Shown: positions 1-64,000 of the stretch, in pieces | How the letters are laid out: each line of letters begins with the position of its first letter | Position numbering within the stretch: position 1 is the stretch's first letter | Assembly: GCA_046726375.1 (NCBI GenBank) | Contig: JBKPAJ010000007.1 | Location: 6,488 to 70,487 of the forward strand | Direction of reading: 5' to 3' | DNA: 64,000 bases | DNA from: Acidobacteriota bacterium | GTDB lineage: Bacteria; Acidobacteriota; Vicinamibacteria; Vicinamibacterales; UBA2999 | Notes under the pieces: generated by a model | What the model saw: only the letters and a program-made list of their open reading frames with translations | Told to the model about the DNA's origin: nothing | Databases searched by the model: none | Program-made: the position numbers and the translations under genes

Positions 1-1242
1 CGCCTGCGCGGTCTCCCACAGAATCAGATCGATGGTGCGCGTGCCGCCGCCAAGCGTCGGCAGCTGCGCATCGGACGATTCTGCCATCCGCCGCGCTTCC
101 GCCGACGCCCGGTCGATGCTCAAGTAGTAAACTTCGGCCCCTTTCATTCCGGGACGCACTGTCGCGTTGGCGTGAATGCTGACAAAGACGTCCGCCTTCT
201 GGCTGTTGGCGTAGGCGGAGCGATCATCGAGCGACATCGTCTGGTCGCCGTCGCGGGTGAGAAAGACCCGCAGCCCGAGCCGACTCTCGATCAAACTCCG
301 CAGGCGCCGGGCTACCGACAGCGTCATATCTTTTTCGACGGTGCCGCGACCGCCTTGAGCACCGATTTCCTCGCCGCCGTGACCTGGGTCGATCACGACC
401 GTGCGTACGCCGGTCGAAGGCACCGGAATCGGATTCGGGACGTCCACGGGAGGGCCGGGCAACGCCGGCAGCGTCGGTGAGGCGGCTTCCGTGGTAGACG
501 GCAGCAACTCGATCACTGCGCGTGAGCTGCTCGCATCGGGTTGCGTAGTCGTCAACCGGTGCATCCCGAATCTCGGTCCGGTCACGAGCCTTACAGCTGT
601 CGGCGTATCGCCCGGTTGTATCGCCTGCAGAAAATCCTGCGGCTGCAGCGATGGCAACACAAGGTCGACGGCATCGGCGTCGAATGCCACGAGGAGACGC
701 CCCGGTTCGGTCGACAATCGCACCGTGCCTGGCGGCGTGATGTCGAACGTGACCGACGTGCTCCCCGTTCCCGCTTCCACTCGCGCCACGACACGCGGCA
801 CGCGAAGGTCCCCGACGATAACAAGGCGGGCGTTGCGGCGCAGTTCGATGCGCGTGTCGAGCGCGAGGCCGAGCGCGCGCGGCAGAAAGTCCAGCGGGAT
901 GAGCCAGCGTGCGCCCTGGCGCGTCGGTGCGGCGGTAAGCGAGACGAGGCGACCGGCCACCGACACGACCGACTGATCGGCCGTAAGAATAATCGTGCGG
1001 CCACGCGCGGAAATGGTCATGGCGCCGGCGAGCGGATCCTCCTTGAAGGTCAGGCCGAACGCCGCGGCGAGATCGTCGAGCGTGACGTATTCCTGGTTGT
1101 TTTGAGTGACGGTGGACAGCGAGCGCACGCCCTCGCGCGTCAACAGGCGGAGGGCCGGCGAAGGCGTCTGCGCGGTGGACCAGTGCAGGCCGCCAAGCGC
1201 GGCGCCGAGCGCGGTCAGCAGAAGAAAACGTTTACCGTGCAA
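1..1242 (-). CDS. N-acetylmuramoyl-L-alanine amidase (AMIN-like N-terminal region plus Amidase_3 domain); C-terminus lies beyond base 1
   Basis: Absent from the ORF track because it is open at the window edge. My reverse-strand translation from TTG (1240-1242) reads HGKRFLLLTALGAALGG (signal peptide) ... VVIDPGHGGEEIGAQGGRGTVEKDMTLSVARRLRSLIESRLGLRVFLTRDGDQ ... VFVSIHANA (Amidase_3 signature). There is no stop down to base 1. Confidence 0.8.
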   Translation of the reverse strand, partial: MHGKRFLLLTALGAALGGLHWSTAQTPSPALRLLTREGVRSLSTVTQNNQEYVTLDDLAAAFGLTFKEDPLAGAMTISARGRTIILTADQSVVSVAGRLVSLTAAPTRQGARWLIPLDFLPRALGLALDTRIELRRNARLVIVGDLRVPRVVARVEAGTGSTSVTFDITPPGTVRLSTEPGRLLVAFDADAVDLVLPSLQPQDFLQAIQPGDTPTAVRLVTGPRFGMHRLTTTQPDASSSRAVIELLPSTTEAASPTLPALPGPPVDVPNPIPVPSTGVRTVVIDPGHGGEEIGAQGGRGTVEKDMTLSVARRLRSLIESRLGLRVFLTRDGDQTMSLDDRSAYANSQKADVFVSIHANATVRPGMKGAEVYYLSIDRASAEARRMAESSDAQLPTLGGGTRTIDLILWETAQA

Positions 1243-1254
1243 TTCCGTTCCATT

Positions 1255-1611
1255 TTAACGAGTCCGCTGGCGCCGCGCCGACGGCTTGGCGGCGTGTTGC
1301 TCGGTCGGTACTTTTGCCGGCGGGTCCCACATCATGCGCCAATGTGAGGTGACCGGCCATTCGCCACGAGCCAGCCGCTCGACGAGCGGCCCGAGGATCT
1401 CCTGATCTCTTTTCGGCAGATGGGTGACGTACACATTAATGGCCTGGTCGACGATCTGCCACATCGGCGTCGCGAGCAGGAGGCTCAAGGTATTGAGCTT
1501 GGCTCGCGTTTCGAGCGGCAGGCGGATCGTCATTTGGGGATAGCTGCTGACTTTTTCGCCGCGCGGTCCGGCCGGCGGGCGGCCGCGCTTGCGTTTGGTC
1601 TGAGACGGCAT
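1255..1611 (-). CDS. small basic protein with probable ribbon-helix-helix DNA-binding core
   Basis: 118-aa ORF. Basic KRKRGRPP tail, then MTIRLPLETRAKLNTLSLLLATPMWQIVDQAINVYV (strand-helix-helix pattern). Assigned by pattern only. Confidence 0.5.
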   Translation of the reverse strand: MPSQTKRKRGRPPAGPRGEKVSSYPQMTIRLPLETRAKLNTLSLLLATPMWQIVDQAINVYVTHLPKRDQEILGPLVERLARGEWPVTSHWRMMWDPPAKVPTEQHAAKPSARRQRTR

Positions 1612-1638
1612 GTTGGCAGAATATGTGAATTATTGTTT

Positions 1639-1649
1639 TGTTGACAACA
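1639..1649. promoter_or_regulatory. perfect palindrome TGTTGACAACA (contains TTGACA) in the AT-rich divergent spacer 1612-1676
   Basis: Lies between the divergent starts at 1611 (-) and 1677 (+). Candidate operator or -35 region. Confidence 0.3.
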
Positions 1650-1676
1650 TAAAATCGCGCAGCCTACGATGCCGTC

Positions 1677-2219
1677 ATGAAGCGTGCGCGTGCGGACTGG
1701 TGGCGGCTGCAGCATTTGCGCGAGATGGCGGCGGAGTTCTCGCCAGAGCAGCTTGCATTCGTGTTTTCGGGCAAGCGATATCTGCTCGCACGCTTTGTCG
1801 CGTTCGCAGTTTGGGGCGTCTGGTGTGTCCTGCGCATCCGTGCGGACGCGTTCGCAATCTCACTCCCGATCGTCCTCACCGGTGCCGTCTTGTTTGCGGC
1901 AGGCTTCGCCGTACGGCGCTGGTCAAAGCGAATCATGGGCGAGCGCTTTCGTTTCTACGAGGTGCGTCGCGACGATCGCGGACTCGAGACGCGCGGACCG
2001 TACGCAGTCGTCCGACATCCCGCCTACCTTGGTCTCGTCCTGATGGACATCGGACTGCCGCTGCTGCTTGGCATTCCCTGGGGGTTGTTGCTGTCGGTGA
2101 TCCTCGTCGCGCTCGTGATCCATCGCATCGCGATCGAAGACAAGCTGCTTCGTCGCACCTACGAGGAATATGGCGCATATGCGTCGGCGCGCAAGCGCCT
2201 GATTCCTGGCGTCTGGTGA
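1677..2219 (+). CDS. isoprenylcysteine carboxyl methyltransferase / phospholipid methyltransferase family membrane protein
   Basis: 180 aa, multi-TM. C-terminal motif GPYAVVRHPAYLGLVL ... IEDKLLRRTYEEYGAY is typical of the ICMT/PEMT family. Confidence 0.75.
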   Translation: MKRARADWWRLQHLREMAAEFSPEQLAFVFSGKRYLLARFVAFAVWGVWCVLRIRADAFAISLPIVLTGAVLFAAGFAVRRWSKRIMGERFRFYEVRRDDRGLETRGPYAVVRHPAYLGLVLMDIGLPLLLGIPWGLLLSVILVALVIHRIAIEDKLLRRTYEEYGAYASARKRLIPGVW

Positions 2220-2687
2220 TTACAGGTCCAGTCCCATGAAGCGCGTGCCGGCTATGGGCGAGTTGTAGTACGGCTCGATGTCGCGAAACCCAAACTCCTC
2301 GTACAGCCGTTGCGCCGATTGCATCACCGGAAGCGTGTCCAACACGATCGCCTTGTAGCCGCACGCGCGGGCGGCAGCGATGACGCGCTCGATCAGTTGA
2401 CGTCCAAGGCCGGAGCCCCGAGCCGCAGGGCGCACGTACAAACGCTTCATTTCGCCGCGGTCATCGTCCCGTCCGCGCAACGCCACCATACCGATGGGCT
2501 CACCGTGCCGATGCGCAATATATAGGGCACCGCGGGGCGGGGCGTAGTCGCCAGGGAGCTCCGCCATTTCGCGCGTAAACCCTTGAAAACAAAGGTCTAC
2601 TTTCAGCCAGTCGGCGTATTCGCGGAACATCGTGCGAATGGCGCCGAGATCGGCGGAGCCGGCCTCGCGAATTTCCACGAAGCCCAT
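2220..2687 (-). CDS. GNAT family N-acetyltransferase
   Basis: C-terminal 155 aa of track ORF 2220..3473, from ATG 2687: MGFVEIREAG ... LYVRPAARGSGLGRQLIERVI ... LYEEFGF (acetyl-CoA motif A). The upstream part of that ORF is antisense to the sigma-factor gene. Confidence 0.85.
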   Translation of the reverse strand: MGFVEIREAGSADLGAIRTMFREYADWLKVDLCFQGFTREMAELPGDYAPPRGALYIAHRHGEPIGMVALRGRDDDRGEMKRLYVRPAARGSGLGRQLIERVIAAARACGYKAIVLDTLPVMQSAQRLYEEFGFRDIEPYYNSPIAGTRFMGLDL

Positions 2688-2728
2688 TATGTCGCGGCGG
2701 ACCTTTGGCTCCGCCTTGCGACGAAAAT

Positions 2729-2756
2729 CCAACCGGTGTCTGACCATCCTCGTCTG
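2729..2756 (+). promoter_or_regulatory. candidate ECF-type promoter (AAC-N17-CGTC)
   Basis: ccAACCggtgtctgaccatcctCGTCTga lies just upstream of the sigma-factor ORF and matches the loose ECF -35/-10 pattern. Confidence 0.3.
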
Positions 2757-2762
2757 ATCACC

Positions 2763-3416
2763 GTGACAGTGGCGGAGTTCACTCTGCTGGGCCGGCCGGG
2801 CGTGGCGTCGATCGCGGATGGATCGCGCGACACGAGCTTCGATCTGGAGACGACGCGGCTGGCTGCGCAGGCGATCGATGGCGATGCCGACGCCTTCGGC
2901 GCGCTCGTGAATCTTCATCACCGCGCCGCGCGACGTGTGGCGCTCGCCGCGCTCGGCAATCTCGCGGATGCCGATGAGGCGGTGCAGGAAGCGTGTCTCA
3001 CCGCATGGCGCCGCATCGATCGGCTGGAAGATCCGGCTGCGTTTCGCGCGTGGCTGCTGCGCATCACATGGCGCAAGGCGATCGATCGCCGCCGTTCGCT
3101 CGCAGGGTGGCTCAAACGGCTTCGACGTGAGCATCCGGATCAACCTGATCTGCTCGACACGGTCCCCGTCACGGGCGAAGCGCCGGATACAGCGTTTCTT
3201 GCGCGCGAGCGCGATCGCATCGTCGCGCAACTGATTCGCTCGCTCCCGGCGCGCTTGCGCGATCCCTTTCTGCTGGCCGCGAGCGGTGAGCATCGCTACG
3301 AAGACATCGCGGCGCTGCTCGGCATCCCGCTTGGCACCGTCAAGTGGCGCATGGTCGAAGCGCGGCGCGTGTTGAAGGACAAGCTGAAGCGGCTTGGGTT
3401 TGGAGAAGACGTATGA
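2763..3416 (+). CDS. ECF (sigma-70 family group IV) RNA polymerase sigma factor
   Basis: Region 2: DEAVQEACLTAWRRIDRLEDPAAFRAWLLRITWRKAIDRRR. Region 4: YEDIAALLGIPLGTVKWRMVEARRVL. Start uncertain (GTG 2763 or GTG 2802); the track ORF begins at 2583. Confidence 0.8.
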   Translation: MTVAEFTLLGRPGVASIADGSRDTSFDLETTRLAAQAIDGDADAFGALVNLHHRAARRVALAALGNLADADEAVQEACLTAWRRIDRLEDPAAFRAWLLRITWRKAIDRRRSLAGWLKRLRREHPDQPDLLDTVPVTGEAPDTAFLARERDRIVAQLIRSLPARLRDPFLLAASGEHRYEDIAALLGIPLGTVKWRMVEARRVLKDKLKRLGFGEDV

Positions 3417-3952
3417 CGCCGCAGGGTGAACATCTCGACGAGACAATCGATCGCGTTGCAGCCGCGCTGACAATGGTGCCGGCCGATCCGGCGCTTGCGG
3501 AACGGATTGCGCAGCGGTTGCAGACCGAGAGCGCAGCGCCTGCGCTTGCCTGGGGTCAGTTGGCGTTCGGCGCGGTTGCGCTGACTGCGGCCGTGCTGAT
3601 TGCGATCGCCCTCGATCGCGATCCTGAGATCACGTCACTTGCACCGATTCGTGTTGCGCAACAGCCCGCCCCGCTGGTGACGCCGGTAGAGCCAAAAGCG
3701 CGCGCGCCGCAGCCTCGGATTGCGAGTCAAATCGCGGCCACGCCAAGGCAGGCTCGGCGCATCGCAGGTACGCATCAGGCGTTTATCGCCAACGGTGATG
3801 CTCCGAAGCTCGACACCTTGTCAGCCCCAAAGCTCCTGGAGGTTGATTCGCTGACCAACGATCCGCTGACGATCTCGCCCGTCGACGTCGCTCCGCTGGA
3901 TCTCGCCACGCTCACGATCAGCGACGTCGGGCGCGATACCCCGAAGGAGTAA
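3413..3952 (+). CDS. single-pass membrane protein, possible anti-sigma factor
   Basis: ATG 3413 overlaps the sigma-factor stop (ATGA). One TM (LAFGAVALTAAVLIAIAL). No recognisable zinc-finger anti-sigma motif, so the role is inferred from position only. Confidence 0.45.
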   Translation: MTPQGEHLDETIDRVAAALTMVPADPALAERIAQRLQTESAAPALAWGQLAFGAVALTAAVLIAIALDRDPEITSLAPIRVAQQPAPLVTPVEPKARAPQPRIASQIAATPRQARRIAGTHQAFIANGDAPKLDTLSAPKLLEVDSLTNDPLTISPVDVAPLDLATLTISDVGRDTPKE

Positions 3953-3955
3953 CTC

Positions 3956-4549
3956 ATGCTTCGTCGTTCTGCAGTCTTGATCTTCGTTCTGGCCATCGCG
4001 GCGCCACCGGCTGTCGCCGCTCAGACGCAGGAACGCACGCCACAGGCGCCCAAGCCCGCTCCGCCGACACCGGCACCGACGCCAGCGCCGCAGGCCGCCC
4101 CGGTGCCTCCGCCCCCCGATCAGCGACGCGTGCGCCCGCTTCCGCGAGATCTCAACGTGCACGTAGAATTGACGATCTCCGATCAACAGGGATCGGCACC
4201 GCCCGAGAAGAAGGTGGTGTCGCTGCTGGCCGCGGATCAGACGATGGGGCAGGTGCGCGCGAATGCCCGGGCTAACCGTCCCCCCGTGGGATTTGTCGGC
4301 GCCGGTCTCAACGTGGATGCGAGACCCGTCGTCCTGGAAGGCGATCGCATCATGCTCGAGTTGAAGCTGGAGTACATGCCGTTCCTGCCGACAAAGGGCC
4401 CAAGCGAGCCAGCACAGGAACCAACGAATCTGAACGAGAGCATCAGCGTGATTCTGCAGAACGGCAAGCCGCTCACCATCTCGCAAGCCGCCGATCCGAT
4501 CAGCGATCGGCGGATGACGGTGGAAGTCAAGGCGACGATCGTCCGGTAA
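3956..4549 (+). CDS. secreted protein with Pro-rich linker, unknown function
   Basis: Signal peptide MLRRSAVLIFVLAIAAPPAVAAQ, then PKPAPPTPAPTPAPQAAPVPPPP. Starts 4 nt after the previous gene. Confidence 0.6.
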   Translation: MLRRSAVLIFVLAIAAPPAVAAQTQERTPQAPKPAPPTPAPTPAPQAAPVPPPPDQRRVRPLPRDLNVHVELTISDQQGSAPPEKKVVSLLAADQTMGQVRANARANRPPVGFVGAGLNVDARPVVLEGDRIMLELKLEYMPFLPTKGPSEPAQEPTNLNESISVILQNGKPLTISQAADPISDRRMTVEVKATIVR

Positions 4550-4672
4550 CCCGCATCGGTAGCTACCGAAGGACGGAAGCACGGAGGCACCGAGCCGACG
4601 TTCGGCAGACGCGGCCGAAGGCCGTGCGCCCGGCAGTTGCCGGGCGGTCTGCCGAGCGCTGATCAATGGAGA

Positions 4673-6166
4673 TCAATCACCGGGTTGTTCCGGGATTCCG
4701 TGATTCCGTGGCCTGACAAGGCGCCGCAGCCGGCGCCAGCCGGGTAATAACGTGGTTGCGCTGAGCACGATGCCGCCACCGCTCAGCGCGATCATGACGA
4801 TGTCCCACAACGGCCTGCGGTAATACAAGAACGGAAAATCCAGACTGTGTAAGCCGTGATAGAGCCAGCGTTCCACGCGGCTCAATCGCTCTTCCTTGCG
4901 GACGATCACGCCACGCCGCGGGTCGAGGTACAACCAGGTGCGATTGGCATCTGCGTAGCGGACGCGAAGTACGGGCAGTGCGAGGTGATCATCGCGCGCG
5001 TAGTAGTAGTTGTCGTAGGTGTTCAGCCACGTCATGTCGTCAACCGCGACACCGGGCATGGCCATGTGCGCCGCGCGTTCGATCGCCTCACGCGGAAACT
5101 GTTGGAAGGCGACGCGTTCAGAGGGCACCGCGGGCACCAGCGTTCCACTGGCGGCGAGGTAGAGCGCTCCATCGAACTGAACCAGCTCAATCTCTTTGAT
5201 CGCCACATCTTCAGCCGTTGCCGCGAGCCTCGTTGCGGCGCCGCGGACGTTATCGGCTGTCAACGACGTCAGCGGCAGCGGTCCACCGGCGATGCGCTCC
5301 CGCTGCACGCGTGTTGGCGCGTTTCCAGGACTCCAACCCCAGGGACCCATTGAAAGGAGCCCGCTGAAAACCCAGGTGAGGCTCGCAGCGCCGAAGATCA
5401 ATCCGGAGTAGTGATGCCACTTCATGAGCCCGCTATAGGGCGAGCGTCTTGCGACGGTCAGACCCCACACCAGGCCCGTGATGCACATGAGGCAGCCCGC
5501 GACAGACACCCAGATGATCGTCTGCGTCCACAGCGCCGCCTGACGTCGGAACGGCGCGAAATACAACCAGTGAAGGACCGCGCCCGGGTAGGCCCATCGT
5601 CGTTCGGCCGCGGTGGTTCGCATTACGATCTCGCCGCTGCGCTGCGCCACATAGTAGTAGCTGCCGCCAGCGTCGCCGACCGCGACGCGATGCACCGGCA
5701 TCTGCGCGCGCACGCCCATCGTCCACTGGTCGGCATCCATCAACAACGCATCGTGCCGAATCGTGCCGACATGCTCAGGGATCAACGCACGCACGACAGC
5801 CACGGCGTCGTCTGCCGTCAACTCCTCGAGTAGCCGCCCGCTTTCGGCAAGCACTGAGGTCGACACACGGCCCAAAGTCAGGCGGTAGACCACGCGATCG
5901 CCGAAGGTCGTCACGCGGATGCGATCGGTGACGCGTCCGGAGGCCCGCAGGGCATCGGCGGGAGACGTTCTGATCTGGGCGATGTCGATCGGCTGCAATC
6001 GCCGCGACAACTCTTCGGCCGGGAGCGCCGGCATGCGCGCGTACATCATCACGATGCCGGAGACGAACCATGCGACGAACAGCAGGCCGGCGGCGATGCC
6101 GAGCCAACGGTGCGTGTAAACCACCGCCCGCCGCCAATCGAGCCGCGCGCGCGTTAAAACTGACAT
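4673..6166 (-). CDS. PepSY-associated TM helix domain protein
   Basis: 497 aa. N-terminus RRAVVYTHRWLGIAAGLLFVAWFVSGIVMMY and the repeated TM-plus-periplasmic-loop layout are typical of the PepSY_TM family. Confidence 0.8.
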   Translation of the reverse strand: MSVLTRARLDWRRAVVYTHRWLGIAAGLLFVAWFVSGIVMMYARMPALPAEELSRRLQPIDIAQIRTSPADALRASGRVTDRIRVTTFGDRVVYRLTLGRVSTSVLAESGRLLEELTADDAVAVVRALIPEHVGTIRHDALLMDADQWTMGVRAQMPVHRVAVGDAGGSYYYVAQRSGEIVMRTTAAERRWAYPGAVLHWLYFAPFRRQAALWTQTIIWVSVAGCLMCITGLVWGLTVARRSPYSGLMKWHHYSGLIFGAASLTWVFSGLLSMGPWGWSPGNAPTRVQRERIAGGPLPLTSLTADNVRGAATRLAATAEDVAIKEIELVQFDGALYLAASGTLVPAVPSERVAFQQFPREAIERAAHMAMPGVAVDDMTWLNTYDNYYYARDDHLALPVLRVRYADANRTWLYLDPRRGVIVRKEERLSRVERWLYHGLHSLDFPFLYYRRPLWDIVMIALSGGGIVLSATTLLPGWRRLRRLVRPRNHGIPEQPGD

Positions 6167-6220
6167 TGCAGGAATGACGGTGCCCCGAGTAGGATGCGCT
6201 GACGAAGGATACCCCGGCGA

Positions 6221-6691
6221 ATGGAATGGCTTGCGGCGATTGAGCAGAGCGCCGTTGCAACGTGGGTGCGCGAATCGGGCTCAATCTGGGCGTATCCCAC
6301 CATTCTCACGCTTCACACCCTGGGCCTGGGCATCCTCGTCGGCGCCAACGCCGCGCTCGATTTGCGGCTGCTCGGCTGGGGTCGCCGCATCCCGCTTGCG
6401 GATCTCGAAGGCCTGTTCAGAGCGATGTGGGCCGGCTTCGCCGTGAACGCGATCACGGGCGTGCTGCTGTTCGCGGCCGACGCCACGACGAAGAGCGTGC
6501 AATGGATTTTTTACGTCAAGCTCGCCTGCATCGTGCTCGCGGTCATCACCATGACACGGCTCAAAGCCGTCGTCTTCGGACCAGGTCCGGAGCACGGCGC
6601 CATCACGCCACGCAGCACGCGTCTCGCGCTGGCATCGCTCGTGTTGTGGACGGCAGCGATCACCGCCGGACGCTTCATGGCGTATCTATGA
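6221..6691 (+). CDS. uncharacterised 4-TM membrane protein (paralog 1)
   Basis: 156 aa. Shares LTLHTLGLGILVGANAALDLRLLG with the next gene. Confidence 0.65.
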   Translation: MEWLAAIEQSAVATWVRESGSIWAYPTILTLHTLGLGILVGANAALDLRLLGWGRRIPLADLEGLFRAMWAGFAVNAITGVLLFAADATTKSVQWIFYVKLACIVLAVITMTRLKAVVFGPGPEHGAITPRSTRLALASLVLWTAAITAGRFMAYL

Positions 6692-6701
6692 GGCGCCGCC
6701 G

Positions 6702-7190
6702 ATGATGTCGTTTGCCATGTGGCTCCGCAGCACCTACGTCTCGGAGCTGATTCGCTATTACCCGTGGCTGTGGCCGGTGTGCGAAACGATTCACTTCATC
6801 GGCCTCGCGCTCGTCATCGGGATCGCGGGCATGTTCGACCTGCGGCTCATGGGGTTTCTGTCGCGAATCTCGGTGTCGGCGGTGAAAGATCTCATGCCGT
6901 GGGCGGTTGCGGGTTTTGCCATGAACCTGGCGACGGGCACGGTCTTCTTTATTGGCGCGCCCGACCAATACGTGAACAACCCGGCGTGGTGGGCCAAGGT
7001 GTTTTTCATCGCGCTCGCCGGCCTCAACGCGATGGTGTTCGAGACCACCCTCGGTGCCCGTGTTCTGACGCTCGGTCCCGGTGAGAAAACGCCGGCGTCG
7101 TTCAAGATCATCGGCGCCCTGTCGCTGTTCTCGTGGTTGAGCGTGTTGTACTGGGGCCGGATGCTGCCATTCATCGGTGGCGCGTTCTAG
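6702..7190 (+). CDS. uncharacterised 4-TM membrane protein (paralog 2)
   Basis: 162 aa. CETIHFIGLALVIGIAGMFDLRLMG aligns with paralog 1 and the TM layout is the same. Confidence 0.65.
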   Translation: MMSFAMWLRSTYVSELIRYYPWLWPVCETIHFIGLALVIGIAGMFDLRLMGFLSRISVSAVKDLMPWAVAGFAMNLATGTVFFIGAPDQYVNNPAWWAKVFFIALAGLNAMVFETTLGARVLTLGPGEKTPASFKIIGALSLFSWLSVLYWGRMLPFIGGAF

Positions 7191-7192
7191 AG

Positions 7193-7675
7193 AACAGGGA
7201 GATCGGGGAGATCAGGGAGATCGGGATAACAGGGAGGTCGGAGAGATCGGGGAGAAAATCCTTCTTCCTGATCGCTCTGTCCTCCCTGTCCATCAACTCC
7301 CTGATCTCCCCGGTCTCCCTGTTCATTTGATCGGGGGGAGGGGATCACAGGGAGGTCGGAGAGATCGGGGAGAAAATTCTTGTCCCTGATCGCTCTGTCC
7401 TCCCTGTCCATCAACTCCCTGATCTCCCCGGTCTCCCTGATCATTTGATCGGGGGAGGGGATCATAGGGAGATTGGGGAGATCGAGGAGAAAATTCTTGT
7501 CCCTGATCTCTCCGTCCTCCCTGTCCATCAACTCCCTGATCTCCCCGGTCTCCCTGTTCATTGATCGAAAAGAATTCTCGAGCTCGCTGATCTCCTTGAT
7601 CTCCCTGTTATTTACCTCCTTGATCTCCCTGTTATGTTTATCACCCTGAGCGGGCCTGTTATCTCCCTCCCCGGA
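7193..7675. repeat. GGGAGATC-word repeat block: about three tandem units of 117-118 bp, each self-complementary
   Basis: Units start at about 7229, 7347 and 7464 (ACAGGGAGGTCGGAGAGATCGGGGAGAAAAT ... CCTGATCGCTCTGTCCTCCCTG ... CTCCCTGATCTCCCCGGTCTCCCTG). AGGGAGATC and GATCTCCCT words alternate. Confidence 0.9.
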
Positions 7676-7741
7676 CTCCTTAACTGGCATTCCAGAAATG
7701 CTTTCGGTACAATCGCGAATGGTCCCAGGAGGATGGTTGTC

Positions 7742-8119
7742 ATGAAGCGCACGTTCGCTGTCCTGCTCGCCGCCGGCGTGATTGTGCTCGGGTCGGGTGC
7801 GACCTTCGCCCATCACTCGTTCTCGGCGACGTACTTCGAGGACAAAGAGCAGACGATCGAAGGGGAGATGGTGCAGTTCATGTACCGCAACCCGCACTCG
7901 TTTGTGCACGTCATGGACAAGGAGAATGTCCGCTGGGCGATCGAGTGGGGCGGCGGCGGGCAGTTGAGCCGGCAAGGCGTGACGCGCGAAACGTTGAAGT
8001 ACGGCGACCACGTGATCATCACGGGTGCGCCGGCTCGCAATCCCGACGATCACCGCCTGCGCATGAAAACGATTTTCCGCCCGAAGGATGGCTGGAAGTG
8101 GGGCGGCGTCGTCGAATAA
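7742..8119 (+). CDS. small secreted protein, mature N-terminus His-His (unknown family)
   Basis: AGGAGG at 7727-7732, then ATG 7742. Signal peptide MKRTFAVLLAAGVIVLGSGATFA, then HHSFSATYFED... I cannot verify a DUF assignment. Confidence 0.7.
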   Translation: MKRTFAVLLAAGVIVLGSGATFAHHSFSATYFEDKEQTIEGEMVQFMYRNPHSFVHVMDKENVRWAIEWGGGGQLSRQGVTRETLKYGDHVIITGAPARNPDDHRLRMKTIFRPKDGWKWGGVVE

Positions 8120-10292
8120 CGCCGCAAGCGTTAGAGTAATTCTTCTTCTCGTCTGGCTGATCGCAAGCGGAGCTGTGTACGCACAGCCCACCGCCGGTTC
8201 CTTCATCGTCAAGGTTGCCGATCAAACCGACGCGGCGCTGCCTGGCGTCGACGTCGAACTGCAGATTGAGGGACAGCCGCCGCGAACCGGCGTGACCAAT
8301 CCTCAAGGTGAGTTTGCGTTTACGAACCTTCCGCCCGGTCGCGCCGAGCTCGTTTGCAAACTGATCAACTTTGCCACGGTGCGCCGCGACGTGGCCGTCA
8401 CGCCCGGGCCGATGGCACGCATCACCGTCGTGATGCACCTGTCGCTCAACGCCGACGTCATCGTGACCGGGCAAAGCACCTTCCGCAACATCGCCGATCT
8501 CGACAACCCGGCAGAAAATCTCGTGGGAGTTGAATCTGCGGCAAGCCAGGGCGCAATCACGGCCAGACAGCTCGAAGCGCGACCCATCATGCGGCCGGGC
8601 GAGGTCCTCGAGACCGTCCCGGGCCTGATCGTCAGTCAGCACAGCGGGGAGGGAAAGCAAATCAGTATTACCTCCGCGGCTTCAATCTCGATCACGGGAT
8701 CGACTTCGCGACGACGATCGCAGGCACGCCGATCAATATGCCGTCGCATGGGCATTTTCACGGCTATTCGGATACGAATTCGTTGATACCCGAGCTCGTG
8801 AGCGGCGTGCAATTCAAGAAGGGCCCGTATTTCGCGGAGACGGCGATTTCTCCGCCGCCGGATCCGCGAACATCAACTACGTCAATCAGCTCGCACGGCC
8901 GATCGTGAATCTCAGCGCGGGCGCTGAGGAATGGGGTCGCGTCTTTGCCGCTGCATCGCCGCGCGTGAGCAACGGGTTCTTGCTGGGCGCGATCGAGCTC
9001 AATCACAACGACGGGCCGTGGAATCGGCCGGACGATTACCGCAAAGCGAACGGCCTGCTGCGTTATACGCAAGGCGATGCGCGCAAACGGGGACGGGGCG
9101 GCGATCGTTACGAACCTCTGCGTACCTCATTGGCTACGGCCTCAATCTCTTTTCGAACTTCACCTATTTCCTGGACGATCCGGTCAACGGCGATCAGTTC
9201 GAGCAGGCGGACCGTCGGCTCACGTCGGGCGGCCGTATCACTTACAAGATGCTCGGGCGCGTGAACGGCCGCAACGTGGAAAGCCCCTTTGGTGCGCAGG
9301 TGCGTCACGACGGCATCGGCACCATCGGGCTCTACAAGACGATCAAGCGGCAGCGCCTCGCCACGACACGCGACGACGCCGTGGACCAGACAGCGCTGGC
9401 CATGTTCGGTCAGAGCGAAATCGAGTGGAGCTCGCGTCTCAGGATGACGGCTGGTCTTCGCGCCGATCTCTACCGCTTCGACGTGACGGCGAGCGACCCG
9501 GTGAATTCGGGGCGCGATGTCGAGGGTCTGGTCAGTCCGAAGTTCGGCATGGTGCTCGGGCCCTGGGCCAGCACCGAGTTTTACCTGAACGCCGGCTTTG
9601 GATTTCACAGCAACGACGCACGCGGCGCGACGATCACGCGCGACCCGCTCACCGGTGAACCTGCCGCGCGGGTGACGCCGCTGGCGCGCGCGCGCGGAGC
9701 GGAAGTGGGTTTCCGCACGGTGCGATTGCGCGGCCTGCAAACGACGCTGTCGTTGTGGCGGCTCGATCTCGACTCGGAGTTGCTGTACGTGGGCGACATC
9801 GGAACGACAACCGCGACGCCGCCAACCTCGCGTTACGGCGTCGAGTTGGCGAACTATGCGCGTCTGAATAGATGGCTCACGCTCGATGCCGACATCTCGT
9901 TTTCACGCGCGCGCTTCACCGGCGGCGAAGTGGAAGGAGGTTATGCGCCCGGCGCGGTGGATCGCGTAATTTCCGCTGGGATCACCGCTGAACCGGTCCA
10001 TCGTTGGTTCGGCAGCATGCGCCTGCGGCACTTTGGTCCACGTGCGCTCGTGGAAGACGGCAGCGTGCGATCGGACCAGACCACGATCGTGAACGGCGAA
10101 GTCGGACTTCGGCTCTGGCCGCGGGCGCGGGTGACGGTGGAAGGGTTCAACCTGTTCGACGCGAAGGTGAGCGACATCGATTATTTCTACACGTCGCGAT
10201 TGCCCGGTGAGCCGGCCGAAGGCGTGGACGACATTCACACGCACCCGGCCCTGCCGCGTACGGCGAGAGTGGCGTTGCAGCTGACGTTTTGA
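8088..10292 (+). pseudogene. TonB-dependent receptor (CarboxypepD_reg N-domain + plug + barrel) disrupted by at least three frame changes
   Basis: Track pieces 8088-8786, 8905-9264 and 8931-10292, plus an unlisted frame segment, read as one receptor: ...GEVLETVPGLIVSQHSGEGK | ANQYYLRGFNLDHGIDFATTIAGTPINMPSHGHFHGYSD...KKGPYFAE | GDFSAAGSANINYVNQLARPIVNLSAGAEEW...LLRYTQGDAR | AYLIGYGLNLFSNFTYFLDDPVNGDQFEQ ... RVALQLTF. Frame changes lie near 8655-8658, 8840-8842 and within 9085-9122. Confidence 0.75.
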
Positions 10293-10302
10293 CGGCAGAA
10301 CT

Positions 10303-10395
10303 CTTCCAAGTCGTTCCTTGAGTTCAAAGTTCAAAGTTATTGGCAAAGTGTGTGAGTTAACTTTGAACTTGGAACTTGGAACTTGTAACTTTCGG
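10303..10395. repeat. GTTCAAAGTTC / GAACTTGGAAC word hairpin at a convergent gene junction
   Basis: Left arm cttccaagtcgttccttgagttcaaagttcaaagtt. Right arm aactttgaacttggaacttggaacttgtaac. The right arm overlaps the last codons of the MFS gene. Confidence 0.8.
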
Positions 10396-11712
10396 ATCCA
10401 TTGTCCAGCGCAGCGAGAACATCACGATTGCAGAGATCGCCGCGGGAACGGCGGCGGAATAAAACAGATCCTGCATCGACCATTGACGGCGAATGAGTTC
10501 GCCGGCGAGCACGGGGCCGACGATCGCGCCAAGGCGGCCGATGCCCAGGCCCCATCCGATGCCCGTCGATCGCAAGTAAGTGGGATAAAACGTGCCCGCC
10601 AGCGCGTTTACCGTCGGCTGACTTCCGACCACGCAGGATCCCGCGATAAAGACCACGACATACAACACCGCGAGCGCGATGCCTGGCTGTCCGATCGCGG
10701 CAATCGTGATCGCCGCAACCGCAAACGCCGTCGTGAGCACAGGAATGAATCCGAGGCGCCCGATCAACCACGCCAGCCAGAACGTGCCGAGCGTCCCGCC
10801 CACCTGCAGAGTCGTTCCGACGAGCACCGCCGTGGACGTTGGATATCCCAGCCCGCGGACGACAGTGGGCAGCCAGTTCGAGAGGAAGTACAGGTTATAA
10901 AGATTCATGAAGCAGACGATCCACAGAAGGATCGTGCCGGCCGCGCGCCCTTCACGAAACAGATGCACCACCGGCACGCCGCCGCGATTTTCTTCATGTA
11001 CGAGGAATTTCGTGTCAGGTCCAACTGACACTGTTGGATCGATACGCTGCAACCACTTTTCAACGCCGCGGCGATTCCGACTGCGCAGCACGAGGAATTG
11101 GAGCGACTCCGGCAGCCACACCCACATCAAGAGGGCAATCACCAGCGGCACAGCGCCACCGAAGTAAAACACCGAACGCCAGCCGAAATTCGGAATCAAC
11201 CATGCCGCGATGAACCCGCCGATCGCGGCGCCGGCGGTAAAGCCCACGGAGATTGTCGCCATGAGCGACACGCGCGAGCGCTTCGGACTGTATTCCCCGA
11301 TCAGTGCCGTTGCATTCGGGATGATCGATCCCAATCCGATGCCCGCGATGAATCGCACGATCAGCAGTTGCTGCACGTTGCTGGCTTGCGCCGTCACCAG
11401 CGTCATCAGCGAAAAGAACAGCGTCGCGCCAATCAGAATCGGGCGGCGTCCCAACTTGTCGCCGAGCATCGTGAACACGAGCGAGCCCACGAGCACGCCG
11501 AAGTTGCCGGCGCCGAAGACCGGACCGAGCGCTGCTTGCGGAATTCCCCACTCCTGGATGATGGCGGGCGCGGTGTATCCCACGGCCTGCACGTCGAAGC
11601 CGTCCATGATCAGACAGAGCGCGCACAGCACGAACAGCCCGATCTGCAGCGTTCCGATCCGGCTTCGGTCAACGATGTCGGCGATATTCAGCGTCGGCAC
11701 GGCGCACACCAT
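10357..11712 (-). CDS. MFS transporter, aromatic acid:H+ symporter-like
   Basis: Last 451 aa of track ORF 10357..12537, from ATG 11712. Twelve-TM pattern with LMDGFDVQAVGYTAPAI, GDKLGRRP and similar motifs, resembling the 4-hydroxybenzoate/gentisate transporter subfamily. Confidence 0.8.
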   Translation of the reverse strand: MVCAVPTLNIADIVDRSRIGTLQIGLFVLCALCLIMDGFDVQAVGYTAPAIIQEWGIPQAALGPVFGAGNFGVLVGSLVFTMLGDKLGRRPILIGATLFFSLMTLVTAQASNVQQLLIVRFIAGIGLGSIIPNATALIGEYSPKRSRVSLMATISVGFTAGAAIGGFIAAWLIPNFGWRSVFYFGGAVPLVIALLMWVWLPESLQFLVLRSRNRRGVEKWLQRIDPTVSVGPDTKFLVHEENRGGVPVVHLFREGRAAGTILLWIVCFMNLYNLYFLSNWLPTVVRGLGYPTSTAVLVGTTLQVGGTLGTFWLAWLIGRLGFIPVLTTAFAVAAITIAAIGQPGIALAVLYVVVFIAGSCVVGSQPTVNALAGTFYPTYLRSTGIGWGLGIGRLGAIVGPVLAGELIRRQWSMQDLFYSAAVPAAISAIVMFSLRWTMDPKVTSSKFQVQS

Positions 11713-11823
11713 AGCACGTGAGACGCTCCACTGTGCGATATCAGTGTTGACATCAGCCGGGCGCGGGAATAACGTAGCCGGGCCACTTGTCTGAACAACG
11801 TCGACCCCGCTTAGGAGGGTTTG

Positions 11824-14800
11824 ATGAGGCGCATCCTGAAGGTCCTGTCCCTGACAATTTCTCTGTGGGTCTTCGCGACCGGCGCGGCGTGGGCGCAGGC
11901 GACTGCGCAAATCAGCGGGGTGGTGCGAGATCAACAGGGTGGTGTGCTGCCGGGCGCTGATGTCACGGCCACGCAAACCGACACCGGCGCAAAACGCAGC
12001 GCCATGACCGACGTCGCAGGGTTCTACACCTTGCCCAACCTGCCCGTCGGCCCCTATCGGATTGACGTCACGCTGCAGGGATTCAAAGCCTTCTCGCAAA
12101 CCGGCATCGTCTTGCAGGTCAACGCCAGCCCGGTAATCAACGTGTCTCTGTCGATCGGCGAGCTGGCCGAAACCGTGTCGGTGCAGGGCGAATCGCCGCT
12201 GGTCGACACCTCGCGCGCCGGCATCGGGGAAGTGATTGAGAACGCGCGCATCATGGAGTTGCCACTCAACGGGCGCAACCCCACCGACTTGATCGAGCTG
12301 GCGGGCGCCGCGGTGAACGTGCCGGGGCAGGGCGCCTCCACCCGCAGCTTTCAGGGAAGCTCCGGCGGGCAGGGCATTTCCGTCGCCGGGGGCCAGACGT
12401 TCGGCACCGCGTACGTGCTCGACGGCGCGATGCACAACAACCCGTACGACAACTTGAATCTGCCGCTGCCGTTCCCCGATGCGTTGCAGGAGTTCCGCGT
12501 CGAAACCGGCGCCAGCGCCGCATCGAACGGCGTGCACTCGGGCGCATCGGTGAGCGCCGTCACCAAATCAGGGACCAACGTGTTCCACGGCGACGTCTTT
12601 GAGTTCTGGCGCAATCACGAGTTCAATGCCACCAACCCCTTCGCGCTCACCGGGCCCGACGGAAAACGCCGCGATGACGGCCTCAATCGTCATCAGTTCG
12701 GCGGCGTCATCGGCGGACCGCTCGTCAAGAACAGGTTGCATTTCTTCGCCGGCTATCAGGGAACGAAGATCGACCAGACGCCGACCGACAACATTGCCTT
12801 TGTGCCGACACCGGCGATGCTCAACGGAGATTTCTCGGCCATCACCTCGCCGGCATGCAATGCCGGACGTCAGATCACGTTGAACGCCCCCTTTGCGGGC
12901 AACCGGATCGATCCCGCGCGCTTCAGCCCTGCGGCGCTCAACCTCGCGCGTCGCTTGCCCTCGACAACCGATCCATGCGGACGCGTCGTGTTTGGCACTG
13001 CCGCCAATCGCGACGAAGGGCAGGTGGTGACGCGCGTCGACTATCAGTGGAAGCACAATCACACGATCTTTGGACGCTACATCGGCACCTCGTACAACAC
13101 TCCGCCGGCGCTGTCGATTACGCCGGACAATCTGTTGACGTCGCCCTTCGGTGGGTTCGACAACTTCGGTCACACGCTGACGGTGGGCGAGACGTGGGTG
13201 GTGAACTCGACGATGGTCAACTCCGTGCGATTCGCGTGGAACAACACCGATGTGCATCGCTATCACGAGGGCTACTTCAACGCCAACGATCTCGGCATCA
13301 ATATGTACAGCTACCTGGACGACTACTTCATCGCGAGCATCACGGGTGGCTTCAACGTCGGGAGCGGCGTCAACAACGAGGCGCGGTTCAAGACCACCAC
13401 GTATCAATTCAGCGATGACTTGACCTGGATCAGGGGCTCGCATCAAATCGGCTTCGGGATCAACGCCGCGCGCTGGGATTCCCTCTCGCTGGCGCACGTG
13501 CGCTCGCCCGGCACGTTCAACTTCAACGGCAACGTGACCGGTCTCGGCCTTGCGGACTTCCTGGTTGGAGTCTCGAGCCAGTTCCTGCAGGCGGCGCCGA
13601 ATACGCTCGACATGTATCAGTACTATTTCGCGCTGTACGGCGCCGACACCTGGCGCGTGAGCCCCAAGCTGACGCTGAACTACGGCTTGCGATGGGAGCC
13701 GTTCCTGCCGCAGCAGATTCCGAACGGCTACATCTATAATTTCGATCTCGATCGCTTCCGCCAGGGCGTCCACAGTCAGGTGTTCCCGCTCGCGCCGGCC
13801 GGATTCGTGTATCCCGGCGATCCTGAATTCGTGGGCGGTTATTCCGGGATGAACAAGCGGTGGACCAACTTCGCGCCCCGCGTCGCCGCGGCCTTTGATC
13901 CGAGCGGCGACGGTCGCACGACAATTCGCGCGGGCTACTCGCTCGGCTACGACTTCGTCAACGGCCAATATCACTTGAACACGTCGGTCGCGCCGCCGTG
14001 GGGCGCCGAGGTGCGGTTGACAAACGTGCCGCTCGATAGTCCGTTTGCCACGTTCCCGGGCGGCAATCCGTTTCCACGCGTCTTCAGCACGTCAACCACG
14101 TTCCCTGCGTTCGGGTCCTTTCTCGCCGTCGATCCGGATACCGACAACACGCGCCAGCACTCGTGGAACCTCGTGTATCAGCGCCAGCTTGGCAGCAACA
14201 TGCTGGTGTCGGCGAGCTACATCGGCAGCCACACGTCGAACCTGTGGAACATGAAAGCGCTCAATCCGGGCGTGTTCCTCGGCACCGGCCCGTGCACGCT
14301 GCCGCTCGCGACCCCGCCCAATCAGGCCGTCTGCTCGACCGACGCGAACTTGAACGCGCGCCGCGCGTTGAGCCTCGAGAACCCGAGCGAAGCACGTTTC
14401 ATCGGTCACCTCGATCAACACGATCCGAGCGGCCGCGCCAACTACAACGGCCTGCTCCTTTCCTTTTCGCGGCGTCAGGTGCGCGGTATCGGCTACAGCG
14501 GCAACTACACGCTGTCGAAATGCGACAGCCACCCGACGCAGTCGCTGCCGAACGTCGGCACCGGCTGGGCCGATCCGAACAATCCGGATTACGACTACGG
14601 CCCATGTGAGTCGGATCGGCGTCATATCGTGAACGCAACCGTTGGCTACGATCTGCCCGAGTTCTCCAACGCCGCGCTGCGGGCGATCGCATCCGATTGG
14701 CGCGTAAACGGCATTTTCCGCGCGCAGTCGGGTGGGCCGCTTACGATCACGTCCGGTCTCGATCGCTCGATGACGGGGGTCACCACCAATCAGCGGGCGG

Positions 14801-15171
14801 ATCTCGTCGGCGGCGATGGCTACGGCGACAAGTCGTTGAACCAGTGGCTTGATCGCGCCGACTTCGCGCAACCCGCGCTGGGCACGCTCGGCAATTCCGA
14901 ACGCGGGGGCTGGCGCGGTCCGTCGCGCTGGACGATCGACATGGTCGTCGCGCGCATGTTCCGCCTCGGTGGAACGCACGAAGTTGAACTGCGCCTGGAA
15001 ACGTTCAACCTCACCAACCATTTCAACTGGGGCAATCCGGTGACGAACCTGGCGAACCAGAACTTCGGTCGAATTCTCGGCGGCAACGGCGGGGGGGCCG
15101 GCAGTGCGGCGGAACAGGCCGCAGGCACGAGCCCGCGTGTGTTGCAATTCGGCATCAAGTACAACTTCTGA
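11824..15171 (+). CDS. TonB-dependent receptor with N-terminal carboxypeptidase-regulatory-like domain
   Basis: 1115 aa. AGGAGGG precedes the start. Signal peptide, ISGVVRDQQGGVLPGADVTATQTDTGAKRSAMTDVAGFYTLPNLPVGPY (CarboxypepD_reg), plug, long barrel, terminal ...LQFGIKYNF. Confidence 0.9.
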   Translation: MRRILKVLSLTISLWVFATGAAWAQATAQISGVVRDQQGGVLPGADVTATQTDTGAKRSAMTDVAGFYTLPNLPVGPYRIDVTLQGFKAFSQTGIVLQVNASPVINVSLSIGELAETVSVQGESPLVDTSRAGIGEVIENARIMELPLNGRNPTDLIELAGAAVNVPGQGASTRSFQGSSGGQGISVAGGQTFGTAYVLDGAMHNNPYDNLNLPLPFPDALQEFRVETGASAASNGVHSGASVSAVTKSGTNVFHGDVFEFWRNHEFNATNPFALTGPDGKRRDDGLNRHQFGGVIGGPLVKNRLHFFAGYQGTKIDQTPTDNIAFVPTPAMLNGDFSAITSPACNAGRQITLNAPFAGNRIDPARFSPAALNLARRLPSTTDPCGRVVFGTAANRDEGQVVTRVDYQWKHNHTIFGRYIGTSYNTPPALSITPDNLLTSPFGGFDNFGHTLTVGETWVVNSTMVNSVRFAWNNTDVHRYHEGYFNANDLGINMYSYLDDYFIASITGGFNVGSGVNNEARFKTTTYQFSDDLTWIRGSHQIGFGINAARWDSLSLAHVRSPGTFNFNGNVTGLGLADFLVGVSSQFLQAAPNTLDMYQYYFALYGADTWRVSPKLTLNYGLRWEPFLPQQIPNGYIYNFDLDRFRQGVHSQVFPLAPAGFVYPGDPEFVGGYSGMNKRWTNFAPRVAAAFDPSGDGRTTIRAGYSLGYDFVNGQYHLNTSVAPPWGAEVRLTNVPLDSPFATFPGGNPFPRVFSTSTTFPAFGSFLAVDPDTDNTRQHSWNLVYQRQLGSNMLVSASYIGSHTSNLWNMKALNPGVFLGTGPCTLPLATPPNQAVCSTDANLNARRALSLENPSEARFIGHLDQHDPSGRANYNGLLLSFSRRQVRGIGYSGNYTLSKCDSHPTQSLPNVGTGWADPNNPDYDYGPCESDRRHIVNATVGYDLPEFSNAALRAIASDWRVNGIFRAQSGGPLTITSGLDRSMTGVTTNQRADLVGGDGYGDKSLNQWLDRADFAQPALGTLGNSERGGWRGPSRWTIDMVVARMFRLGGTHEVELRLETFNLTNHFNWGNPVTNLANQNFGRILGGNGGGAGSAAEQAAGTSPRVLQFGIKYNF

Positions 15172-15180
15172 GGTCGGGCA

Positions 15181-16047
15181 ATGAAAGTTCTTATCTTTGT
15201 GGGAGCGCTGCTGGTGAGCGTCCCCGCATTCGCTCAAGTCGATCTCTCCGGCGAATGGACACCCGTCCGCGAGGAAGACAACACCGGCAATACCGAGCTC
15301 GGCGACTGGGGCGGCATCCCGATGAACCAGGCGGCGCGCGAACGCGCCATGGCCTGGATGGCGTCGATCCAAACGTTGCCCGAATGGCAATGCCGTCCAC
15401 ACGCGGCGACCTACATCTCGCGCGGGCCCTCGCAGCTGCGCATCTGGAAGGAAGTGGACCCGGTGTCACGCGAGGTGACGGCGTGGCATATGGAGTGGCT
15501 GCGCTCGGTGGAAAAAGCCGTCTACATGGACGGCCGCGCGCGGCCCTCAGCGAACGCGCCGCACACATGGGGCGGTTTCTCACTCGGCGAGTGGCAAGGC
15601 GACATCCTCAAGTTCACTACGACGCACATCAAAGAAGAGTATTTGAAGCGCAACGGCGTGTTCCACAGCGATCGCGCCACCGTGACCAATTACTTGATTC
15701 GGCGCGGCAACTATCTGACGTGGTTGATGGTGGAATACGACCCGGCGTACTTGACCGAGCCACTGATCCGCAGCACCGAATATCAGATCGATCAGCATCA
15801 GAACATGCCGCCTTACCCGTGCAACGTCGTCGAGGAAGTCGATCGGCCGAAAGGGATCGTGCCGCACCACCTGCCGAGCAGCCGCTCGTATCTGCAGGAA
15901 GTTCAGTACTTCGCGGATAAGTACGGCATTCCGTTCGAGGCCGTGCAATCGGGCGCCGAGACGATGTACCCGGAGATCGTGCAGAAGATCGAGAAGTACC
16001 GCAAAGCGGCGCCGGCTAACACTCCGCGACGCCAGCAAGAGAAGTAG
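15181..16047 (+). CDS. secreted protein of unrecognised family (type A, 'EWQCRPH' motif)
   Basis: Signal peptide MKVLIFVGALLVSVPAFAQ. Motifs DLSGEW, LPEWQCRPH, YLKRNGVFHSDRATVTNY, DPAYLTEP, PYPCNVVEE. A paralog forms the N-terminal half of 20774..22432. Confidence 0.75.
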   Translation: MKVLIFVGALLVSVPAFAQVDLSGEWTPVREEDNTGNTELGDWGGIPMNQAARERAMAWMASIQTLPEWQCRPHAATYISRGPSQLRIWKEVDPVSREVTAWHMEWLRSVEKAVYMDGRARPSANAPHTWGGFSLGEWQGDILKFTTTHIKEEYLKRNGVFHSDRATVTNYLIRRGNYLTWLMVEYDPAYLTEPLIRSTEYQIDQHQNMPPYPCNVVEEVDRPKGIVPHHLPSSRSYLQEVQYFADKYGIPFEAVQSGAETMYPEIVQKIEKYRKAAPANTPRRQQEK

Positions 16048-16049
16048 CC

Positions 16050-17162
16050 ATGAGATCGCATTCGTTCACGTTTATCGCCGCGCTGTGCGCCGCGGCCGTC
16101 GTCGGTGCTCAAACGCCAACTCAGAAGGCGGCGGACACCGAGCTCGAAGCGCTGCACGTCAAGGGCAACATCTACACCATCTTCGGCGCGGGTGGGAACG
16201 TCACGGTGTCGGTCGGCAAAGACGGTGTGTTGGTGGTCGACACCGGGTTGCCGCAGAACGCCGACAAACTGCTTGCGACCATTCAGCGTTTGCAGCGCGA
16301 GGCGCAGGCGAAGGAAGCGCCACCCTCGCTCGGGTGGGGCGCGGAAACCCGCGGCACGCTGCAGATGTCGCTCAATGGCGTTGCGCCGCCGAAACCGATC
16401 CGCTACATCGTCAACACGCACGTGCATCCGGATCATGTCGGCGGCAACGAAACGCTGCGCGCGTCGGGAAAGACGTTCACGGGCGGCAACGTCGCCGGCG
16501 ATATTTCCGACGCGACCGAAGGGGCAATGATCCTCTCGCATGAGAATGTGCTCAATCGGCTCGGGACGCCGCCGGCGGGTCAGACGCCGGCGCCCGAAGG
16601 CGCGCTGCCGACCGACACGTATTACGGCGATGCGATGAAGCTGAGTCACTTCTTCAACGGTGAAGGCGTGCAGCTGTTTCATCCGAAGAACGCCCACACG
16701 GATGGCGATACGTTCGTCTTTTTCCGCGGCTCCGACGTGATCGTCGGTGGCGATTTGTTTGTGATGACGACCTACCCATTCATCGACATCGAGCGGGGAG
16801 GCCACATCAACGGGATTATCGATGCCGTGAACCACATGCTCGATCTCACGGTGCCGGAGTTCCGCCTCGAGGGCGGCACGATGGTGGTGCCCGGACACGG
16901 CCGGCTGTCCGATTCGGGCGATCTCGCGTACTACCGCGACATGCTCACGATCATTCGCGATCGCGTGCAGGACCTGGTCAAGAAAGGGATGACGCTCGAG
17001 CAGGTCAAGGCCGCGCGCCCCACCAAGGATTACGACCCGCGCTGGGGTGCGACGAGCGGTTTCTGGACGACCGATCAATTCGTCGACGCGATCTACAAGA
17101 ACTTGTCCCCGAAGCCAGCGGCGAAGCCGACGCCAAAACCGTCGAAAGGCAGCGCACGTTGA
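16050..17162 (+). CDS. secreted MBL-fold metallo-hydrolase
   Basis: Signal peptide, then YIVNTHVHPDHVGGN (HxHxDH motif) and later HTDGD, PGHG. Confidence 0.85.
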   Translation: MRSHSFTFIAALCAAAVVGAQTPTQKAADTELEALHVKGNIYTIFGAGGNVTVSVGKDGVLVVDTGLPQNADKLLATIQRLQREAQAKEAPPSLGWGAETRGTLQMSLNGVAPPKPIRYIVNTHVHPDHVGGNETLRASGKTFTGGNVAGDISDATEGAMILSHENVLNRLGTPPAGQTPAPEGALPTDTYYGDAMKLSHFFNGEGVQLFHPKNAHTDGDTFVFFRGSDVIVGGDLFVMTTYPFIDIERGGHINGIIDAVNHMLDLTVPEFRLEGGTMVVPGHGRLSDSGDLAYYRDMLTIIRDRVQDLVKKGMTLEQVKAARPTKDYDPRWGATSGFWTTDQFVDAIYKNLSPKPAAKPTPKPSKGSAR

Positions 17163-17977
17163 TGGTGCGCGTCGCGACGATTCTCGGCTGCACGCTCGCG
17201 GCGTGCGTGGCAGTGGCCGCGCAGCAATACCCCGGCGCGCCGCCGGCCGCACCGGCTGGGCAAGCGCCGGTCGCAAATCCACGTGCGGCGGCGCCGATCG
17301 ATCTCACCGGCTATTGGGTGTCGATGTTGACCGAAGACTGGCGCTGGCGTGTCGTCACTCCGCCGAAAGGCGACGTCCTCTATCTGCCGGTGAACGCGGA
17401 GGGACGGAAGCTCGCGGAGGCGTGGGACCCGGCCCAGGACGAAGCCGCGGGTGAGCAGTGCAAGCCGTTCGGCGCTGGTGGTGTGATGCGCTTGCCAGGG
17501 CGGCTGCACATCACGTGGGAAAGCGATCAGGTGCTGCGCCTCGATACCGACGCTGGGACGCAGACGCGGCGCTTCTACTTCGGTCAGGCCCCGGCGGCGA
17601 CTGAGCCAACGTGGCAGGGCCGATCAGTTGCGAACTGGCAGTTTTATGGACCGGCACGCGGCCGCGGACGCGGCGCGATGCAGGGATTGGAGCTGCCGAC
17701 GGGCACCGCCAGCCCAGCGCGACGCGGTGAGCTTCGTGTGGTCACGCGTGATCTGCGGCCCGGCTATTTGCGGCGCAACGGGGTGCCGTACAGCGAGAAC
17801 ACAGCGATCACCGAGCACTTCACGACGATCAAGGAGGACAACGGCGACGAGTACCTCGTGGTGACGACGATCCTCGAAGACCCGAAGTATCTGGCGGCGC
17901 CGTACGTGCGCAGCTATCAGTTCAAGAAGCAGCCGGATAGCAAGGGTTGGAACCCGACGCCGTGTTCGGTGAAATAA
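17162..17977 (+). CDS. secreted protein of unrecognised family (type B, 'TEDWRWR' motif)
   Basis: ATG 17162 overlaps the MBL stop (TGATG). Motifs DLTGYWVSMLTEDWRWRVVTPPKGD, EQCKPFGAGG, YLRRNGVPYSENTAITEHF, DPKYLAAPY, PTPCSVK. A paralog forms the C-terminal half of 20774..22432. Confidence 0.75.
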   Translation: MVRVATILGCTLAACVAVAAQQYPGAPPAAPAGQAPVANPRAAAPIDLTGYWVSMLTEDWRWRVVTPPKGDVLYLPVNAEGRKLAEAWDPAQDEAAGEQCKPFGAGGVMRLPGRLHITWESDQVLRLDTDAGTQTRRFYFGQAPAATEPTWQGRSVANWQFYGPARGRGRGAMQGLELPTGTASPARRGELRVVTRDLRPGYLRRNGVPYSENTAITEHFTTIKEDNGDEYLVVTTILEDPKYLAAPYVRSYQFKKQPDSKGWNPTPCSVK

Positions 17978-17992
17978 ACATCGTACGCAGGA

Positions 17993-18112
17993 GCGAACCC
18001 TTAGGTTCGCCTAGCAATCGCGGACCTGAAGGGCCGCGCTACATGAAATCGCATGCGGGCGCGGACCTTTAGGTCAGCTTCATGCGCAGCCGCGGACCTT
18101 GAGGTGCGCCCA
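17993..18112. repeat. array of four REP-like stem-loops GCG(G/A)ACC-N4-GGTNCGC
   Basis: gcgaacc-ctta-ggttcgc (17993), gcggacc-tgaa-gggccgc (18020), gcggacc-ttta-ggtcagc (18061), gcggacc-ttga-ggtgcgc (18092). Confidence 0.7.
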
Positions 18113-18128
18113 GAATCCGAGGTTTTCA

Positions 18129-19154
18129 TTGCTTCTTCCCACTACTTTGGTCGGCAGCTTCCCGCAACCGGACTGGCTGATCGATCGCAAGAAACTCGCC
18201 GGACGCTTCCCCCCGCGTACGCGAGCCAAAGAACTCTGGCGCATCCCGGAACCATGGCTGGCCGAAGCGCAGAACGATGCGACGCTCATCGCGATTCGCG
18301 CGCAGGAAGACGCCGGCCTCGACATCGTGAGCGACGGCGAGATTCGGCGCGAGAGCTACTCCAACCGGTTTGCGACGGCGCTCGACGGCGTCGATCTCGA
18401 CAATCCAGGCACGGCGCTCGATCGCTCTGGACATCCCAATCCTGTACCGCGCATCGTCGGCAAGATCCGGCGGCGTCATCCGGTCGAAGTGGAGGATGTG
18501 CACTTTCTCCGTCGACACGCGAAGAAGCAAATCAAGATCACCGTTCCTGGCCCCTTCACAATGTCGCAACAGGCGCAGAATGACTTCTACGCGAGCGAAG
18601 AAGAAGCGGCAATGGACTACGCGGCGGCCGTCAACGAAGAGATCCGCGATCTGTTTGCCGCCGGCGCAGACGTCGTCCAGGTGGACGAGCCGTATATGCA
18701 GGCGCGTCCGGAGAAGGCGCGTCAGTACGGGTTGCGCGCGCTGAACCGCGCGCTCGAAGGCGTCACCGGCACGACGGCGGTGCACATCTGTTTCGGGTAT
18801 GCCGCCATCATTCACGACCGTCCGTCGGGCTACTCATTTTTGCCCGAGCTAGCCGACTGCAGTTGCAAGCAGGTGTCGATCGAAACGGCGCAGTCGAATC
18901 TCGATTGCTCCGCGCTCAAACCGCTGAGCGGTAAGCAGATTCTTCTTGGCGTGATCGATTTGTCGGACATGAACGTCGAGGCGCCGGAAACCGTCGCCAA
19001 TCGCATCCGCCGGGCGCTGCCGTATGTGGATGCGAGGAACATCATTGCTTCGACGGACTGCGGCATGAAGTACCTGCCTCGCGACGTCGCCGCTGGCAAG
19101 CTGCGCGCGCTGGTCGAAGGCGCCGGGCTCGTGCGCCGCGAATTGGAGTCGTAG
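18129..19154 (+). CDS. cobalamin-independent methionine synthase (MetE C-terminal domain)-like protein
   Basis: LLPTTLVGSFPQPDWL ... DIVSDGEIRRESY ... VQVDEPY ... HICFGY ... STDCGM. I prefer TTG 18129 (GAGG 6 nt upstream) because the track start 18099 lies inside the last REP-like hairpin. Confidence 0.8.
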   Translation: MLLPTTLVGSFPQPDWLIDRKKLAGRFPPRTRAKELWRIPEPWLAEAQNDATLIAIRAQEDAGLDIVSDGEIRRESYSNRFATALDGVDLDNPGTALDRSGHPNPVPRIVGKIRRRHPVEVEDVHFLRRHAKKQIKITVPGPFTMSQQAQNDFYASEEEAAMDYAAAVNEEIRDLFAAGADVVQVDEPYMQARPEKARQYGLRALNRALEGVTGTTAVHICFGYAAIIHDRPSGYSFLPELADCSCKQVSIETAQSNLDCSALKPLSGKQILLGVIDLSDMNVEAPETVANRIRRALPYVDARNIIASTDCGMKYLPRDVAAGKLRALVEGAGLVRRELES

Positions 19155-19156
19155 AC

Positions 19157-20020
19157 ATGCGGTTGTGCCGATTTGGGGACTCCCGCCTCGGTCTCGTGGA
19201 CGGCACGACGCTGCGCGACGTCACGGCAGCGCTCGACGTGCTGCCGGCGTATCACTATCCGTTGCCGACCTACGACGTCATGATCGCGAATCTCGACAAG
19301 GTCAAGGAGCGTGCCGGCGCACTCTCGAAGTCGGCGCCGGAGTTGCCGCTGTCGAGTGTGAAGCTGCTCAGTCCGGTTGCGAATCCAGGCAAGGTGGTCG
19401 GCGCGCCGTTGAATTACAAGAAGCACATGGACGAAGTGCGCGAGCAGGCGCAACTGCATCACGGCAACGAAGGCCACACGGCGCCGATTCATTCCGCGGG
19501 TGTCTTCCTGAAGGCGTCCAGCTCGGTTGTCGGTCCGAGTGAAGGCATTGCCGTGCGTAAGCTCGATCGCCGCAACGATCATGAAGTGGAGCTTGGATTT
19601 GTGATCGGCAAGGAAGCCAGCAACGTGCCGGCGGGCGATGCGCTGAAGTACGTCGCCGGCTACTTCATTGGTCTCGATATCACGATTCGCGGGCCCGAAG
19701 AGCGAAGCCTCCGGAAATCCGTTGATTCCTATACGGTGGTAGGGCCGTGGCTCGTCACCGCGGACGAGATCCCGAATCCTGGCGAGCTCGATTTGCAAAT
19801 CGCCGTGAACGGCGAGATGCGTCAACGCTCGAATACGAAGCACCTGATCCTCGGCGTGCCCGAGTTGATCGAGTACGCGACATCGTTCTACACGCTCTAT
19901 CCGGGCGACATCGTCATCACCGGCACGCCCGAAGGGGTGAGCCCGATTCAGCCGGGCGACACCATCGTGGCGACGATCGAGAAGATCGGGACGATGCAGG
20001 TTGATGTCCGCGAGGCCTAA
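19157..20020 (+). CDS. fumarylacetoacetate hydrolase (FAH) family hydrolase
   Basis: 287 aa. NYKKH ... HEVELGFVIGK ... FIGLDIT ... GDIVITGTPEGV is the classic FAH-fold pattern. Confidence 0.85.
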   Translation: MRLCRFGDSRLGLVDGTTLRDVTAALDVLPAYHYPLPTYDVMIANLDKVKERAGALSKSAPELPLSSVKLLSPVANPGKVVGAPLNYKKHMDEVREQAQLHHGNEGHTAPIHSAGVFLKASSSVVGPSEGIAVRKLDRRNDHEVELGFVIGKEASNVPAGDALKYVAGYFIGLDITIRGPEERSLRKSVDSYTVVGPWLVTADEIPNPGELDLQIAVNGEMRQRSNTKHLILGVPELIEYATSFYTLYPGDIVITGTPEGVSPIQPGDTIVATIEKIGTMQVDVREA

Positions 20021-20777
20021 GGTGAGTTCGCGCGTTTATCGCATTGGACAAATCGTGCCGAGCTCGAACACCACGATGGAGACGGAGATTCCGGCGATGC
20101 TTCGCGCGCGCGAAGCCGTGGAGCCGGAGCGATTCACCTTCCATTCGAGCCGCATGCGCATGAAGACAGTCACTAAAGAAGAGCTCGCGGCGATGGATGC
20201 AGAATCCGATCGCTGTGCCGCGGAGCTCGCCGATGCGCGCGTGGACGTCATCGGCTACGCGTGTCTGGTGGCGATCATGAGCATGGGGAAGGGTTATCAC
20301 TGCCAATCGCAGTCGCGATTGCAATCCGTGGCGGCGCGCGAGGGGCACCCGATTGCGGTCGTGACGAGCGCAGGTGCGCTGGTTGACGGTGTCAAGCGGC
20401 TTGGTGCGAAACGCGTGGCGATGGTGTCGCCCTACCTCAAACCCCTCACCGCACTCGTGTGCGACTACATCCAAGCGGAGGGAGTCGAGGTGGCCGACCG
20501 CGTGTCGCTCGAGATTGCCGACAACGTCGAAGTTGGACGGCAACACCCGATGGCGCTTCTCGACATCTACAAACGGCTGGACCTCACGGGCGTCGATGCA
20601 CTGGTTTTGTCATCGTGCGTGCAAATGCCATCACTAGCCGCAATCCCCGCAGTGGAGAAGGAAACCGGCTTGCCGGTGGTGTCGGCGGCGGTATGCACGA
20701 CGTACGCGATGCTCGACCAATTGGGACTCAAACGCCACGTTCCGAACGCAGGGACATTGTTGGCGGGTGATTTATGA
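20004..20777 (+). CDS. maleate cis-trans isomerase / Asp-Glu racemase superfamily protein
   Basis: YRIGQIVPSSNTTMETEIPAML ... IGYACLVAIM ... LSSCVQMPS, with two catalytic-type Cys contexts. The start may instead be GTG 20022 (GAGG upstream). Confidence 0.8.
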   Translation: MSARPKVSSRVYRIGQIVPSSNTTMETEIPAMLRAREAVEPERFTFHSSRMRMKTVTKEELAAMDAESDRCAAELADARVDVIGYACLVAIMSMGKGYHCQSQSRLQSVAAREGHPIAVVTSAGALVDGVKRLGAKRVAMVSPYLKPLTALVCDYIQAEGVEVADRVSLEIADNVEVGRQHPMALLDIYKRLDLTGVDALVLSSCVQMPSLAAIPAVEKETGLPVVSAAVCTTYAMLDQLGLKRHVPNAGTLLAGDL

Positions 20778-22432
20778 AGCGGCTGATCGCGGACCTAAGG
20801 GTGCGCGCTACATCTGTGTTGTGGGCTACATGTGCGTCGCGGGCTACATTTGTGTCATGGGCGTCTTTTTCGTGGGCGACCCGGCCGTCATCTTCTTCAT
20901 TTGCAGCGCGGCCGTCATTTTCTTCTGTAGCGCCCACTTTTGGGTCCGCGGTGCTTGTCCTCGCGCTCGCGACACCGGCCTATTCGCAGATCGATCTGAG
21001 CGGCGAATGGGCGCCGCGCTTTTACGAGGATCAACCGGAACGCGTCCCGGGGCCCGATCTCGGCGATTACCTTGGCATTCCCATCAGCGACGCCGCGCGC
21101 TGGCGGGCTGAAGCATGGAGCGCCTCGATCATGACGCTGCCGGAATGGCAGTGCCGCCCGCACTCTGCCGACTACATCTGGCGCGGCCCGTCGCCGGTGG
21201 TCATCTCGAAGGAAGTCGATCCCGTGTCGCGCGAGATCACGAGCTTCAAACTCGAATGGCTACGATCGGTCGAGCGGGCCATCTATCTCGATGGCCGAAA
21301 TCCGCCGTCTGAAAACGCGCCTCACACGTGGGCCGGCTTTTCCGTCGGCCGGTGGACCGGCGACATCCTCACGGTTACAACCACGCACCTGAAAGAAGGC
21401 TACGTTCGTCGCAACGGCTTGCCCAGGAGCGATCAGGCGACGCTCACCGAGCATTTCATCCGCAACGGCGACGTGCTGACCGTTGTGACGATCGTGACCG
21501 ATCCGGTGTACCTCACTGAACCGTTCATCCGCACCACCGACTACGAGCTCGATCTCAAGCAGCAAAACCCTCCCTATCCGTGTCACGTTGTCGAAGAAAT
21601 CGATCGGCCGAAAGGGATGGTGCCGCACATTGCACCGGGCACGAATCAGTCGGTGCAGGAGTTTGCCACGAAGCACAACGTGCCCGCCGAGGCTGCGCGC
21701 GGTGGCGCGGCGACGATGTATCCGGTGCGCGTGACGGCCGGCAAGACGAGCGCCGAAACGCGGACGCCTCTAGGTGCCGGTGTTCCGGTGGACTTGACGG
21801 GGCAATGGGTTTCGGTCGTAACCGAAGATTGGCGCTGGCGTATGGTGACGCCACCGAAAGGCGATTACGCGAGCGTCCCGCTCAATCCAGAGGGCGTGAA
21901 GATCGTCAACGCCTGGGATCCGGCGAAAGACGAAGCGGCCGGGCAGCAATGTCGCGCCTACGGAGCAGGTGGCATCATGCGCATGCCCGGTCAGATTCGC
22001 ATCGCCTGGCAAGACGATCGAACACTCAAAGTAGACACAGAAGCCGGATCGCAAACACGCGTGTTCCACTTTGGCGGTGCTGCGCTTGGCGACACGCAGG
22101 CGGGTTGGCAGGGTGTATCGAGTGCACAGTGGCAGTATGCGGGTCGGCCCGCTCGCAGTGGCGGAGCACGTCCCGCTGGCGGCTCGTTGCGCGTCACCAC
22201 TACCCGCTTGTTGCCAGGCTACCTGAGAAAGAACGGCGTGCCGTACGGCGCTAACGCGCGCGTGACCGAATACTTGAATCGCGTGGACGAACCCAATGGC
22301 GATTCGTGGTTGATCGTCACGACGCTGGTCGAGGATCCGCAATACCTCGCGCAACGATTTGTCACGAGCTCGCATTTCAAGAAGGTCGCGGACGGATCGC
22401 CGTGGAATCCAATGCCATGTTCGGCGAAGTGA
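20774..22432 (+). CDS. secreted fusion of the type A and type B unknown domains (A-B protein), with an in-frame element in its signal-peptide region
   Basis: ATGA overlap with the previous gene. Residues ~75-330 align with 15181..16047 (LPEWQCRPH, PYPCHVVEE). Residues ~345-552 align with 17162..17977 (TEDWRWRMVTPPKGD, QQCRAYGAGG, NPMPCSAK). Confidence 0.75.
   Translation: MKRLIADLRVRATSVLWATCASRATFVSWASFSWATRPSSSSFAARPSFSSVAPTFGSAVLVLALATPAYSQIDLSGEWAPRFYEDQPERVPGPDLGDYLGIPISDAARWRAEAWSASIMTLPEWQCRPHSADYIWRGPSPVVISKEVDPVSREITSFKLEWLRSVERAIYLDGRNPPSENAPHTWAGFSVGRWTGDILTVTTTHLKEGYVRRNGLPRSDQATLTEHFIRNGDVLTVVTIVTDPVYLTEPFIRTTDYELDLKQQNPPYPCHVVEEIDRPKGMVPHIAPGTNQSVQEFATKHNVPAEAARGGAATMYPVRVTAGKTSAETRTPLGAGVPVDLTGQWVSVVTEDWRWRMVTPPKGDYASVPLNPEGVKIVNAWDPAKDEAAGQQCRAYGAGGIMRMPGQIRIAWQDDRTLKVDTEAGSQTRVFHFGGAALGDTQAGWQGVSSAQWQYAGRPARSGGARPAGGSLRVTTTRLLPGYLRKNGVPYGANARVTEYLNRVDEPNGDSWLIVTTLVEDPQYLAQRFVTSSHFKKVADGSPWNPMPCSAK
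20789..20950. mobile_element. 162-bp palindromic (MITE/REP-like) element inserted in frame in the coding region
   Basis: Terminal inverted repeats GCGGACCTAAGGGTGCGCGCTACA ... TGTAGCGCCCACTTTTGGGTCCGCG. Internal tandem words. Excising it restores a canonical signal peptide (see findings). Confidence 0.6.
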
Positions 22433-22439
22433 GGAAACC

Positions 22440-23510
22440 ATGAATTACCCAACGACAACGTTCGTTGAAAAACCCGGATTGACTGCGGAACGGCAGGAAT
22501 TCTATGGCCGTCTCGATACGAAAAACACTGCCCCGTTGTGGGAAGTGCTCAATCGCCTGGTCACACCGGAACCACAGCCGACGACAGTTCCTGCGCACTG
22601 GCGCTGGTCCGATATGCGGCCGCTGCTGCTCGAGGCCGGGCGCCTCATCACTGCGAAGGAAGCCGAGCGGCGCGTGCTCGTTCTCGAGAATCCGGGACTG
22701 CGACAACATCCAGCGTTCAAGTCGCAGATTACGCAGAGCCTCTATGCCGGATTGCAATGCATCATGCCCGATGAAGTGGCGCCAAGCCATCGCCACGTGG
22801 CCTCCGCACTTCGTTTCGTCATCGAAGGCGAAGGCGCGTACACCGCCGTGGAAGGCGAGCGCACGAGGATGCGGCCGGGCGATTTCATTCTGACGCCGTC
22901 GTGGACGTTTCACGATCACGGCAATCCCGCCAGCAACCCGGTGATTTGGCTCGACGGCCTCGACGTTCCGATCGTCAACTCGTTCGACACGAGCTTTGCC
23001 GAGCATCATCCGATGGAGACGCAGCCAGTGAGTCGCGAGGAAGGCGACGCCCTAGCGCGCTATGGCGCCAACCTTCTGCCGCTCGAGTACAAGCCATCGC
23101 GACTCTCGGCGCCGGTTTTTACGTATCCGTACGAACGAAGCCGCGAAACGCTTGCACGGCTGCAGCGCACGAGCGAGGTCGATGCGTGTCACGGCATCAA
23201 GCTGCAGTACATCAATCCAGCGACGGGCGGTTATCCGATGCCGACGATTGGCGCCTTTCTGCAGGTACTGCCGAAAGGATTCGACGGTGCGTCGTACCGC
23301 TCGACCGACGCGACGATCGTCTGCGTCGTCGAAGGGCATGGGCGGTCCCGGATTGCGGATGCGACGTTTTCGTGGGAGCCGCACGACGTGTTTGTCGTGC
23401 CGTCGTGGGCGCCGGTGTCTCATTCCGCGCACGACGAGTGTGTGCTCTTCAGCTTTTCCGATCGGCCGGCGCAAAAGGCGCTTGGCCTTTGGCGCGAGCA
23501 ACAGGGCTAA
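22440..23510 (+). CDS. gentisate 1,2-dioxygenase (bicupin)
   Basis: GAGG then ATG 22440. [17 protein letters not shown] ... [39 protein letters not shown] ... [11 protein letters not shown] is very characteristic of gentisate dioxygenases. Confidence 0.85.
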
Positions 23511-23512
23511 CC

Positions 23513-25156
23513 ATGATCAATCGACGCGTATTCCTGGGATCCAGTGCGGCCGCCGCTGCCGCGTTGATGTTCGAGGGTGGGCTGGCACGCGCGTTCGCGC
23601 AGGCTGCGCAAGCAACGCCTGGTGCGACGGTGGAGACGACGGCAGGCAAGATCCGCGGCCTTATACTCGATCCGAAAGTGCATGCGTTCAAGGGCGTGCC
23701 CTACGGCGCGTCAACGGCAGGCCGACGTTTTCTTCCGCCGGTGAAGCCGGCGCCCTGGACAGGAGTACGTGATGCGTTCGCGATCGGCCACCGTTCACCG
23801 CTCGTCGATTCCGTGATCGTGCCCGAGTTCGCTCCGCTCAATCGCAAAGAGACGATGGGCGAAGACTGCCTCGTGCTCAACGTGTGGACGCCGAATGTGG
23901 ATAAACAGAGGCGGCCAGTGATGGTATGGCTGCATGGCGGCGGCTACAACGCGGGATCGGCCGGCTGGATCTGCTACGACGGCGGCGAGCTTGCGCGTAA
24001 ACACGACGTCGTGGTCGTAGGCGTCAACCATCGCCTGAATGCGTTTGGCTTCATGTATCTCGCGGAGCTCGGCGGAGAGAAGTACGCCGAGGCGAGCAAT
24101 CAGGGACTGCGCGACATCATTCTGTCGCTCGAGTGGATTCGCGACAACGCGGCCGCCTTCGGCGGTGACCCGAGCAACGTCACGATCTTCGGCCAGTCCG
24201 GCGGCGCCGGCAAGGTCAGCACGCTGCTCGGCATGCCTGCAGCGCAAGGGCTGTTTCAGCGTGTGATCGTGCAGAGCGGATCATCGATTACCAGTCAGCC
24301 GCGAGCGGCCGCGACGAAAGCTGCTGAAGCGTTCATGCTGCGCGTTGGTCTCAAACCGAATCAAGTCGAGGAGATGGCGCAGTTGCCGATGGAGCAGCTC
24401 GTGACGGCGCTGCAAGCCCGAGCCGGCGGCGGCGAGCGCGGGGGCCCGGGAGGCGGTGGTTTCCAGGCCGGACCTGTCGTCGACGGCAAATCGCTGCCCG
24501 TGAACTGCTTCGATCCGACCGCGACGACGATCTCTGCGAACGTGCCGATGTTGATCGGTTCGACGGAAACAGAAGTGACGTGGAATGTCAACACCAGCTA
24601 CGACGCGCCCGACGAAGCGGGCCTGCGCGCGCGTGTTGCGAAGACGCTCGGTATCGATGAAAGCGCCGCGGACCATGTTGTCGCGGTGTATCGCAAGGGC
24701 CGGCCCAAGGCCAGTAACCTCGATCTCGCGTTGATCATCGAAACAGACAGTTCGAACTTCCGCACAGGAACCGATCTGCAGGCAGAGCGGAAGGCCGCGC
24801 TCGAGAAGGCGCGGGTTTACATGTATCGCTTCCAGTGGTACACGCCGGTGACGGACGGACGGCTGCGCGCGATGCACTGTCTCGACATTCCGTTTGTTTT
24901 CGACAATGTGGAAGCGTGCAAAACGATCACCGGAACCGGTCCCGATCGACAACTATTGGCAGACAGGATGAGCGCGGCGTGGGTGGCGTTCGCGCGCAGC
25001 GGCAATCCGAATCACAAGGGGATTCCGAAGTGGGAGCCGTTTACGGCGAGCGCACGCAACACGATGATCTTCAACACCGAGTGCCGCGCCGTGGTCGATC
25101 CGTATCGCGAGGAGCGGTTACTCACGACGGCTCGAAGGATGCGTGAATCCTTGTAA
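23513..25156 (+). CDS. Tat-exported type-B carboxylesterase/lipase family protein
   Basis: From ATG 23513: [20 protein letters not shown] (twin-arginine), [33 protein letters not shown] (GxSxG). Confidence 0.85.
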
Positions 25157-25170
25157 GCTACGGCATAAAC

Positions 25171-25251
25171 GGGCGCGGCACCATCCGCGCCCCGGAGTCA
25201 TCGTGTAGTGGCGCGGCTTCAGCCGCGCCCGGCTTGCGGCTTCAGCCGTGC
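25171..25251. repeat. three consecutive GC-rich stem-loops after the esterase stop
   Basis: gggcgcgg-caccat-ccgcgccc (25171-25192), gcgcggc-ttca-gccgcgc (25211-25228), gcggc-ttca-gccgtgc (25236-25251). The second is preceded by TGTAGTGGCGCGG, which is related to the 20789 element ends. Confidence 0.55.
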
Positions 25252-25286
25252 CGGAGCGCGGTGGGATCGCGCCGGGGGGCGACCGA

Positions 25287-26006
25287 ATGAGGGACTCTGG
25301 AGAAGCCGCAAGTCTCGCGGCAGAAGCGTACAGTGTCGTTCGGCGGCGAATACTCCGAGGTGAACTGGTGATGGGCCAGGTCATTTCGCGCCGCAAGCTC
25401 GCCGCAGAACTCGGGATGAGCTTTCTCCCCGTGTCCGAAGCGCTCCTTCGGCTCGAGTTCGAGGGTCTGCTCGAAAGCCGCCCGCGCGCCGGCACGCGCA
25501 TCCGCATCCCCTCGCGCGAAGACGTCAAGGGACATTACGTGGTGCGCGAAGCGCTCGAGACGCAGGCCGCGACGCTCTTCGCCGAGCGCGCGACGGCGGA
25601 CGAGCGCGCGGAGATCAAGAAGCTGGCGTCGCGCGTCGACGCCGGCTCCATTCATGCCGATCCGACGATGTACCCACGGCTGCATCACAAGCTGCATCAG
25701 CGCATCGCCGAGTGTACGCGCTGCCCGGCCCTGATGGCGGCGATTGAAAAGACCAACGCGCTCGCGTCGATCTGGTTCTGCGCGCATCGCGAACCCGACG
25801 TCGACAATCCTTCGCACCGCCATCAGGACTTGGCACAGATTCTGTGCGACGGCGATGCGGAGAAAGCGGCCGACGCGATGCGCGATCACCTGAAGGTCAG
25901 TCTCGAACACACGATGGAGCGGCTGAAGCCGTACTTCCGACTGCGGAAGGCGAGCGGGCAGACGTTCGTGCGCAGTGAGAAACGCCGCGTGAGGCTGGTC
26001 GGGTAA
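25287..26006 (+). CDS. GntR family (FadR/FCD-type) transcriptional regulator
   Basis: ISRRKLAAELGMSFLPVSEALLRLEFEGLLESRPRAGTRI (winged HTH), then a helical FCD-like C-domain. ATG 25287 preferred over the track start GTG 25248. Confidence 0.8.
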   Translation: MRDSGEAASLAAEAYSVVRRRILRGELVMGQVISRRKLAAELGMSFLPVSEALLRLEFEGLLESRPRAGTRIRIPSREDVKGHYVVREALETQAATLFAERATADERAEIKKLASRVDAGSIHADPTMYPRLHHKLHQRIAECTRCPALMAAIEKTNALASIWFCAHREPDVDNPSHRHQDLAQILCDGDAEKAADAMRDHLKVSLEHTMERLKPYFRLRKASGQTFVRSEKRRVRLVG

Positions 26007-26015
26007 AGCGCGTCA

Positions 26016-26222
26016 TCTGGCGATGTCGCGACGTGGTGATGTGGCGATGTGATGTATCGATGGGGTGAGGTGGTGGGGTGTCTGTCGATGTTGCGATGTA
26101 ATGTGTCGATGTAATCACATCACCACATCGTCAGATAACATCATTCCATCGATAGACACATCGCGACATCGACACATCTCAACATCACATCGCCACATCA
26201 CCAGCTCGCCACATCGACACTT
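26016..26222. repeat. GATGTGGCGATGT-word long hairpin at a convergent junction
   Basis: 21-bp perfect inverted repeat: ggtgatgtggcgatgtgatgt (26035-26055) and acatcacatcgccacatcacc (26182-26202). The arms are built from GATGT/CGATG words. Confidence 0.85.
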
Positions 26223-26224
26223 GC

Positions 26225-26683
26225 CTAAGGGCTGTCCAACGCTGCCAACAGATACTTGCGGTGACAATTCGTGCACGCCTGGTAAATCTGATCGCCGGCC
26301 TGCAGCACTTCGTCCACGTTCTTATTGAGCGCCGCTCGTTCGGCCGCGCGCGCCGCGGCATTCAGATCGTGCGCATAGCGCCGCCAGTCGCCCCAATCCT
26401 TTGCACGCCCCGGCATCAGCAGCAGGTTTGACACTTCGGCCAGGGTGATGGCGCCGTGCTCGACGACTTCCCAGTCCGCGTCCGTCTTGGGCAGATTCAC
26501 CGGCTCCCCGTTGATCCACACCGCCGCGTCGAACACCGCGTTCGACGCCGGTGTAACGGTCGCTTCCATCAACTGCTCGAGACTTGCGGTCTGCCGGTAC
26601 TGAGACCATTCGGCGAAGAGCACCGCTGCGCCGCCAAGCACAAAAGCCGTCACGACCGCAAGCGGCCACGCAACCTTGCGCAT
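26225..26683 (-). CDS. class II c-type cytochrome (cytochrome c'/c556-like)
   Basis: 152 aa with N-terminal TM/signal, helical body and a single CTNCH heme motif close to the C-terminus, which is the class II arrangement. Confidence 0.65.
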   Translation of the reverse strand: MRKVAWPLAVVTAFVLGGAAVLFAEWSQYRQTASLEQLMEATVTPASNAVFDAAVWINGEPVNLPKTDADWEVVEHGAITLAEVSNLLLMPGRAKDWGDWRRYAHDLNAAARAAERAALNKNVDEVLQAGDQIYQACTNCHRKYLLAALDSP

Positions 26684-27007
26684 CCGGGTAGCTTACTTCA
26701 GTGGCAACCGACGCAGCGCCGCAGTGATTCGGCCGGCGCATGCTCGAGTCACGCGTTTGCGTATGCCCCACCTCCCGAAGTCGTCGCGTCGGCGATGAGC
26801 CGCGTGAAGTGGCATGTGGCTTTGTCGTTACTGTGCAGCGCGGCCGGTCCCATTGCGATTTCAGGGTGCAATCTCTCGATCGTCGCGCGGCGGCGGTTGT
26901 TGACAGGTTCGTTCGGCGAAGCCGAAAGTTGGACCTTAGTCTTGGTCTAAAGCGCAGCGGATGTCGTTGCAGTTGCCGGCGCGACGCCGGCAGGCAGGAG
27001 GTAGCCG

Positions 27008-27502
27008 ATGCCCAAGACCGCGGTATATGTTCCGTTCACTGAAGATGCGAAACTCCTAAGACAGGGGGCGGCCATCGCCTCCGAGCAGGCGCCGGGATCC
27101 GGATGCCTGTCGCCCGCCTCAGATCTGAAAGACGTTGCGAAGCTGATCATCGTCGCGCATTCGGCAGCGAAAACAGGTCTTCTCTTTGACTCGGGTACAG
27201 GATCGATGGACGCGCAAGCGTTGGCCAGGAAGCTCGTGAAGCAGGGGCTGGGTGCGGTCTGCACCAAAATCGAAGTTTTCGCCTGCGAAGCCGGACGCGC
27301 GGCGCACGACCAACGTTCATTTGACCAACAGCTCGCCCAATACCTTGCGCAAGAGGGACTCGCAGGAATCGAAGTGTCGGCGTTCGGAACCACTGTCGGA
27401 AGTGACCAGGCGGGCCGACAGTATGTCCGCCCTGACGGGTACACCCCGTCAGCTTCAGGGTCACATCGAAAGGCGACGATCGATCCGCGAAGGAAGTTTT
27501 AG
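27008..27502 (+). CDS. hypothetical protein with caspase-fold-like His/Cys dyad (peptidase C80/CPD-like?)
   Basis: Strong RBS AGGAGG 6 nt before the ATG. KLIIVAHSAAKTG ... (about 40 aa) ... KIEVFACEAGRAA ... SFDQQLAQYLAQEGLAGIEVSAFGTTV. Confidence 0.6.
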   Translation: MPKTAVYVPFTEDAKLLRQGAAIASEQAPGSGCLSPASDLKDVAKLIIVAHSAAKTGLLFDSGTGSMDAQALARKLVKQGLGAVCTKIEVFACEAGRAAHDQRSFDQQLAQYLAQEGLAGIEVSAFGTTVGSDQAGRQYVRPDGYTPSASGSHRKATIDPRRKF

Positions 27503-27534
27503 CAGTGATGTGAGCGACGCTGCTGTCGCCTCGG

Positions 27535-30192
27535 TCACTCGCAACGGAGCGCGGTCAACGGATCGATGCGCGTCGCGCGAAACGCCGGAACCATTGCGGC
27601 GACGACGGTCAGCACCAACAACACGCCCGCGGCGAAGAACAGCGTGTCCGGATCGTGAGGCGCGACGCCAAACAGGAGATTGCCGGCGAGGCGGCCCGCG
27701 CCGAGCGCGGTGAGCAGGCCCATGGCAGACCCGATGACAACCGAGATCAACGGCCGGCGGAGCATGTTCCACACCACGTCCGCCGGTCGGGCACCAAGAG
27801 CCAGGCGAACGGCGATTTCAGGCGTGCGTTCCGTCACCCAGAAGGCGACGAGGCCGTAGAGGCCCACGCACAGCAGCATCACAGCGACGAATGCGAACGC
27901 CGAGCTCAGCGCGACGAGCAACTCTTCCTGATCGACACTGGCGGAGACGAGCTTGTCGAGGGTGGCGACCTGCAGGGGAACGGAACCGTCGACGCCGCGA
28001 ATCGCGGCGGCGATCCTCGCGGACGCCGCCGATGATTGCCGACCGCGCGTTCGGGCCACGAAGGTCATGCTGCCGCGACGAGCGGTCGTGTAGGGTACGA
28101 ACATCGCGGCGACCGGTCGATCGCGTAGCGTGTTGTATCGCGCATCGTACACGACGCCGACGACGGTGAGCGGCTTCGATGCGGAAGAATCTCCAAACAG
28201 CGTCTGACCAACGGCAGATTGGCTTCCGAAGTAGCGGCGTGCCGCCGTCTCGTTCAGTGCGATGGAGGAACCACCCGACAAATCGTGCTCGGTAAAGTCG
28301 CGGCCTGCGACGAGCGGCATGCGCAGCGTCGAGAAGAACTGAGGGCCGACCTGATACACCTGCACCCAACGCTCGTCTTCGGTGCTCGGTGTAAATCCCG
28401 GCGCCGAAAGCGTTCCGGTCGTGCGCGCGTCGGTCATCAAGTTGAACTGCATCAGCGTCACGGCTTCAACTTCGGCCACTGCGCGCAGACGCTCGAGCAC
28501 GGCGCGATAGTACGCCGACCGTCTGACTTCGTCGTATCCGCGCGTCCCGGGATTGACGGTGGCGAGCACCACGCCCTCGGCGTCGAAGCCAGGTGAGACG
28601 GTAGTCAAGGCGATGAGGGTGCGCGTGAGCAGCGTCGCGGCGGCGACGAGCGCCATCGACAGTGCTACCTGCGCCGCAATGAAGCCGAGGCCGGCGCGGC
28701 CCGATCCGGCGCTGCTGGCGGCGACATACCCGCGGCAACGCACTGCGACGGCGGCGTCTTGCCGCAGCGTTCGCCAGGCAGGGACGACACCGGCGATCAG
28801 GGCGGCCACGGATGCCGCGGTCACCGCGAAAAGGACCACCCGAAGATCGATGTCGAGGTCGAGTGCGATTGGTCGGGGCTGGACCGGCAGCCAGGCGACG
28901 AGAATCTGGGCGCTCCAGGCGGCGAAAACCAGTGCAAGCGCGCCCGCGGCAGCTACGAGCACGCCGGTTTCGATCGCGAGCTGCCGCACGAGACGCGCGC
29001 GTGCGGCGCCCAGCGCCCCGCGCAGCAGCATCTCCTGCCTCCTCGCCGCCACGCGCGCCAGGGTCATTGTCGCGACGTTGGCGGAGGCGATGCAGAGCAG
29101 CAGGGCGACCATCACCAGCAACACCGCCAACGGGCGGGCGAAAGCGGCGCGAATGTCCGACAAACCGTCCGCTGGCGGGCGCAGTTCGATGGCCGGCGGC
29201 GGTTGGATTGAGCGAACGTCCCCCTCCGCGCGGCGAAGCAACGTGAGCCGTTCCGCCGCAACACGATCACTTGTGTCACCTGCTAAGCGGCCCACGATGT
29301 GGATGTTCCAGTTGCGCGGATCGGCCAAGGCCGCAACGCTCGGTTGGGCAACGGCAAAGGCATCCAGCGACAAATAGAGGTCGGGCACCTCGCCCAGGGT
29401 GAGGCCGAAGAAGCCTCTAGGTGCAACGCCCGCGATCGTGAACGGCGCACCGTTGATGGTGATGGGCTCGCCGGCAATCGAGGGATCCGCGTTGAATTCC
29501 CGTCGCCAGAAGGCGTCGCCGAGCAGGATAGCGGAGGCGTCGCGGAAACCGGCGTTCACGCCCAGGGCCGAAAAGTAGTTGTCCGAGACGAAGGCGAGGC
29601 CTCTCGAAGCCCTCAACTCACGTCCGTTGGCGCTCACCTCCGCGTCGCTCGCCGTTGCAAACGCCAGAACGTCCGAAAATACATCCGAGGACGCGCGCAG
29701 ATCTCGGAACCACTGGTAGGGAAGATTGTTGCTGGCCTTGAGTTCACGGCCGCCGGCATGAACCACTTGCCACACGACGCGGAGTTCGTCCGGACGCTCC
29801 ACCGGCAGCGGTTTCAGCAAGAGACGATCGGCCAACATGAAGATCGTAGTGGCGGCGCCGATGCCGATGGTGAGCGAGGCGACAGCGGTTGTTGCGAACG
29901 CGGGATTGCGCCGCAGTAATCGGACGGCGTACGCGAGATCGCGCGCCGCATCTTCAATCCAGCCGACATCGCGCCGGTCGCGACACTCTTCCTTGCGCTG
30001 CTCGACTCCGCCAAACGCACGTACCGCCGCATCGCGCGCAGCGTCCGGTGTCATGCCGCGCGCCTCGAACTCGCGCGCGCGTTCCTCGAGGTGAAACGAG
30101 ATCTCTGCGGCGAGATCGTCTTCGACGCGATCGCGGCGGAACACCGATCGTAGACGGAGGCGGACGACGCGATACCAACGGTCGAACGACAT
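27535..30192 (-). CDS. ADOP-family duplicated FtsX/MacB-type permease
   Basis: From ATG 30192: MSFDRWYRVVRLRLRSVFRRDRVEDDLAAEISFHLEERAREFEARGMTPDAARDAAVRAFGGVEQRKEECRD, then two MacB_PCD/FtsX halves. Confidence 0.85.
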   Translation of the reverse strand: MSFDRWYRVVRLRLRSVFRRDRVEDDLAAEISFHLEERAREFEARGMTPDAARDAAVRAFGGVEQRKEECRDRRDVGWIEDAARDLAYAVRLLRRNPAFATTAVASLTIGIGAATTIFMLADRLLLKPLPVERPDELRVVWQVVHAGGRELKASNNLPYQWFRDLRASSDVFSDVLAFATASDAEVSANGRELRASRGLAFVSDNYFSALGVNAGFRDASAILLGDAFWRREFNADPSIAGEPITINGAPFTIAGVAPRGFFGLTLGEVPDLYLSLDAFAVAQPSVAALADPRNWNIHIVGRLAGDTSDRVAAERLTLLRRAEGDVRSIQPPPAIELRPPADGLSDIRAAFARPLAVLLVMVALLLCIASANVATMTLARVAARRQEMLLRGALGAARARLVRQLAIETGVLVAAAGALALVFAAWSAQILVAWLPVQPRPIALDLDIDLRVVLFAVTAASVAALIAGVVPAWRTLRQDAAVAVRCRGYVAASSAGSGRAGLGFIAAQVALSMALVAAATLLTRTLIALTTVSPGFDAEGVVLATVNPGTRGYDEVRRSAYYRAVLERLRAVAEVEAVTLMQFNLMTDARTTGTLSAPGFTPSTEDERWVQVYQVGPQFFSTLRMPLVAGRDFTEHDLSGGSSIALNETAARRYFGSQSAVGQTLFGDSSASKPLTVVGVVYDARYNTLRDRPVAAMFVPYTTARRGSMTFVARTRGRQSSAASARIAAAIRGVDGSVPLQVATLDKLVSASVDQEELLVALSSAFAFVAVMLLCVGLYGLVAFWVTERTPEIAVRLALGARPADVVWNMLRRPLISVVIGSAMGLLTALGAGRLAGNLLFGVAPHDPDTLFFAAGVLLVLTVVAAMVPAFRATRIDPLTALRCE

Positions 30193-30193
30193 C

Positions 30194-32977
30194 TCAATCG
30201 TTCCGCAGAGCGATCGCCGGATCGATTTCGGTGGCAAGATGTGCGGGAATCAGTGCCGCAGCCGTAGTCACCGCCACGAGAATCGCCGTCGCGGCGGCAA
30301 GCGTTGGTCCATCAGATGGGCTGATGCCGTACAGCCGCGCCGCGATCGCGCGGCCGCCGACAAACGCCGTCAAGAGGCCGACCGTGGCGCCGACGCCGAC
30401 GGTTTGCAAGCTTTCGCGCAGGAACGATGCGAGCACGACTTTTCGACTCGCGCCAAGTGCGATGCGGATTCCGATCTCGTTCGTCCGCCGCGTGACGGCG
30501 TAGGCCGCCGTGCCGTAAAGACCGACACATGCCACCAGCAGCGCAATCACGCCAAACACGCTGCTCAAGATGGCAAACGTGCGCTCCGTCGCGAGCGTCT
30601 GGTCGATCGCCTGGGCCTGCGAGCGGACGCCGGTCATCGGCACGCGGCCGTCGATCTGCTGCAGCTCGCGCCTGATGAGCGGCACGATGGTCGAGGAATC
30701 GGCCGTCGTTCGAACGATGAACGTCACCGCATTCGACGGTCCAAATGCCTGCTCGTGCGGCATGTACACCGTTGGTGGAACATCGGCTTGAATGCGGCTG
30801 TACTTGACGTCGCCAACGACGCCGATGATTTCGAACGTGAGTGGTTGCGCGGGGCTACCAAAGTCGATGTAGTGACCGACAGGATTGTCCGTTCCGAAGA
30901 ATTTCCTGACGACCGTCTGGTTCACAACCAGCACGCGAGCGCTCGCGGCCGTGTCGCGTTGATCGATAGCGCGGCCGGCGACGAGCGAGATACCCAAAGT
31001 GGCAAAGTACGCCGTTCCGATTTCGTGACGATAAAATTCCACGCTCTCATCCGGCGGCGTGTAGCCGATGATGCGGCCAGTGGATCGACCCGCTCCGCCA
31101 CCAATCGGAGGCCGGTGAGCGAGCGTGACCGACACGACCCCAGGTAACGATCTCACATGCTGCTGCACCGCCGTGTAGTACGCAGAGAGACGCGACTGCG
31201 CGTAGCCGTTCGAGGCGGGCGAAACGGAGAACAGCACGAGATGGTTGCGATCAAAGCCCAACTCGGCGCCATAAAGGCGCTGCAGTGTGCGTACGAACAA
31301 ACCGGCGGCAATCAATAACACGAGACAGACCGCCACTTGCAGCGCCAAGAGGAGTCGGCCCGCCGCGAACGCGTTTCGATGTCCGCCTTCGCTCTGGGAT
31401 CGCTGCTTGAGGGCGCCGGCGAGATTCAGCGAGCTTGCGCGCCATGCCGGTGCAAGCCCGAACGTCATGCCGGCAGCGAAGGACGCCAATACCCCGAACG
31501 CGAAGACACGGACGTCTATGGCAAAAGCAAGGTGCGGCGCCAGACGTTCACTCACCAACAGCCGCATCAGCATCGGGTACGTCCAGCTTGCGACCAGAAA
31601 GGCCGCGATGCCGCCGAGCATTGCGAGCGCCACGCTCTCCGTGAGCAGCTGTCGGAGAAGCCGCGCGCGGCTCACGCCGAGGCTGAGACGAACGGCGATT
31701 TCCCGCTCACGGGCGCGGGCGCGTTCGAGCAGCAGACTGGCGAGGTTGGCGCAGGCGATGAGGAGCACCAGACCGACAATCGCCATCAGTAACAGTAGCG
31801 ACCGAGAGAACGATTGCTGCAGCGTTTCCACTCCGTGCGCCAGCGACATGGTTCCGAGACGTGGAACCACAGGCGCCGCGGGCTGTTCCGGCCGTCCGAT
31901 ACTGCGCTCGAAGATCACCGTGGTCGCCGCGAGAGCGGCTGCGGGCGCCGCGCCCGGCTTCAGACGCGCGCCAATTCGCAGCCACCAGGTCTTGTCATCG
32001 TCGACAAGCGGTAGCGATACCCCGCCGGAGCTCGGGGTCACGCGACTGACGTTGCGATTCGCCGGGTGTCGAGCGTACACGTTGAGGGGGACCCAGAAAT
32101 CCGGTGTCGCGCCGGGCTCCAGGCCAAAGAAGAACGGTGGCGCAACGCCGACGATGGTGACCGGGTCGCCGTTCACCAGGATGGCGCGACCGATCACGCC
32201 GGGATTGCCGCCAAGCTTCGATTGCCAGAACGCGTGCGACGTCACCGCAACCAGTGGTGCGTCGTGGCTATCGTCGGATGGAACGAGCGTGCGGCCGATC
32301 AGGGCGGCGACGCCGAGCGCGTCGAAATAGTTGCCGGATACGCCGAGGACGTCTGCTGAATCCGCGCCGTGATCGAGGCCGACGTTGACGCGGTCGATGT
32401 TGCCAGTGAAGGCGAACACGGACGCGAATGCTTCGTTTGCGTCGTTCAATTCGCGGAACGTGCGATAGGAAAAAACGTCCGTGCCTATTTCGTTGGCATA
32501 GCGCCCGCCGCGGATGCTCTCGACAAACGCCTCTGGATACGAGGCGGCCGTCCAGCGCAGGCCGACGAGCTCATTGGGACGTGGAACTGGCAGCGTGCGC
32601 AGCATGATGAAGTCGATTGCCGTAAAGACCGCGGTGTTTGCGCCGAGGCCCAGGGCGAGCGAAATCACGGCGACGGCCGTGAAGCCCGGGCTGCGTCGCA
32701 TCATCCGCGCCGCGTAGCGCGTGTCGCGTGCGAGATCTTCGAGCCAGCCGACACGGCGCTGGTCGCGGCACTCTTCCTTGCGCTGCTCGACGCCGCCGAA
32801 CGCGCGCCGCGCCGCATCGCGGGCGGCTTCCGGGTTCATGCCGCCTGCGACGAATTCACACGCGCGTTGCTCGAGATGGAACTGGATCTCCGCGGCAAGA
32901 TCGTCTTCCACCCGGTTGCGCCGGAGGATGGTGCGCAGGCGAAGACGCACGACGGTGAGCAGACGGCGGAGCGGCAT
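30194..32977 (-). CDS. ADOP-family duplicated FtsX/MacB-type permease (paralog)
   Basis: From ATG 32977: MPLRRLLTVVRLRLRTILRRNRVEDDLAAEIQFHLEQRACEFVAGGMNPEAARDAARRAFGGVEQRKEECRD. Its stop is 1 nt before the next start. Confidence 0.85.
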   Translation of the reverse strand: MPLRRLLTVVRLRLRTILRRNRVEDDLAAEIQFHLEQRACEFVAGGMNPEAARDAARRAFGGVEQRKEECRDQRRVGWLEDLARDTRYAARMMRRSPGFTAVAVISLALGLGANTAVFTAIDFIMLRTLPVPRPNELVGLRWTAASYPEAFVESIRGGRYANEIGTDVFSYRTFRELNDANEAFASVFAFTGNIDRVNVGLDHGADSADVLGVSGNYFDALGVAALIGRTLVPSDDSHDAPLVAVTSHAFWQSKLGGNPGVIGRAILVNGDPVTIVGVAPPFFFGLEPGATPDFWVPLNVYARHPANRNVSRVTPSSGGVSLPLVDDDKTWWLRIGARLKPGAAPAAALAATTVIFERSIGRPEQPAAPVVPRLGTMSLAHGVETLQQSFSRSLLLLMAIVGLVLLIACANLASLLLERARAREREIAVRLSLGVSRARLLRQLLTESVALAMLGGIAAFLVASWTYPMLMRLLVSERLAPHLAFAIDVRVFAFGVLASFAAGMTFGLAPAWRASSLNLAGALKQRSQSEGGHRNAFAAGRLLLALQVAVCLVLLIAAGLFVRTLQRLYGAELGFDRNHLVLFSVSPASNGYAQSRLSAYYTAVQQHVRSLPGVVSVTLAHRPPIGGGAGRSTGRIIGYTPPDESVEFYRHEIGTAYFATLGISLVAGRAIDQRDTAASARVLVVNQTVVRKFFGTDNPVGHYIDFGSPAQPLTFEIIGVVGDVKYSRIQADVPPTVYMPHEQAFGPSNAVTFIVRTTADSSTIVPLIRRELQQIDGRVPMTGVRSQAQAIDQTLATERTFAILSSVFGVIALLVACVGLYGTAAYAVTRRTNEIGIRIALGASRKVVLASFLRESLQTVGVGATVGLLTAFVGGRAIAARLYGISPSDGPTLAAATAILVAVTTAAALIPAHLATEIDPAIALRND

Positions 32978-32978
32978 C

Positions 32979-33314
32979 TCAGGCTTCCTTGAGCTTGATG
33001 AGCGTGGTAATGGCAGTCGAGAGACGTTCCCAATTGGCTGATTCGCGTTCCAACTGTCGCCGGCCGGCACGTGTCAGCGAATAAAACTTTGCGCGACGAT
33101 TGTTCTCGGTCTGCTTCCACTCGGCGGTTATCCAGCCCTCCTGCTCGAGCTTGTGGAGCGCGGGATAGAGCGAGCCATCGCTGACCTGCAACACTTCCGA
33201 CGACACCTGACGCAGGCGCTGGCTGATGGCGAAGCCATTGAGCGGCTCCAATGCCAGTATTTTCAGAATCAGCAGATCCAGCGTTCCTTGGACGAGGTCG
33301 GACGGTTTGCTCAT
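32979..33314 (-). CDS. PadR family transcriptional regulator
   Basis: 111 aa from ATG 33314: LVQGTLDLLILKILALEPLNGFAISQRLRQVS ... GSLYPALHKLEQEGWI ... RRAKFYSLT. Confidence 0.9.
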   Translation of the reverse strand: MSKPSDLVQGTLDLLILKILALEPLNGFAISQRLRQVSSEVLQVSDGSLYPALHKLEQEGWITAEWKQTENNRRAKFYSLTRAGRRQLERESANWERLSTAITTLIKLKEA

Positions 33315-33323
33315 GTCTCGGTT

Positions 33324-33355
33324 ACCGAGTGGAGAGTACGCCGATTCCACTCGGT
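33324..33355. promoter_or_regulatory. 10-bp perfect inverted repeat ACCGAGTGGA-N12-TCCACTCGGT directly upstream of padR
   Basis: Ends 9 nt from the padR ATG, inside the padR / M28 divergent spacer. Candidate PadR operator or leader hairpin. Confidence 0.45.
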
Positions 33356-33465
33356 TATCAAGGGGAATAATTGCGGGAGAGAAGGAGATCCGCGGATGCG
33401 GCGGATGCATGCTCCGCATAATTGCCTGCGCGTAAGTGCCTGCGAAGCCGTGTAAAATCCGCGCG

Positions 33466-34905
33466 ATGAAGCATCCGGCTCGTGCATTGGCGATCATCTT
33501 TCTCCTCGCGTCGCCAGCCGTCGCGCAGGAACGTGTGGACGAAGCGATGATCGCCAGGATTCGCGCCGAGGGACTCGATCGTTCATACGCGCTCGAGACC
33601 TTTACCCAGCTCACGACCGTCATCGGTCCCCGCCTCACCAATTCGCCGGCGCACCGCCGCGCGATCGAGTGGACGCAACAGCAGCTTCGCTCGTACGGTC
33701 TCGCCAACGTGCACCTGGAACCTTGGGAATTCGGTCGCGGATGGCAGCTGGAGCGGTTCTCGATCGAGATGCTGGAGCCGCGCTACCTGCCGTTGATCGG
33801 ATTTCCGCGCGCCTGGTCGCCGTCGACGCAAGGAAAGATCGTCGGCGCGCCTGTGTGGCAACCCGATCCGCGAGTGGAGACGCTGGCCAAGTCAGGCGCG
33901 CAGTTGCGCGGCGCGATCGTGATGACCAGTCAACCGCAGGAATACTTCATTCGCGCGGACCGTCCGCCGGCGTCGGGTGATCTGGTCAGCGATCGTCCAC
34001 CGGGACCGCGGCTCACGCGCGACGAGCAGACGGCGCTCGCTCAGGCGCTGAGAGAAACCGGGCTGGGCGTCACACTCGAACCGAACATCGGCGAGCACGG
34101 GACAATATTCGTCACCGGTCGCGATGCCGGTCCCAGCGCCGTGCCGGCCGTCGTCCTCGCCTCCGAGCACTACAACCTGATCGCGCGTTTGCTGCAAGCC
34201 GGCGTCCCGGTCCAGCTCGCCATTGACGTTCAGACACGTTTCTTCGATGACGATTTGAATACGGCGAATGTCATCGCGGAGATTCCGGGGACCGATCCGG
34301 TTCTCGGCAGCGAAGTGGTGATGGTTGGCGCGCATCTCGACTCGTGGCACTCGGCGGCGGGTGCGACAGACAATGCCGACGGCGTCACCACGGTAATGGA
34401 AGCGTTCCGCATCCTGCAGGCGGTTGGCGTCAAGCCGCGCCGGACCATCCGTCTCGCGCTCTGGGCCGGTGAGGAGCAAGGTCTGCTCGGCTCGCGCGCG
34501 TACGTCCAGAAGCACCTTGCCGGCGACGCCAATCAGACCGCGCGCGACAAGTTCTCCGTATACTTCAACCTCGATAACGGAACGGTGCCAATCTCCGGTT
34601 TCTATCTCGAAGGCAACGAGCCGATGGCTCGCATCATGGCGGCGTGGTTGAAGCCGTTGGCCGATCTCGGTGCCACGATCGCGACCACGAAAGGCATCGG
34701 CGCGACCGATCATCTGTCGTTCAAGGCTGTCGGCCTGCCGGGATTTCAAGCGGTGCAGGATTATCGCAATTACGATGTGCGGACGCACCACACAAACATG
34801 GATACTGACGAGCGTGTTGCAAAGGATGCGCTGAAACAAGCCGCCATAGTGATGGCGTCGGTCCTGTATCACGCGGCGAATCGGGACGCGAAGGTGCCCC
34901 GGTGA
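33466..34905 (+). CDS. M28 family metallopeptidase (aminopeptidase)
   Basis: Signal peptide MKHPARALAIIFLLASPAVAQ, then MVGAHLDSWHSAAGATDNADGV ... LWAGEEQGLLGSRAY ... THHTNMDT. Confidence 0.85.
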   Translation: MKHPARALAIIFLLASPAVAQERVDEAMIARIRAEGLDRSYALETFTQLTTVIGPRLTNSPAHRRAIEWTQQQLRSYGLANVHLEPWEFGRGWQLERFSIEMLEPRYLPLIGFPRAWSPSTQGKIVGAPVWQPDPRVETLAKSGAQLRGAIVMTSQPQEYFIRADRPPASGDLVSDRPPGPRLTRDEQTALAQALRETGLGVTLEPNIGEHGTIFVTGRDAGPSAVPAVVLASEHYNLIARLLQAGVPVQLAIDVQTRFFDDDLNTANVIAEIPGTDPVLGSEVVMVGAHLDSWHSAAGATDNADGVTTVMEAFRILQAVGVKPRRTIRLALWAGEEQGLLGSRAYVQKHLAGDANQTARDKFSVYFNLDNGTVPISGFYLEGNEPMARIMAAWLKPLADLGATIATTKGIGATDHLSFKAVGLPGFQAVQDYRNYDVRTHHTNMDTDERVAKDALKQAAIVMASVLYHAANRDAKVPR

Positions 34906-35366
34906 AAGTGGTCGTTACAAGTTCAAAGTTCAACAGTTGCGCGCTGCTCGCCTCCGTCTTGTTGCTCGCGTCGGTTTCGGCGCTCGCGCAAGGTGCGAAG
35001 ACATACAAGGCGCGGCTGTCCCTGGTGCCCATCGATGTCGCCATGCAATCGACGATTGCCGGGAAAGGCGCGGTGACCGCGACGCTCAACGGCAATACGC
35101 TGACGATCACCGGAACGTTCGAGGGACTGCGCTCGCCGGCGACAGTGGCACGGCTTCATCGCGGGTATCGCGGAGTGCGGGGGCCGTCGTTCGCCGATCT
35201 CAAGGTGACCAACGGGACCTCGGGTACCATCAGCGGAACCGTCGAGCTCACGTCGTCACAGGCAGGCGAGCTCGCGAAAAGCCTTTTCTACGTTCAACTG
35301 CACAGCGAGAAGGCGCCGGACGGAAATCTTTGGGGATGGCTTCTGCCGACCGACGGCAAGCGCTGA
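34902..35366 (+). CDS. CHRD domain-containing secreted protein
   Basis: GTGA overlap with the M28 stop. AGKGAVTATLNGNTLTITGTFEGLRSPATVARLHRG ... LFYVQLHSEKAPDGNLWGWL matches the CHRD pattern. Confidence 0.7.
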   Translation: MKVVVTSSKFNSCALLASVLLLASVSALAQGAKTYKARLSLVPIDVAMQSTIAGKGAVTATLNGNTLTITGTFEGLRSPATVARLHRGYRGVRGPSFADLKVTNGTSGTISGTVELTSSQAGELAKSLFYVQLHSEKAPDGNLWGWLLPTDGKR

Positions 35367-35437
35367 GCGGAACCAAGAGAAGTAAGAAGTAAAGAAGTAA
35401 AGACCCCTGACTGGCGACGGCGGCCGAGGAGCGAAGA

Positions 35438-37618
35438 ATGGAGCACCACGGGCAAAAGAGTCGAACGTTGTTGTTCTTCGTTCTTGATTTCCGCCTCCGC
35501 TCGACGCGAATTCGGCGAGCGACGGCGAGGCGAGCTTTATTCTTAGTTCCGTTTGCTGCGAGCACTGTGCTCGCCGGGCAGCAGGGTGCGACATCCTACA
35601 CGCCCGAACAAGCCGCCGCCGGACGCACGGTGTACGTGACGAACTGCGCCAGCTGCCACCTTCCGGATCTCGGCGGTCGCAACGAAGCGCCGCAACTCGC
35701 CGGCGTCAATTTTCGCAATCAGTGGGGTAATCGGCCGGCGGCGCAGCTTCAGGATTTCATCGCCAAGACGATGCCTCCCGGCGGCCCACAACTGAGTTCG
35801 GCGGAGGCGACTAGCGTCACCGCCTTCATTCTTCAGGCCAACGGCGCCATTGCCGGCGCACCCGGCGGCGCTGCTCCTGGCGCCGACACGCCTCGCGGTG
35901 TACGCGGCGGAGGCGGTGCGGATTCACTGCCATCAGCCGCGCCGGCCATTGGCAGCCCTCCGCGTGGCATCACCGTTGCTGGCGAAGTCAAGAACTTGGT
36001 GCCTGTGACCGACGAGATGTTGCGCAATCCGCCGCCCGGCGACTGGTTGATGGCACGCAGAAACTATCAGGCGTGGAGCTACAGCCCGCTCAGCGACATC
36101 AATCGCAAGAACGTGAAGGACCTCAGACTGGCGTGGGTCTGGTCGATGAGCGATGCCGGCGCGAACCAGAACATGCCGCTCGTGCATGACGGCGTGATGT
36201 ATCTGGTGAACGCGTTCAATACCGTGCAGGCGCTCGACGCGGCGACGGGTGAGCTGATCTGGGAGAACAACGTCGGACCAAATCAGGCCATCGGCTTTGG
36301 TTCGATGCGCAATGTCGCGATCTACGGCGACAGGATCTTCCTTGCCACAACCGATGCCCGGCTCGTTGCGCTCGAAGCGCGCACTGGCAACGTCGTGTGG
36401 ACGACCACGATTGCAGATCGCGCGCAGGGTTTCTCCAATACGAGCGGACCGATTGTGATCAAGGGCGGCAAGGTCGTGCAGGGCCTGCAAGGCTGCGATC
36501 GATATCGGGAAGAACGCTGCTTCATCAGCGCCTACGAGGCCAGCACGGGAAAGCAGTTGTGGAAGTTCCACACGATCGCGCGTGAGGGCGAGCCGGGCGG
36601 CGATTCCTGGAGCAAGCTGCCCGACATGATGCGCGCCGGCGGCGAGACATGGATTGCCGGCAGCTACGATCCGGATCTCGACCTCACCTATTGGGGCATC
36701 GCTCAAGCCAAGCCGTGGATGCCGGCCAGCCGCGGCACGAAGATCACCGACGCGGCACTCTACTCGGCGTCAACGGTGGCGCTACGCGGGGAGGATGGAT
36801 CGCTGGCTTGGTACTTCCAACACATCCCAGGTGAATCGCTCGATCTCGATGAAGTGTTCGAGCGTGTGCTCGTAGATATCGGTGCGGACAAATTCGTCTT
36901 CAACATCGGCAAAAGCGGCATCCTCTGGAAGCTCGATCGCAAAACGGGGAAGTTCGTCGACTACAAGGAAGCGGTGTTTCAGAACGTTTACGATTCGATT
37001 AACCCGAAGACCGGCGCTCCAACATATCGCAAAGACATTCTCGAGCAGAAAGTCGGCGAGTGGCTGCAGTCGTGCCCAAGCACGGAGGGCGGCCATAACT
37101 GGCAGGCGATGAGTTATCACCCAGGCACTGGCGTGCTCGTGATTCCTCTCAGTCAGTCGTGCATGGAAATCTCGGCGAGGAAAGTTGCGCTCGAGGCCGG
37201 ATCGGGCGGCACCGCGGCCGATCGCCGCTTCTTCGAAATGCCCGGCAGCGACGGCAACGTCGGCAAGCTCGCCGCCTACGACGTGCGGACGATGAACGAA
37301 GTGTGGAACCGCCAACAACGCGCCGCGTTTTTGACTGCGGCGCTCACGACCGGCGGCGACATCGGCTTCATCGGCGATCTGAATCGCTACTTCCGCGCCT
37401 TCGACGTGAAGACCGGCGACACCCTGTGGGAGACGCGCCTCGGCACGTCCGTTCAAGGCTTTCCCGTGACGTTCACTGCCGGCGGAAAACAGTACGTCGC
37501 CGTCACCACGGGGCTGGGCGGAGGCAGCCCTCGTTTGGTGCCGCGCACGATCTCGCCGGACGTTCGTCATCCGGCGAACGGGAATGCGATTTACGTGTTT
37601 GCGTTACCGGACAAATAA
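35438..37618 (+). CDS. PQQ-dependent dehydrogenase with N-terminal cytochrome c domain (quinohemoprotein)
   Basis: GAGGAG 6 nt before the ATG. CASCH heme motif at residues ~70-74, then repeated W-motif propeller blades ([32 protein letters not shown] ...). Confidence 0.85.
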
Positions 37619-37671
37619 GCCGCTATACTAGCGACCCTACAATTGACCTTTATTTGAACGAGAGACAAAAA

Positions 37672-38118
37672 ATGCGCCTATTTCCTCTGTCGTATGCGGT
37701 ATGCGTGTTCGTGCTCACTGCCGGCTCGGTTGTTGCGGCTGCCAATTCACCCGCCGCGCAGTTGGCCCCCGATGCGCCGAAACCGAATCCTGAGGCACGC
37801 AAACTGAAGAACCCGGTCGCGGCTACCCCGGCGTCCGTCGCCGCCGGTCAACAACTGTACAGAAAGTACTGTCAGTTCTGCCACGGCGTGAGCGGCAAGG
37901 GCGATGGTCCCGCCATCCCGAAAGGGGTGACGCCGTCGGATCTGAGCGACAAAGTTTGGGATCGCGGCGACAGCGACGGCGAGATCTTTCACGTGATTCA
38001 GGTCGGCGCCGGCCCGAAGTTCCAGATGAAGGGCCTCAAAGGCAAAATCACCGAGCAGGACACCTGGAACATCGTCAACTACGTGCGCACGCTCGGCGCT
38101 CCCGCGAAATCGCACTGA
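37672..38118 (+). CDS. monoheme c-type cytochrome
   Basis: Signal peptide, then GQQLYRKYCQFCHGVSGKGDG ... a Met-containing distal region. Confidence 0.8.
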   Translation: MRLFPLSYAVCVFVLTAGSVVAAANSPAAQLAPDAPKPNPEARKLKNPVAATPASVAAGQQLYRKYCQFCHGVSGKGDGPAIPKGVTPSDLSDKVWDRGDSDGEIFHVIQVGAGPKFQMKGLKGKITEQDTWNIVNYVRTLGAPAKSH

Positions 38119-38125
38119 GCTGAGA

Positions 38126-38746
38126 ATGCTCGCCTCGCGCATCTGGCCGCTGGTGCTCGCCCTGGCAGCGATACAGGGCGCGCTCGCTTGCGGTCTGATC
38201 GATCGGAACCCGCCCCCGGCCGCGCCCTCGACACCGGGCGCCGCGCGGTGGGGCACGTCACCGGTGTTTTCGCGCGCACACGAGACCACGGCCGAGGCCG
38301 TGCGCCATCACTTCGGCATGCGGCCCGATCCGCAACAGCCATTTCCATTTCCACACAACGTGCACGCGGAGAAGCAGCTTGGATGTACGGAGTACTGTCA
38401 TGAAGGCGTAACGACTGGGCCGGTGGCCGGCATCCCAAGCGTCAAGGCGTGCATGATTTGTCACGCCGCGATCGCGAGTGATCGTCCGTTGATCAAATCG
38501 CTTGCCGACTTCGAGCAGCGCGGCATCGACATCGCCTGGCAGCGCGTCTACGGCTACACGGACGAAGCCCACGTCCGATTCAATCACGCGCCGCACATCC
38601 GCGCGAAAGTCGAATGCTCGACCTGTCACGGCGACGTCGCGCGGCAAACGGTCGCGGAACGGCAAGTCGACATGACGATGTCGTTCTGTGTCAATTGCCA
38701 CAAGTCGCGGCAAGCGTCAGCCGATTGTCTGGTCTGTCACTACTGA
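38126..38746 (+). CDS. actA: pentaheme cytochrome c, ActA/QrcA-like
   Basis: Five CxxCH motifs: CTEYCH, CMICH, CSTCH, CVNCH, CLVCH. N-terminal membrane anchor. Starts 8 nt after the monoheme gene. Confidence 0.7.
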   Translation: MLASRIWPLVLALAAIQGALACGLIDRNPPPAAPSTPGAARWGTSPVFSRAHETTAEAVRHHFGMRPDPQQPFPFPHNVHAEKQLGCTEYCHEGVTTGPVAGIPSVKACMICHAAIASDRPLIKSLADFEQRGIDIAWQRVYGYTDEAHVRFNHAPHIRAKVECSTCHGDVARQTVAERQVDMTMSFCVNCHKSRQASADCLVCHY

Positions 38747-38751
38747 CATCC

Positions 38752-40866
38752 ATGGACCGCCGCAACTTCATCAAGCTCACTGCGATCACCGGCACCAGCG
38801 CCGCGCTGGCGCGCTGCGGCAGTCCCGAAAACCAGATCATCCGATTCATTCCCGACGACGATTTCGTGCCTGGCGTCGCCGTCTGGAAGCCGAGCATTTG
38901 CCCCCTTTGTCCGGCCGGATGCGGCGTGATCGTCCGCGTCATGGACGGCGATGTGGAAGTCGTCCGCAACGGACAAGCCGGTGTGATGCAGATGGCACTG
39001 GCGAAGAAGCTCGAAGGCAATCCCGACGATCCAATCAGTCAGGGCAAGCTGTGTGCGCGCGGACAAGCGGCGATTCAACTCACCTATCACCCGGATCGCA
39101 TTTCGCACCCGCTCAAGCGAACGGGTGCGCGCGGCAGCGGATCGTTTCAGGAGGTGAGTTGGGACGACGCGATCGCCGAGCTCGTTTCGCGTCTCGATGC
39201 ACTCTCGGCAGGCGGTAAGCAGGCGGCACTCGCGTTTCTGATGCCGCCGCGAGCCAGCCGCCAGACCGAGCTTGTGGCCGAGTTCCTCGCGCGCTACGGC
39301 GCACCCGCGCCGATCACGTTCGAGATCTTCAGCGACGACGTGCTGCGGCGCGCCAATCGAGTCAGCTTCGGCCGCGAACAGCTGCCCACGTTCGATCTCG
39401 GCAATTCGCGCTACGTCGTGTCATTCGGGGCCGATTTCCTTGGCACCTGGAACTCGCCCGTGGCACACACCATCGCGTACGGGCTCATGCGGCAGGGCCG
39501 GCCGGGGATGCGCGGGAAATTCGTGCAGTTCGAGCCGCGTCTCTCGCAAACCGGCGCGAACGCGGATGAGTGGGTGCCCGTAAAGCCTGGCACCGAAGGG
39601 GTCGTGGCCCTGGGCCTTGCTCACGCGCTGATCGCGTCGGGAGCGCGCAAAGGTGATGCATCGGCGTTTGCCAGCTACAGACCCGATCACGTGGAGCAGC
39701 GCACTGGAGTCCGCGCGGGTATGCTGACGCGAATCGCTCGCGAGATGGCCGAGCACGGACCGGCGGTCGCGATGATCGGGGGCGCGCCGCTCGCACATAC
39801 CAACGGGTTGCCTCAGGCGCTCGCGGTCAACACGCTCAATGCAGTGCTGGGCAGCGTCGACCAACCGGGTGGAGTCCGTTTCACGCCGCAAGTGCCGATC
39901 GCGAACAACGCGCGTCGGCCGTTCGCGGAGCTGCTTGCGAGCGATCGAACGCCCGAGCTGTTGCTCATCGACGAGGCGAACCCGGTCTATGCGGCGCCTG
40001 CGGCATGGCGCGTCGCGGAGGCGCTGCAGAAGATTCCCTTTATCGCCAGCTTCGGCAGCTTTCTCGACGAGACCAGTGCGCTGGCTGATCTCATCCTGCC
40101 GGATCACACGTTTCTCGAATCGCACGTGGATCGTATTTCGGAATCGGGCTCGCTCACAGCGGTGGCTGCGACCGCACCACCCGTAATGCGACCGCTGCAC
40201 CTCACGCGCGCGATGCCGGACGTGCTGGTGGAGGTATCGTCGCGCCTCTCTCGCGCAATCAGTCCGCCGCTGCAGCGATACGAGGAGAGATTGCAGCCAG
40301 GCGAAGCAGCGCCTGCGGCCTCACGAGCTCCCGCTCCTGCGGCAGCAGCCGGCGCGCCGCCGCTGCCGCCTGCCGAGGCGCAGTTCGACGGTGATCCTGG
40401 CGAGTATCCTTTTCACTGGCTGCCGTACCCGTCAGTCGGATTGCTCGATGGATCGGTTGCACATCTCCCGTGGCTGCAGGAGCTGCCGGATCCCATGACG
40501 TCGGCCATGTGGAGCAGTTGGGTGGAAATCAATCCGCAGACGGCGGAGCGCCTGCGCATCGGCCAGGGCGACGTGGTTGAGATCGCATCGCCGCATGGAA
40601 CGCTCCGCACCGCCGCGCTCCTCTCACCGGGCGTGGCGCCCGACGTGCTGGCCATGCCGACGGGACAGGGACATCAGACCTTCACACGGTACGCGAGCGG
40701 GCACGGGGCGAATCCGATGACCATCGTCGCGCCGCTGGTCGAGAAGGAAACCGGCGCGCTCGCGTGGGCCGCGACGCGAGTGAAGATTTCAAGGGTCAGT
40801 GGACCGGATGGAAAGCTCACGTTGTTTGCGGGCGCCACACGGGAACGCCCGTTCGAGGGTAGGTGA
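38752..40866 (+). CDS. Tat-exported molybdopterin-oxidoreductase-like subunit (ActB1/QrcB-like)
   Basis: MDRRNFIKLTAITGTSAALARCGS (twin-arginine), CPLCPAGCG...C FS0-type cysteine cluster, about 700 aa CISM catalytic-subunit fold. Confidence 0.8.
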   Translation: MDRRNFIKLTAITGTSAALARCGSPENQIIRFIPDDDFVPGVAVWKPSICPLCPAGCGVIVRVMDGDVEVVRNGQAGVMQMALAKKLEGNPDDPISQGKLCARGQAAIQLTYHPDRISHPLKRTGARGSGSFQEVSWDDAIAELVSRLDALSAGGKQAALAFLMPPRASRQTELVAEFLARYGAPAPITFEIFSDDVLRRANRVSFGREQLPTFDLGNSRYVVSFGADFLGTWNSPVAHTIAYGLMRQGRPGMRGKFVQFEPRLSQTGANADEWVPVKPGTEGVVALGLAHALIASGARKGDASAFASYRPDHVEQRTGVRAGMLTRIAREMAEHGPAVAMIGGAPLAHTNGLPQALAVNTLNAVLGSVDQPGGVRFTPQVPIANNARRPFAELLASDRTPELLLIDEANPVYAAPAAWRVAEALQKIPFIASFGSFLDETSALADLILPDHTFLESHVDRISESGSLTAVAATAPPVMRPLHLTRAMPDVLVEVSSRLSRAISPPLQRYEERLQPGEAAPAASRAPAPAAAAGAPPLPPAEAQFDGDPGEYPFHWLPYPSVGLLDGSVAHLPWLQELPDPMTSAMWSSWVEINPQTAERLRIGQGDVVEIASPHGTLRTAALLSPGVAPDVLAMPTGQGHQTFTRYASGHGANPMTIVAPLVEKETGALAWAATRVKISRVSGPDGKLTLFAGATRERPFEGR

Positions 40867-41573
40867 TGCCACATCGCTGGGGAATGGTCGTCGATCTGGA
40901 TCGCTGCACGGGATGCGGGGCGTGTGTGACCGCGTGTCACGCCGAAAACAACATTCCAACAGTCGGCCCCGATCAAGCGGCGCGCGGCCGCGCCATGCAT
41001 TGGCTGCGCATCGAGCGCTATTGGGAAGGCGAGTTCCCCGACGCGCGCGTGAAGTTCCGTCCCGTGTTGTGTCAGCAGTGTGATGCCGCGCCGTGCGAGC
41101 CCGTGTGTCCCACCTACGCGAGTCATCACAACGAAGATGGCCTCAACGCGCAGGTCTACAACCGCTGCATCGGTACTCGCTACTGCGGCAACGCGTGCCC
41201 GTACAGCGTGCGCTTCTTCAATTTCTTCAATCCCACCTGGGACAAGCCGCTGCAGCTGCAGCTCAATCCCGATGTCTCGGTGCGCGAAGTCGGGGTCATG
41301 GAGAAATGCACCTTCTGTATTCAGCGCATCAGCGCCGCCAAGACACAGGCGAAAGCGGAGAACCGGGCAATCAAAGACGGCGAGCTGCAGACTGCATGCG
41401 CGCAAGCGTGCCCGGCGTCCGCGATTGTGTTCGGCGATCTGAACGATCCGGACAGCCGCGTGTCGCGGCTGTCGCACTCGTCACGCGGCTCGCGCCTGCT
41501 CGAGGATCTAGGCGCTAAACCCAAGATCACCTATCTGCAGCGGCAGTCCTGGGATGAATCGTCCAGTCGATAA
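40863..41573 (+). CDS. 4Fe-4S ferredoxin-type subunit (ActB2/QrcC/PsrB-like)
   Basis: WGMVVDLDRCTGCGACVTAC ... CQQCDAAPCEPVCP ... CIGTRYCGNACPY ... CTFC. Overlaps the previous stop (TGATG). Confidence 0.85.
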   Translation: MMPHRWGMVVDLDRCTGCGACVTACHAENNIPTVGPDQAARGRAMHWLRIERYWEGEFPDARVKFRPVLCQQCDAAPCEPVCPTYASHHNEDGLNAQVYNRCIGTRYCGNACPYSVRFFNFFNPTWDKPLQLQLNPDVSVREVGVMEKCTFCIQRISAAKTQAKAENRAIKDGELQTACAQACPASAIVFGDLNDPDSRVSRLSHSSRGSRLLEDLGAKPKITYLQRQSWDESSSR

Positions 41574-42912
41574 GCGCACGGTCGACGATCTGCTGCGGCC
41601 GCTGTTCCACACCTCGGCACGCTTCTATGTGCTTGTCGGCGTGCTCGCGACAGTGCTGATCGCCGCGGCGGGCGCGTGGGGGTATCAGCTGAGTCGCGGA
41701 TTCGGCGTCACGGGGATTCGCTGGCCGGTGTTTTGGGGGTTTTATCTCACCAACTTCGTGTTCTGGATCGGCATCAGTCACGCCGGCACGCTGATCTCTG
41801 CCATTCTGCGCCTTGTCAACGCGAGATGGCGACGCCCGGTCACACGGTGCGCAGAGGTGATCACAGTGTTCGCGCTCATGATCGGCGCGATGTTTCCGAT
41901 CATTCACCTCGGGCGCCCGTGGCTGGCGTTCTGGCTGATTCCGTATCCAAGCGAGCGCGCGATCTGGCCCAATTTCCGATCGCCGCTGGTGTGGGACTTC
42001 TTCGCGATCAACACCTATTTGATCGGCAGCGTGCTGTTCCTCGTGCTGCCGATGATTCCCGACTTGGCCTTGGTGCGAGATCGAGCGACGGGCTGGCGGC
42101 GGCGCATCTACGGCACGCTCGCGCTCGGATGGCAGGGCACGACCAAGCAATGGCATCGGCTCGAGTCGGCGATGCAGATCATGGCGATTGCCATCCTGCC
42201 CGTTGCCGTGTCGGTTCACACCATCGTCTCGTTCGACTTCTCGATGGCGGTTGTGCCGATGTGGCACTCGACCATCTTCGGTCCGTACTTTGTGACAGGC
42301 GCGATTTTCAGCGGTATCGCGGCCCTGATCGTCGCGATGGCGCTTGTGCGCCGCTTTCTCCATCTCGAGGCGTATCTCGAGCCGGTGCACTTCGAGAACC
42401 TCGGTAAGCTGATGCTCATGATGAGCCTCTTGTGGACGTACTTCGTCTTCAACGAGCGGCTCACTGTGTGGTACGGCAACGAACCGTCGGAGATGGCGGT
42501 GTTCTGGGCCACGCAGCGGGGGCGTTTCGCACCGCTCTACTGGACGATGGTCGTCTGTAACTTTGTGATTCCGTTTGTGATCCTGTCGCTCCGGAAGCTG
42601 CGCACGATCACCGGCTGCGTCATTGCGTCGGCCGGCGTGCTCATCGGCATGTGGCTCGAGCGCTTTTTGATCATCGTGCCATCGCTGTCGCACAAGTCGC
42701 TGCCTTACAGCTGGGGAACCTACTCCCCGCAGCCCGTAGAGATCATCATCACGTGCGCAACGTTTGCCGCGATGGGCCTGCTCTATACGCTGTTCTCCAA
42801 GTTCGTGCCGATCATCTCAATCTGGGAGTTGAAGGTCGGCGCGCATCCGCGGCCGGCGCTGACGGCCGAGGAGGATAAAGAGGGGCAGAGATTGTGGAGG
42901 GTCCAGCCGTGA
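41554..42912 (+). CDS. actC: NrfD/PsrC-type quinone-interacting membrane subunit (ActC/QrcD-like)
   Basis: 452 aa, about 10 TM helices, typical NrfD-family N-terminus. Overlaps its neighbours on both sides. Confidence 0.85.
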   Translation: MNRPVDKRTVDDLLRPLFHTSARFYVLVGVLATVLIAAAGAWGYQLSRGFGVTGIRWPVFWGFYLTNFVFWIGISHAGTLISAILRLVNARWRRPVTRCAEVITVFALMIGAMFPIIHLGRPWLAFWLIPYPSERAIWPNFRSPLVWDFFAINTYLIGSVLFLVLPMIPDLALVRDRATGWRRRIYGTLALGWQGTTKQWHRLESAMQIMAIAILPVAVSVHTIVSFDFSMAVVPMWHSTIFGPYFVTGAIFSGIAALIVAMALVRRFLHLEAYLEPVHFENLGKLMLMMSLLWTYFVFNERLTVWYGNEPSEMAVFWATQRGRFAPLYWTMVVCNFVIPFVILSLRKLRTITGCVIASAGVLIGMWLERFLIIVPSLSHKSLPYSWGTYSPQPVEIIITCATFAAMGLLYTLFSKFVPIISIWELKVGAHPRPALTAEEDKEGQRLWRVQP

Positions 42913-43433
42913 ACCGGCATCCGTCCGTGATCTACGGGCTGTATCCAACTCCAGATTCGGCCCAGCATGCGTGTGACCGGCTCCGTGCCGCCGGCATTGC
43001 CGACGAACTGATCACCGTGATTTCGTCGGAGCCGTTCGAGGAATACGATTTCAGCGATCGGCACAAAGCGACGTGGCTCTACTGGATCGCCGGCCTCGGC
43101 GGATTGATCGGACTCACGCTCGGCTTCGGCATCACGTATGGCACGTCGCGCGCGTGGCCGATCGAAACCGGCGGCATGCCGATCGTGGCACTGTGGCCGA
43201 ATACGATCATCATGTTCGAATGCACGATGCTCGCCGCGATCCTTGCCACGGTGATCACGTTGTTCCTCACGGCAAAGCTCCCGTCGCGCGAGCCGAGGCT
43301 CTACGATCCGGAAGTATCGTACGGTGCGGTGCTGGTCGGCATCGAGGATCCGCCGCTGGATCTGCTCCGCACCATCGAGCAAACGCTTCGCGCGACTGGC
43401 GGGCACGTGAAGACGGATTTGCTCACGGCGTAA
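42894..43433 (+). CDS. actD: DUF3341/ActD-like membrane subunit
   Basis: 179 aa. Soluble N-domain (VIYGLYPTPDSAQHACDRLRAAGI), then two TM helices, as in ACIII ActD. Confidence 0.65.
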   Translation: MEGPAVNRHPSVIYGLYPTPDSAQHACDRLRAAGIADELITVISSEPFEEYDFSDRHKATWLYWIAGLGGLIGLTLGFGITYGTSRAWPIETGGMPIVALWPNTIIMFECTMLAAILATVITLFLTAKLPSREPRLYDPEVSYGAVLVGIEDPPLDLLRTIEQTLRATGGHVKTDLLTA

Positions 43434-43954
43434 TGGCTTCGCCGCTCGCCAACGTCGGCTGGGACCGCATCACGCGGGTGCGTCTACGTATGCTCTCCTC
43501 TTCCGAGGTCCGGCGGGCGTTCGAGGACCTCGATTCCGACCTGCGCGCTCGCTGCCTGGCGTTGCTCTGCGAGCCAGGTCTTTCTCACCTGCGCCGCTAC
43601 TTCGCCGATGCTGCCAACACGACGTATCTGGATTCCGTCGTTGGTCTGCGGCACGTCGTCGACGTCGAGCTTGCGGTCCGCGCGCTTGCGGCTATTCGCT
43701 CAGCTGGCGGCATTCCGTCATCGTCCGTACTCGATTCCTTGCTGGCGGATTACCAGGAGCCGATGGCCGCGCATCAAGATGACGACTCTCGGATTACGGA
43801 TTCTCGCGCCGAGTACGCGTACCTTTCGATCTACAACCTCGTGCGGAGTTCTAGAAACCCGACGACGTGGAACTTGCATGGCTTGTCGTACGCCAGGCAC
43901 TCTCGGTGGTGGGTCCGGAGGAGCCGGCGGCGAGAGATGTCGATAAACTTCTGA
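43433..43954 (+). CDS. hypothetical cytoplasmic protein, no recognisable domain
   Basis: ATG overlaps the ActD stop (TAATG). 173 aa with no TM, no heme motif and weaker third-position GC bias than its neighbours. Confidence 0.45.
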   Translation: MASPLANVGWDRITRVRLRMLSSSEVRRAFEDLDSDLRARCLALLCEPGLSHLRRYFADAANTTYLDSVVGLRHVVDVELAVRALAAIRSAGGIPSSSVLDSLLADYQEPMAAHQDDDSRITDSRAEYAYLSIYNLVRSSRNPTTWNLHGLSYARHSRWWVRRSRRREMSINF

Positions 43955-44009
43955 ATCAGTGGATGGCCAGGTGGACGACAGCTTAGCTTAAGCGGGAGAG
44001 GGCGCGCTG

Positions 44010-44351
44010 GTGTACGAACATCGCACGCATCGCCTCCTGTCGTGGCCGGCTTTCCTGCGCCGCGCTGGCAACCATGCCCTTATCGCGTTCCTCGTCCTGT
44101 TTGCCGGCGTTGGCATCGGTACGGCAGGCTATAAAGTGTTCGCCGGTTTGACCTGGGTCGATGCGTTTCTCAACGCGTCGATGATCTCGAGTGGTATGGG
44201 TCCGGTCGATCGGCTCATCACCACGCCCGCGAAGGTGTTTGCCGCGCTCTATGCTTTGTTCAGCGGACTCGTCTTCATTGGCGTGGTCGGTGTCGCGCTT
44301 GCACCGTGGGTGCATCGCCTGTTCCACCGGATCCATTTGGATGAGGAGTGA
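44010..44351 (+). CDS. small 2-TM protein with ion-channel pore-like loop
   Basis: TM1, then TWVDAFLNASMISSGMGPVD, then TM2. Resembles the K-channel pore helix and filter (xxDAxxxSxxTxTTVGYGD) but carries SSGMGP. Confidence 0.45.
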   Translation: MYEHRTHRLLSWPAFLRRAGNHALIAFLVLFAGVGIGTAGYKVFAGLTWVDAFLNASMISSGMGPVDRLITTPAKVFAALYALFSGLVFIGVVGVALAPWVHRLFHRIHLDEE

Positions 44352-44353
44352 AC

Positions 44354-44818
44354 ATGGAACATCAGCAAGTAGTGTCGTTGTACGAGCGCCTCCTTGACGC
44401 GTGGAACCAGCGCAATGCGAATCAATTCGCCGCGGCGTTTGCCGACGACGGCACCGCGGTCGGATTTGACGGCTCGCAGATGAGCAGTCGGGTCGAAATC
44501 GAGTCTTCGCTGCGCGCTATCTTCGGTGATCACCAGACCGCCACTTATGTCGCGAAGATACGCGAAGTGCGTGAGCTGGCGCCCGGCGTCGCCCTCCTCC
44601 GATCGGTCGTCGGCATGGTGCCGCCCGGCACCGCGGAGATCAATCCGGGCACGAACGCAATTCAGAGCGTTGTGGCGATTAACTGCGGCAACGAGGTGAA
44701 GATTGCGTTGCTTCAGAACACGCCGGCGGCCTTTCACGGCCGTCCGGAATTGGCGGAACAGCTGACGAAGGAACTTACCGAGGTTTTAGCTAAACGCCGA
44801 ACCGTGGTAGCGGGCTGA
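44354..44818 (+). CDS. SgcJ/EcaC-type NTF2-like (DUF4440-like) protein
   Basis: VVSLYERLLDAWNQRNANQFAAAFADDGTAVGFDGS is the typical start of this family. Confidence 0.65.
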   Translation: MEHQQVVSLYERLLDAWNQRNANQFAAAFADDGTAVGFDGSQMSSRVEIESSLRAIFGDHQTATYVAKIREVRELAPGVALLRSVVGMVPPGTAEINPGTNAIQSVVAINCGNEVKIALLQNTPAAFHGRPELAEQLTKELTEVLAKRRTVVAG

Positions 44819-44855
44819 CTGCTCCGCCGCCGTCTCGCGCGATTGACATGCAGAC

Positions 44856-45254
44856 ATGACAAACAAACCTGAAGCCGCTATCGTCCTTGCGAAGCGCGTC
44901 TTTCTGATCGCCGCCATCTACGGTTTTATTGTTCTGATTCCGCAATACTTTCTGGAGGCCAGGACGGGCCGCGACTTTCCGCCGGCGATCACGCACCCGG
45001 AATACTTCTATGGCTTTATTGGCGTGGCAGTGGCATGGCAGATCGCGTTCCTGGTCATTTCGCGGGATCCTGCTCGATATCGCGCGCTGATGATTCCATC
45101 GATCATCGAGAAAGCAGGCTTTGGACTGCCCGCGGTGGCTCTGTTCCTGCTCGGACGGCTGCACGCGCAGATGCTCGTGGCAGCCCTGCTCGACGTGAGC
45201 CTCGGCGTCCTCTTCGTTGTCGCGTATGTGCGTACGGCGCCGAGGACCGTGTGA
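44856..45254 (+). CDS. hypothetical 4-TM membrane protein
   Basis: 132 aa, hydrophobic, no motif recognised. Confidence 0.55.
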   Translation: MTNKPEAAIVLAKRVFLIAAIYGFIVLIPQYFLEARTGRDFPPAITHPEYFYGFIGVAVAWQIAFLVISRDPARYRALMIPSIIEKAGFGLPAVALFLLGRLHAQMLVAALLDVSLGVLFVVAYVRTAPRTV

Positions 45255-45778
45255 GCGCGTTCAAAATCGAGCGATTGTCGCCGCCGGTGAACGATTCCGA
45301 CGTCCGGGCGCTCGCGCAGCTACTGGTCGACGCGGTGCAATCGGGTGCCGCCGTGAGTTTCGTGACGCCGCTCACGCTTGCAGAGGCCGAAGCGTGGTGG
45401 CGCAAGATCATTGCGAGCGCTGCCTCCCGCGCGATCTTCGCCGTCGCGCGCGGCGAGGCCGGCCGGATTATCGGCACCGTGCAACTGCACCCGGCATGGG
45501 CACCCAACCAGCCGCATCGCGCGGACGTCGTCAAGTTGCTCGTCGATCAGCGCAATCGTCGCAGCGGCCTCGGTAGCCAGTTGATGCAGACCATCGAGGA
45601 TGAGGCACGAGGCGCCGGCTTCAGGCTTCTGACACTCGACGCCAAGGCCGGGTCCGCGGCGGATCGTCTGTATCGACGCCTCGGCTGGATCGCGCTCGGC
45701 ACGATTCCGCGTTATGCCGTCGACGCCGACGGCGTCACACCGCATGCTGCCGTGATGTTTTATAAGGAACTGGCTTGA
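45251..45778 (+). CDS. GNAT family N-acetyltransferase
   Basis: GTG 45251 overlaps the previous stop (GTGA). VDQRNRRSGLGSQLMQTIEDEAR ... LYRRLGW. Confidence 0.85.
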   Translation: MSAFKIERLSPPVNDSDVRALAQLLVDAVQSGAAVSFVTPLTLAEAEAWWRKIIASAASRAIFAVARGEAGRIIGTVQLHPAWAPNQPHRADVVKLLVDQRNRRSGLGSQLMQTIEDEARGAGFRLLTLDAKAGSAADRLYRRLGWIALGTIPRYAVDADGVTPHAAVMFYKELA

Positions 45779-45785
45779 TTAAGCG

Positions 45786-46003
45786 GGTGTGATGTAGCGA
45801 TGTGGTGACCTGGCGATGTGGCGATGTGAGGCATTGTAGGTGCCGATGTTGCGGTGTGTCTGTCGATGTGGCGATGGGTCGCGCTACATCTCCACATCTC
45901 CACATCACCACATCACATCATTACATCGCCAGACACATCGCTACATCTTTCCATCAGCACATGACATCGCCACATCACCACGTCGCGACATCGCCACATC
46001 GAA
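45786..46003. repeat. second copy of the GATGTGGCGATGT-word long hairpin, again at a convergent junction
   Basis: gatgtggcgatgt (45815-45827) pairs with acatcgccacatc (45988-46000). The left arm is G/T words, the right arm C/A words, and the centre is ...GGTCGCGCTACATCTCC... Confidence 0.85.
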
Positions 46004-46010
46004 GTGGTCT

Positions 46011-48077
46011 CTATAAACCCGTGCGCGTCGTCGTTGGCGGGTCGGGCAGCTTGAACACAATCAACTCAGCCGGGAAGTTGGGCCCCGCGATCGCCACTGC
46101 GATGTACTGCTTGCCGTTGACCATATAGGTCATCGGCGAACCCGTTTGCGGCCCGGGCATCGCCACCGCACCCGCGTCCGCACCGGTCGCCTTGTCGTAG
46201 GCGCGCAGCAACGCGCCGCGTTGTCCGTTCGCCAGCGTGTTGAACCCGCCTTCGCCGGCGATCAGCAACGTTTTCGTGACCAGCGTGCCGATGCGGCCCG
46301 TACGGCCGGTGCGTGCAATGTTCAGCCCCTTGAGCGCCGGATGGTTCCTGATCGCATCCGGCGTATCGCCATGTGCGATCTGCCACACCAGATCGCCTTT
46401 GTTGAGATCGAAGGCGGTGATGCGGCCATACGGCGGCTTCACGAGCGGAAGGCCTTGCACGTTCAACGCAGCAGCGCCGCCGCCGCCACCTCCGCCGCCT
46501 GCTCCGCCGCGGCCGCCACCAGCGGGCGCGGGCGCTGGCGCCGGCTTGGCGTTCGGATCCCGCGCGCGGCCCGAGATGAAGTTCATATCGGAGCGCTCCG
46601 CATCGTTCACCAAACCGAGCGCGCTGATGTTCGTGTTCGAGAACACGTAGAGCATCTTCGTTTCGGGATCGAGCGACCCGCCTTGCCAGTTGGCACCGCC
46701 AGTGTTGCTCGGCAGCATGAGCGTGGCAAGCGGACCTTCCCACTTGCTTACGACCGGCGGCGTAAACAACGGACCAAGCTTGTAGCGCGACACCAACTTC
46801 ACGGCTTCGGCGCGCAACTCCGGTGTGAAGTCGATCAGATCGTCGATCGAAACGCCTTGCCGATCGAACGGTGGCGGCTTGGTGACAAACGGCTGTGTCG
46901 GTGCGTACCATTCACCAGGCACATCGCCCTTGGGAACGGGGCGTTCTTCGATCGGCCACACCGGCTGACCCGTGACGCGATCCAGCACGTAGATCCAGCC
47001 CTGCTTCGTGGGCTGCGCGAGCGCTTTGATCGCCTTGCCATTGACCGTAATGTCGGTGAGGATCGGCGCGCACGGAATATCCCAGTCCCAGATGCCGTGA
47101 TGAACGGTCTGGTAGTGCCACTTCCGCTTGCCGGTTTTCAGATCGAGCGCGACGATGCTCTCGCCGAAAAGTCCGTCACCCGGTCGATGGCCTCCGTAGT
47201 AATCGCCGGTCGGCAGCTCGACACCCAAATACACGGTGTTGAGCTCCTCGTCCACGCTCATCTGCGCCCATACGCCGGTGTTGCCGGTGTTCGACCACGA
47301 GTCCTCTTGCCATGTGTCGTTGCCGAATTCTCCCGGCCGCGGCACGGTGTGGAAAATCCAGAGCCGCTTGCCCGTTCGTACGTCCAAGCCGCGCACATAT
47401 CCCATCGCGGCGCGGCGGCTCTTCGGGGCCGATCCTTCGATGTGCGCCGCGCCAACGAGAATGACATCCTTCGAAATGATCGGCGCCGCGTGGAGACCGA
47501 TTTCCCCGTTTTCGGCATCGATCACTTGATCGTTATCGAGCTTCAAATCGACGATGCCGTTCTTTCCAAAGGTCGGCACTCTGTCGCCGGTCTTCGCGTC
47601 GAGCGCGATGAGCTGATAACCGGGCGTCACATAAACCACGCGCGCCTCTTTGCCGTCGCTCCAGTAGGCAAGGCCGCGGCCGGATAACTGCCGCGGTGCG
47701 GCTTCGCCGCGCTTGCCCTCATTGAGGCTGTGCATCCAAAGCATCTCGCCCGTGGTCGCATCGAGCGCGACGACGGCGCGTCGACTCCCGGCCGTCAGAT
47801 AGAGCACGCCGTTCACCATCAGCGGCGTGGTTTGAAAATTGAACTCCGGCCGTGGACCGAGCGACTCGGTCCTGAACCTGAACGCCACTTCCAGTTGGTC
47901 GAAATTCTGCGCGCTGATTTGATCGAGCGGTGAGTAGCGCGTATTCGCAAGGTCGGCGCCGTACATGCGCCACTCGCCAACAGGTGCGCCCGTCTGTCCG
48001 TCGGCGGCGACGGTGCAGCAGACGAGCGCCACTACCCAGAGTCCCAGATGCCGGATTGAACGAGGAGTGTGTTTCAT
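46011..48077 (-). CDS. soluble PQQ-dependent dehydrogenase (8-bladed propeller)
   Basis: From ATG 48077: MKHTPRSIRHLGLWVVALVCCTVAADG (signal peptide), WRMYGADLANTRYSPLDQI, TPLMVNGVLYL, ALDATTGEMLW ... Confidence 0.85.
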   Translation of the reverse strand: MKHTPRSIRHLGLWVVALVCCTVAADGQTGAPVGEWRMYGADLANTRYSPLDQISAQNFDQLEVAFRFRTESLGPRPEFNFQTTPLMVNGVLYLTAGSRRAVVALDATTGEMLWMHSLNEGKRGEAAPRQLSGRGLAYWSDGKEARVVYVTPGYQLIALDAKTGDRVPTFGKNGIVDLKLDNDQVIDAENGEIGLHAAPIISKDVILVGAAHIEGSAPKSRRAAMGYVRGLDVRTGKRLWIFHTVPRPGEFGNDTWQEDSWSNTGNTGVWAQMSVDEELNTVYLGVELPTGDYYGGHRPGDGLFGESIVALDLKTGKRKWHYQTVHHGIWDWDIPCAPILTDITVNGKAIKALAQPTKQGWIYVLDRVTGQPVWPIEERPVPKGDVPGEWYAPTQPFVTKPPPFDRQGVSIDDLIDFTPELRAEAVKLVSRYKLGPLFTPPVVSKWEGPLATLMLPSNTGGANWQGGSLDPETKMLYVFSNTNISALGLVNDAERSDMNFISGRARDPNAKPAPAPAPAGGGRGGAGGGGGGGGAAALNVQGLPLVKPPYGRITAFDLNKGDLVWQIAHGDTPDAIRNHPALKGLNIARTGRTGRIGTLVTKTLLIAGEGGFNTLANGQRGALLRAYDKATGADAGAVAMPGPQTGSPMTYMVNGKQYIAVAIAGPNFPAELIVFKLPDPPTTTRTGL

Positions 48078-48122
48078 AGGCTCAGCCCGCGTCAGCCTAC
48101 TATAATTTGGGCCGCCATTCAG

Positions 48123-49163
48123 ATGCATCCCGACCTGCAGGAGGCGATCGACTTCCATATCGCCGTCCTGGCCGAAGGCAGTAAAGCACTCGTCGGTTAC
48201 GACACGGCCAAAGCGATCGCCAACGTCGTGCTGCTCTCCGAGATTCCGACGACTTACGACAAACGCGATGAGCGTCAGGTGAACGCCGGCAATCTGCTGC
48301 TGCGCGGCGTCCCTGGCGTCGGCAAGACCTTTTTCGGCGTGATTCTCGCCGCCATCAGCGACGCGAAGTTCGCCCGCCTGCAGGGCCGGGCCGACCTCCA
48401 GCCGACGGAAGTCGTCGGCTTCCAGATGATTAATCCCGCCACTGGCGAGCTCGTCACGGAGTTCGGGCCGTTGGCCTCGGCCGAAGTGATCCTGCTCGAC
48501 GAGATCAATCGCATTCCGCTCAAGTCGCAGAGCGCGTTTCTCGAAGGGTTGCAGGATCGAACCGTCACTGTCGGCTCGACGACCTACGATTTGCCGGCAT
48601 TCAGCTTTGCGATTGCCACGATGAATCCCGTCGAGCTCGGCCAGGGCACGTTTCCGCTCTCCGAAGCCGCAACCGATCGGTTTGCGGCAATCGTGAACAT
48701 CGGCTACCTGCCGGCCGAGGAAGAAGAAAAGCTCGTCGCCTTCGATTTCAAGCGAGTTCGCCTCAAACCGCTGCTGGCCAAGCAGCGCATCATTCAGCTA
48801 CGCGGCGCGATCTCCGAGCACGTATTTCTTCACGAGCGACTCGGCCGCTATATTCAGCGGCTCGTCGCGGCGACGCGTCCCTACAATCCTGAGACCGACT
48901 GGAACCAGCACTCGCCATCGGCGCTGGTTGAACGCGGCGTCGATCTCGGCGCCTCCCCGCGCGCGATCATCGTGTGGAGCCGGTTGGCAAAAGTATGGGC
49001 CTTGCTCCAGCATCGGCGCGCCGAGGTGTACCCGGAAGATATTCAGGATCTCGCGCCGTTCGTGCTGAGTCACCGGATCTGGCTGGGACCGCATGCGGCA
49101 AGTCACGGGTTGACGACGGAAGCGGTGATCCGTGATGTGATCGACGAGGTGGCGATACCGTGA
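48123..49163 (+). CDS. moxR: MoxR-type AAA+ ATPase
   Basis: From ATG 48123. LLRGVPGVGKT (Walker A), VILLDEINR (Walker B), ATMNPVE, SPRA. Confidence 0.9.
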   Translation: MHPDLQEAIDFHIAVLAEGSKALVGYDTAKAIANVVLLSEIPTTYDKRDERQVNAGNLLLRGVPGVGKTFFGVILAAISDAKFARLQGRADLQPTEVVGFQMINPATGELVTEFGPLASAEVILLDEINRIPLKSQSAFLEGLQDRTVTVGSTTYDLPAFSFAIATMNPVELGQGTFPLSEAATDRFAAIVNIGYLPAEEEEKLVAFDFKRVRLKPLLAKQRIIQLRGAISEHVFLHERLGRYIQRLVAATRPYNPETDWNQHSPSALVERGVDLGASPRAIIVWSRLAKVWALLQHRRAEVYPEDIQDLAPFVLSHRIWLGPHAASHGLTTEAVIRDVIDEVAIP

Positions 49164-49173
49164 ATACGCGCGA

Positions 49174-49275
49174 GAATTCAAAATGGGAAATGCAAAATGC
49201 CAAAAGACTCAAAGCATAGGCGCACCATGGCGCGTTCGTTTGTTTTGAATGTTGCATTTGTCATTTTGCATTGCG
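49174..49275. repeat. AT-rich word inverted repeats straddling the next gene start
   Basis: aatgcaaaatg (49189-49199, contains ATG 49197) pairs with cattttgcatt (49262-49272). ttcaaaa (49177-49183) pairs with ttttgaa (49243-49249). Confidence 0.6.
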
Positions 49276-50384
49276 TTGCTGCGAGCTCGGCTGCGCAGCC
49301 GGCGCGCGAGCAGGAGATTGATCCTCTCCGCTGCTGGTGGCGGACATCCGAAGGCGCCATTACCGTCGGCCAGCCATTTTCGGCGACGCTGACGTGCGCC
49401 GTGCTTGACACAGCGAACGTCCGCGTTGTCCCCGATGAAACGCAGCTGGCAGCCGAGACGATTCAGCTGGCGCCTTTCGAGCTGATTGGCGGTGATCATC
49501 CCGCGGAGCTGAGGAGCGGCGTGCGGCGGTTCTTCCAATACGAGTACCGGCTGCGCCTCATCGATCCGGCGGCGATTGGCAAGGATGTGCCGCTACCGCG
49601 GCTCGTCATCCACTATCGCGTCGAAAGCCGCGTACAGTCGCAGGCGTCCGAAGGACGCGATCTGACGTACGTGATGCCGCTTGTCGCCGTGCGCGTGATG
49701 TCGCTCGTTCCGACGGATGCCTCCGACATCCGCGACGCGTCACACGAACCGTTCGGGGCGATTGAGGCGTTGCGCTTTCGCGCGCGTATGCTCGAGATCG
49801 CGGCGCTGACGCTTGGCATTCTCGGCGGCGTGATTCTCGCCGCCGCGATCGTGCGCGCGTTAGTCGCGCCGCGCCGCCGCACAACGGGCGCCGTCGTGCG
49901 GCTGTCGGATGGCGCGATCTTGCGCGCGGTGGCGTCGGAACTGGCCGCGGTGCAGAGCGAAAGCCGCGGCGGGTGGAATCCGTCGCTGCTGAATCGCGCG
50001 CTTGCCGCCTTGCGCGTGGCCGCCGCCTACGCGCTCGGGCGGCACGTGCCGCATCGCACTCTTGCGGCTGGCGCCGAAACGCCCGAAGGCCGCTTCGTTG
50101 TCGCGCGCGGCCTGATTAGAAAGCGCCGATCCACCGTGACGAGCCCGATTACAGCTGCCGACGTCAAACGTGAGCTCGATCAATTACCGCTGACGGCGTC
50201 TCACGAGCGCCGCACACGCCTCGAAACGCTGCACACGTCGCTGCAGACGCTGACGCACGCGCAGTACTCGGCCAAGCCGGCAGAACCCGCGGACGAGGCT
50301 GTGACATCGGCGCTGCAGGTCGTCCATCAGCTGCGTCGCGAACGCCGCTGGTTTACCTGGCTGACGCCGTCGCCATCCCGATGA
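49197..50384 (+). CDS. membrane-anchored hypothetical protein (weakly BatD-like), occupies the slot where DUF58 normally follows MoxR
   Basis: Signal peptide (the start could be ATG 49227, MARSFVLNVAFVILHCVAASSAAQ), beta-rich periplasmic part, one TM (IAALTLGILGGVILAAAIV), helical cytoplasmic tail. ATGA overlap with the next gene. Confidence 0.6.
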   Translation: MPKDSKHRRTMARSFVLNVAFVILHCVAASSAAQPAREQEIDPLRCWWRTSEGAITVGQPFSATLTCAVLDTANVRVVPDETQLAAETIQLAPFELIGGDHPAELRSGVRRFFQYEYRLRLIDPAAIGKDVPLPRLVIHYRVESRVQSQASEGRDLTYVMPLVAVRVMSLVPTDASDIRDASHEPFGAIEALRFRARMLEIAALTLGILGGVILAAAIVRALVAPRRRTTGAVVRLSDGAILRAVASELAAVQSESRGGWNPSLLNRALAALRVAAAYALGRHVPHRTLAAGAETPEGRFVVARGLIRKRRSTVTSPITAADVKRELDQLPLTASHERRTRLETLHTSLQTLTHAQYSAKPAEPADEAVTSALQVVHQLRRERRWFTWLTPSPSR

Positions 50385-51481
50385 CCTTCATCGCGCGACT
50401 CGAGCAGCTGCTGCGGCAACAGGCGGCAGACTGGGATAACGTGAGCATCGCCGCGCTGCGTTACTGGCACCGCGATGAAGCGCGTCTCTTCCTCACGGCA
50501 GTCATTGGCACGCTCCTGTTGCTCCTGACCATCCGCCTGTTGCTGTCGCGCCGGCGCGGTCGCGGGGCCGGCCTACCCGCGCTCCTGCGGCAATCGGAGT
50601 CGCCTCGGCTTGCGTGGCTTCGTCACCTCCCGCTGGGGCTGTTTGTCGCCGGTCTGCCGTTTGCGCTCCTGGCGATTGCCGATCCGTACGCGGCGCTTGT
50701 ACAGGAGGACACCACGTTTCCCGGACGTCGCATCAGTCTAATGATCGACGCGTCCACCAGCATGTCCACGTCGTTCAAGACCGACACGCTCAAGACGCGC
50801 TCTCCGAACGGACCCGCCTTCTACACCACGGTCGCTGCGGCCGAACAGTTCGTGCAGTTGCGCCGCAAGGGCCGCCACCAGGACTTGATTGCGCTCGTCG
50901 AGTTCGGCAACCAGGCGTACGTGATCACGCCGTTCACCAACGACTACGACAACATTCTGTTGAGCATCAATCTGATCAGCGATCCGGTGGAGTTCTCGCT
51001 CTTTCCCGATCGCGGGACGATCATCGCGCACGCCGTGGAGCAGAGCATCGGGTTGTTCAAGGCGTTTGATTTTCTGGAGGCCTCCGGCAACCTCATGGTG
51101 ATCTTCACCGACGGTGAAGACACGCGTGCGGAGTTTCAGGGCGTCAGCCTCGACGAGATCCTTCAGAGCGCGGTGGACAACAGGATTCCGTTGTACTTCG
51201 TGCGGACCAACTACGACAAGGCGCTCGGCGACATCATCCCCGACGCGCTCTGGAAAAACGCGGTCGAAAAAACCGGCGGCAAGTTCTATGCGGCAAGCGA
51301 CGAGGCGAGCTTGATGCGCGCGATTCGCGACATCGACCGGCTGGCCGCGGGCACGATCCGCGTCAAGCGGTACGCGACGCAGAAAGCGGAGTTCGCGCCC
51401 TTCGCGCTGATTGCGGCCGCGTTCTGGTGCGGTGCGGCCGGTCTCAAACTGTCGAGCGGCAGATTTCAGACGCTGCCGTAG
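50381..51481 (+). CDS. VWA domain membrane protein (BatA-like)
   Basis: N-terminal TMs, then RRISLMIDASTSMS (MIDAS DxSxS) ... VIFTDGEDT, and a C-terminal TM. Confidence 0.8.
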   Translation: MTFIARLEQLLRQQAADWDNVSIAALRYWHRDEARLFLTAVIGTLLLLLTIRLLLSRRRGRGAGLPALLRQSESPRLAWLRHLPLGLFVAGLPFALLAIADPYAALVQEDTTFPGRRISLMIDASTSMSTSFKTDTLKTRSPNGPAFYTTVAAAEQFVQLRRKGRHQDLIALVEFGNQAYVITPFTNDYDNILLSINLISDPVEFSLFPDRGTIIAHAVEQSIGLFKAFDFLEASGNLMVIFTDGEDTRAEFQGVSLDEILQSAVDNRIPLYFVRTNYDKALGDIIPDALWKNAVEKTGGKFYAASDEASLMRAIRDIDRLAAGTIRVKRYATQKAEFAPFALIAAAFWCGAAGLKLSSGRFQTLP

Positions 51482-52215
51482 AGATAACAGGGAGATCAGC
51501 GAGATCAGGGAGAGCGATAACAGGGAGATCAGGGAGATCAGGGAGCGATAACAGGGAGATCAGGGAGATCAGGGAGATCAGCGAGATCGGGAGAAATAAC
51601 AGGGAGATCAGGGAGGTCAGGGAGAAATATCAGGGAGAAGTAACAGGGAGATCGGGGAGATCAAGGAGCGATAACAGGGAGATCAGGGAGATCAGGGAGA
51701 TCAGCGAGATCGGGAGAAATAACAGGGAGATCAGGGAGGTCAGGGAGAAATATCAGGGAGAAATAACAGGGAGATCGGGGAGATCAGGGAGCGCGCGATA
51801 AGAGGGAGACCAGGGAGATCAGGGAGATCAGCGAGATCGGGAGAAATAACAGGGACATCAGGGAGATCAGGGAGAAATATCAGGGAGAGCAGGGAGAGCA
51901 GGGAGAGCAGGGGAAGATCAGGGCGGAACAATCGGGAGATCGGGGACACCGAGGAGAGATAACAGGTAGGTCGGGTAGATCGCGAGTGATGAGAAGAACT
52001 GTTTTGTTCTCCCTGATCTCCCTGATCTCCCTGTTTTTCTCCCTGGTCTCCCTGATCTCCCTGTTAATTCTCCCTGGTCTCCCTGATCTCCCTGTTAATT
52101 CTCCCGGATCTCCCTGATCTCCCTCCCGGATCTCCCTGATCTCCCTGTTAAATTCTCCCGGATCTCCCTGATCTCCCTGTTAATTCTCCATGATCTCCCT
52201 GATCTCCTTGTGAAC
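51482..52215. repeat. about 0.73-kb GGGAGATC-word element: long G-rich left arm with ~124-bp tandem units, C-rich complementary right arm
   Basis: Left arm ~51482-51990 carries dozens of AGGGAGATC-type words; the unit gcgataacagggagatcagggagatcagggagatcagcgagatcggg... repeats at ~51545 and ~51669. The centre has agaac-tgtttt-gttct near 51995. The right arm ~52005-52215 is GATCTCCCT words. Confidence 0.9.
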
Positions 52216-52231
52216 TTACGAGGATAAATCG

Positions 52232-52861
52232 ATGAAACAACTGACGATTGGCGTGATGGTCGCCCTGGTGTTCTTTGCTGCGTCGGCCTTTGCCTTCAGA
52301 GAGGCGCGGCGCCTGCGCGCAGACGCGGACGGACGCGAGCGCCTGGCCACGCTTCGCCATGTCGGATTGGACAACGCAAAATCCGAATACTGGCGCGGTG
52401 AGTACGACCGCGTCATTTCTGTATCTGCGCCCGCGGATCGCGATCCGGATCTGGAGCGGCTGTTGCTCTCCGCCAACGCCGCGTTCCGAAAGACGCAACG
52501 CGAGGCGCCACCGCGTCAGGCGCAGCTGCAGCAGCTCGATGCGGTACTGCAGTCCTACGCGTCGGTGTTGAAATCGGGACCATTTGTTGCTGACGCCGCT
52601 TACAACTACGAGTTTGTCGCGCGGGTGCGGGAGGCGATCAGCCGCGGGAAACCGCCGGCCTCGTCGGCGGCGCGAGCATCGGGGCCATCCGAGCCGCGTG
52701 CCGTCGATCTTCCGGCCGGACCGACGATCCACGGCCGTCCGGGCGGACCACCGCCGGGCACGAAGGGCGAGGAGTTCGAGGTCATCGCGCCGATGGAGTT
52801 TGGGGATCGTGAGGCGCAGCCTGAACCCAACGCCGGAGGCAAGCCGCTGCGCAAGGGCTGA
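52232..52861 (+). CDS. membrane-anchored hypothetical protein
   Basis: 209 aa. N-terminal TM (IGVMVALVFFAASAFAF), helical middle, Pro/Gly-rich tail. Confidence 0.6.
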   Translation: MKQLTIGVMVALVFFAASAFAFREARRLRADADGRERLATLRHVGLDNAKSEYWRGEYDRVISVSAPADRDPDLERLLLSANAAFRKTQREAPPRQAQLQQLDAVLQSYASVLKSGPFVADAAYNYEFVARVREAISRGKPPASSAARASGPSEPRAVDLPAGPTIHGRPGGPPPGTKGEEFEVIAPMEFGDREAQPEPNAGGKPLRKG

Positions 52862-52866
52862 CGATC

Positions 52867-53955
52867 GTGGTCTTTCGAGAGCCCGACTACCTGTGGTTCG
52901 TGATCGTGCCGCTGCTGCTGGTCGTGCTGTGCGTCTGGCGGTTCGTGCAGCGGCGGCGTGACGTTCGACAGTTGGTCTCGCGGCGCATTGTGCCCTCGCG
53001 ACAGCGCTTCGGCTTCGTTGGCGACCTGCCATTCTGGTTGGCCATTGCCGTCGCCAGTGCGCTATTGATCATCGCGGTCGCTAGACCCGCCGCGCCGACG
53101 AACACATTACGCCGCGCCGGTGTCGACGTCGTCATTCTGCAGGACGCGTCGGCCTCCATGCGCGTGAGCGACGTCGCCGGCGCGCAGGATCGCTGGAGCC
53201 GATCGATGCGGTTTCTGCGCGGTCTCGGCGATGCCTTGAGCTGGCGCGAGGACCGCATTGCCCTGGCGGCTTTCGCGCACATCGCGGCGCCGCAGGTGCG
53301 TCTTACGCGCGATCCGAACACGCTGTTTTTCTTTCTGGATCATCTGGAGCACCAGGCGCCGTTTCGGCTCGAAGACGCGACCACGTGGGACACCAATCTG
53401 GAGCTCGGCGTGTATTGGGGCTTGCGCCTGATCGACAAGGACGAAGAGATTCATGGCCGATCGCCAAACGCCAAGCTGTTCGTGCTGTTGTCGGATGGCG
53501 AGGCATGGAGCGGGGAAGTGGCGAAGTCTGTGGAGCTGGCGAGGGACCGCAGTATCCCTGTGTTCGTGATCGGTGTCGGATCGCTGAGCGGCGGGCGTAT
53601 GCCGGTGGTGCCCGAGCTCGACCAGGAGACCCCGCCCGACGAACGCCCGCCGCTGGTGTCGCGCCTCGATCGGCCGGCGCTGCAGCGGATTGCGTCGGCC
53701 GGTGGCGGCCGCTACTTCGAGCTCGATCGCGTGCCCGATCGCGATATCGCCAACGCCATCGTGGATACGGGGCGCCGCCTCGCGCCCGCCCTCGGGTCGG
53801 TGGAGGTGCACACCGATCTTTACTGGTGGGTCTTGTGCGCCGCCGGTATCGCAGCGGCTGCAGGGTTGCTGTTTATCCGCGAGGCGGCGGCACTCGCTTT
53901 TCTCCTCGCCGGCGCCGGCGCTGCCGCCCTCGTCCTGCAGCGCGCGCTCTGGTAG
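52867..53955 (+). CDS. VWA domain membrane protein (BatB-like)
   Basis: N-terminal TMs, VVILQDASASMRVSD (MIDAS), VLLSDGEAW, C-terminal TMs. Confidence 0.8.
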   Translation: MVFREPDYLWFVIVPLLLVVLCVWRFVQRRRDVRQLVSRRIVPSRQRFGFVGDLPFWLAIAVASALLIIAVARPAAPTNTLRRAGVDVVILQDASASMRVSDVAGAQDRWSRSMRFLRGLGDALSWREDRIALAAFAHIAAPQVRLTRDPNTLFFFLDHLEHQAPFRLEDATTWDTNLELGVYWGLRLIDKDEEIHGRSPNAKLFVLLSDGEAWSGEVAKSVELARDRSIPVFVIGVGSLSGGRMPVVPELDQETPPDERPPLVSRLDRPALQRIASAGGGRYFELDRVPDRDIANAIVDTGRRLAPALGSVEVHTDLYWWVLCAAGIAAAAGLLFIREAAALAFLLAGAGAAALVLQRALW

Positions 53956-54024
53956 CGTCGCCTTCCGGGCGAGCAGTAACGGGGTATTCTTATCGGTCAT
54001 CCAAAGGAAAGCGGAGGTGCGGAC

Positions 54025-54687
54025 ATGAGTTTGAAGATAGGCGACGTTGCGCCGGATTTCGAGGCCGACACAACCGAGGGTCGAATCCGGTTCCACGAAT
54101 GGATCGGCGACGCGTGGGCGGTTTTGTTCTCGCACCCGAAGGATTTCACGCCGGTGTGCACGACCGAGCTGGGATACATGGCGAAGCTCAAGCCTGAATT
54201 CGAGAAGCGCGGGGTCAAGGTCATCGGGTTGAGTGTCGATCCGGTCGACAACCACTCGCGCTGGGCCAACGACATCAAAGAAACCCAGGGGTTTGCGCCC
54301 AACTACCCGATGATTGGCGACACCGAACTCGAGGTGTCGAAGCTGTATGGCATGTTGCCTGCGGATCTCGAGGGAACCTGCGACGGCCGAACGCCGGCCG
54401 ACAATGCCACGGTCCGCACGGTGTTCGTGGTCGGTCCCGACAAGAAGATCAAGCTGCACTTTGCGTATCCGATGACGACCGGGCGGAACTTCGACGAGGT
54501 GCTGCGCGTGATCGACTCGATGCAGTTGACGGCCAAGCACAAAGTGGCGACGCCGGTGAACTGGAAGCAGGGTGAGGATGTGATCATCGCGGGCTCGGTT
54601 TCGGATGACGAGGCAAAGAAGACGTATCCGGAGGGTTGGAAGTCGCCGAAGCCGTATTTGCGGATCGTGCCGCAGCCGCGGGGATAG
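54025..54687 (+). CDS. 1-Cys peroxiredoxin (Prx6 type)
   Basis: GDVAPDFEADTTEGRIRFHEWIGDAWAVLFSHPKDFTPVCTTELG is the canonical peroxidatic Cys context. Confidence 0.9.
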   Translation: MSLKIGDVAPDFEADTTEGRIRFHEWIGDAWAVLFSHPKDFTPVCTTELGYMAKLKPEFEKRGVKVIGLSVDPVDNHSRWANDIKETQGFAPNYPMIGDTELEVSKLYGMLPADLEGTCDGRTPADNATVRTVFVVGPDKKIKLHFAYPMTTGRNFDEVLRVIDSMQLTAKHKVATPVNWKQGEDVIIAGSVSDDEAKKTYPEGWKSPKPYLRIVPQPRG

Positions 54688-54782
54688 GTACGAGTTCTAG
54701 GTTCCTAGGTTCCCAAGTTCATAGGTTCTGGAGCGTCGGAACCATGGAACTTCGGAACCTGGGAACTTCGAAACCTCGAAAC
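54688..54782. repeat. GTTCC(T/C)A(G/A)GTTC-word hairpin filling a convergent junction
   Basis: Left arm gttctaggttcctaggttcccaagttcataggttctgg, loop agcgtcgg, right arm aaccatggaacttcggaacctgggaacttcgaaacctcgaaac. Confidence 0.8.
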
Positions 54783-54790
54783 GCGCTGGC

Positions 54791-55363
54791 TCATCGAGGC
54801 GGATGGCGCCGCAGCAGCGTCTCGGCAAGGCGGCCGAGCGTTCGTGCGGCCTGTCGGCGTGCATCTCCACGGCGTTCGCTACGCTGCGTCTCGCGAGGCG
54901 TCTCAGGCGCGCGATCGTCGTCGCGCGCAATCGTATCGGTGACGCGCCTCGCAAACATGAAGCGCGTGGCCCAATACTCTTCATTCAAGTGGTCGCGGCG
55001 CACGCGCCCATGCCGCTTGCTGGCGTTGACCATCACGCCGCTGCCTTCATAGATGCCGACGTGGGTGACGAACGACCGGCGCGTGTCCGATGAAAAAAAT
55101 ACGAGATCGCCGCGCTGCAGCCGGCGGCCCGTGGGATCGCCGACGTCCGACTGGTTGACAGCCCGGCGCGGCAGATCGATGCCGAACTCGCCGAACACGT
55201 ACTGAGTCAGGCCGGAGCAATCAAAGGAGGTCGGACCTTCGGCGCCCCACACGTAGGGACGTCCGATCAGGCTCGCCGCCAAATCGACAACGTCAGACGC
55301 CGACACGGGAGTGGTGAAGAGAAGGAAAGACAGCAGCAGCGGGCATGCGATTCTCGAGAACAT
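54791..55363 (-). CDS. secreted NlpC/P60 family cell-wall peptidase
   Basis: From ATG 55363: signal peptide, then GRPYVWGAEGPTSFDCSGLTQYVF ... FVTHVGIY (Cys/His catalytic contexts). Confidence 0.85.
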   Translation of the reverse strand: MFSRIACPLLLSFLLFTTPVSASDVVDLAASLIGRPYVWGAEGPTSFDCSGLTQYVFGEFGIDLPRRAVNQSDVGDPTGRRLQRGDLVFFSSDTRRSFVTHVGIYEGSGVMVNASKRHGRVRRDHLNEEYWATRFMFARRVTDTIARDDDRAPETPRETQRSERRGDARRQAARTLGRLAETLLRRHPPR

Positions 55364-55709
55364 GGTCGCTCCGTTCGTCTGGAGCGGCAGGCATGGCGGA
55401 GGATGCGCGGCTGAGGCGCACGCAAGTTGAGCGCCAACATCGTCAACGTGGTTTACGGCGACGATTGCTGCAACGGCGGCGCGTTCGCTGACTCGAACCG
55501 TTCTCGCGCGGAGACATCCAGCGCCCACGACACCCGGCAACTGTCGCGATTCGGCGACGGTCGTCGCCGCGATTTTTTCGTGCAGCTTGCGGATAAACCG
55601 TTCCGAAACGGCTGGCTCGAACCGACCGGCGCAAAACGCATCGCGCCACTATCTGTCCGTGAGCTGTCTCACTAGGTTACCGGCCCACTGGAGTCGCCGA
55701 TTGCGAACG

Positions 55710-55837
55710 GTGAATGTTGAGATTTGGAAATCTCGAGATTTGGAGCAGATCTGGAGATGTGAAAATCTTGAGATTTGACGATCTAGAGATCTCCAAATTC
55801 TCTCCAAATCTCCACATCACCAAATCTCCATATTCAC
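55710..55837. repeat. GAGATTTGGA-word hairpin with terminal inverted repeats GTGAAT(G/A)T(T/G)GAGATTTGG
   Basis: Left end gtgaatgttgagatttggaaatctcgagatttggag. Right end ctccaaatctccacatcaccaaatctccatattcac. Confidence 0.8.
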
Positions 55838-55862
55838 GCGTCACTCGCCCCGATTGCGCGGA

Positions 55863-56762
55863 CTAGCTGATGAACGTGCCTCGACGCAGGTCTTCCATCG
55901 CCTGCCGGATCTCCGCGCGCGTGTTCATCACGATGGGGCCGTGCCATGCAACCGGTTCTTCGATCGGTTTGCCCGACACGAGCAGGAATCTGATGCCTTC
56001 GTCTCCCGCCTGAACAACAACTTCGTCGCCGCGATCGAAGAGCACGAGCGATCGATTGCCCACGTACGCCGCATCGGCAACCGAGTTGTTGCTGACCACC
56101 TCCGTTTTTACCTCACGCGGATCGGACGCGTCGCGAAAGCTTCCCGAGCCGGCGAAGACGTACGCGAAGGCGTGGTTTGTGGTTTCAACCGCGAGCCTCT
56201 TCTTCTTGCCGGGCGGTACGAAGATGTCGAGATAGCGCGGGTTCGCCGCTACCCCTTCGACCGGACCCCTCTTGCCCCAGAACTCTCCCGTGATCACCCG
56301 CGCGATGGTGCCATCGTCATCCGTGACTTCGGGAATGTCGACGCCTTTGATGTCCTGATAACGTGGCGCCGTCATCTTCAACGACGAAGGCAAATTCGCC
56401 CACAACTGAAAGCCGTGCATTCGGCCGCGCTGATTGCCTTTTGGCATCTCCTGATGCAGGATGCCGCGGCCGGCGGTCATCCATTGCACGTCGCCCGGAC
56501 CGAGGCTGCCGCGGTTGCCGAGGCTGTCGCCGTGATCGACGGTGCCGGCGAGCACATAGGTGATGGTCTCGATGCCGCGATGCGGATGCCACGGGAATCC
56601 AGCAAGGTAGTCGGCTGGATTGTCGTTGCGGAAATCGTCGAGCAGGAGAAACGGGTCGTACAAATCGGTATCACCGAAACCGAACGCACGATGCAGCTTC
56701 ACGCCGGCGCCTTCCATGGTGGGCTGCGATTGAATAACGTGCTTGACAGGTCGAATTGACAT
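55863..56762 (-). CDS. pirin family protein
   Basis: 299 aa. GFPWHPHRGIETITYVLAG ... DVQWMTAGRGILHQEMP is the pirin bicupin signature. Confidence 0.9.
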   Translation of the reverse strand: MSIRPVKHVIQSQPTMEGAGVKLHRAFGFGDTDLYDPFLLLDDFRNDNPADYLAGFPWHPHRGIETITYVLAGTVDHGDSLGNRGSLGPGDVQWMTAGRGILHQEMPKGNQRGRMHGFQLWANLPSSLKMTAPRYQDIKGVDIPEVTDDDGTIARVITGEFWGKRGPVEGVAANPRYLDIFVPPGKKKRLAVETTNHAFAYVFAGSGSFRDASDPREVKTEVVSNNSVADAAYVGNRSLVLFDRGDEVVVQAGDEGIRFLLVSGKPIEEPVAWHGPIVMNTRAEIRQAMEDLRRGTFIS

Positions 56763-56930
56763 GGTGGTTAGATGCTCGAGGGCGTTTCGCGATTACGCGC
56801 CGGACTGCCTGACCCGTTACCGCTCCCTCAGTTACGTTACCGGAAAACGCGGCCAGCCCAATCGACCGCGACCTCCCAGTACGTCTTCAGTGGTTAGCCG
56901 ATGTATCTGCGCGCGACATGTCATGGCCGC

Positions 56931-57001
56931 CAAAAGGAAGCGGCAGCGCCGGACGATAATCGGCAGGCCGCTCAAACAACGCGTTGTTCAGCGCCGCTTC
57001 A
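56931..57001 (-). terminator. candidate terminator of the FHA/kinase operon
   Basis: On the minus strand, GAAGCGGC ... GCCGCTTC is followed by CTTTTG. The interior contains the palindrome AACAACGCGTTGTT. The long loop makes this uncertain. Confidence 0.35.
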
Positions 57002-57832
57002 GAGAACTCGAGCAATCGAGGCCCGGTCAATTTTTACTCGCACTCGCGCCTCGCCGAGCGCGATTTCATCGTCCGTGTGTAGCCGAATTCCTCGCGAACC
57101 GGCGGGCACCCCAATCGTTCGGCCGTTGCGCACGACGCCGGTGCCGTGCGCGCTGCCATCGTCGTAGACGCGATATTCATCAGCGGCTTCGAGGTATTCG
57201 ATATGCGCGTGGCGTCGGGACACGCTGTCGTTCACAGCCCCCGCGGCGTCAGCGAAGGCGACATGATTGGTCCGAATCAACCGGTTGCGGTGATCGCGCA
57301 CCTCTGCGCAGCGTCCCAAGTCGATCCGCGCGTGCGCAAATGAATACGCGGTTGCGTCCGCCGTTCCGGTGACGATCGTGAGCTCGAGCCGGGTGTCCGC
57401 AGCGAGGACAGGAACTGCGATCGGACTCCCGGCTGTCACACGTGCAAACTCGATGTGAAAACTCGCATGCTTCCACTCAGGTTGCGGTTGCGAAAAGTAA
57501 TTGACTTTCACCGTCAGGTCGCGCGTGTCGCACGCGGCGGCGTAAAGCCGCTCCACGATTCTGTCGCGCAACGATGGCTCGCCCTCGAGCACCGCTTCGA
57601 GGCGGGCCCGCGTCTCGCGCGACGGCGCCGCCACCGACACTTTCAACCGATTGAATGGGAACACCTGTTTCCCACGACCGGCGGGCTGCACCTCCGCTTC
57701 AACAGCTTCGACGATGGCGTGAATCAGCTCCAGAGGTTCGAGCGGACTCGCATCGGTCATCGCCTGCGCCGCGCCGTTGAGCGTGCGAGCGAGCTTCTCT
57801 TCGAGTTGACGTGCCTTATCGAGAATCTTCAT
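56999..57832 (-). CDS. FhaA-like protein (DUF3662-type N-domain plus C-terminal FHA domain)
   Basis: From ATG 57832 (ATGA overlap with the upstream gene). N-terminus LDKARQLEEKLARTLNGAAQ. C-terminus IDLGRCAEV...SVSRRHAHIEY...YRVYDDGSAHGTGVVRNG...IALGEARV (FHA). Confidence 0.8.
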   Translation of the reverse strand: MKILDKARQLEEKLARTLNGAAQAMTDASPLEPLELIHAIVEAVEAEVQPAGRGKQVFPFNRLKVSVAAPSRETRARLEAVLEGEPSLRDRIVERLYAAACDTRDLTVKVNYFSQPQPEWKHASFHIEFARVTAGSPIAVPVLAADTRLELTIVTGTADATAYSFAHARIDLGRCAEVRDHRNRLIRTNHVAFADAAGAVNDSVSRRHAHIEYLEAADEYRVYDDGSAHGTGVVRNGRTIGVPAGSRGIRLHTDDEIALGEARVRVKIDRASIARVL

Positions 57833-60800
57833 GGTTGCAACAGTCCTGCGGCGGCAGCGGCGTTCACGATCTCGCCGGCAACTGGCGCAGCTGCGCGGCC
57901 GCCGTATCCGGCGTTTTCGATGATCACAGCGAACGCAATCCGCTTCGTCGCGGGCCCATATGGCGCGAACCCGACGAACCACGCATGTGACGGCGCGCCG
58001 GACAGTTCGGCAGTGCCGGTCTTGCCCGCAATGCGCCACGAATTTGCGCGCAGGCTGCGGCCCGTGCCGTTGACCACGACGTCGCGCATGTACCCGGCGA
58101 GAAGATCCGATGCCGCCCGCGCCAGCAACAATTCCGTTTTCGGCCGAGCACCGGGTTCCGCGATCACGCGTACATCGGGCAGCGACCCTCCGCTCGCGAC
58201 GGCCGCAGCCACTCGCGCCATCCGTAGCGGTGTGGTGAGCACCTCGCCCTGCCCGAACCCCGACTCGGGAAGCGTTCGGCGCAGCCGTTGCGCCGAGTTT
58301 CCCGACGTGATCGATATGCCAAGCCGGCGCGCTGTATCGAGGAGCGCTTCCGGGCCGACTCGAAGCGCGAGCTGACCGAAGTACGCATTGCACGACTGGA
58401 CGATGGCATCGTGCATGTCGATCGTGCCGTGCGGATGCCGATCAAGGATGTCGTCGCGCACGGGACGACGCCCGGGAATGCGCGCCCCGGCGCGTCCATC
58501 GGGGAGGAGCGTGCACATGAACGTTTTTTCGCGCAACGCGATATCGCGCCGAAGCGCGGCAATTGCCGTGACGAGTTTGAACGTCGATCCAGGTGTGTAA
58601 AGCCCATACCGAGCGCGATCGAGCAACGCGTCGGGGTTGCCGTTCGTGCCGGCTGCTGGCTGCGTGAGATAGGGCGATGGGTAACTCGCCAACGCAAGAA
58701 TGTCGCCGCTGGCCGCGTCGATCACGATGGCCGCGGCGCGATGGGTCGCCGAGCTATTTGCGTAATTCGACAGAATCACGGCGACCCGGTGCTGGAGGCC
58801 GGCGTCCACCGTCACACCTACGTCATGCGTGCGCGTCAGGAGACGCTTGACGTCAGGATGATCGAAGTCGTGGCGATGGCGCAGCAGCGGAATCAGCTCG
58901 CGGTGATGCTCATAACCGCGCAGCCGATCGTACGCATCGCGCTCGACGTACGAGGTGTTGCTCGCGCCCCAATTCATCCTCGTGGTCGCGTCTCCCAGAA
59001 CATGAAACGCTTCGCCCGCGAGCGGATAGCAGCGTTCGATCGGCTCTGCACAAGTAGCGCCTGGCAACACACCGAGTTTGGCGAATGTCTCGCGCGACTT
59101 GGCGAAGGTCGCGGCATTGGAGGTGGCAAGAGGCAGACCCCGCCGATCGTAAATGGTGCCGCGCGGGATCAGCCGTGCCACGTCGAGCACGCGCGGGTTG
59201 TACTGGTATCTGCGCACACCATCCGCTTGCAGACTGAGATGAGGCTGCACGAGGTAGCGATCGGCGTTCAGCACCTGAACGTCCAGCACTCCGACAACGA
59301 GACCGATCGTTGCCAACGCGAGCACGCCACGCAACCAGCGCATCGGTTTGCGGAACGGTTCGCTCATCTCGCTCCCATCGCGATGCGCCGCAACACCCAT
59401 CAGCATGCCGAGCGCCGCAAAGTTTGCGGCCATGGCCGATCCGCCATAGCTGAGAAACGGCGTGACGACGCCCGTGAGCGGCGTCACCCCGAGAGTGCCG
59501 GCAGCCATGACGATCACCGGCACGATCAAAAAGAGCGTGATGGCAGTTGCGAGGAAGAAGCCGTAATCGCTTCCCGCGCGAAGCGCGATACGGAACCCGC
59601 GCCAGCCGATGACGGCGTAGATCGCGGCGATCGCAATCAAACCGGCGGCGCCCAGTTCTTCCCCGATGGCGGCTAGAACGAGATCGGTGGCGCCTGCCGG
59701 TAGATAACGCGTATCGCCGAGTCCGAGACCGGTACCGAACAGTCCTCCCGTCGAGAGCGCCCACATCGATTGCGCAATCTGATCCCCGCCGCGCACCGCG
59801 TTGTCCCATGGCGACTGCCACATCCGGACGCGATCGGCGAGTGTCGTCGAGATGTTCCAGCGGTAACCAAGGTAGAAGCCTGCCACGAGCACAAGCAGGC
59901 CCGAGAGCGCCATCGTGGCGCGACCTCTCGCGACTGCATAGAGCGCAAGGAACACGCACGACACCAGCAGGGCCGGGCCGAGGTCCTTCTGCAGGAAGAA
60001 AAACGCGAGTGCAGCGGTGACACCTGCGAGCACAGGCAGCACGTAATCCAGGCGCGGCACGTGCAACCAGGCGGGCACGCGGCTATTCCGAATCATGCCG
60101 GTGCGGAGTTGACTGAGCAGCTCCCATCGACGCGCGAAGTAGCCCGCGAGGAACAGCGCCAGGAGCAGCCGAATGGCTTCGATCGGCTGGACGGGACCGA
60201 GATTCACCTTTGCGCTGCTGTTGCCAGGCGCTGTCCCGAGAACCACGAGCACGAGCGACAACCCGAGCGCAGCAACCAGTGGCAGATAGCTGAATCGCAG
60301 AAACACGGCGCGGCGGAAATCGACGAGCGAGACCAGCACCATCGCGCCCAGACCGACAAGCACTCCCTCGGTGTAGCGAATCACGATCATCGTGTCGCGA
60401 AGCGGATCGGGACGCGTCAGCGCAATCGCAAATCCAATAGCCGTGAGCAAATGCGCGGCGGCCAACAGCAGGGGCTCGCCGGACACGCCGCGTAGCCACC
60501 AGAGCAAGAGCACGAGGTAAAACGCCGCGAGGTAGAGCGCCGCGTACGACACAGTCGTTCGCCGAAAGGCATCGTGCGTTCGGACAATGAGCGAAGGCTT
60601 CACTGTCGCGAGCTGATTGGGTGTCAGCACCCGTGCGCTTGCGATCGCGCCGACGTAGGGGATGGCGTGACCGCCGCTGCGGAGCGCAACGACATGCTGA
60701 AACAAAGCGTTCGCCACTGCCCGGCGCTGGGACGCGTCGTCGAAAACCAGTTCGAGCGGACGCTCGAGGTTGGTCGCCTTGGCCACGGTGTTGAGATTGA

Positions 60801-60993
60801 TCACGTGCGCTGCGCGTTGCGGTGCGGCCCACGCGCCCGCTGTCTGCACGCGGCCGTTGTACGCGAGACCGATCGCCAGGATCGCCACGAGCGACGTGAG
60901 CGGCAGCAACACATGCCGTGCATCGAACAAGCGTCCTTCAGCGCTGCTGCACCGAACATCCCGTTCGAGCGCCGTCGTATAGGTCGCACCCAT
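57829..60993 (-). CDS. single-polypeptide fusion of a SEDS glycosyltransferase (FtsW/RodA) and a class B penicillin-binding transpeptidase
   Basis: 1054 aa without interruption. SEDS motifs GGLFGTGLGLG, DLVLAAIGEELG, PFLSYGGSAM. PBP motifs STFK, SCN, KTGTA. Confidence 0.85.
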   Translation of the reverse strand: MGATYTTALERDVRCSSAEGRLFDARHVLLPLTSLVAILAIGLAYNGRVQTAGAWAAPQRAAHVINLNTVAKATNLERPLELVFDDASQRRAVANALFQHVVALRSGGHAIPYVGAIASARVLTPNQLATVKPSLIVRTHDAFRRTTVSYAALYLAAFYLVLLLWWLRGVSGEPLLLAAAHLLTAIGFAIALTRPDPLRDTMIVIRYTEGVLVGLGAMVLVSLVDFRRAVFLRFSYLPLVAALGLSLVLVVLGTAPGNSSAKVNLGPVQPIEAIRLLLALFLAGYFARRWELLSQLRTGMIRNSRVPAWLHVPRLDYVLPVLAGVTAALAFFFLQKDLGPALLVSCVFLALYAVARGRATMALSGLLVLVAGFYLGYRWNISTTLADRVRMWQSPWDNAVRGGDQIAQSMWALSTGGLFGTGLGLGDTRYLPAGATDLVLAAIGEELGAAGLIAIAAIYAVIGWRGFRIALRAGSDYGFFLATAITLFLIVPVIVMAAGTLGVTPLTGVVTPFLSYGGSAMAANFAALGMLMGVAAHRDGSEMSEPFRKPMRWLRGVLALATIGLVVGVLDVQVLNADRYLVQPHLSLQADGVRRYQYNPRVLDVARLIPRGTIYDRRGLPLATSNAATFAKSRETFAKLGVLPGATCAEPIERCYPLAGEAFHVLGDATTRMNWGASNTSYVERDAYDRLRGYEHHRELIPLLRHRHDFDHPDVKRLLTRTHDVGVTVDAGLQHRVAVILSNYANSSATHRAAAIVIDAASGDILALASYPSPYLTQPAAGTNGNPDALLDRARYGLYTPGSTFKLVTAIAALRRDIALREKTFMCTLLPDGRAGARIPGRRPVRDDILDRHPHGTIDMHDAIVQSCNAYFGQLALRVGPEALLDTARRLGISITSGNSAQRLRRTLPESGFGQGEVLTTPLRMARVAAAVASGGSLPDVRVIAEPGARPKTELLLARAASDLLAGYMRDVVVNGTGRSLRANSWRIAGKTGTAELSGAPSHAWFVGFAPYGPATKRIAFAVIIENAGYGGRAAAPVAGEIVNAAAAAGLLQP

Positions 60994-62984
60994 CAGTGCG
61001 GTTCCGGAACTCGCTTGATCGTTGATGGATCCGCGACGACCGTCTCGAGCGCAAACGGTGTCGAACCCTTGGCCGGCGGGCTGTCGAGTTCCCCAATTCG
61101 ATCTTCGATCTGAGCGAGGCGCCGCTGGGCGATGCTGATGTACCTCGGTACGCCGCCGTAATCGCCCGCCTGCCCGTAAAGCGAGAGCGCTTCGCGATAG
61201 GCCTCCGCCGCCCTTGATAAGTAGTCGCGTTCCTGCGAGAGACCTTCGACTTGGCGCGCGCTGCGCGCGAGCGATTCGCCGCGCGCGCGGTAGCCGTCGC
61301 CGAGCTGAACGATCTCACGCGGCGAGGATGTGTATCCGCGCTGCCGTGCCTGGGTCAGCGCATCGGCGCCGCGCTCGACATCCTCGAGTCCGTAAATGAA
61401 CGTGCGCGCGAGACCGAGAAACGGATCCGGCCATTTCGGCCGCAGCTCCGCGGCCTCGCGGAAGGCGGTTACGGCCTCGGTAAACTCCCGGCGTGCCTCC
61501 GCCGGCTGTCTCCGCCCCTTTCGTGCCTCGCCGTTGATGCGGTGGATGTGACCGTCACAGTAGAGTAGCGCCGCTTTGAGCGATCGATCGCCCGGCGTCA
61601 GCGCCAGTGTGCGCGCCAGCGCGTCGCGTGCCATCTGCCACTGCGCTTCTCGAACCGACGGTAGCGGTGAGCGATAGTTCTCAATCACCTTCTCGGCGAG
61701 CGCTACCGATTGATCCTTCAGTGATCGTTTGAGCTTGTCAGTCGCCCAACCGAGATAGCTGCGTCGCTCCAATCGGTCGTATTGCGTCCAGACATCGGCC
61801 AACTCACTGAGTTCGCGCGTCGGGACATACGCCGCGACACGATCCGCAGCCGACGCGACCCACCGTTCATGCGCGGAGAGCACGACATAGAGCATCAGGA
61901 GACCAAGTGCGAAACGCCGGAATCGGCGCGGCTTGCGTGCCGGGACGGCCGCCGGCGCCGGAACCATCGCCGGCGCAGGGATCGGCGGCGGGACTTGGAT
62001 CGGAACCGGCGGTGGAAGCGGCGGTGCGGTGCGACGCGTCGCCTCATCGTCGGCTTCCGCCGGCGGACGCGTGCGGCGCGTCGGCGCCTGGTCCGCGGCC
62101 CGTGCCGGCCATCCCTCCTGTTCCGCGCACGTTTGCGTACGCGTCAACAGACGCTCGAGATCCTCACGAATATGACTCGCACTGTCGTAGCGAGTGAGCG
62201 GGTCTGGTCCGAGCAGCTTGGCCGCAACCGCGTGCACGCCGGCCGGATATGCGCCATCGAGCGACGGCGCCGGCTGACGCGACAGAATGATTTGTTCGAG
62301 CCGTCGGGTGTCCGGCGCCTCAAACGGCGGCCGGCCGCGCAGCATTTCGTGCAGCAACACACCGATCGCCCAGTAGTCGGCATGGCGATCGACTTCGCCC
62401 GATTCGAGCCGCTCCGGCGAGAGATAGGCGACGCTGCCAAAGTCGTTGCGCGTGACCTTGCGGCTCAGCGACAACGCCTTGGCGATGCCGAAATCGAGAA
62501 CCTTCACCTCGCCGGTCGGCGTGATGCGGACGTTGCGAGGTTTGAGGTCGCCGTGCACCAACGATCGCAAGCTTCGATCGCCCATCGTCGCTTCGAATCG
62601 ATGCGCGTCCTCGAGGAAGTGGCACAGCTCGATTGCCGTCGCCGCCGCGCGCTCGACGCTCAAGGGTCCCCGGGTGATCACATCGGAAAGGTTTTCTCCT
62701 TCGAGATACTCCATTGCGACGTAGAAGTATCCCGACTCGATGCCGTGTTCGTATACACGCGGCACATGCGGGCTCTCCTGAGAGAACTGTTTTTGCAGTT
62801 CCGCGCCCCACTGTTCGGCCTCGCGCACTTCACGTGCTTCGCGGTCGCTGCCGTCCGGCACCAGCTTGAGCGCCACGCGAGAACCGAGACGCGTATCGGT
62901 TGCCAGAAAGACGACCGCCATGCCGCCGCGGCCGATTTCGTGGTGAATCTCGAACGGGCCGAGTTGATTGAATACTGTGCCCAT
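60993..62984 (-). CDS. Hanks-type Ser/Thr protein kinase with TM and helical-repeat extracytoplasmic domain
   Basis: GRGGMAVVFLA, VALK, HGDLKPRNV, DFGIA. Pro-rich linker, TM (FALGLLMLYVVLSA), about 290 aa TPR-like C-terminal part. No PASTA repeats. Confidence 0.9.
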   Translation of the reverse strand: MGTVFNQLGPFEIHHEIGRGGMAVVFLATDTRLGSRVALKLVPDGSDREAREVREAEQWGAELQKQFSQESPHVPRVYEHGIESGYFYVAMEYLEGENLSDVITRGPLSVERAAATAIELCHFLEDAHRFEATMGDRSLRSLVHGDLKPRNVRITPTGEVKVLDFGIAKALSLSRKVTRNDFGSVAYLSPERLESGEVDRHADYWAIGVLLHEMLRGRPPFEAPDTRRLEQIILSRQPAPSLDGAYPAGVHAVAAKLLGPDPLTRYDSASHIREDLERLLTRTQTCAEQEGWPARAADQAPTRRTRPPAEADDEATRRTAPPLPPPVPIQVPPPIPAPAMVPAPAAVPARKPRRFRRFALGLLMLYVVLSAHERWVASAADRVAAYVPTRELSELADVWTQYDRLERRSYLGWATDKLKRSLKDQSVALAEKVIENYRSPLPSVREAQWQMARDALARTLALTPGDRSLKAALLYCDGHIHRINGEARKGRRQPAEARREFTEAVTAFREAAELRPKWPDPFLGLARTFIYGLEDVERGADALTQARQRGYTSSPREIVQLGDGYRARGESLARSARQVEGLSQERDYLSRAAEAYREALSLYGQAGDYGGVPRYISIAQRRLAQIEDRIGELDSPPAKGSTPFALETVVADPSTIKRVPEPH

Positions 62985-64000
62985 TACCTGACCCGCCGGC
63001 GGCTCGCGGGGACCGGCGAGCGGCTTTGCTGTGGCGCGACGAAAAACCAGTTGTCTCGCGTCAGCGTCGCGCGCGCAGTGTCGTCGAGACCGGCGAAACC
63101 ATAGGCGGTCATCCCGTGGAACACGTTGCTCACGAACTGCGGCCTGGTATCCGGTTCGACCAGAAGGGCGGCGGCACCAGGTGCCGCTGTGCCGTTACGC
63201 CCGAAGGCATTGTGCGCGATGCGCGGCGATGCACCCGACGCGATCGACAGCGCCGCTCCTGGATTGTCATGCACACTGCTGCCGACCATGCCGGCCGCCG
63301 ACCGATCCGAAAACGCGATCGCGACCCTGGTCGCTCCCGTGATCTCGACATCGACGATGGCAAGCGCTGAATTGCGCACGGACACACCGACACCCAGAGG
63401 TGTTGCGGCATCACCGACGATGCGGAAGCCGGAGAGTTCGGCTGTTGCCAGGCCGTCCGCGACAACGGCGGGCTCGCCGTCCAATGCCGTCGCCGGCAGC
63501 CGAATCGTTGCGCCCCGCGGCACCCGGCTGATGACCCGGACATCGTTCTTGAGATTGAGCTGTTCACGGTATTCGCCCGGCTCCACGATCACCTCGCCGC
63601 CGGCTTTGGCACGCGCAATTGCGTCGCTGATCGACTCGGTGGGCTGCACGATCTGTCGTTGCACGTTTTCCTGGAGAGGGGTGAGCGTCGTCGGCGATCC
63701 GAGTGGGAAGCCGGCGCGCGTGGGTGTGAGCAGGACGCCGAGAAGCACAAGCAATAAGACGGTAAAGACGGTATGCAGGTGCCGTTCGCGTTTGGAGGCC
63801 GGGCCGGGGCGGGTGACAGGGACGCGCGCCCTGGCGAACTGGGCTCCCTCGACGTACACGACCGTGACGTTGTCCTTGCCGCCAGCGTCGTTTGCCGCGT
63901 CAATCAGCGCGTCCACCACAGCCTGCGGTTCCCCGGCGAACCGCTCGACGATCTGCCCGATGGCGGCCGAAGAGACGAGATCGCTGAGTCCATCGCTGCA
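62984..64000 (-). CDS. PP2C-family phosphatase (5' part off-window) fused through a TM to a right-handed beta-helix domain
   Basis: Reverse translation of the window end reads CSDGLSDLVSSAAIGQIVERFAGEPQAVVDALIDAANDAGGKDNVTVVYV (PP2C C-terminal motifs). Then TM LHTVFTVLLLVLLGVLL, then repeats such as FRIVGDAATPLGVGVSVRNSALAIVDVEITG. TAATG overlap with the kinase. Confidence 0.8.
   Translation of the reverse strand, partial: CSDGLSDLVSSAAIGQIVERFAGEPQAVVDALIDAANDAGGKDNVTVVYVEGAQFARARVPVTRPGPASKRERHLHTVFTVLLLVLLGVLLTPTRAGFPLGSPTTLTPLQENVQRQIVQPTESISDAIARAKAGGEVIVEPGEYREQLNLKNDVRVISRVPRGATIRLPATALDGEPAVVADGLATAELSGFRIVGDAATPLGVGVSVRNSALAIVDVEITGATRVAIAFSDRSAAGMVGSSVHDNPGAALSIASGASPRIAHNAFGRNGTAAPGAAALLVEPDTRPQFVSNVFHGMTAYGFAGLDDTARATLTRDNWFFVAPQQSRSPVPASRRRVR

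Follow-up and report, generated by a model that had tools for sequence, protein, structure and literature searches.

Word-periodic hairpins and REP-like elements in the window

The window, i.e., the whole 64-kb stretch of soil Acidobacteriota DNA analysed here, contains nine loci at which a long hairpin is built from arms of tandem 7-9 nt words. The hairpins were checked by TRF, direct reading, an ungapped inverted-repeat scan and RNA folds with z-scores. Their words belong to at least seven unrelated families in this one genome (F1 to F7), and those of F2 to F7 are without G-runs, yet the architecture is common to F1. The initial annotation had assigned one architecture to twelve loci; eight of them are word-periodic hairpins, to which 4568-4710 is added here, and four (17993, 20789, 25171 and 34914) are of other kinds. 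The loci are as follows, with the strand where one is assigned.

4568-4710: F7 hairpin, three copies of GGAAGCAC and then three of TTCCGTGA; pairing of TRF repeats
7192-7675: F1 array, CAGGGAGAT / ATCTCCCTG words; TRF and inverted-repeat scan
10303-10395: F3 hairpin, 7-nt words AGTTCAA / AACTTGG; TRF and inverted-repeat scan, z -4.1
17993-18112: cluster of four short REP-type stem-loops, GCGGACC-N4-GGTCCGC type
20789-20950: REPIN-like pair of inverted GTAG-tagged REPs (20789-20812 and 20926-20949)
25171-25251: three small GC-rich stem-loops, z -2.5
26016-26222: F2 hairpin, 8-nt words GATGTGGC / ACATCGCC; z -8.8
34914-34938, plus strand: single-arm tandem of AAGTTCA, 2.7 copies; TRF, z +0.9
45786-46003: F2 hairpin, GATGTGGC words; inverted-repeat scan, z -5.4
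49174-49275: F6 hairpin, 7-nt words AATGCAA / TTTTGCA; direct reading
51482-52215: F1 array, CAGGGAGAT words; TRF, fold of -406 kcal/mol, z -19
54688-54782: F4 hairpin, 8-nt words GGTTCCTA / TCGGAACC; z -6.3
55710-55837: F5 hairpin, 8-nt words GAGATTTG / TCTCCAAA; inverted-repeat scan, z -6.5

The long inverted repeats of the 64 kb are almost solely these hairpin loci. Run over the whole window, the stringent inverted-repeat scan gave seven clusters, six of which are word-hairpin loci, while twenty block-wise dinucleotide shuffles, used as a control, gave zero to three weak clusters. The arm identity was 0.74-0.75 in register, as compared with 0.52-0.58 after one arm was shifted by one word (0.74 versus 0.57 in the mirror register of 26016-26222). 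Words of up to 13 nt had been proposed, but the units found are of 7-9 nt, and those of 11-13 nt consist either of two units or of one unit with punctuation.

The F1 array at 7192-7675 consists of three 118-nt hairpins in tandem, the first with a fold of -108 kcal/mol (z -13), plus surplus C-arm words. In the second F1 array, at 51482-52215, a G arm of about 45 nine-nt units (51483-51990), with higher-order periods of 31 nt and 123 nt, is followed by a short centre and a C arm of about 20 units (52005-52211). This G arm is about 2.5 times as long as the C arm; much of it cannot pair, which looks like a runaway expansion, not a tuned structure. The F2 hairpin at 26016-26222 has arms of about 95 nt with 76% complementarity, and the other F2 hairpin, at 45786-46003, carries the REP-tag-like GGGTCGCGCTACATC in its centre. 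The F7 hairpin folds at -88.9 kcal/mol (z -5.8), and its centre holds nested GC-rich REP-like hairpins. The F6 hairpin was seen in the sequence with a weak energy (z -1.6), and the minus-strand fold is the more stable for F5.

In the cluster at 17993-18112, which is not word-periodic, a GTAG tag is clear on the minus strand of one stem-loop, by the REP definition of PMC3733652. The two REPs of 20789-20950, located between genes 20022-20777 and 20951-22432, flank tandem 18-nt (GGGCTACATNTGTGTCNT) and 27-nt repeats, and the element folds at -75 kcal/mol on the plus and -56 kcal/mol on the minus strand. The stem-loops at 25171-25251, downstream of gene 23564-25156, are not word-periodic and are REP-like at best. 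What had been taken for a word-hairpin family, GCGGACC/GCGCTACA, reads on the other strand as an ordinary GTAG-tagged REP (TGTAGCGCGGCCC-TTCA-GGTCCGC), while the link that GCGCTACA was said to make between families is real (45881, 18036 and 20805). The repeat at 34914-34938, within the first codons of gene 34902-35366, had also been listed among the hairpins; it is not one, because the inverted partner is absent.

Placement at gene ends, polarity and folding

The hairpins start 0-18 nt past the upstream stop codon, or 25 nt past it for F5 at 55710-55837, on the minus strand downstream of a pirin gene (-). In the window, hairpins are present at five of the six convergent junctions, at none of the six divergent ones and at four of about 16 co-directional ones. 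The convergent spacers are taken up by F2 between a GntR gene (+, stop 26006) and a cytochrome c'-like gene (-, stop 26225), by the F2 hairpin of 45786-46003 between a GNAT gene (+) and a PQQ dehydrogenase gene (-), and by F4 between a peroxiredoxin gene (+) and an NlpC/P60 gene (-). The F3 and F7 hairpins are likewise at convergent junctions, the former between genes for a TonB-dependent receptor (+) and an MFS transporter (-).

Translation showed that three hairpins enter coding sequence. The right arm codes for the last 11 aa of the MFS gene in F3, for the last ~12 aa of the PepSY_TM gene 4673-6166(-) in F7, and for the signal peptide of gene 49227-50384 in F6, which lies inside a MoxR-DUF58-VWA operon and has the start codon (49227) in its centre. 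The F1 array of 7192-7675 begins 1 nt past the stop of gene 6702-7190(+), with the next gene start at about 7733-7743, and that of 51482-52215 opens at the base after the VWA gene stop, with the next gene start at 52232. The earlier description of placement after stops or at convergent junctions, with some entry into coding sequence, was thus confirmed. The hairpins at 49.2k and 51.5k lie within or between genes that are closely packed in relatives.

The more purine-rich arm was the 5' arm in 52 of 57 hairpins (25 of 30 outside F1), and the polarity of F1 was uniform, at 20 to 0. By hand tally, about 15 of 20 co-directional cases had the more stable RNA fold on the sense strand, and the sense-strand G-U excess was weak (78 versus 61 pairs). 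No U-tract was detected after the stems, with a T fraction of 0.22 in the 12 nt downstream, and canonical terminator matches were at chance level.

Dispersal and turnover among relatives

The word families were found across the genome and across species, and therefore, they are not confined to the window; the design proposed in the initial annotation, one architecture with several word families at gene ends, holds on that scale. Each word family is a multi-copy element that was copied between loci. The F1 hairpins of G arm and C arm occur on many contigs of at least five Acidobacteriota species, with no other taxon among the matches listed. Copies with a downstream C-arm partner were, among the matches listed, from Acidobacteriota MAGs only, i.e., JBKPDL (at least 12 loci), CAVRUW (at least 14), CAVYVZ (at least 6), CAVYZT (at least 3) and JBOGIV (at least 5). 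The basic form of F1, 55-70 nt long, is tCA-(CAGGGAGAT)3, a short A/T-rich loop and (ATCTCCCTG)3-TGa, and the ends of this three-word form are identical in about 20 copies. The two F2 loci are paralogues with 80% mean column identity over ~215 nt and the same order of word variants. Copies of F3 (L069) and F5 (L068 and L069) were found in sister-species loci without other similarity to the window. The window is probably of Vicinamibacterales origin, and its closest relatives are MAGs labelled Vicinamibacterales or just Acidobacteriota; in more distant ones the architecture is alike and the words are different, mostly without G-runs (e.g., AATTGCT and TCAGTCG). As annotated, the window shows no evident transposase. 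RAYT-like ORFs were also missing when 1.54 Mb of fetched DNA was scanned by motif, which is a weak test, and neither a target-site duplication nor an empty/filled pair with sharp ends was found at the compared copies.

Once an element is in place, its arms grow and shrink by whole words and higher-order units, which fits replication slippage or unequal exchange. As compared with the near-identical assembly L001 (99.6% nt identity), the F2 hairpin of 45786-46003 differs by one 8-nt word, L001 holding one TGGCGATG unit more, and 11 of 12 differences over 17.2 kb from a near-identical assembly are within 115 nt of the F1 array at 7192-7675; repeat differences of this kind, from short-read assemblies, may partly be assembly error. 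In the sister species (87-91% nt identity), three families are kept at three of three junctions with very different unit numbers. An orthologous hairpin is present there for F6, and in L111 for F4, with compensated word variants. The arm length change has been very fast in the window's own lineage: the sister-species ortholog of 51482-52215 is only ~159 nt, versus 734 nt in the window, and the F1 copy number, uniform at about 2.9 in four species, spans 2.4 to 44.6 in the lineage of the window and JBKPDL. The orthologues of the VWA-stop junction mostly have a 5-20 nt spacer, and others have different word arrays or GTAG-type REPs. The array of L166 at this junction consists of tandem GGTAGGGCGGGTC units, which match the tag and 5' arm of the L189 REP GTAGGGCGGGTCC-TTTC-GGACCCGCC.

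Described repeats and possible origins

The design had been regarded as an undescribed repeat class, but it extends to many families a repeat type that was noted once, in Xanthomonas, whose paired GGGAATC repeats are the closest described analogue (Rehm et al. 2015, PMC4692102). These heptamer arrays, 70-75 per genome and paired in convergent (inverted) orientation, are alike in the tandem 7-nt words, intergenic spacers, possible stem-loop, rarity between divergent genes and variable length among related species. Xanthomonas has one word family, read via G-quadruplex, whereas at least seven unrelated families of 7-9 nt words occur per genome here, together with 31/118/123-nt higher-order units, arrays of up to 734 nt and nested REP-like inserts, in another phylum. 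Among the analogues named earlier, REP/REPIN stands, and the word hairpins resemble ERIC and RPE less than they do the Xanthomonas pairs, REP/REPIN and, in architecture alone, the foldback elements of eukaryotes. The REP/BIME/REPIN elements, too, are extragenic palindromes dispersed over gene 3' ends, often where two genes converge, and they form RNA hairpins when transcribed. They likewise comprise several families per genome, occasionally intrude into coding sequence and coexist with the word hairpins in the window (the GTAG-REPs of 17993-18112 and the REPIN-like doublet of 20789-20950). However, a REP arm is a unique stem of 6-13 bp and carries an unpaired GTAG tag, whereas the word hairpins have direct-repeat arms of 25-500 nt and no consistent tag, and REP/REPIN are mobilised by RAYT, for which the window and the weak motif scan of 1.54 Mb gave no counterpart.

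Long simple-sequence repeats with units of 5-11 nt, heptamers for the most part, are a known class according to the account of Mrazek 2007 in PMC4679880. The cyanobacterial STRR heptamers and the Beggiatoaceae TAACTGA repeats likewise consist of 7-nt words in tandem between genes, form several families per genome, have a patchy distribution over the phylogeny and are presumed to be driven by slippage. They are, however, overwhelmingly direct arrays (169 direct sets versus one indirect in 'Maribeggiatoa'; PMC4679880), whereas the word hairpins are defined by the mirror-image second arm. Intrinsic terminators share a stable stem-loop directly after the stop, which is symmetric where genes converge and whose 5' arm is rich in G and 3' arm in C, but the word hairpins have no U-tract, stems far longer than the usual 5-15 bp and some locations inside operons. 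Foldback (FB) transposons have long inverted terminal repeats in which short sub-repeats run in tandem and build higher-order periods; the whole element can snap back as a hairpin and varies in length by unequal exchange. They are eukaryotic and kilobase-scale, some copies having transposase genes, and their likeness is one of architecture only, with no homology or shared mechanism implied.

Our preferred explanation, which we consider to have an even chance of being correct, is that the hairpins are lineage-wide dispersed intergenic palindromic repeats of Acidobacteriota, similar to REP and foldback elements, grown by slippage and serving at most as 3'-end RNA hairpins. A rather doubtful alternative is that of REPIN/MITE-like non-autonomous transposons, in which the periodic arms are TIRs, recognised as ssDNA hairpins by an HUH tyrosine transposase of the RAYT or 'TIRYT' type encoded elsewhere in the genome, and slippage is secondary. 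The discrete ends and constant three-word arms of F1 in dozens of copies from four species, its uniform polarity, the paralogous F2 copies, the REP-like inserts nested in hairpin loops and the co-occurring GTAG-tagged REPs, with a REP tag inside the F2 centre, are consistent with this, and Acidobacteria are reported to have tyrosine transposases with flanking long TIRs, which form repeat families (PMC3733652). However, such a gene and target-site duplications were not seen in the searches described above, seven or more unrelated word families in one genome could be served only by several enzymes or by recognition of structure alone, and a polarity rule over unrelated families is not predicted.

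It is improbable that the hairpins are a neutral by-product, i.e., ordinary terminator or REP stems of slippage-prone genomes growing in place, one word after another, without dispersal mechanism or function and found at 3' ends only because insertions elsewhere harm. The large length changes between close relatives, the lopsided 51.5k array, the orthologous junction that is empty in many relatives or holds different words in different lineages, and the L166 array, which suggests a REP arm turned tandem, all favour such growth, as does the over-representation of heptamer-class SSRs in many bacteria (PMC4679880). Growth in place is opposed by the recurrence of word families, in an unchanged variant order, at non-orthologous loci and across species, the biased arm polarity, the hairpins kept at all three junctions between species of ~90% nt identity, and the copy number fixed at three words in four species.

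Regulation by non-B DNA or G-quadruplexes, as proposed for the Xanthomonas GGGAATC and Nostoc GGGGAYT arrays, is very improbable: the F1 G arm, with GGG every 9 nt (G3N6 repeats), fits the G4 pattern, and placement and polarity are common to the Xanthomonas repeats (PMC4692102), but AGTTCAA, AATGCAA, GATGTGGC, GGTTCCTA, AATTGCT and TCAGTCG have the same architecture without G-runs, and the complementary arm competes with G4 folding. We find it hardly credible that the words are binding-site arrays for a protein or small RNA (a nucleoid protein, CSP-like ssRNA binder or CsrA-like GGA binder), since many unrelated words occur in one genome, they are buried in duplex and the word sets vary among related lineages. 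The regular word spacing would suit such sites, as would the ACAGGGA of F1, which we take to resemble GGA-type motifs. Binding of CspB to heptamer direct repeats has been reported (PMC4679880).

In the preferred explanation of dispersed, slippage-grown palindromes, each arm is a short array in which a 7-9 nt word is repeated in tandem, and the two arms mirror each other. The mirror order of word variants may be kept by template switching between the arms and/or selection for pairing; template switching is able to generate inverted-repeat arms and to homogenise and expand them (PMC8794818, PMC13100816). Some families may have been seeded from REP-type palindromes by tandem duplication of the tag-proximal arm. 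As for the function, judged from the sequence, the hairpins would be weak terminators at most, as the U-tract is missing, and strong termination at 49.2k and 51.5k would harm because the genes are tightly spaced in relatives. The transcripts would probably fold into long stem-loops that set the 3' ends of mRNAs, protect them and may act as a barrier to exonucleases. An insert that folds back on itself would be tolerated in tight spacers, even inside operons.

Hairpin architecture and placement in the window

The initial annotation had described hairpins with arms of tandem words, and Tandem Repeats Finder (TRF) reported short-period arrays at every locus that it named. The G+C content of the window is 63%. 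By direct reading, each hairpin opens with consecutive words, passes through a short centre and closes with the words in reverse complement, and the word periods in the arms are 7, 8 or 9 nt. A sliding 160-nt MFE scan was driven by GC content and overlooked the AT-richer hairpins, and therefore it was replaced by an ungapped inverted-repeat diagonal scan of all 64 kb (arms no more than 700 nt apart, score of at least 14). Seven clusters were obtained, six of which are at loci claimed in the initial annotation, as compared with 0–3 weak clusters in each of 20 block-wise dinucleotide shuffles. A ninth hairpin, at 4568–4710, had been overlooked and was exposed by TRF pairing.

Word-periodic hairpins of the window, with word family (F1–F7) and inverted-repeat cluster at the loci claimed earlier
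4568–4710: F7
7192–7675: F1, cluster 7192–7609
10303–10395: F3 (AGTTCAA), cluster 10321–10376
26016–26222: F2, cluster 26021–26216
45786–46003: F2, cluster 45788–46002
49174–49275: F6 (AATGCAA)
51482–52215: F1, cluster 51485–52211
54688–54782: F4
55710–55837: F5, cluster 55710–55837

Folding of the loci as RNA, a check proposed in the initial annotation, placed the hairpins far below shuffled controls. The z values were -13 for the first hairpin at 7.2k, -19 for the 51.5k array, -8.8 and -5.4 for the two GATGTGGC loci (F2), and -4 to -6.5 for the 10.3k, 54.7k and 55.7k hairpins; the 49.2k hairpin was weak (-1.6 only). The mirror relation of the arms exceeds a shared word, with an in-register identity of 0.74–0.75 versus 0.52–0.58 when shifted by one word. 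Higher-order periods were found at both CAGGGAGAT loci (F1), where a 31-nt arm unit consists of three words and GATAA. At 7.2k, each 118-nt unit is a complete hairpin, and at 51.5k, TRF gave a 123-nt unit of four arm units in the G arm (the G-rich 5' arm) only. Separately, the spacer after the gene at 34902–35366 contains a AGAAGTAA tandem of 3.4 copies (35378–35403) with neither an inverted partner nor a fold (z +1.9), which is perhaps related to the hairpins as a form with one arm only.

Genes were mapped from three sources, namely a codon-usage caller, Pfam and the genes called in a near-identical public assembly. The hairpins start 0–18 nt 3' of the upstream stop codon (25 nt for 55.7k, minus strand), and in convergent spacers they leave no more than 10 nt on either side. 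They occupy five of the six confident convergent junctions, none of six divergent junctions and four of about 16 co-directional ones; the sixth convergent junction, which is hairpin-free, has no spacer at all. Gene 3' spacers have been colonised repeatedly. Three arms enter coding sequence, one of them at the signal peptide (49227) and the other two at the C-termini of the MFS and PepSY_TM genes. At 49227–49290, the right arm of the AATGCAA hairpin, which is T-rich, encodes the signal-peptide hydrophobic core MARSFVLNVAFVILHCVAA, and the equivalent in the sister-species locus L111 (reverse strand) encodes MKVRVFILHFAFLISN by our own reading of the sequence. Because the start codon lies in the centre of this hairpin, it could affect the initiation of translation at 49227. 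The gene content of 38.7–43.4 kb, 46.0–51.5 kb and 2763–3416 includes an alternative-complex-III-like operon (molybdopterin, Fer4, NrfD, ActD), a PQQ dehydrogenase, a MoxR-DUF58-VWA (Bat-like) operon, TonB-dependent receptors and an ECF sigma factor, which fits an aerobic soil Acidobacteriota.

Copies in other genomes and variation between strains

The possibility raised in the initial annotation, that the word families are local to the window, did not hold, as F1 was found in five Acidobacteriota MAGs and three families in the sister species. A census with three CAGGGAGAT-type words, counting one genome per species, gave at least 118 stretches, and the five MAGs (one labelled Vicinamibacterales) hold at least 40 of the F1 stretches on many contigs. 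Among the matches listed, a three-word C arm (the reverse-complement 3' arm) downstream of a G arm occurred only in these five MAGs, in at least 20 cases, and a C arm upstream of a G arm never occurred. The listed matches in Streptomyces and other taxa were mostly in stop-free stretches (e.g., L003 and L020), and none of those listed from non-Acidobacteriota taxa had the inverted partner of the F1 word. Most of the matches outside the Acidobacteriota look like coding repeats. The sole match of the 24-nt F1 pattern in viral contigs was a collagen-like GDQ coding repeat (L200, IMGVR_UViG_3300034128_000011), which matched by chance. We caution against counting word matches without an inverted partner.

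In four of the five species, F1 is a compact hairpin with identical ends in about 20 copies, of the form tCA-(CAGGGAGAT)3, a 6–10 nt A/T-rich loop and (ATCTCCCTG)3-TGa. Its copy number is a steady 2.9 words or so in these species, versus 2.4 to 44.6 in the window and the sister species. Some copies carry in the loop a nested palindrome of 140–190 nt that contains REP-like GC hairpins, as in the MAG MFD02840.bin.1.220.

F1 hairpins with a loop insert in MFD02840.bin.1.220
L063: 5184–5386 and 7220–7452
L077: 950–1156 and 3021–3268
L099: 267–471
L118: 4941–5159

These inserts are related to each other and contain GGCCGCAGGCCGC and CGCCGGCTTTGCCGGCG hairpins; they are a second repeat family, which seems to target the F1 arms or to be flanked by them. 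In another MAG (MFD09206.bin.2.2), G-arm word triplets recur at intervals of ~46 nt in L017 7541–7836, and the fetched stretch ends before any C arm, which looks like another mode of higher-order expansion. The arms are inverted repeats, as in MITEs, though no target-site duplication in the form of direct repeats was found beside about 20 F1 copies or two F2 copies.

The sister-species locus L111 (87–91% nt identity) is syntenic with window 46969–55520, and each of three junctions carries a hairpin of the same family in both. The unit numbers differ, the F1 array being 159 nt versus 734 nt in the window, and word variants are altered in both arms. In another 8-kb locus of the sister species, L069, F1, F5 and F3 hairpins lie in a 4-kb stretch. 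The F3 and F5 copies in L069 and L068 match those of the window by 86–91%, and beyond the hairpin copies these loci are not similar to the window. When aligned with each other, the window's two F2 loci have a mean column identity of 80% over about 215 nt with the word variants in the same order, and are therefore copies of one element. The hairpins are multi-copy, dispersed palindromes with periodic arms that expand and contract by unit.

A protein of the window is also encoded on the near-identical public assembly GCA_046729875.1, whose contigs have 99.6% nt identity to the window over 40389–51700. Exact-protein look-ups for 26225–26683(-) and 55863–56717(-) gave no record, and therefore the strain comparison covers 1–17190 and 40389–51500. 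Only 12 differences were found over 1–17190. Of these, 11 are confined to a 115-nt part of the F1 array, and short-read assembly error may have contributed to them. The F2 difference between the two assemblies is exactly one TGGCGATG unit. It is documented that inverted-repeat arms can be created, homogenised and extended when templates are switched between them (PMC8794818, PMC13100816).

Three contig ends of this short-read assembly lie inside the repeats, two in hairpin arrays and one in the single-arm tandem.

Contig ends within repeats
JBKPHN010000222.1: centre of the 26.0k hairpin (window ~26113)
JBKPHN010000162.1: AGAAGTAA tandem (~35397) and 51.5k array (~51767)

The public gene caller placed a 123-aa ORF wholly within the F1 array (L203 10486–10857; window ~7187–7558, minus strand), and the window also has a 341-aa ORF at 7187–8212(-); both are almost certainly repeat artefacts. 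Mutations between near-identical genomes concentrate in the arrays, which also break short-read assemblies and draw spurious gene calls, and because of these breaks and calls, they are probably under-represented in MAG collections.

REP-type loci and described repeat classes

Four loci listed in the initial annotation alongside the hairpins proved to be of another kind.

34914–34937: single-arm tandem repeat within a gene
17993–18112 and 20789–20950: REP-type palindromes
25171–25251: three small GC hairpins

A GTAG REP is defined as a short imperfect palindrome with a 5–13 bp stem, a 2–20 nt loop and an unpaired GTAG at one end (PMC3733652). Read on the other strand, 17993–18112 and 20789–20950 contain TGTAG-CGCGGCCC-TTCA-GGTCCGC, a GTAG tag followed by a short stem-loop. 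Further stem-loops include GCGAACC-CTTA-GGTTCGC, GCGGACC-TGAA-GGGCCGC and GCGGACC-TAAG-GGTGCGC. The motif GCGCTACA, which had been taken as an end motif, is the REP tag. It or its reverse complement TGTAGCGC lies at 18036, 20805 and 20926; the remaining three REP copies have the degenerate tags CTAG, GAAG and CTGG. The 20.8k locus consists of two inverted GTAG REPs around 18- and 27-nt tandem repeats. In a REPIN, two inverted REPs form a single long hairpin around a short spacer; at this locus the outer inverted REPs pair (-75 kcal/mol), but tandem repeats fill a spacer of about 110 nt. With a loose degenerate pattern, this REP family gave fewer matches than chance (19 versus 26), and exact heptamer counts were used instead. 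As the initial annotation had stated, no transposase was seen in the window; no RAYT (IS200/IS605-type tyrosine transposase) gene was found there, and 1.54 Mb of fetched loci scanned by motif gave no RAYT-like ORF. Tyrosine transposases with long inverted repeats on their flanks are, however, reported from Acidobacteria (PMC3733652).

The two kinds of locus have points of contact. The F2 word GATGTRGC resembles the REP tag context GATGTAGCGC, and the tag is present in the F2 centre. In 80 metagenome loci with VWA orthologues (48–75% amino-acid identity), the same architecture is built from other words, i.e., GGGTTCAAG, AGGATTGC, GGGTTCTA, GAACTYA, AATTGCT, TCAGTCG, ACACAGAG and CACAAAGAT. The junction orthologous to 51482 has a 5–20 nt spacer in most relatives, and in others it has different word arrays from the stop codon on, or GTAG-type REPs. 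In L166, the array repeats GGTAGGGCGGGTC in tandem, a unit that equals the tag and 5' arm of the REP in L189, which suggests that REP arms can turn into tandem arrays.

The nearest described case is the Xanthomonas GGGAATC repeats, paired heptamer arrays in opposite orientation with the G-rich arm beside the stop codon (PMC4692102). Nine loci of the window share this placement, polarity and inverted pairing, with tandem words in two opposed, nearby, intergenic arrays and the G-rich arm at the stop codon. The Xanthomonas repeats, however, are a single family and were read as a G-quadruplex motif, unlike the multi-family hairpins here, where GGG occurs in F1 words only and G3+ tracts are absent from F2–F7 and most words of the relatives. 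The window arrays also resemble cyanobacterial STRR and long SSR families in being intergenic, multi-copy tandems of 5–11 nt units, but the inverted partner, which is the central feature of the present hairpins, is not required in those families; both the TAACTGA repeats and the heptamers of cyanobacteria are arranged as direct arrays (PMC4679880). REPs and REPINs occupy the same niche and coexist with the hairpins in the window, but have no periodic arms. Eukaryotic foldback transposons appear to resemble the hairpins, in architecture only. An intrastrand-triplex paper (PMC4666352) does not describe this design, and we found no description of it in the literature on Acidobacteriota and nothing relevant on Vicinamibacter or Luteitalea repeats.

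Arm polarity and a possible role at transcript ends

The more purine-rich arm is the 5' arm in 52 of 57 hairpins (25 of 30 without F1). The arm order of a palindrome is the same on both strands, and therefore this polarity is not an orientation artefact; nor is it explained by common descent, because unrelated families follow the rule. By hand tally, the more stable fold is that of the sense strand in about 15 of 20 co-directional cases, and G-U pairs number 78 versus 61; these figures are no more than suggestive. Three candidates, namely a sigma-54-like motif near 7684, CRP-like TGTGA ends and GGA binding of the CsrA type, were dropped because each fits at most one family or has the wrong spacing.

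Canonical hairpin and T-run terminators were at chance level in the window (18 versus 16.8 expected; 12 versus 14.8 expected), and U-tract hairpins were not enriched at its gene ends. No U-tract follows the stems, with a T fraction of 0.22 in the 12 nt downstream (48 stems, window and relatives). Rfam 15 gave no match at gathering score on either strand of the whole window. Since a U-tract is absent and two hairpins lie within operon-like gene strings, the hairpins would be weak terminators at most. We infer that they act as RNA 3'-end hairpins, where they would form an exonuclease barrier on transcripts. Self-folding may make large inserts tolerable in tight spacers.

A broader joint reading, which we consider rather unlikely as a whole, is that hairpins with periodic arms form a prokaryotic repeat class of their own that renews itself, a counterpart in bacteria to foldback elements. 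Arm slippage and inter-arm template switching would give rise to them from REP-like seeds, and their spread would be directed by structure. The near-universal purine-arm-first order in unrelated families and in Xanthomonas would then reflect a directional role at the RNA level, with U-tract-independent 3'-end formation or avoided Rho loading as candidates, and changes in stem length would let evolution tune that role.

The multi-family picture makes the Xanthomonas "G-quadruplex repeats" one case of a wider architecture that is independent of G-runs, and the arm-polarity rule offers a simple handle on whatever reads the hairpins. In Acidobacteriota, which are abundant in soil and poorly studied, the obvious candidate for defining the 3' ends of transcripts is a repeat class that occupies the spacers at gene ends, most convergent spacers among them.

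Follow-up and report, generated by a model that had tools for sequence, protein, structure and literature searches.

Putative calycin-like barrel proteins encoded with an MBL hydrolase in Acidobacteria: a possible periplasmic substrate-processing module

The window, i.e. the entire stretch of 64,000 nucleotides of acidobacterial DNA analyzed here (contig JBKPAJ010000007.1), encodes two exported proteins, denoted A and B, on either side of a metallo-beta-lactamase-fold (MBL) hydrolase, downstream of a TonB-dependent receptor (TBDR). What are these proteins, and which of their neighbors do they work with? An earlier note on this DNA considered A and B to be ancient duplicates of an unrecognized family and speculated that they capture or hand off a substrate as periplasmic partners of both the receptor and the hydrolase, the niche occupied by SusD in Bacteroidota. 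The ORF check showed that the four genes are intact and lie on the plus strand in the order TBDR, A, MBL, B (Table 1). They are as tightly packed as previously described, with gaps of 9 nt (TBDR/A) and 2 nt (A/MBL) and a 1-nt overlap of the B ATG with the MBL stop codon; this ATG is the start of a database protein that is 100% identical to B (P0121, 271 aa). The reading that we favor, with a probability of about one half, is that the exported A/B barrel pair and the MBL protein constitute one periplasmic module for substrate binding and hydrolysis, which in this locus would feed the gentisate pathway.

Table 1. Coordinates of the receptor, cassette and neighboring genes in the window
Feature	Position	Strand	Remarks
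MFS transporter, aromatic-acid/H+ symporter type	10357-11712	-	Divergent from receptor gene; Pfam MFS_1, Sugar_tr; TIGR00895 (aromatic acid/H+ symport) 380 bits, cutoff 418; PcaK-like 339 bits; start uncertain (11712 is a gene-caller prediction)
TBDR, 1116 aa	11821/11824-15171	+	CarboxypepD_reg N-domain and OMP_b-brl_4 barrel, acidobacterial type; PF25183 E 1e-190, PF13620 E 3e-19, Plug weak (E 0.006)
Protein A, 288 aa	15181-16047	+	Exported; predicted calycin-like barrel
MBL hydrolase, 370 aa	16050-17162	+	Pfam Lactamase_B E 4e-13; HVHPDH motif
Protein B, 271 aa	17159 (TTG)/17162 (ATG)-17977	+	Exported paralogue of A
MetE-like enzyme (cobalamin-independent methionine-synthase/URO-D fold)	18099-19154	+	Cytoplasmic; Pfam Meth_synt_2 E 1e-31, URO-D E 3e-8; PRK09121 (NCBIfam) 274 bits, below cutoff 392
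FAA-hydrolase family enzyme	19157-20020	+	Pfam FAA_hydrolase E 6e-54
Asp/Glu-racemase-superfamily (Amdase family) protein	20001-20777	+	Pfam PF17645 E 4e-18
Fused A-B paralogue	20774-22432	+	3 kb downstream of cassette; start uncertain (ATG 20774 overlaps upstream stop codon; mature start at about 20990, QIDLSGEW)
Gentisate 1,2-dioxygenase	22440-23510	+	NCBIfam equivalog TIGR02272, 535 bits, cutoff 442
Type-B carboxylesterase	23513-25156	+	Tat-exported (N-terminal twin-arginine signal); Pfam COesterase E 7e-93
GntR/FCD-family transcription regulator	25248-26006	+	Pfam GntR and FCD

Relationship, export and predicted fold of A and B

The A and B proteins are 28% identical over 237 columns (BLASTP, E 1e-16), and alignment of the A-family profile with the B-family profile yields a probability of 100% (hhalign, E 1e-39, 189 columns). 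Judging by this likeness, which is far beyond chance, A and B are true homologues and, as initially proposed, ancient duplicates with a common scaffold and one conserved Cys pair. All the previously listed shared motifs were found (DLSGEW/DLTGYW, QCRPH/QCKPF, W.G...W, YLKRNGV/YLRRNGV, DPAYLTEP/DPKYLAAP, and P-C). Mature A and mature B contain exactly two Cys residues each; both are invariant across the A and B families (C71 and C214 in A numbering) and probably form a disulfide linking the lid to the barrel end. Export of both proteins is likewise borne out: Sec-type AxA/Q signal peptides are present in A (...VPAFA/QVDLSGEW), B (...AVAA/QQYPGAPPAAPAGQ...APIDLTGYW), MBL and their relatives, including fused A-B and A-MBL proteins, and no lipobox was found in any of these proteins or the relatives examined. 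The B protein has a Pro/Gly-rich spacer ahead of the barrel and lacks a C-terminal tail; A has a conserved tail of its own, of about 70 residues (approximately residues 215-288).

Searches of Pfam and NCBIfam gave no match for A, B or the fused A-B paralogue, all 114 members of alignment A1 were likewise without a Pfam match, and no PDB sequence matched the A/B family profile. The description of the family as unrecognized thus holds, and it also survives the Pfam, AlphaFold and Foldseek check, which gave no match to a characterized family with an unrelated role. The family is large: at 50% identity, it comprises about 6,800 clusters, most of them from Acidobacteriota; at 90% identity, there are 3140 clusters of A relatives (E<=1e-3) and at least 7994 clusters of B relatives.

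The AF2 model of A (pLDDT 78; above 90 for the core, residues 86-203) is all-beta, and its best Foldseek matches are SAHS, FABP and avidin barrels (E 1e-3 to 1e-1, target-normalized TM-score of about 0.5-0.6, identity of about 10%). The matches consistently belong to one superfamily (SAHS, FABP, UnaG, avidin and streptavidin), with probabilities of 0.9-1.0. The predicted topology is FABP-like, with a GxW first strand, a helical lid and then nine further strands; the family shows no variation at G24 and W26 of the first strand and almost none at R197 of the last, which fits the calycin signature. We predict that A and B are calycin-type (FABP/avidin-like) beta-barrels; because the Foldseek matches are weak, this is a fold-level assignment, and ligand binding is extrapolated from the fold. 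The B-type half of the A-B fusion models as the same barrel topology. The entire fusion (493 residues) is modeled as one rigid two-barrel unit, and the model confidence (pLDDT 90.0, pTM 0.91) indicates that the two barrels are in a defined mutual orientation.

The cassette and its partners in soil Acidobacteria

Analysis of the genomic context in 78 species-representative genomes revealed A-MBL-(DUF6152)-B as the conserved unit, with 75 complete same-strand cassettes and 101 A genes in total; in the surveyed loci, the three components occur in a ratio of about 1:1:1 (91 A, 91 MBL and 86 B). This three-gene cassette is conserved across soil Acidobacteria and is often fused. Of the 78 loci, 9 have A-MBL as a single ORF (L073 has two of these), 3 have MBL-B, and 2, as well as the window, have A-B. 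Dozens of A-MBL proteins of about 630 aa have been called independently by JGI, NCBI and ENA, and such proteins account for about 26 of the best 150 family representatives; in one example, the B gene comes next, with a 4-nt overlap. The fused A-B paralogue in the window, which the earlier note omitted along with the gentisate, aromatic-acid symporter and esterase context, is 59% identical to A in the N-terminal half and 54% identical to B in the C-terminal half (BLASTP, E 1e-109 and 8e-85, respectively). About 25 full-length homologues of it are present in the database, and the same fusion is found in L009, L052 and L088; the latter, a close relative, also has A-MBL without B. In L006-L008, in L018 and in the case of the window's fused paralogue, A-B lacks an adjacent MBL and adjoins catabolic genes. 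The DUF6152 protein that is often inserted in the cassette has two His residues (HH) at the start of its mature form.

The link between A/B and the MBL hydrolase is a strong and ancient one, and the synteny with the hydrolase is very strong. The association with the receptor is partial. In 17 of the 75 complete cassettes, a TBDR gene is no more than two genes away; the other 58 have none in this range. The frequency of such proximity is, we would guess, above chance expectation. An orthologous receptor is encoded directly upstream of A in L001, L009-L012, L025, L028, L030, L044, L049, L053 and L056. The TBDR link is facultative rather than a defining feature. With 75 complete cassettes in the 78 genomes, recurrent fusions and a nearby TBDR in only a minority of the cassettes, A and B appear to be partners of the hydrolase in the first place and of the receptor in some lineages only. 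The notion of substrate capture or hand-off is compatible with a predicted ligand-binding barrel of the calycin type, but the main partner would be the MBL protein, not the receptor.

The window MBL retains all metal ligands (H124, H126, D128, H129, H211, H216, D235 and H283), in the pattern HVHPDH...H...D...H, a complete binuclear set. Among PDB sequences, it is closest to B1/B2 beta-lactamases (E 5e-8), followed by chlorothalonil dehalogenase (E 7e-5). The full set is present in only 35 of 80 cassette MBLs, the rest having lost first-site histidines, so that hydrolysis cannot be the universal chemistry of the module; in many lineages, to judge from these sequences, the MBL may be a scaffold.

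A putative route to gentisate and the competing explanations

The genes around the cassette point to aromatic catabolism. The divergent MFS gene adjoins 13 of the 75 cassettes, gentisate 1,2-dioxygenase orthologues adjoin cassettes in 16 of the 78 loci, pairs of this dioxygenase with FAA_hydrolase are found beside cassettes in many loci, and the MetE-like enzyme is encoded near cassettes in 13 of the 78. The FAA-family enzyme may be the maleyl- or fumarylpyruvate hydrolase in gentisate degradation, and the racemase-superfamily protein, given the family to which it belongs and its gentisate surroundings, may be an enzyme of the maleate isomerase type. The GntR/FCD protein, which keeps its position in L009, L011, L012, L044 and L088, is the likely local regulator. 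Carboxylesterase (COesterase) genes are found beside cassettes in Bryobacterales, Steroidobacteraceae and other groups, and L088 has a tannase-family gene. The same aromatic/gentisate gene set is present in L001, L006, L009, L013-L019, L044, L046 and L087. Other cassettes are flanked by PQQ dehydrogenases with cytochrome c, VOC dioxygenases, GCV_T or cupins; given these differences between genomes, the substrate class is not fixed.

In the mechanism that we propose, A and B would pack together as a fixed two-barrel unit and, with the MBL protein, would form a single periplasmic functional module, most likely a physical complex. The barrels would be the substrate-binding, specificity-determining part, holding a poorly soluble aromatic small molecule and presenting it to the metal center of MBL; the window MBL, with its complete binuclear zinc-type site, would hydrolyze an ester or lactone bond. 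Gene context suggests both the substrate, an aromatic ester or lactone captured and hydrolyzed in the periplasm, and the order of steps. Import through the outer membrane would be the task of the TBDR, and periplasmic processing that of the A-MBL-B module, the second, fused A-B unit and the Tat-exported carboxylesterase; the divergent symporter would move the released hydroxybenzoate-type acid into the cytoplasm. There, gentisate 1,2-dioxygenase, the FAA-family hydrolase and the racemase-family isomerase-like enzyme would break it down under GntR/FCD control.

An alternative that we regard as rather unlikely is that A itself is the catalyst, a metal-dependent subunit in a new heterodimeric periplasmic A-B enzyme, with B as the non-catalytic twin and MBL as a scaffold or the enzyme of a neighboring step. 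Three His residues, H74, H128 and H149, are invariant specifically in A; in 100 A sequences, these residues and E68, Q70, K151, E193 and E219 reach at least 95% conservation, and B lacks them at the corresponding positions, which is suggestive of a catalytic or metal site more than of a passive pocket. Furthermore, A is invariant even where the partner MBL, in about half of the cases, lacks first-site ligands, A-B pairs and fusions without an adjacent MBL lie directly beside catabolic genes, and calycin-fold enzymes are known, such as phenolic acid decarboxylase, allene oxide cyclase and lipocalin-type prostaglandin D synthase. However, no column of A switches cleanly with the MBL metal-site type (best association 0.54), most residues common to A and B are of the structural kind (G, W, P and C), and the top structural neighbors are binding proteins, not enzymes.

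We consider it improbable that A and B are soluble shuttles operating from the TBDR plug onward, in a SusD- or hemophore-like niche, with MBL being incidental. The receptor gene directly upstream of A in the window and in the loci listed above, the proximity in 17 cassettes and the predicted binding-protein fold would fit such a role, but most cassettes lack a receptor gene at that distance, whereas every one of them by definition contains MBL, which many lineages have as a fusion with A or B. In addition, no fusion of A or B to a receptor was seen among the family representatives examined, neither protein has a lipobox or surface-export signal, and the fold is unrelated to that of SusD. More improbable still is a role in the service of MBL, to which A and B would deliver metal as periplasmic chaperones similar to ZinT/YodA, or which they would help to mature, inhibit or protect. 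Periplasmic calycin-like proteins include the metal-binding ZinT and the metalloprotease inhibitors Inh/APRin, and the tight linkage and fusions with MBL, the invariant His residues of A and the HH terminus of DUF6152 are in line with this possibility. Nevertheless, a chaperone or inhibitor would not usually be joined covalently, 1:1, to its client across many lineages, metal delivery would not need two different paralogous partners, fused A-B units occur away from any MBL, beside catabolic genes, and MBLs that have lost metal ligands still have both A and B.

Comparison with characterized systems

Like the folds predicted for A and B, calycin barrels (FABP, tardigrade SAHS, avidins and streptavidin, lipocalins), their only consistent Foldseek neighbors, are up-and-down antiparallel barrels with a first-strand GxW and a last-strand basic residue, and FABPs carry a helical insert between strands 1 and 2, as predicted here. 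However, there is no detectable sequence relationship, with TM-scores of only about 0.5, and the lid of A and B, at about 55 residues, is more than twice the FABP helix-turn-helix. Unlike calycins, A and B are bacterial, exported, possess an invariant Cys pair and would work as an obligate pair, which is sometimes fused; A further differs in its tail and three invariant His.

The SdsA1-type alkylsulfatases consist of an MBL and an SCP2-like domain that recruits the hydrophobic substrate, and Pab87/DUF3471 proteins are serine beta-lactamase-fold enzymes with a C-terminal lipocalin-like domain. These resemble the present case in joining a hydrolase core to a small lipid- or ligand-binding domain, A being fused to the N-terminus of MBL in many lineages. 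In contrast, the accessory fold and family are different here, there are two paralogous accessories instead of one, usually as separate polypeptides, and in half of the cases the MBL partner has a changed metal site.

The comparison with SusC/SusD, drawn in the earlier note, applies to the gene arrangement, in which the gene after that of the receptor encodes a non-enzymatic partner that handles the substrate. SusD, however, caps its receptor as a surface lipoprotein with an alpha-helical, TPR-like fold, whereas A and B are all-beta, soluble, devoid of a lipobox, presumably periplasmic and track the MBL gene, so that only a loose functional analogy remains of the SusD niche. The best score of the receptor against TIGR04056 (SusC/RagA) is 13.7 bits, with a cutoff of 368.

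The DdvT system has an MFS inner-membrane partner, and we know of no periplasmic barrel proteins or MBL described for it. The window receptor belongs to a different subtype (OMP_b-brl_4 and CarboxypepD_reg) and comes from a different phylum. As in the window, the TBDR gene of the DdvT system is clustered with genes for an aromatic-acid MFS symporter and cytoplasmic ring-cleavage enzymes. This system provides a precedent for the proposed first step: TBDR-dependent import of a lignin-derived aromatic acid through the outer membrane has been described in Sphingobium sp. SYK-6 (PMC6874591).

The best NCBIfam match of the window MBL is to the SoxH-related hydrolases of the "quinoprotein relay system" (TIGR04558/TIGR04559; SoxH_rel_PQQ_2), with a score of 83 bits, which falls well short of the 280-bit cutoff. 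We saw no SoxYZ-like carrier, and the nearest PQQ dehydrogenase in the window is about 18 kb away. Across the sample, 18 of the 78 cassette loci encode PQQ dehydrogenases, frequently with cytochrome c genes alongside; for 9 of the 75 complete cassettes, the distance is two genes or less.

Two related exported proteins around a hydrolase gene

The earlier note described four tightly packed plus-strand genes for a TonB-dependent receptor (TBDR), an exported protein (A), a hydrolase of the metallo-beta-lactamase fold (MBL) and a second exported protein (B) homologous to A, and this description was borne out. The genes are spaced by 9 and 2 nt and then overlap by 1 nt at the ATG start of B, which is also the start in the identical database protein P0121. 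All motifs listed for A and B are present in the window proteins; the two are 28% identical in BLASTP (E 1e-16), and their family profiles align over 189 columns with a probability of 100% (E 1e-39). Thirteen positions are invariant among 114 A and B sequences, including, in the numbering of A, G24, W26 and the cysteines C71 and C214. The signal peptides of A and B are of the Sec type, with AxA followed by Q at the cleavage site and without a lipobox, and the same type is found in the MBL and in the relatives of all three proteins; B contains an additional Pro/Gly/Arg-rich spacer of 20-25 residues ahead of the conserved DLTGYW. The thousands of conserved homologues and the agreement between independent gene calls allow chance ORFs or a non-coding artefact to be rejected. 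The receptor is predicted to be TonB-dependent from a strong barrel match (OMP_b-brl_4 spanning residues 247-1088) and a weak match to the Plug domain (E 0.006, below cutoff). A promoter and terminator scan of positions 10300-26300 yielded no sigma-70-like site, and terminator-like sites were no commoner than in shuffled sequence.

Genes of the receptor-hydrolase locus and their supporting matches (A~B, single-ORF fusion of A and B)
Feature	Position	Strand	Evidence or remark
TBDR	11824-15171	+	Pfam OMP_b-brl_4, E 1e-190; CarboxypepD_reg domain
A	15181-16047	+	intact ORF
MBL hydrolase	16050-17162	+	Lactamase_B; motif HVHPDH
B	17162-17977	+	intact ORF from ATG
MFS, aromatic-acid/H+ symporter family	adjoins cassette	divergent	TIGR00895, 380 bits; PcaK-like
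MetE-like protein	downstream of cassette		Pfam
FAA-family hydrolase	19157-20020, downstream of cassette		Pfam
Amdase/racemase-family protein	downstream of cassette		Pfam
Fused A~B	20774-22432	+	after Amdase-family gene
Gentisate 1,2-dioxygenase	22461-23510	+	TIGR02272 equivalog, 535 bits vs cutoff 442
Type-B carboxylesterase	23513-25156	+	twin-arginine (Tat) signal MINRRVFLG...
GntR/FCD regulator	after carboxylesterase		Pfam

Predicted fold and extent of the family

The view of A and B as an unrecognised family agrees with the absence of any Pfam-A or NCBIfam match to either protein or to the fused A~B. At E<=1, none of the 114 alignment members matched a Pfam model, including those of lipocalins and fatty-acid-binding proteins (FABPs), and the family profile retrieved nothing relevant from PDB sequences, an antibody and a chitobiase being chance matches (E>0.1).

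Structure prediction for A and A~B, followed by Foldseek comparison as the earlier note had proposed, points to calycin-type barrels. The AlphaFold2 model of A has an all-beta core (pLDDT above 90 for residues 86-203), in which an N-terminal GxW strand is followed by a helical insert of ~55 residues ending at C71 and by nine strands; a helical tail, modelled with lower confidence, is specific to A yet conserved. The model of A~B, built from an alignment (A3) seeded with 25 natural fusions, comprises 493 residues (pLDDT 90.0, pTM 0.91), and both halves adopt the topology of A in a defined mutual orientation. A and B are homologous exported proteins with a predicted barrel fold, and the fused form is modelled as a rigid pair. 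Foldseek searches of the PDB returned calycin-type barrels only (tardigrade SAHS, FABPs, UnaG, avidins and streptavidin), with E 1e-3 to 1e-1, probability 0.9-1.0, target-normalised TM ~0.45-0.6 and ~10% identity; the two-barrel arrangement of A~B had no counterpart in that database. As in calycins, the predicted barrel is antiparallel and up-and-down, with 8-10 strands; the invariant G24 and W26 of the G-x-W signature lie in strand 24-28. R197, conserved in >=90% of the sequences, lies in the last strand (195-203), from where it might pack over the first-strand Trp in the manner of the conserved Arg/Lys of calycins. Given the Foldseek neighbours, the invariant GxW and the conserved last-strand arginine, we read A and B as a new family of predicted calycin-like, FABP-type topology outside every described sequence family. 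Calycins (FABP, avidin) are thus the nearest fold, their structural signatures being present in the prediction, whereas the sequences do not place A and B in the FABP family. Kinship with DUF6152, a recurrent neighbour, was rejected (hhalign probability below 5%).

The family is large. In a database clustered at 90% identity, 3,140 clusters match A and at least 7,994 match B, two separate counts that may overlap, and all source-named members are labelled 'hypothetical protein'. When 1.84 billion representatives at 50% identity were searched exhaustively with an HMM, 6,845 matched at E<=1e-3, of which 661 reached E<=1e-30. These ~6,800 clusters at 50% identity, without a Pfam, NCBIfam or PDB relative, amount to a large unannotated family, and if the proposed unit of A, MBL and B is confirmed, thousands of 'hypothetical protein' entries could receive new names. 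Few groups of soil bacteria are as abundant as the Acidobacteriota, much of whose exported proteome is unannotated. Genome hits numbered 574. The named sources and the 78 fetched loci are mostly Acidobacteriota metagenome-assembled genomes (Vicinamibacterales, Bryobacterales, Terriglobia, Acidiferrales), with a few Steroidobacteraceae or other Gammaproteobacteria and one member of Caulobacterales. A contig from an Acidobacteriota MAG (L009) has a nearly identical gene order and proteins 91-96% identical to those of the window, the sequence of which was found solely in soil DNA metagenomes or in runs of unknown type. The cassette also occurs on two contigs labelled Acidimicrobiia (L054 and L055; monoderm Actinomycetota), one of which (L055) carries a TonB-dependent receptor as well; these contigs are probably misbinned. 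Our literature search found no paper that mentions DUF6152, none on this cassette, and none combining Acidobacteria, TonB-dependent, MBL fold and lipocalin.

The conserved cassette and its genomic context

For the gene-neighbourhood analysis, likewise proposed in the earlier note, window proteins were mapped by tblastn to 78 species-representative loci, genes were identified with a simple codon-usage caller, and all proteins were clustered. The invariant core is a cassette in which A, MBL, optionally DUF6152, and B follow each other on one strand. Complete same-strand cassettes include 75 of the 101 A genes (61 without DUF6152 and 14 with DUF6152 between MBL and B); among the remaining A genes, 13 are adjacent to MBL only, 3 to B, and 8 stand alone. 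In several genomes, two or three cassettes lie next to one another. The genes are also fused in uninterrupted single ORFs: of the 78 loci, 9 have A~MBL (L073 has it twice), 3 have MBL~B, and 2 have A~B, as does the window. Dozens of A~MBL proteins of ~630 aa with PF00753 have been called independently by JGI, NCBI and ENA, and of the 150 best representatives of the family, ~26 are such fusions; in one locus the order is TBDR, MFS, FAA hydrolase, cupin, A~MBL and B, the last two overlapping by 4 nt. The A~B gene of the window, a paralogue not noticed in the earlier note, encodes an N-terminal half 59% identical to A (E 1e-109) and a C-terminal half 54% identical to B (E 8e-85), and has ~25 full-length homologues in the database. 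In inheritance, duplication and repeated fusion, A, MBL and B behave as a single unit.

The receptor is clearly a facultative neighbour. It lies within two genes of 17 of the 75 cassettes only, a frequency that in our judgement probably exceeds chance. The observation of the earlier note stands and has been extended, whereas its suggestion that A and B are periplasmic partners of both the receptor and the hydrolase is supported in part: A and B are strongly tied to the hydrolase (75 cassettes and recurrent fusions) and conditionally to the receptor.

Across the 78 loci, recurrent neighbours are TBDR (31), DUF6152 (23), FAA hydrolases and PQQ dehydrogenases, often with cytochrome c (18 each), gentisate 1,2-dioxygenase and aromatic-acid MFS transporters (16 each), MetE-like proteins (13), carboxylesterases (12-15), DUF6644 membrane proteins (10) and VOC-type dioxygenase-like proteins (8), in addition to GCV_T-family proteins and small cupins. 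DUF6644 is a 166-aa four-helix membrane protein, of which 2-4 tandem copies lie directly downstream of B in cassettes of Steroidobacteraceae and Acidiferrales (L067, L075, L077-L079, L081 and L083). DUF6152 genes were found in the window (7733-8119), in L003 (9912-10301) and in 14 cassettes in L020-L083; the mature protein begins with HHSF right after the AxA cleavage site and has a conserved NPH motif, which together suggest a metal site. In the window, DUF6152 adjoins a different, classical TonB-dependent receptor (~8160-10292), and elsewhere genes of this family separate MBL from B. The classical receptor shows at least 4 frame changes relative to its intact 656-aa orthologue in L009, and is either a pseudogene or a sequence with indel errors; the TBDR, A, MBL and B genes are intact.

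In the window, the gentisate dioxygenase equivalog and the FAA enzyme, a candidate maleyl-/fumarylpyruvate hydrolase, point to a gentisate pathway, and the cytoplasmic genes look like a glutathione-independent version of that route. The carboxylesterase starts earlier than in the ORF listing, which reveals its twin-arginine signal and thus a predicted periplasmic esterase; together with it, the receptor, A, MBL, B and A~B make up the exported part of the locus. This gene set recurs in Vicinamibacterales-like genomes, and a close relative (L088) has an extra tannase-family esterase after the GntR gene. Between the stop codon of the Amdase-family gene and the signal peptide of A~B lie tandem repeats, namely 3.1 copies of the 18-nt unit GCTACATCTGTGTCGTGG at 20807-20862 and two copies of CGGCCGTCATYTTCTTC at 20881-20930; because they fall inside the long ORF from ATG 20774, the start of A~B is uncertain. 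Short repeats of a similar kind also occur after the GntR gene (26018-26220) and the MFS gene (10321-10391), and these intergenic repeats may be regulatory or REP-like. Unrelated to A and B are two adjacent MacB-like/FtsX permease genes of ~900 aa each on the minus strand (27535-32977), a pairing typical of Acidobacteriota.

Possible function of the module

The conserved gene order and the repeated fusions lead to the prediction that the two paralogous barrels and the MBL-fold protein act as one periplasmic unit, which we consider very probable. A substrate-handling role of the modelled barrels is plausible, and for A and B as substrate-binding subunits in particular the odds appear about even. 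We propose that A, MBL and B assemble into a periplasmic complex in which the barrels would hold a hydrophobic aromatic substrate, entering in the window locus via the adjacent receptor, and bring it to the metal centre of the MBL (complete in the window protein), which would cleave an ester or lactone bond; the MFS symporter would then take up the released aromatic acid for gentisate ring cleavage. To this proposal as a whole we assign a probability of roughly 0.5. If confirmed, the module would represent a new kind of substrate-handling accessory for MBL-fold enzymes. It would also open a way to study the uptake and processing, by these organisms, of aromatic and probably ester-linked compounds from plants or humus, which is relevant to soil carbon turnover and to esterase and lactonase mining.

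The window MBL belongs to the metallo-beta-lactamase superfamily (PF00753, 50 bits vs cutoff 22.7; HVHPDH, H216, D235 and H283 present). A true class B beta-lactamase is ruled out by the NCBIfam cutoffs (bla_class_B_core, 38.8 vs 100 bits; B1, B2 and B3, 29-34 vs 200-240). Among 80 cassette MBLs (orthologues from L009-L086 aligned to the window protein), only 35 keep the full set of binuclear ligands; ~16 have SxDxDH, and ~20 are without the entire first site (H124, H126, H216), yet retain D128, H129, H211, D235 and H283. Proteins with altered sites still sit in fully conserved cassettes, and to describe the module everywhere as just a hydrolase with helpers would therefore be wrong. Covariation between A/B columns and the type of metal site is weak, and the associations probably reflect phylogeny.

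A itself may be a catalytic or metal-binding subunit, a reading kept alive by the invariant H74, H128 and H149 and several invariant charged residues, all missing from B. Pfam gives no match to ZinT/YodA-type periplasmic metal-binding calycins; the three invariant histidines of A might, if clustered in space, form a metal site of that kind. A/B pairs without an adjacent MBL, and an A-MBL pair without B in L088, argue against a uniform unit of MBL plus partners. A role of A and B as chaperone or inhibitor of the MBL, though possible, agrees poorly with the fusions and with the MBL-less A~B units. The idea that A and B serve primarily the receptor, in the niche of SusD, draws on the adjacency seen in the window; against it stand the facultative nature of the link to the receptor and the lack of surface-lipoprotein features in both proteins. 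Membership of the SusD/RagB family is ruled out: SusD is an alpha-helical, TPR-like lipoprotein encoded after a SusC-type receptor, whereas the models of A and B are all-beta, their signals are of the signal-peptidase-I type without a lipobox, and the window receptor is not of the SusC type (TIGR04056, 13.7 bits vs cutoff 368).

More tentatively, and with the balance somewhat against it, A-MBL-B might be an unrecognised, very widespread three-part periplasmic machine of soil Acidobacteriota and some Steroidobacteraceae and Caulobacterales. In this machine, an FABP-like barrel heterodimer would be mounted on an MBL-fold metalloprotein, the histidine triad of A would add a catalytic or metal site, about half of the family would have a remodelled MBL centre, the reaction would go beyond simple hydrolysis in some lineages, and the whole would act as a gateway processing receptor-imported plant or humus aromatics before ring cleavage.

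The nearest architecture is that of hydrolases with a lipid- or ligand-binding domain of their own, such as alkylsulfatases of the MBL fold, in which this domain is SCP2-like, and certain beta-lactamase-fold enzymes, in which it resembles a lipocalin. From these A and B differ in fold and in being two paralogous partners; judging from the models, we relate A and B to known kinds, namely calycin-type binding barrels and the accessory domains of MBL-fold enzymes. We know of no such periplasmic module in the uptake system of Sphingobium sp. SYK-6. The logic of the window locus is nearest to that system, in which a lignin-derived aromatic acid is reported to be taken up in a TonB-dependent manner (PMC6874591). 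The best NCBIfam match of the window MBL is to the SoxH-related 'quinoprotein relay system' hydrolases, from which it is set apart by a score below the family cutoff. At 35567-37618 the window has a gene for a PQQ-dependent dehydrogenase with a fused cytochrome c domain, and in other genomes PQQ dehydrogenases lie directly beside cassettes in L013, L015, L016, L024, L035, L038, L045-L047, L051 and L084, in some loci accompanied by separate cytochrome c genes.

Follow-up and report, generated by a model that had tools for sequence, protein, structure and literature searches.

REPs that carry a GTAG tag, and the REPINs built from them, are reportedly mobilised by RAYT transposases, a subject on which Nunvar in 2010 and Bertels and Rainey in 2011 are said to have written. 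Rickettsia palindromic elements (RPEs) were reportedly described by Ogata et al. in 2000 and 2002. The RPEs are families specific to Rickettsia. For REPs within genes, Di Nocera et al. 2013 (PMC3733652) give in-frame REP dimers that encode 20–30 residues and clusters that encode 43–82 residues, with intragenic REPs in excess at N-termini. The Acidobacteriota statement noted in that paper is on TIRYT genes of Koribacter versatilis and their TIR repeats, not on REP families. In-frame fusions of bacterial MITEs with genes (ERIC/YPAL, BRE, RUP, Correia) were reviewed by Delihas 2011 (PMC3184786). The locus described here, in the genome of a soil Acidobacteriota, is a clear instance of something that other bacteria were already known to show. 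An earlier reading made from the sequence alone knew in-frame insertion of palindromic elements from Rickettsia and was not aware of it in this kind of genome. The novelty was thereby overestimated, because Di Nocera et al. 2013 (PMC3733652) already list in-frame intragenic REPs in several phyla.

The window, the whole stretch of 64,000 nt (64 kb) that was analysed, contains the host gene at nt 20774–22432 of the plus strand. The gene encodes a secreted protein of 552 residues, which begins with MKRLI followed by the 54 residues listed in the sequence-only reading. Profile search assigned the protein to no family, and neither Pfam nor NCBIfam gave a match to it, the 54-residue segment included. 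The protein is a two-domain fusion, with a paralog of its N half at nt 15181–16047 (57% identity) and of its C half at nt 17159–17977 (54%). The gene in front of it (nt 20001–20777, plus strand) belongs to the Amdase/maleate-isomerase-like family (Pfam PF17645 Amdase, 66 bits). Its TGA stop at nt 20775–20777 and the host gene's ATG share bases as ATGA. This overlap is conserved in L091, L092, L093, L254 and L255, and an SD-like GGxGG is conserved too.

The element at nt 20789–20950 is 162 nt long and adds 54 stop-free codons in frame. It begins 11 nt 3′ of the upstream stop and, because the upstream stop and the host start overlap, its site within the host gene is codon 6. This position falls in a cleaved signal peptide, past the charged n-region and ahead of the hydrophobic core. 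The five original n-region codons, MKRLI (nt 20774–20788, plus strand), are now parted from the h- and c-regions (VLVLALATPAYSQ, nt 20951–20989, plus strand), while orthologs start with MR or MK followed by a hydrophobic core. Thirteen codons lead from the element to Q-IDLSGEW in all carriers. Deleting nt 20789–20950 gives MKRLIVLVLALATPAYSQ followed by IDLSGEW, which matches the paralog at 15181; the central claim of the sequence-only reading, a palindromic element in frame within a signal-peptide coding region, is borne out, and each of its observations held when checked.

The terminal inverted repeats described in that reading as imperfect are 25 nt long and 84% complementary (nt 20788–20812 and 20926–20950). 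Each arm holds one REP unit. The left unit (nt 20789–20812, plus strand), which matches the scan pattern, has the hairpin GCGGACC-TAAG-GGTGCGC with the tail GCTACA, reads ADLRVRAT, and differs from the family consensus at 3 positions. The right unit (nt 20926–20950, minus strand), found as an inverted repeat, consists of TGTAGC and the decayed hairpin GCCCACT-TTTG-GGTCCGC, reads VAPTFGSA, and has 5 mismatches. The tandem words reported between them are also real. The REP tail with its spacer (GCTACATNTGTGT) is reiterated at nt 20807–20862 (plus strand) with a period of 18 nt and 3.1 copies (TRF score 70, 78% matches), and a repeat search found 27-nt units (TCTTYTTC...GGCCGTCA) at nt 20864–20925 (plus strand), starting at 20864 and 20891 with 74% identity. 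By direct reading, the second 27-nt unit includes TGCAGCGCGGCC, a degenerate version of the REP head (for comparison, TGTAGCGCGGACC). The folded RNA of the element has a predicted energy of −77 kcal/mol (z = −3.5), a value equalled by 0 of 200 shuffles, and in the mRNA a stem of about −75 kcal/mol begins at +13 from the ATG at nt 20774. Terminator, promoter and Rfam scans returned no relevant feature or family.

The REP unit reads GCGGACC-N4-GGTCCGC-GCTACA (consensus GCGGACCTGAAGGTCCGC-GCTACA), a 7-bp stem with a 4-nt loop. On the other strand the tail reads TGTAGC and is followed by the hairpin, which places GTAG 5′ of the hairpin. The hairpin is perfect in L091, and the window arms carry 1–3 mismatches. 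C-T-A-C is kept at 89–98% in 140 copies, a figure that is partly by construction because the retrieval pattern included the tail; independent support for the GTAG tag comes from a second, co-occurring REP type that also starts GTAG-TGCAGGCC. The conserved core is 24 nt, with unconserved flanks. An inverted partner within 160 nt, with the GTAG ends inside, accompanies 34 of 141 copies (L016, L052, L053, L082 and L088 among them), and the tail is reiterated in 15 of 142 family copies (about 10%). From its sequence, nt 20789–20950 is best classed as an inverted REPIN-like doublet of the GTAG-tagged REP, with its GTAG ends facing inward.

Within the 64 kb, copies of this REP occur at two sites only, and a scan of the window with the end motif gave 3 matches against 0.00 expected by chance. 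The second site, which had been noticed as a stem-loop array, is intergenic and carries four direct units of the same family at nt 17993–18115 (plus strand), starting 15 nt past the stop at 17977. The orthologous site in L032 holds two units; therefore the window lineage gained 72 nt at the array. The other REP site of the window has thus also expanded, from two units to four. Elsewhere, a motif scan of genome contigs returned 90 stretches, nearly all from Acidobacteriota, and at least 28 lie in the MAG JBKPDL01, the closest relative (94% amino acid identity in the host gene). The terminal repeat is dispersed among these relatives, and the sequence-only reading was right to see a repeat element. 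Its choice of the 162-nt block as the unit did not hold: what is dispersed is the 24-nt REP found at either end, and the interior is probably a local expansion of a 66-nt doublet. The 113-nt interior (nt 20813–20925) had no further copy in 1.5 Mb of related DNA, save for the same locus in L255.

In other MAGs a RAYT gene accompanies the family. The gene at L042:86–616 (minus strand) reaches 101 bits with NF047646 REP_Tyr_transpos, whose cutoff is 80, and also matches Pfam Y1_Tnp and the TnpA-REP structure 4ER8 of the PDB (E = 4.6e-7). In L042/L256 (MAG CAVXGU01) this REP lies on both sides of the RAYT gene, and L258 (MAG CAWCFI01) holds a similar RAYT gene with REP flanks. The REP family is thus dispersed across Vicinamibacteria/Acidobacteriota and flanks RAYT genes in at least two MAGs. 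A search by regular expression and phmmer in 1.5 Mb of DNA, which included the window and parts of JBKPDL01 and JBKPHN01, returned a RAYT gene in L042 only, and JBKPDL01 is absent among the 80 RAYT loci listed.

The same site was compared in relatives of the host gene. About 60 orthologs have a plain signal peptide of 18–20 residues without the insert, and the DNA of the empty site is present in L092 and L093. A metagenome scan for orthologs yielded distant relatives only (at most 77% identity), none with an insert. Besides the window and L255, the element is carried only by the closest clade (93–94% amino acid identity), at the same position. There, L091, L094 and four more metagenome proteins have it in a compact form of 66 nt, a doublet in which both hairpins are perfect. 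Its ends are those of the window copy, in which the individual hairpins are decayed; its interior is 17 nt against 113 nt. The 22 interior residues of these nearest relatives are unrelated to the segment of the window, and the encoded peptide varies at 5 of 22 positions among near-identical relatives. All the inserts, whether of 54, 66 or 162 nt, keep the frame. Of the two findings that would refute the sequence-only reading, a conserved homologous segment in several relatives and a terminal repeat without any other copy, neither was obtained.

Outside the insert the gene is well conserved. Its dN/dS is 0.06–0.07 against L091 and L094, at a dS of 0.37–0.39 since the two carrier lineages parted, and by this measure the mature protein has been kept under strong purifying selection (dN/dS 0.06). 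By manual count, the REP arms of the window and L091 differ at 8 of 49 positions, and the adjoining signal-peptide codons at 15 of 39. The lower divergence of the arms hints at constraint or gene conversion. The five or six codons in front of the element differ strongly, MKRLI in the window against MRFPSV in L091 and L094; the insertions may therefore be independent, or the site a hot spot with turnover.

Taken from these sequences, the history we consider probable is that a REP doublet mobilised by RAYT was inserted, tolerated, expanded, and read through in the signal peptide. A 66-nt doublet would have entered once, via RAYT, before the window, L091 and L094 lineages diverged, and at the spot usual for REPs, just 3′ of an ORF. 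Three things would explain its survival: a length that is a multiple of three, a reading frame (ADLxVRAT ... VARTFxSA) that is rich in Arg and has no stop, and cleavage of the signal peptide, which would leave the mature protein unchanged. In the window lineage, tandem reiteration of the part of each arm nearest the GTAG, with periods of 18 and 27 nt, would then have lengthened the interior from 17 to 113 nt, while the individual hairpins decayed. Translation would start at the coupled ATG at nt 20774 and proceed through the element, giving a signal peptide of 72 residues whose n-region is long and positively charged. The element would most likely be a near-neutral, tolerated passenger. Its hairpin of about −75 kcal/mol probably makes expression hinge on translational coupling; it may also lend stability to the transcript of the upstream gene.

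The history just set out takes the doublet to be translated. The doublet could instead be untranslated, with the real start at the GTG at nt 20951 or by re-initiation, the hairpin acting at the RNA level only, as an intercistronic or 5′-UTR structure, and the long ORF being incidental; we regard this as unlikely. The NCBI annotation of sibling assemblies does start at GTG 20951, where P0126 and P0128 begin MLVLALATPAYSQ, and Di Nocera et al. 2013 (PMC3733652) conclude for Pseudomonas, Citrobacter and Stenotrophomonas that REPs at the 5′ ends of ORFs are mostly non-coding, with a warning that many an N-terminal REP is in truth untranslated. This GTG is specific to the window lineage, with ATC in its place in L091 and L094, and it therefore could be a compensatory new start. 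The open frame itself weighs little, because the plus strand is A-poor and leaves a second frame open over the element too (ORF 20767–21111). The argument from multiples of three is weakened likewise, because the non-coding array gained a multiple of three (72 nt). Openness of the coding frame is thus modest evidence for translation. Against the GTG stands its setting: in the predicted ensemble the GTG and the 15 nt upstream of it, the place for a ribosome-binding site, have an unpaired probability of 0.00–0.08 and so are paired, with a probability of about 1, in the −75 kcal/mol stem. The peptide MLVLALATPAYSQ would also have no K or R and a core of 6 residues, whereas all orthologs have M(K/R) and a longer core. 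L091 and L094 have no usable downstream start, their only downstream ATG leaving a stub of 11 residues, yet the dN/dS of the gene is 0.08. The conserved ATGA coupling, moreover, puts the terminating ribosome exactly at ATG 20774. Since the hairpin hides the annotated GTG, ribosomes most likely read through the element, and export would likewise be expected, with a net charge of +3 to +6 in the encoded stretch and the h-core 5–6 residues from the cleavage motif. A programmed ribosomal bypass of the hairpin was also considered and found no support; it is unneeded given the in-frame open reading.

Whether the element has since acquired a use is a matter of function that is compatible with the insertion history. 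The hairpin might protect the upstream transcript from 3′ exonucleases or throttle downstream translation, or the Arg-rich peptide might tune targeting. GTAG-class REPs 3′ of genes do change the stability of upstream transcripts (SMAG elements; PMC3184786), and most REPs lie near ORF 3′ ends (PMC3733652). The start of the stem at +13, the lower divergence of the REP arms than of the adjoining codons, and the persistence of the insert over a dS of about 0.38 all fit such co-option. We nevertheless hold it doubtful, with the hairpins of the window copy decayed, the encoded peptide free to vary among close relatives, most orthologs lacking any insert, and the scans empty of terminator- or promoter-like features and Rfam families. 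A classical MITE, in which the whole 162-nt unit is mobile as a deletion derivative of a DDE-transposase IS with TIRs and a target-site duplication, would account for the 25-nt imperfect repeats, and the size is within the 70–300 bp range of MITEs. It is nonetheless highly improbable: no direct repeat flanks the element (CTGATC in front, GTGCTT behind), the 113-nt interior has no second copy, and the 66-nt version at the same site has a different interior. Each "TIR", furthermore, is a self-contained GTAG-tagged hairpin that is found singly, in direct arrays and beside RAYT genes. Least probable of all is a reading of the 54 residues as an N-terminal extension or domain that is genuine and ancestral, or as an assembly artefact, for all that the frame is open and the segment identical in two assemblies. 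The comparison of orthologs already contradicts it: the segment is missing from roughly 60 of them and unrelated to the 22 interior residues of the nearest relatives. Nor has it a Pfam or NCBIfam match. As for an artefact, L255 (JBKPHN010000222.1, a second assembly) has the entire 162 nt base for base as in the window, yet departs from the window at other places in the gene (99.9% nucleotide identity), which makes an artefact unlikely.

Similar insertions were found in other genes. In L080, a VWA protein and two M20 peptidase paralogs have REP doublets in frame within their signal peptides, each directly after an upstream stop codon, and a fourth paralog is without the insert. A genome scan for the exact heterodoublet returned 5 copies, the sole in-frame one being that of L080, with a pattern too strict to yield a frequency. 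A protein-database search with a 40-residue composite of REP-encoded peptides produced no candidate with three common 5-residue words. Phmmer with the 41-residue leader of P0001 against 1.84 billion representatives gave one coincidental match only, to cadherin-like repeats in P0130, the segment being too short for a test. That REP doublets in these Acidobacteriota are recurrently recruited, beyond being tolerated, in the signal-peptide n-regions of genes that begin at or just after a preceding stop seems very improbable to us. Two routes to such recruitment are conceivable: the Arg-rich peptide and the +13 hairpin could jointly set how fast translation initiates and Sec targeting proceeds, or precise excision and re-insertion by RAYT could switch secretion efficiency as a REP-based phase or rheostat mechanism.

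The locus presents one REP doublet in three states (empty, compact at 66 nt and expanded to 162 nt) in a gene that is conserved apart from it. It illustrates how a REP aimed 3′ of a gene lands in the next gene when the operon lacks intergenic DNA, and also that a cleaved signal peptide is a safe harbour for a REP. Gene callers conflict on the start (552 or 521 residues against 493). The shorter call probably drops the n-region with its charge as well as the opening part of the hydrophobic core, and secretome predictions for Acidobacteriota MAGs would be misled by it. The range of RAYT-associated GTAG REPs, and of their insertion in frame, is extended to Vicinamibacteria, and the tandem reiteration of the GTAG-proximal part of a REP is documented, which may bear on how RAYT cuts and joins DNA.

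Compared with known systems, the element behaves like an RPE, as the sequence-only reading proposed: it is palindromic, lies in frame in an ORF that stays functional, and is near the RPE size of about 100–150 nt. The likeness is one of behaviour and not of membership, and the class is that of the GTAG-tagged REPs of the REPIN-RAYT system. An RPE repeats as a whole element of about 100–150 nt, whereas here only the 24-nt ends are repeated; RPE-4 and RPE-6 are moreover CGTC-tagged, not GTAG-tagged, according to Di Nocera et al. (PMC3733652). RPEs are set apart here by structure and description. Bacterial MITEs resemble the element in that they are small, non-autonomous repeats able to lengthen or interrupt an ORF in frame, at its 5′ end in some cases (PMC3184786), but differ by IS-derived TIRs, target-site duplications and a full-length consensus, none of which is present here. 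The closest match is to the GTAG REPs and REPINs, with which the family shares a short G+C-rich hairpin with GTAG at one end, occurrence as single units, arrays and inverted doublets, and a usual place just 3′ of ORFs; dispersal in the genome is seen in relatives, and flanking of a single RAYT gene in at least two other MAGs. The RAYT gene is shown in other carrier MAGs (L042/L256 and L258) and not in the window genome or its closest relative, of which parts were searched. Unlike the usual GTAG REPs, the present ones are hosted by Vicinamibacteria/Acidobacteriota MAGs. The usual location is extragenic, whereas this copy lies inside ORF 20774–22432, with intragenic members documented in PMC3733652. 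The window copy further departs from the usual REPs by its place in the n-region of a Sec-type signal peptide, where it is probably translated, and by the later expansion of the doublet through in-frame tandem reiteration.

The ORF at 20774–22432 (+) encodes a protein of 552 aa, which reads MKRLI, 54 further residues, and then VLVLALATPAYSQ|IDLSGEW. The 162 nt behind the 54 residues (20789–20950) carry at both ends a 25-nt inverted repeat, 84% complementary, and have inside them an 18-nt unit in 3.1 tandem copies as well as 27-nt repeats. The RNA fold of this segment reaches -77 kcal/mol (z = -3.5), and an equally good fold was seen in 0 of 200 shuffles. The end motif has three matches in the window, against 0.00 expected from shuffled controls. 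Four hairpins with the motif lie at 17993–18115, starting 15 nt beyond the stop codon of the gene that ends at 17977. Re-analysis confirmed the sequence-only reading in its description of the ORF, the 54 residues, the inverted repeats, the tandem words and the recurrent end motif. A second assembly (L255, JBKPHN010000222.1) holds the identical 162 nt in a host-gene copy that differs from the window's elsewhere (99.9% nt identity); an assembly artefact is therefore unlikely as the origin of the element.

The operon around the host gene is conserved. At all orthologous loci examined, the host-gene ATG shares bases with the TGA that ends the Amdase-family gene upstream. The operon (11821–25156) looks like an aromatic-compound catabolic cluster, in the order TonB-dependent receptor (CarboxypepD_reg + OMP_b-brl_4), unknown secreted protein, MBL-fold hydrolase, second unknown secreted protein, Meth_synt_2/URO-D-like protein, FAA hydrolase, Amdase-like protein, host gene, bicupin and carboxylesterase. 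The host gene fuses the operon's two unknown secreted domains, with identities of 57% and 54%. This two-domain family lacks a Pfam or NCBIfam model, although a search listed at least 2116 proteins at E <= 0.001 among 8000 candidates scored.

The 162 nt in the host gene are an insertion. The sequence-only reading had proposed a search for orthologs without the 54-residue segment, and about 60 were found in genomes and metagenomes, their leaders being ordinary ones (~18–20 aa) of the M(K/R)-hydrophobic-AxAQ type. The DNA of two such loci (L092, L093) is alignable across the empty site. Carriers of the insert, a GCGGACC-type doublet, are found in the closest clade only.

The repeat at either end forms a complete hairpin by itself and has a tail (GCGGACC-N4-GGTCCGC-GCTACA); the opposite strand of the unit reads GTAG-C-hairpin. 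The 5′-GTAG tag is the defining mark of one of two large superfamilies of repetitive extragenic palindromes, REPs (PMC3733652). Other copies of the terminal repeat, also suggested earlier as a check, do exist: a motif scan covering one genome per species found 90 stretches, nearly all in Acidobacteriota/Vicinamibacteria MAGs, with at least 28 in the single MAG JBKPDL01, that of the window's closest relatives. Over 140 non-identical copies the 24-nt core alone is conserved, the flanks being about random except for a weak a.c at -3 to -1. Copies occur as singles, direct arrays and inverted doublets, and 34 of 141 have an inverted partner at most 160 nt away, with the geometry of the window element.

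Alongside the GCGGACC type there is a second kind of GTAG-tagged REP, GTAG-TGCAGGCC-TTCA-GGCCTGC (L042 1–23, 110–133 and about 649–668; also L010, L017, L077 and L083), often in a fixed tail-to-tail heterodoublet with a spacer of 6–8 nt. The Acidobacteriota REP, even the heterodoublet, also appears on contigs from MAGs that carry the labels Bifidobacteriaceae, Smithella, Mycobacterium and Devosia (L002, L024, L074 and L336 in CAZOIK01; L003 and L056 in CAZBGE01; L058; L072). The multi-copy cases, CAZOIK01 and CAZBGE01, look like mis-binned or mislabelled contigs, and single matches may be due to chance.

Two loci of JBKPDL01 (L091 and L094, 94% aa identity) carry a 66-nt element, as do another four proteins from metagenomes: GCGGACC-TAAC-GGTCCGC-GCCACA, 17 nt, TGTAGC-GCGGACC-TTCT-GGTCCGC. 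It is a compact doublet of two perfect hairpins and encodes ADLTVRATRTTKIFVARTFWSA. The distance from the element end to Q|IDLSGEW is exactly 13 codons for this element and the window's alike. The 113-nt interior of the window's element consists of reiterated GTAG-proximal parts of both arms, and no second copy of it was found in 1.5 Mb of related DNA. Tail-plus-spacer reiteration of the same kind occurs in 15 of 142 family copies, and the window's other REP site has grown as well, from two units (L032 of JBKPDL01) to four. Given the doublet in relatives, the unique reiterated interior and the growth of the other site, the 162-nt element is best explained as a 66-nt REP doublet that expanded locally, and not as a mobile unit itself, which replaces the earlier view of the whole 162 nt as the inserted unit. 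The carriers presumably go back to a single ancestral insertion, as against repeated use of a hot spot.

The other REP site (17993–18131), which is intergenic, has four units in the window and L255 versus two in JBKPDL01 (L032 6380–6470). Its growth by 72 nt goes together with a shift in the start of the downstream Meth_synt_2-like gene, from ATG to TTG at about 18129. In an ortholog of the 82%-identity clade (L254 2504–2557), a 54-nt palindrome of GTTCA words (-16.8 kcal/mol), different from the REP, lies in frame in the same signal-peptide region, giving MKVQRSQFKVQCGTRTLNV-ALSLAVW.... This palindrome suggests that the host-gene n-region is repeatedly struck by palindromic elements. The window also has, between genes, large word-repeat palindromes that are unrelated to the REP (7183–7640, 26018–26219, 45791–46000, 51480–52225 and 55710–55837). 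Each is made of a run of one 8–10-nt word, such as CAGGGAGATC or GATGTNNC/ACATC, in one arm and of the complementary run in the other. The biggest, ~750 nt, lies between convergent ORFs, and the stretch 7223–7575 consists of three 118-nt units.

REPs are usually found no more than about 20 bp from the 3′ end of an ORF (PMC3733652). The element begins 11 nt past the upstream stop codon and, because stop and start overlap, falls at codon 6 of the next gene. The same reasoning fits an unrelated Acidobacteriota MAG (L080, CAWCFI010000013.1), where in-frame REP doublets are located in the leaders of a VWA gene and two M20 peptidase paralogs, all on the minus strand (2111–2164, 3584–3636 and about 5051–5105). 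These are heterodoublets of a GTAG-GCAGGCC-type and a GCGGACC-type REP within signal peptides, each 16–32 nt downstream of the preceding gene's stop; the carrier genes start 7 nt after that stop or overlap it (ATGA). The leader of a fourth paralog is plain and has no doublet. Paralog C is split over two frames (3034–3645 and 2181–3548), by a frameshift or a long-read indel error. In all carriers the hydrophobic core lies 5–6 residues from the cleavage motif and the inserted stretch adds a net charge of +3 to +6, a picture consistent with an n-region that has been lengthened. Read directly, the REP consensus leaves two of three frames open per orientation, the open frames being Arg-rich; at sites of this kind, therefore, an appreciable minority of random insertions would survive.

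Judging from the sequence, the element is probably translated and the host protein probably exported. It is unlikely, by comparison, that the element is untranslated and that synthesis starts at GTG 20951, the start in the NCBI annotation of sibling assemblies (P0126, P0128; L255 10001), which yields 493 aa and leaves out both the charged n-region and what the element encodes. The JGI calls for the 66-nt relatives take in the element (521 aa). Di Nocera et al. argued that most N-terminal REPs elsewhere are untranslated (PMC3733652), and the encoded peptide is unconstrained, with 5 of 22 positions variable among near-identical relatives. However, the mature region shows a dN/dS of 0.06–0.07 at a dS of 0.37–0.39 between two carrier lineages, so the gene has long been functional with the insert, and the coupled ATG with an SD-like GGxGG is conserved. 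A GTG start in the window would give a leader without any K/R, and the GTG with 15 nt upstream is base-paired at a probability of about 1, but around the ATG the RNA is roughly half open. L091 and L094 have no usable start downstream of the element, where the sole ATG would leave MLVVATPASAQ. Insert lengths (54, 66 and 162 nt) and internal periods (18 and 27 nt) are all multiples of three, but so is the gain of 72 nt at the window's non-coding REP site, and a second reading frame is likewise open across the A-poor element. With translation through the element as the preferred reading, the NCBI start codon was probably mis-called because of the REP.

Scans for terminator-like sites, promoter-like sites and Rfam families gave nothing that accounts for the element, and by default it is taken to be a passenger that is tolerated. 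It may also have a secondary role at the RNA level; GTAG REPs 3′ of genes are reported to alter upstream transcript stability (PMC3184786). With a stem starting at +13, initiation should depend on the ribosome coming from the upstream cistron.

A 177-aa protein of the retrieved locus L042 passed the NCBIfam equivalog model NF047646 for REP-associated tyrosine transposases, RAYTs (101 bits, cutoff 80). It also matches Pfam Y1_Tnp, and its nearest solved structure is E. coli TnpA-REP (4ER8). GCGGACC-type REPs lie on both sides of the gene, as in a classical REPtron. In Acidobacteriota, relatives of RAYTs are common (170 confirmed stretches); one of them, L258, is flanked by GCGGACC-type REPs. 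The RAYT genes of these two loci are flanked by the second GTAG REP type too. No RAYT gene was found in the window or in the searched DNA of its nearest relatives; for the window's genome, a RAYT and its link to the element are thus inferred.

The element has the structure that defines a GTAG REP doublet (REPIN). The earlier comparison with the Rickettsia palindromic elements (RPEs) holds for the in-frame insertion of a palindrome, but the element is not an RPE family member, because its ends alone are repeated. Nor is it a MITE, since there is no target-site duplication and, in 1.5 Mb of related DNA, no further full-length copy. No paper on REPs inserted into signal peptides turned up in our literature search. 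GTAG and CGTC REPs within genes have already been catalogued, with dimers of 20–30 aa, clusters of 43–82 aa and an N-terminal excess (PMC3733652). New here are the lineage, the signal-peptide context with evidence of read-through, and the three-state series of in-frame growth.
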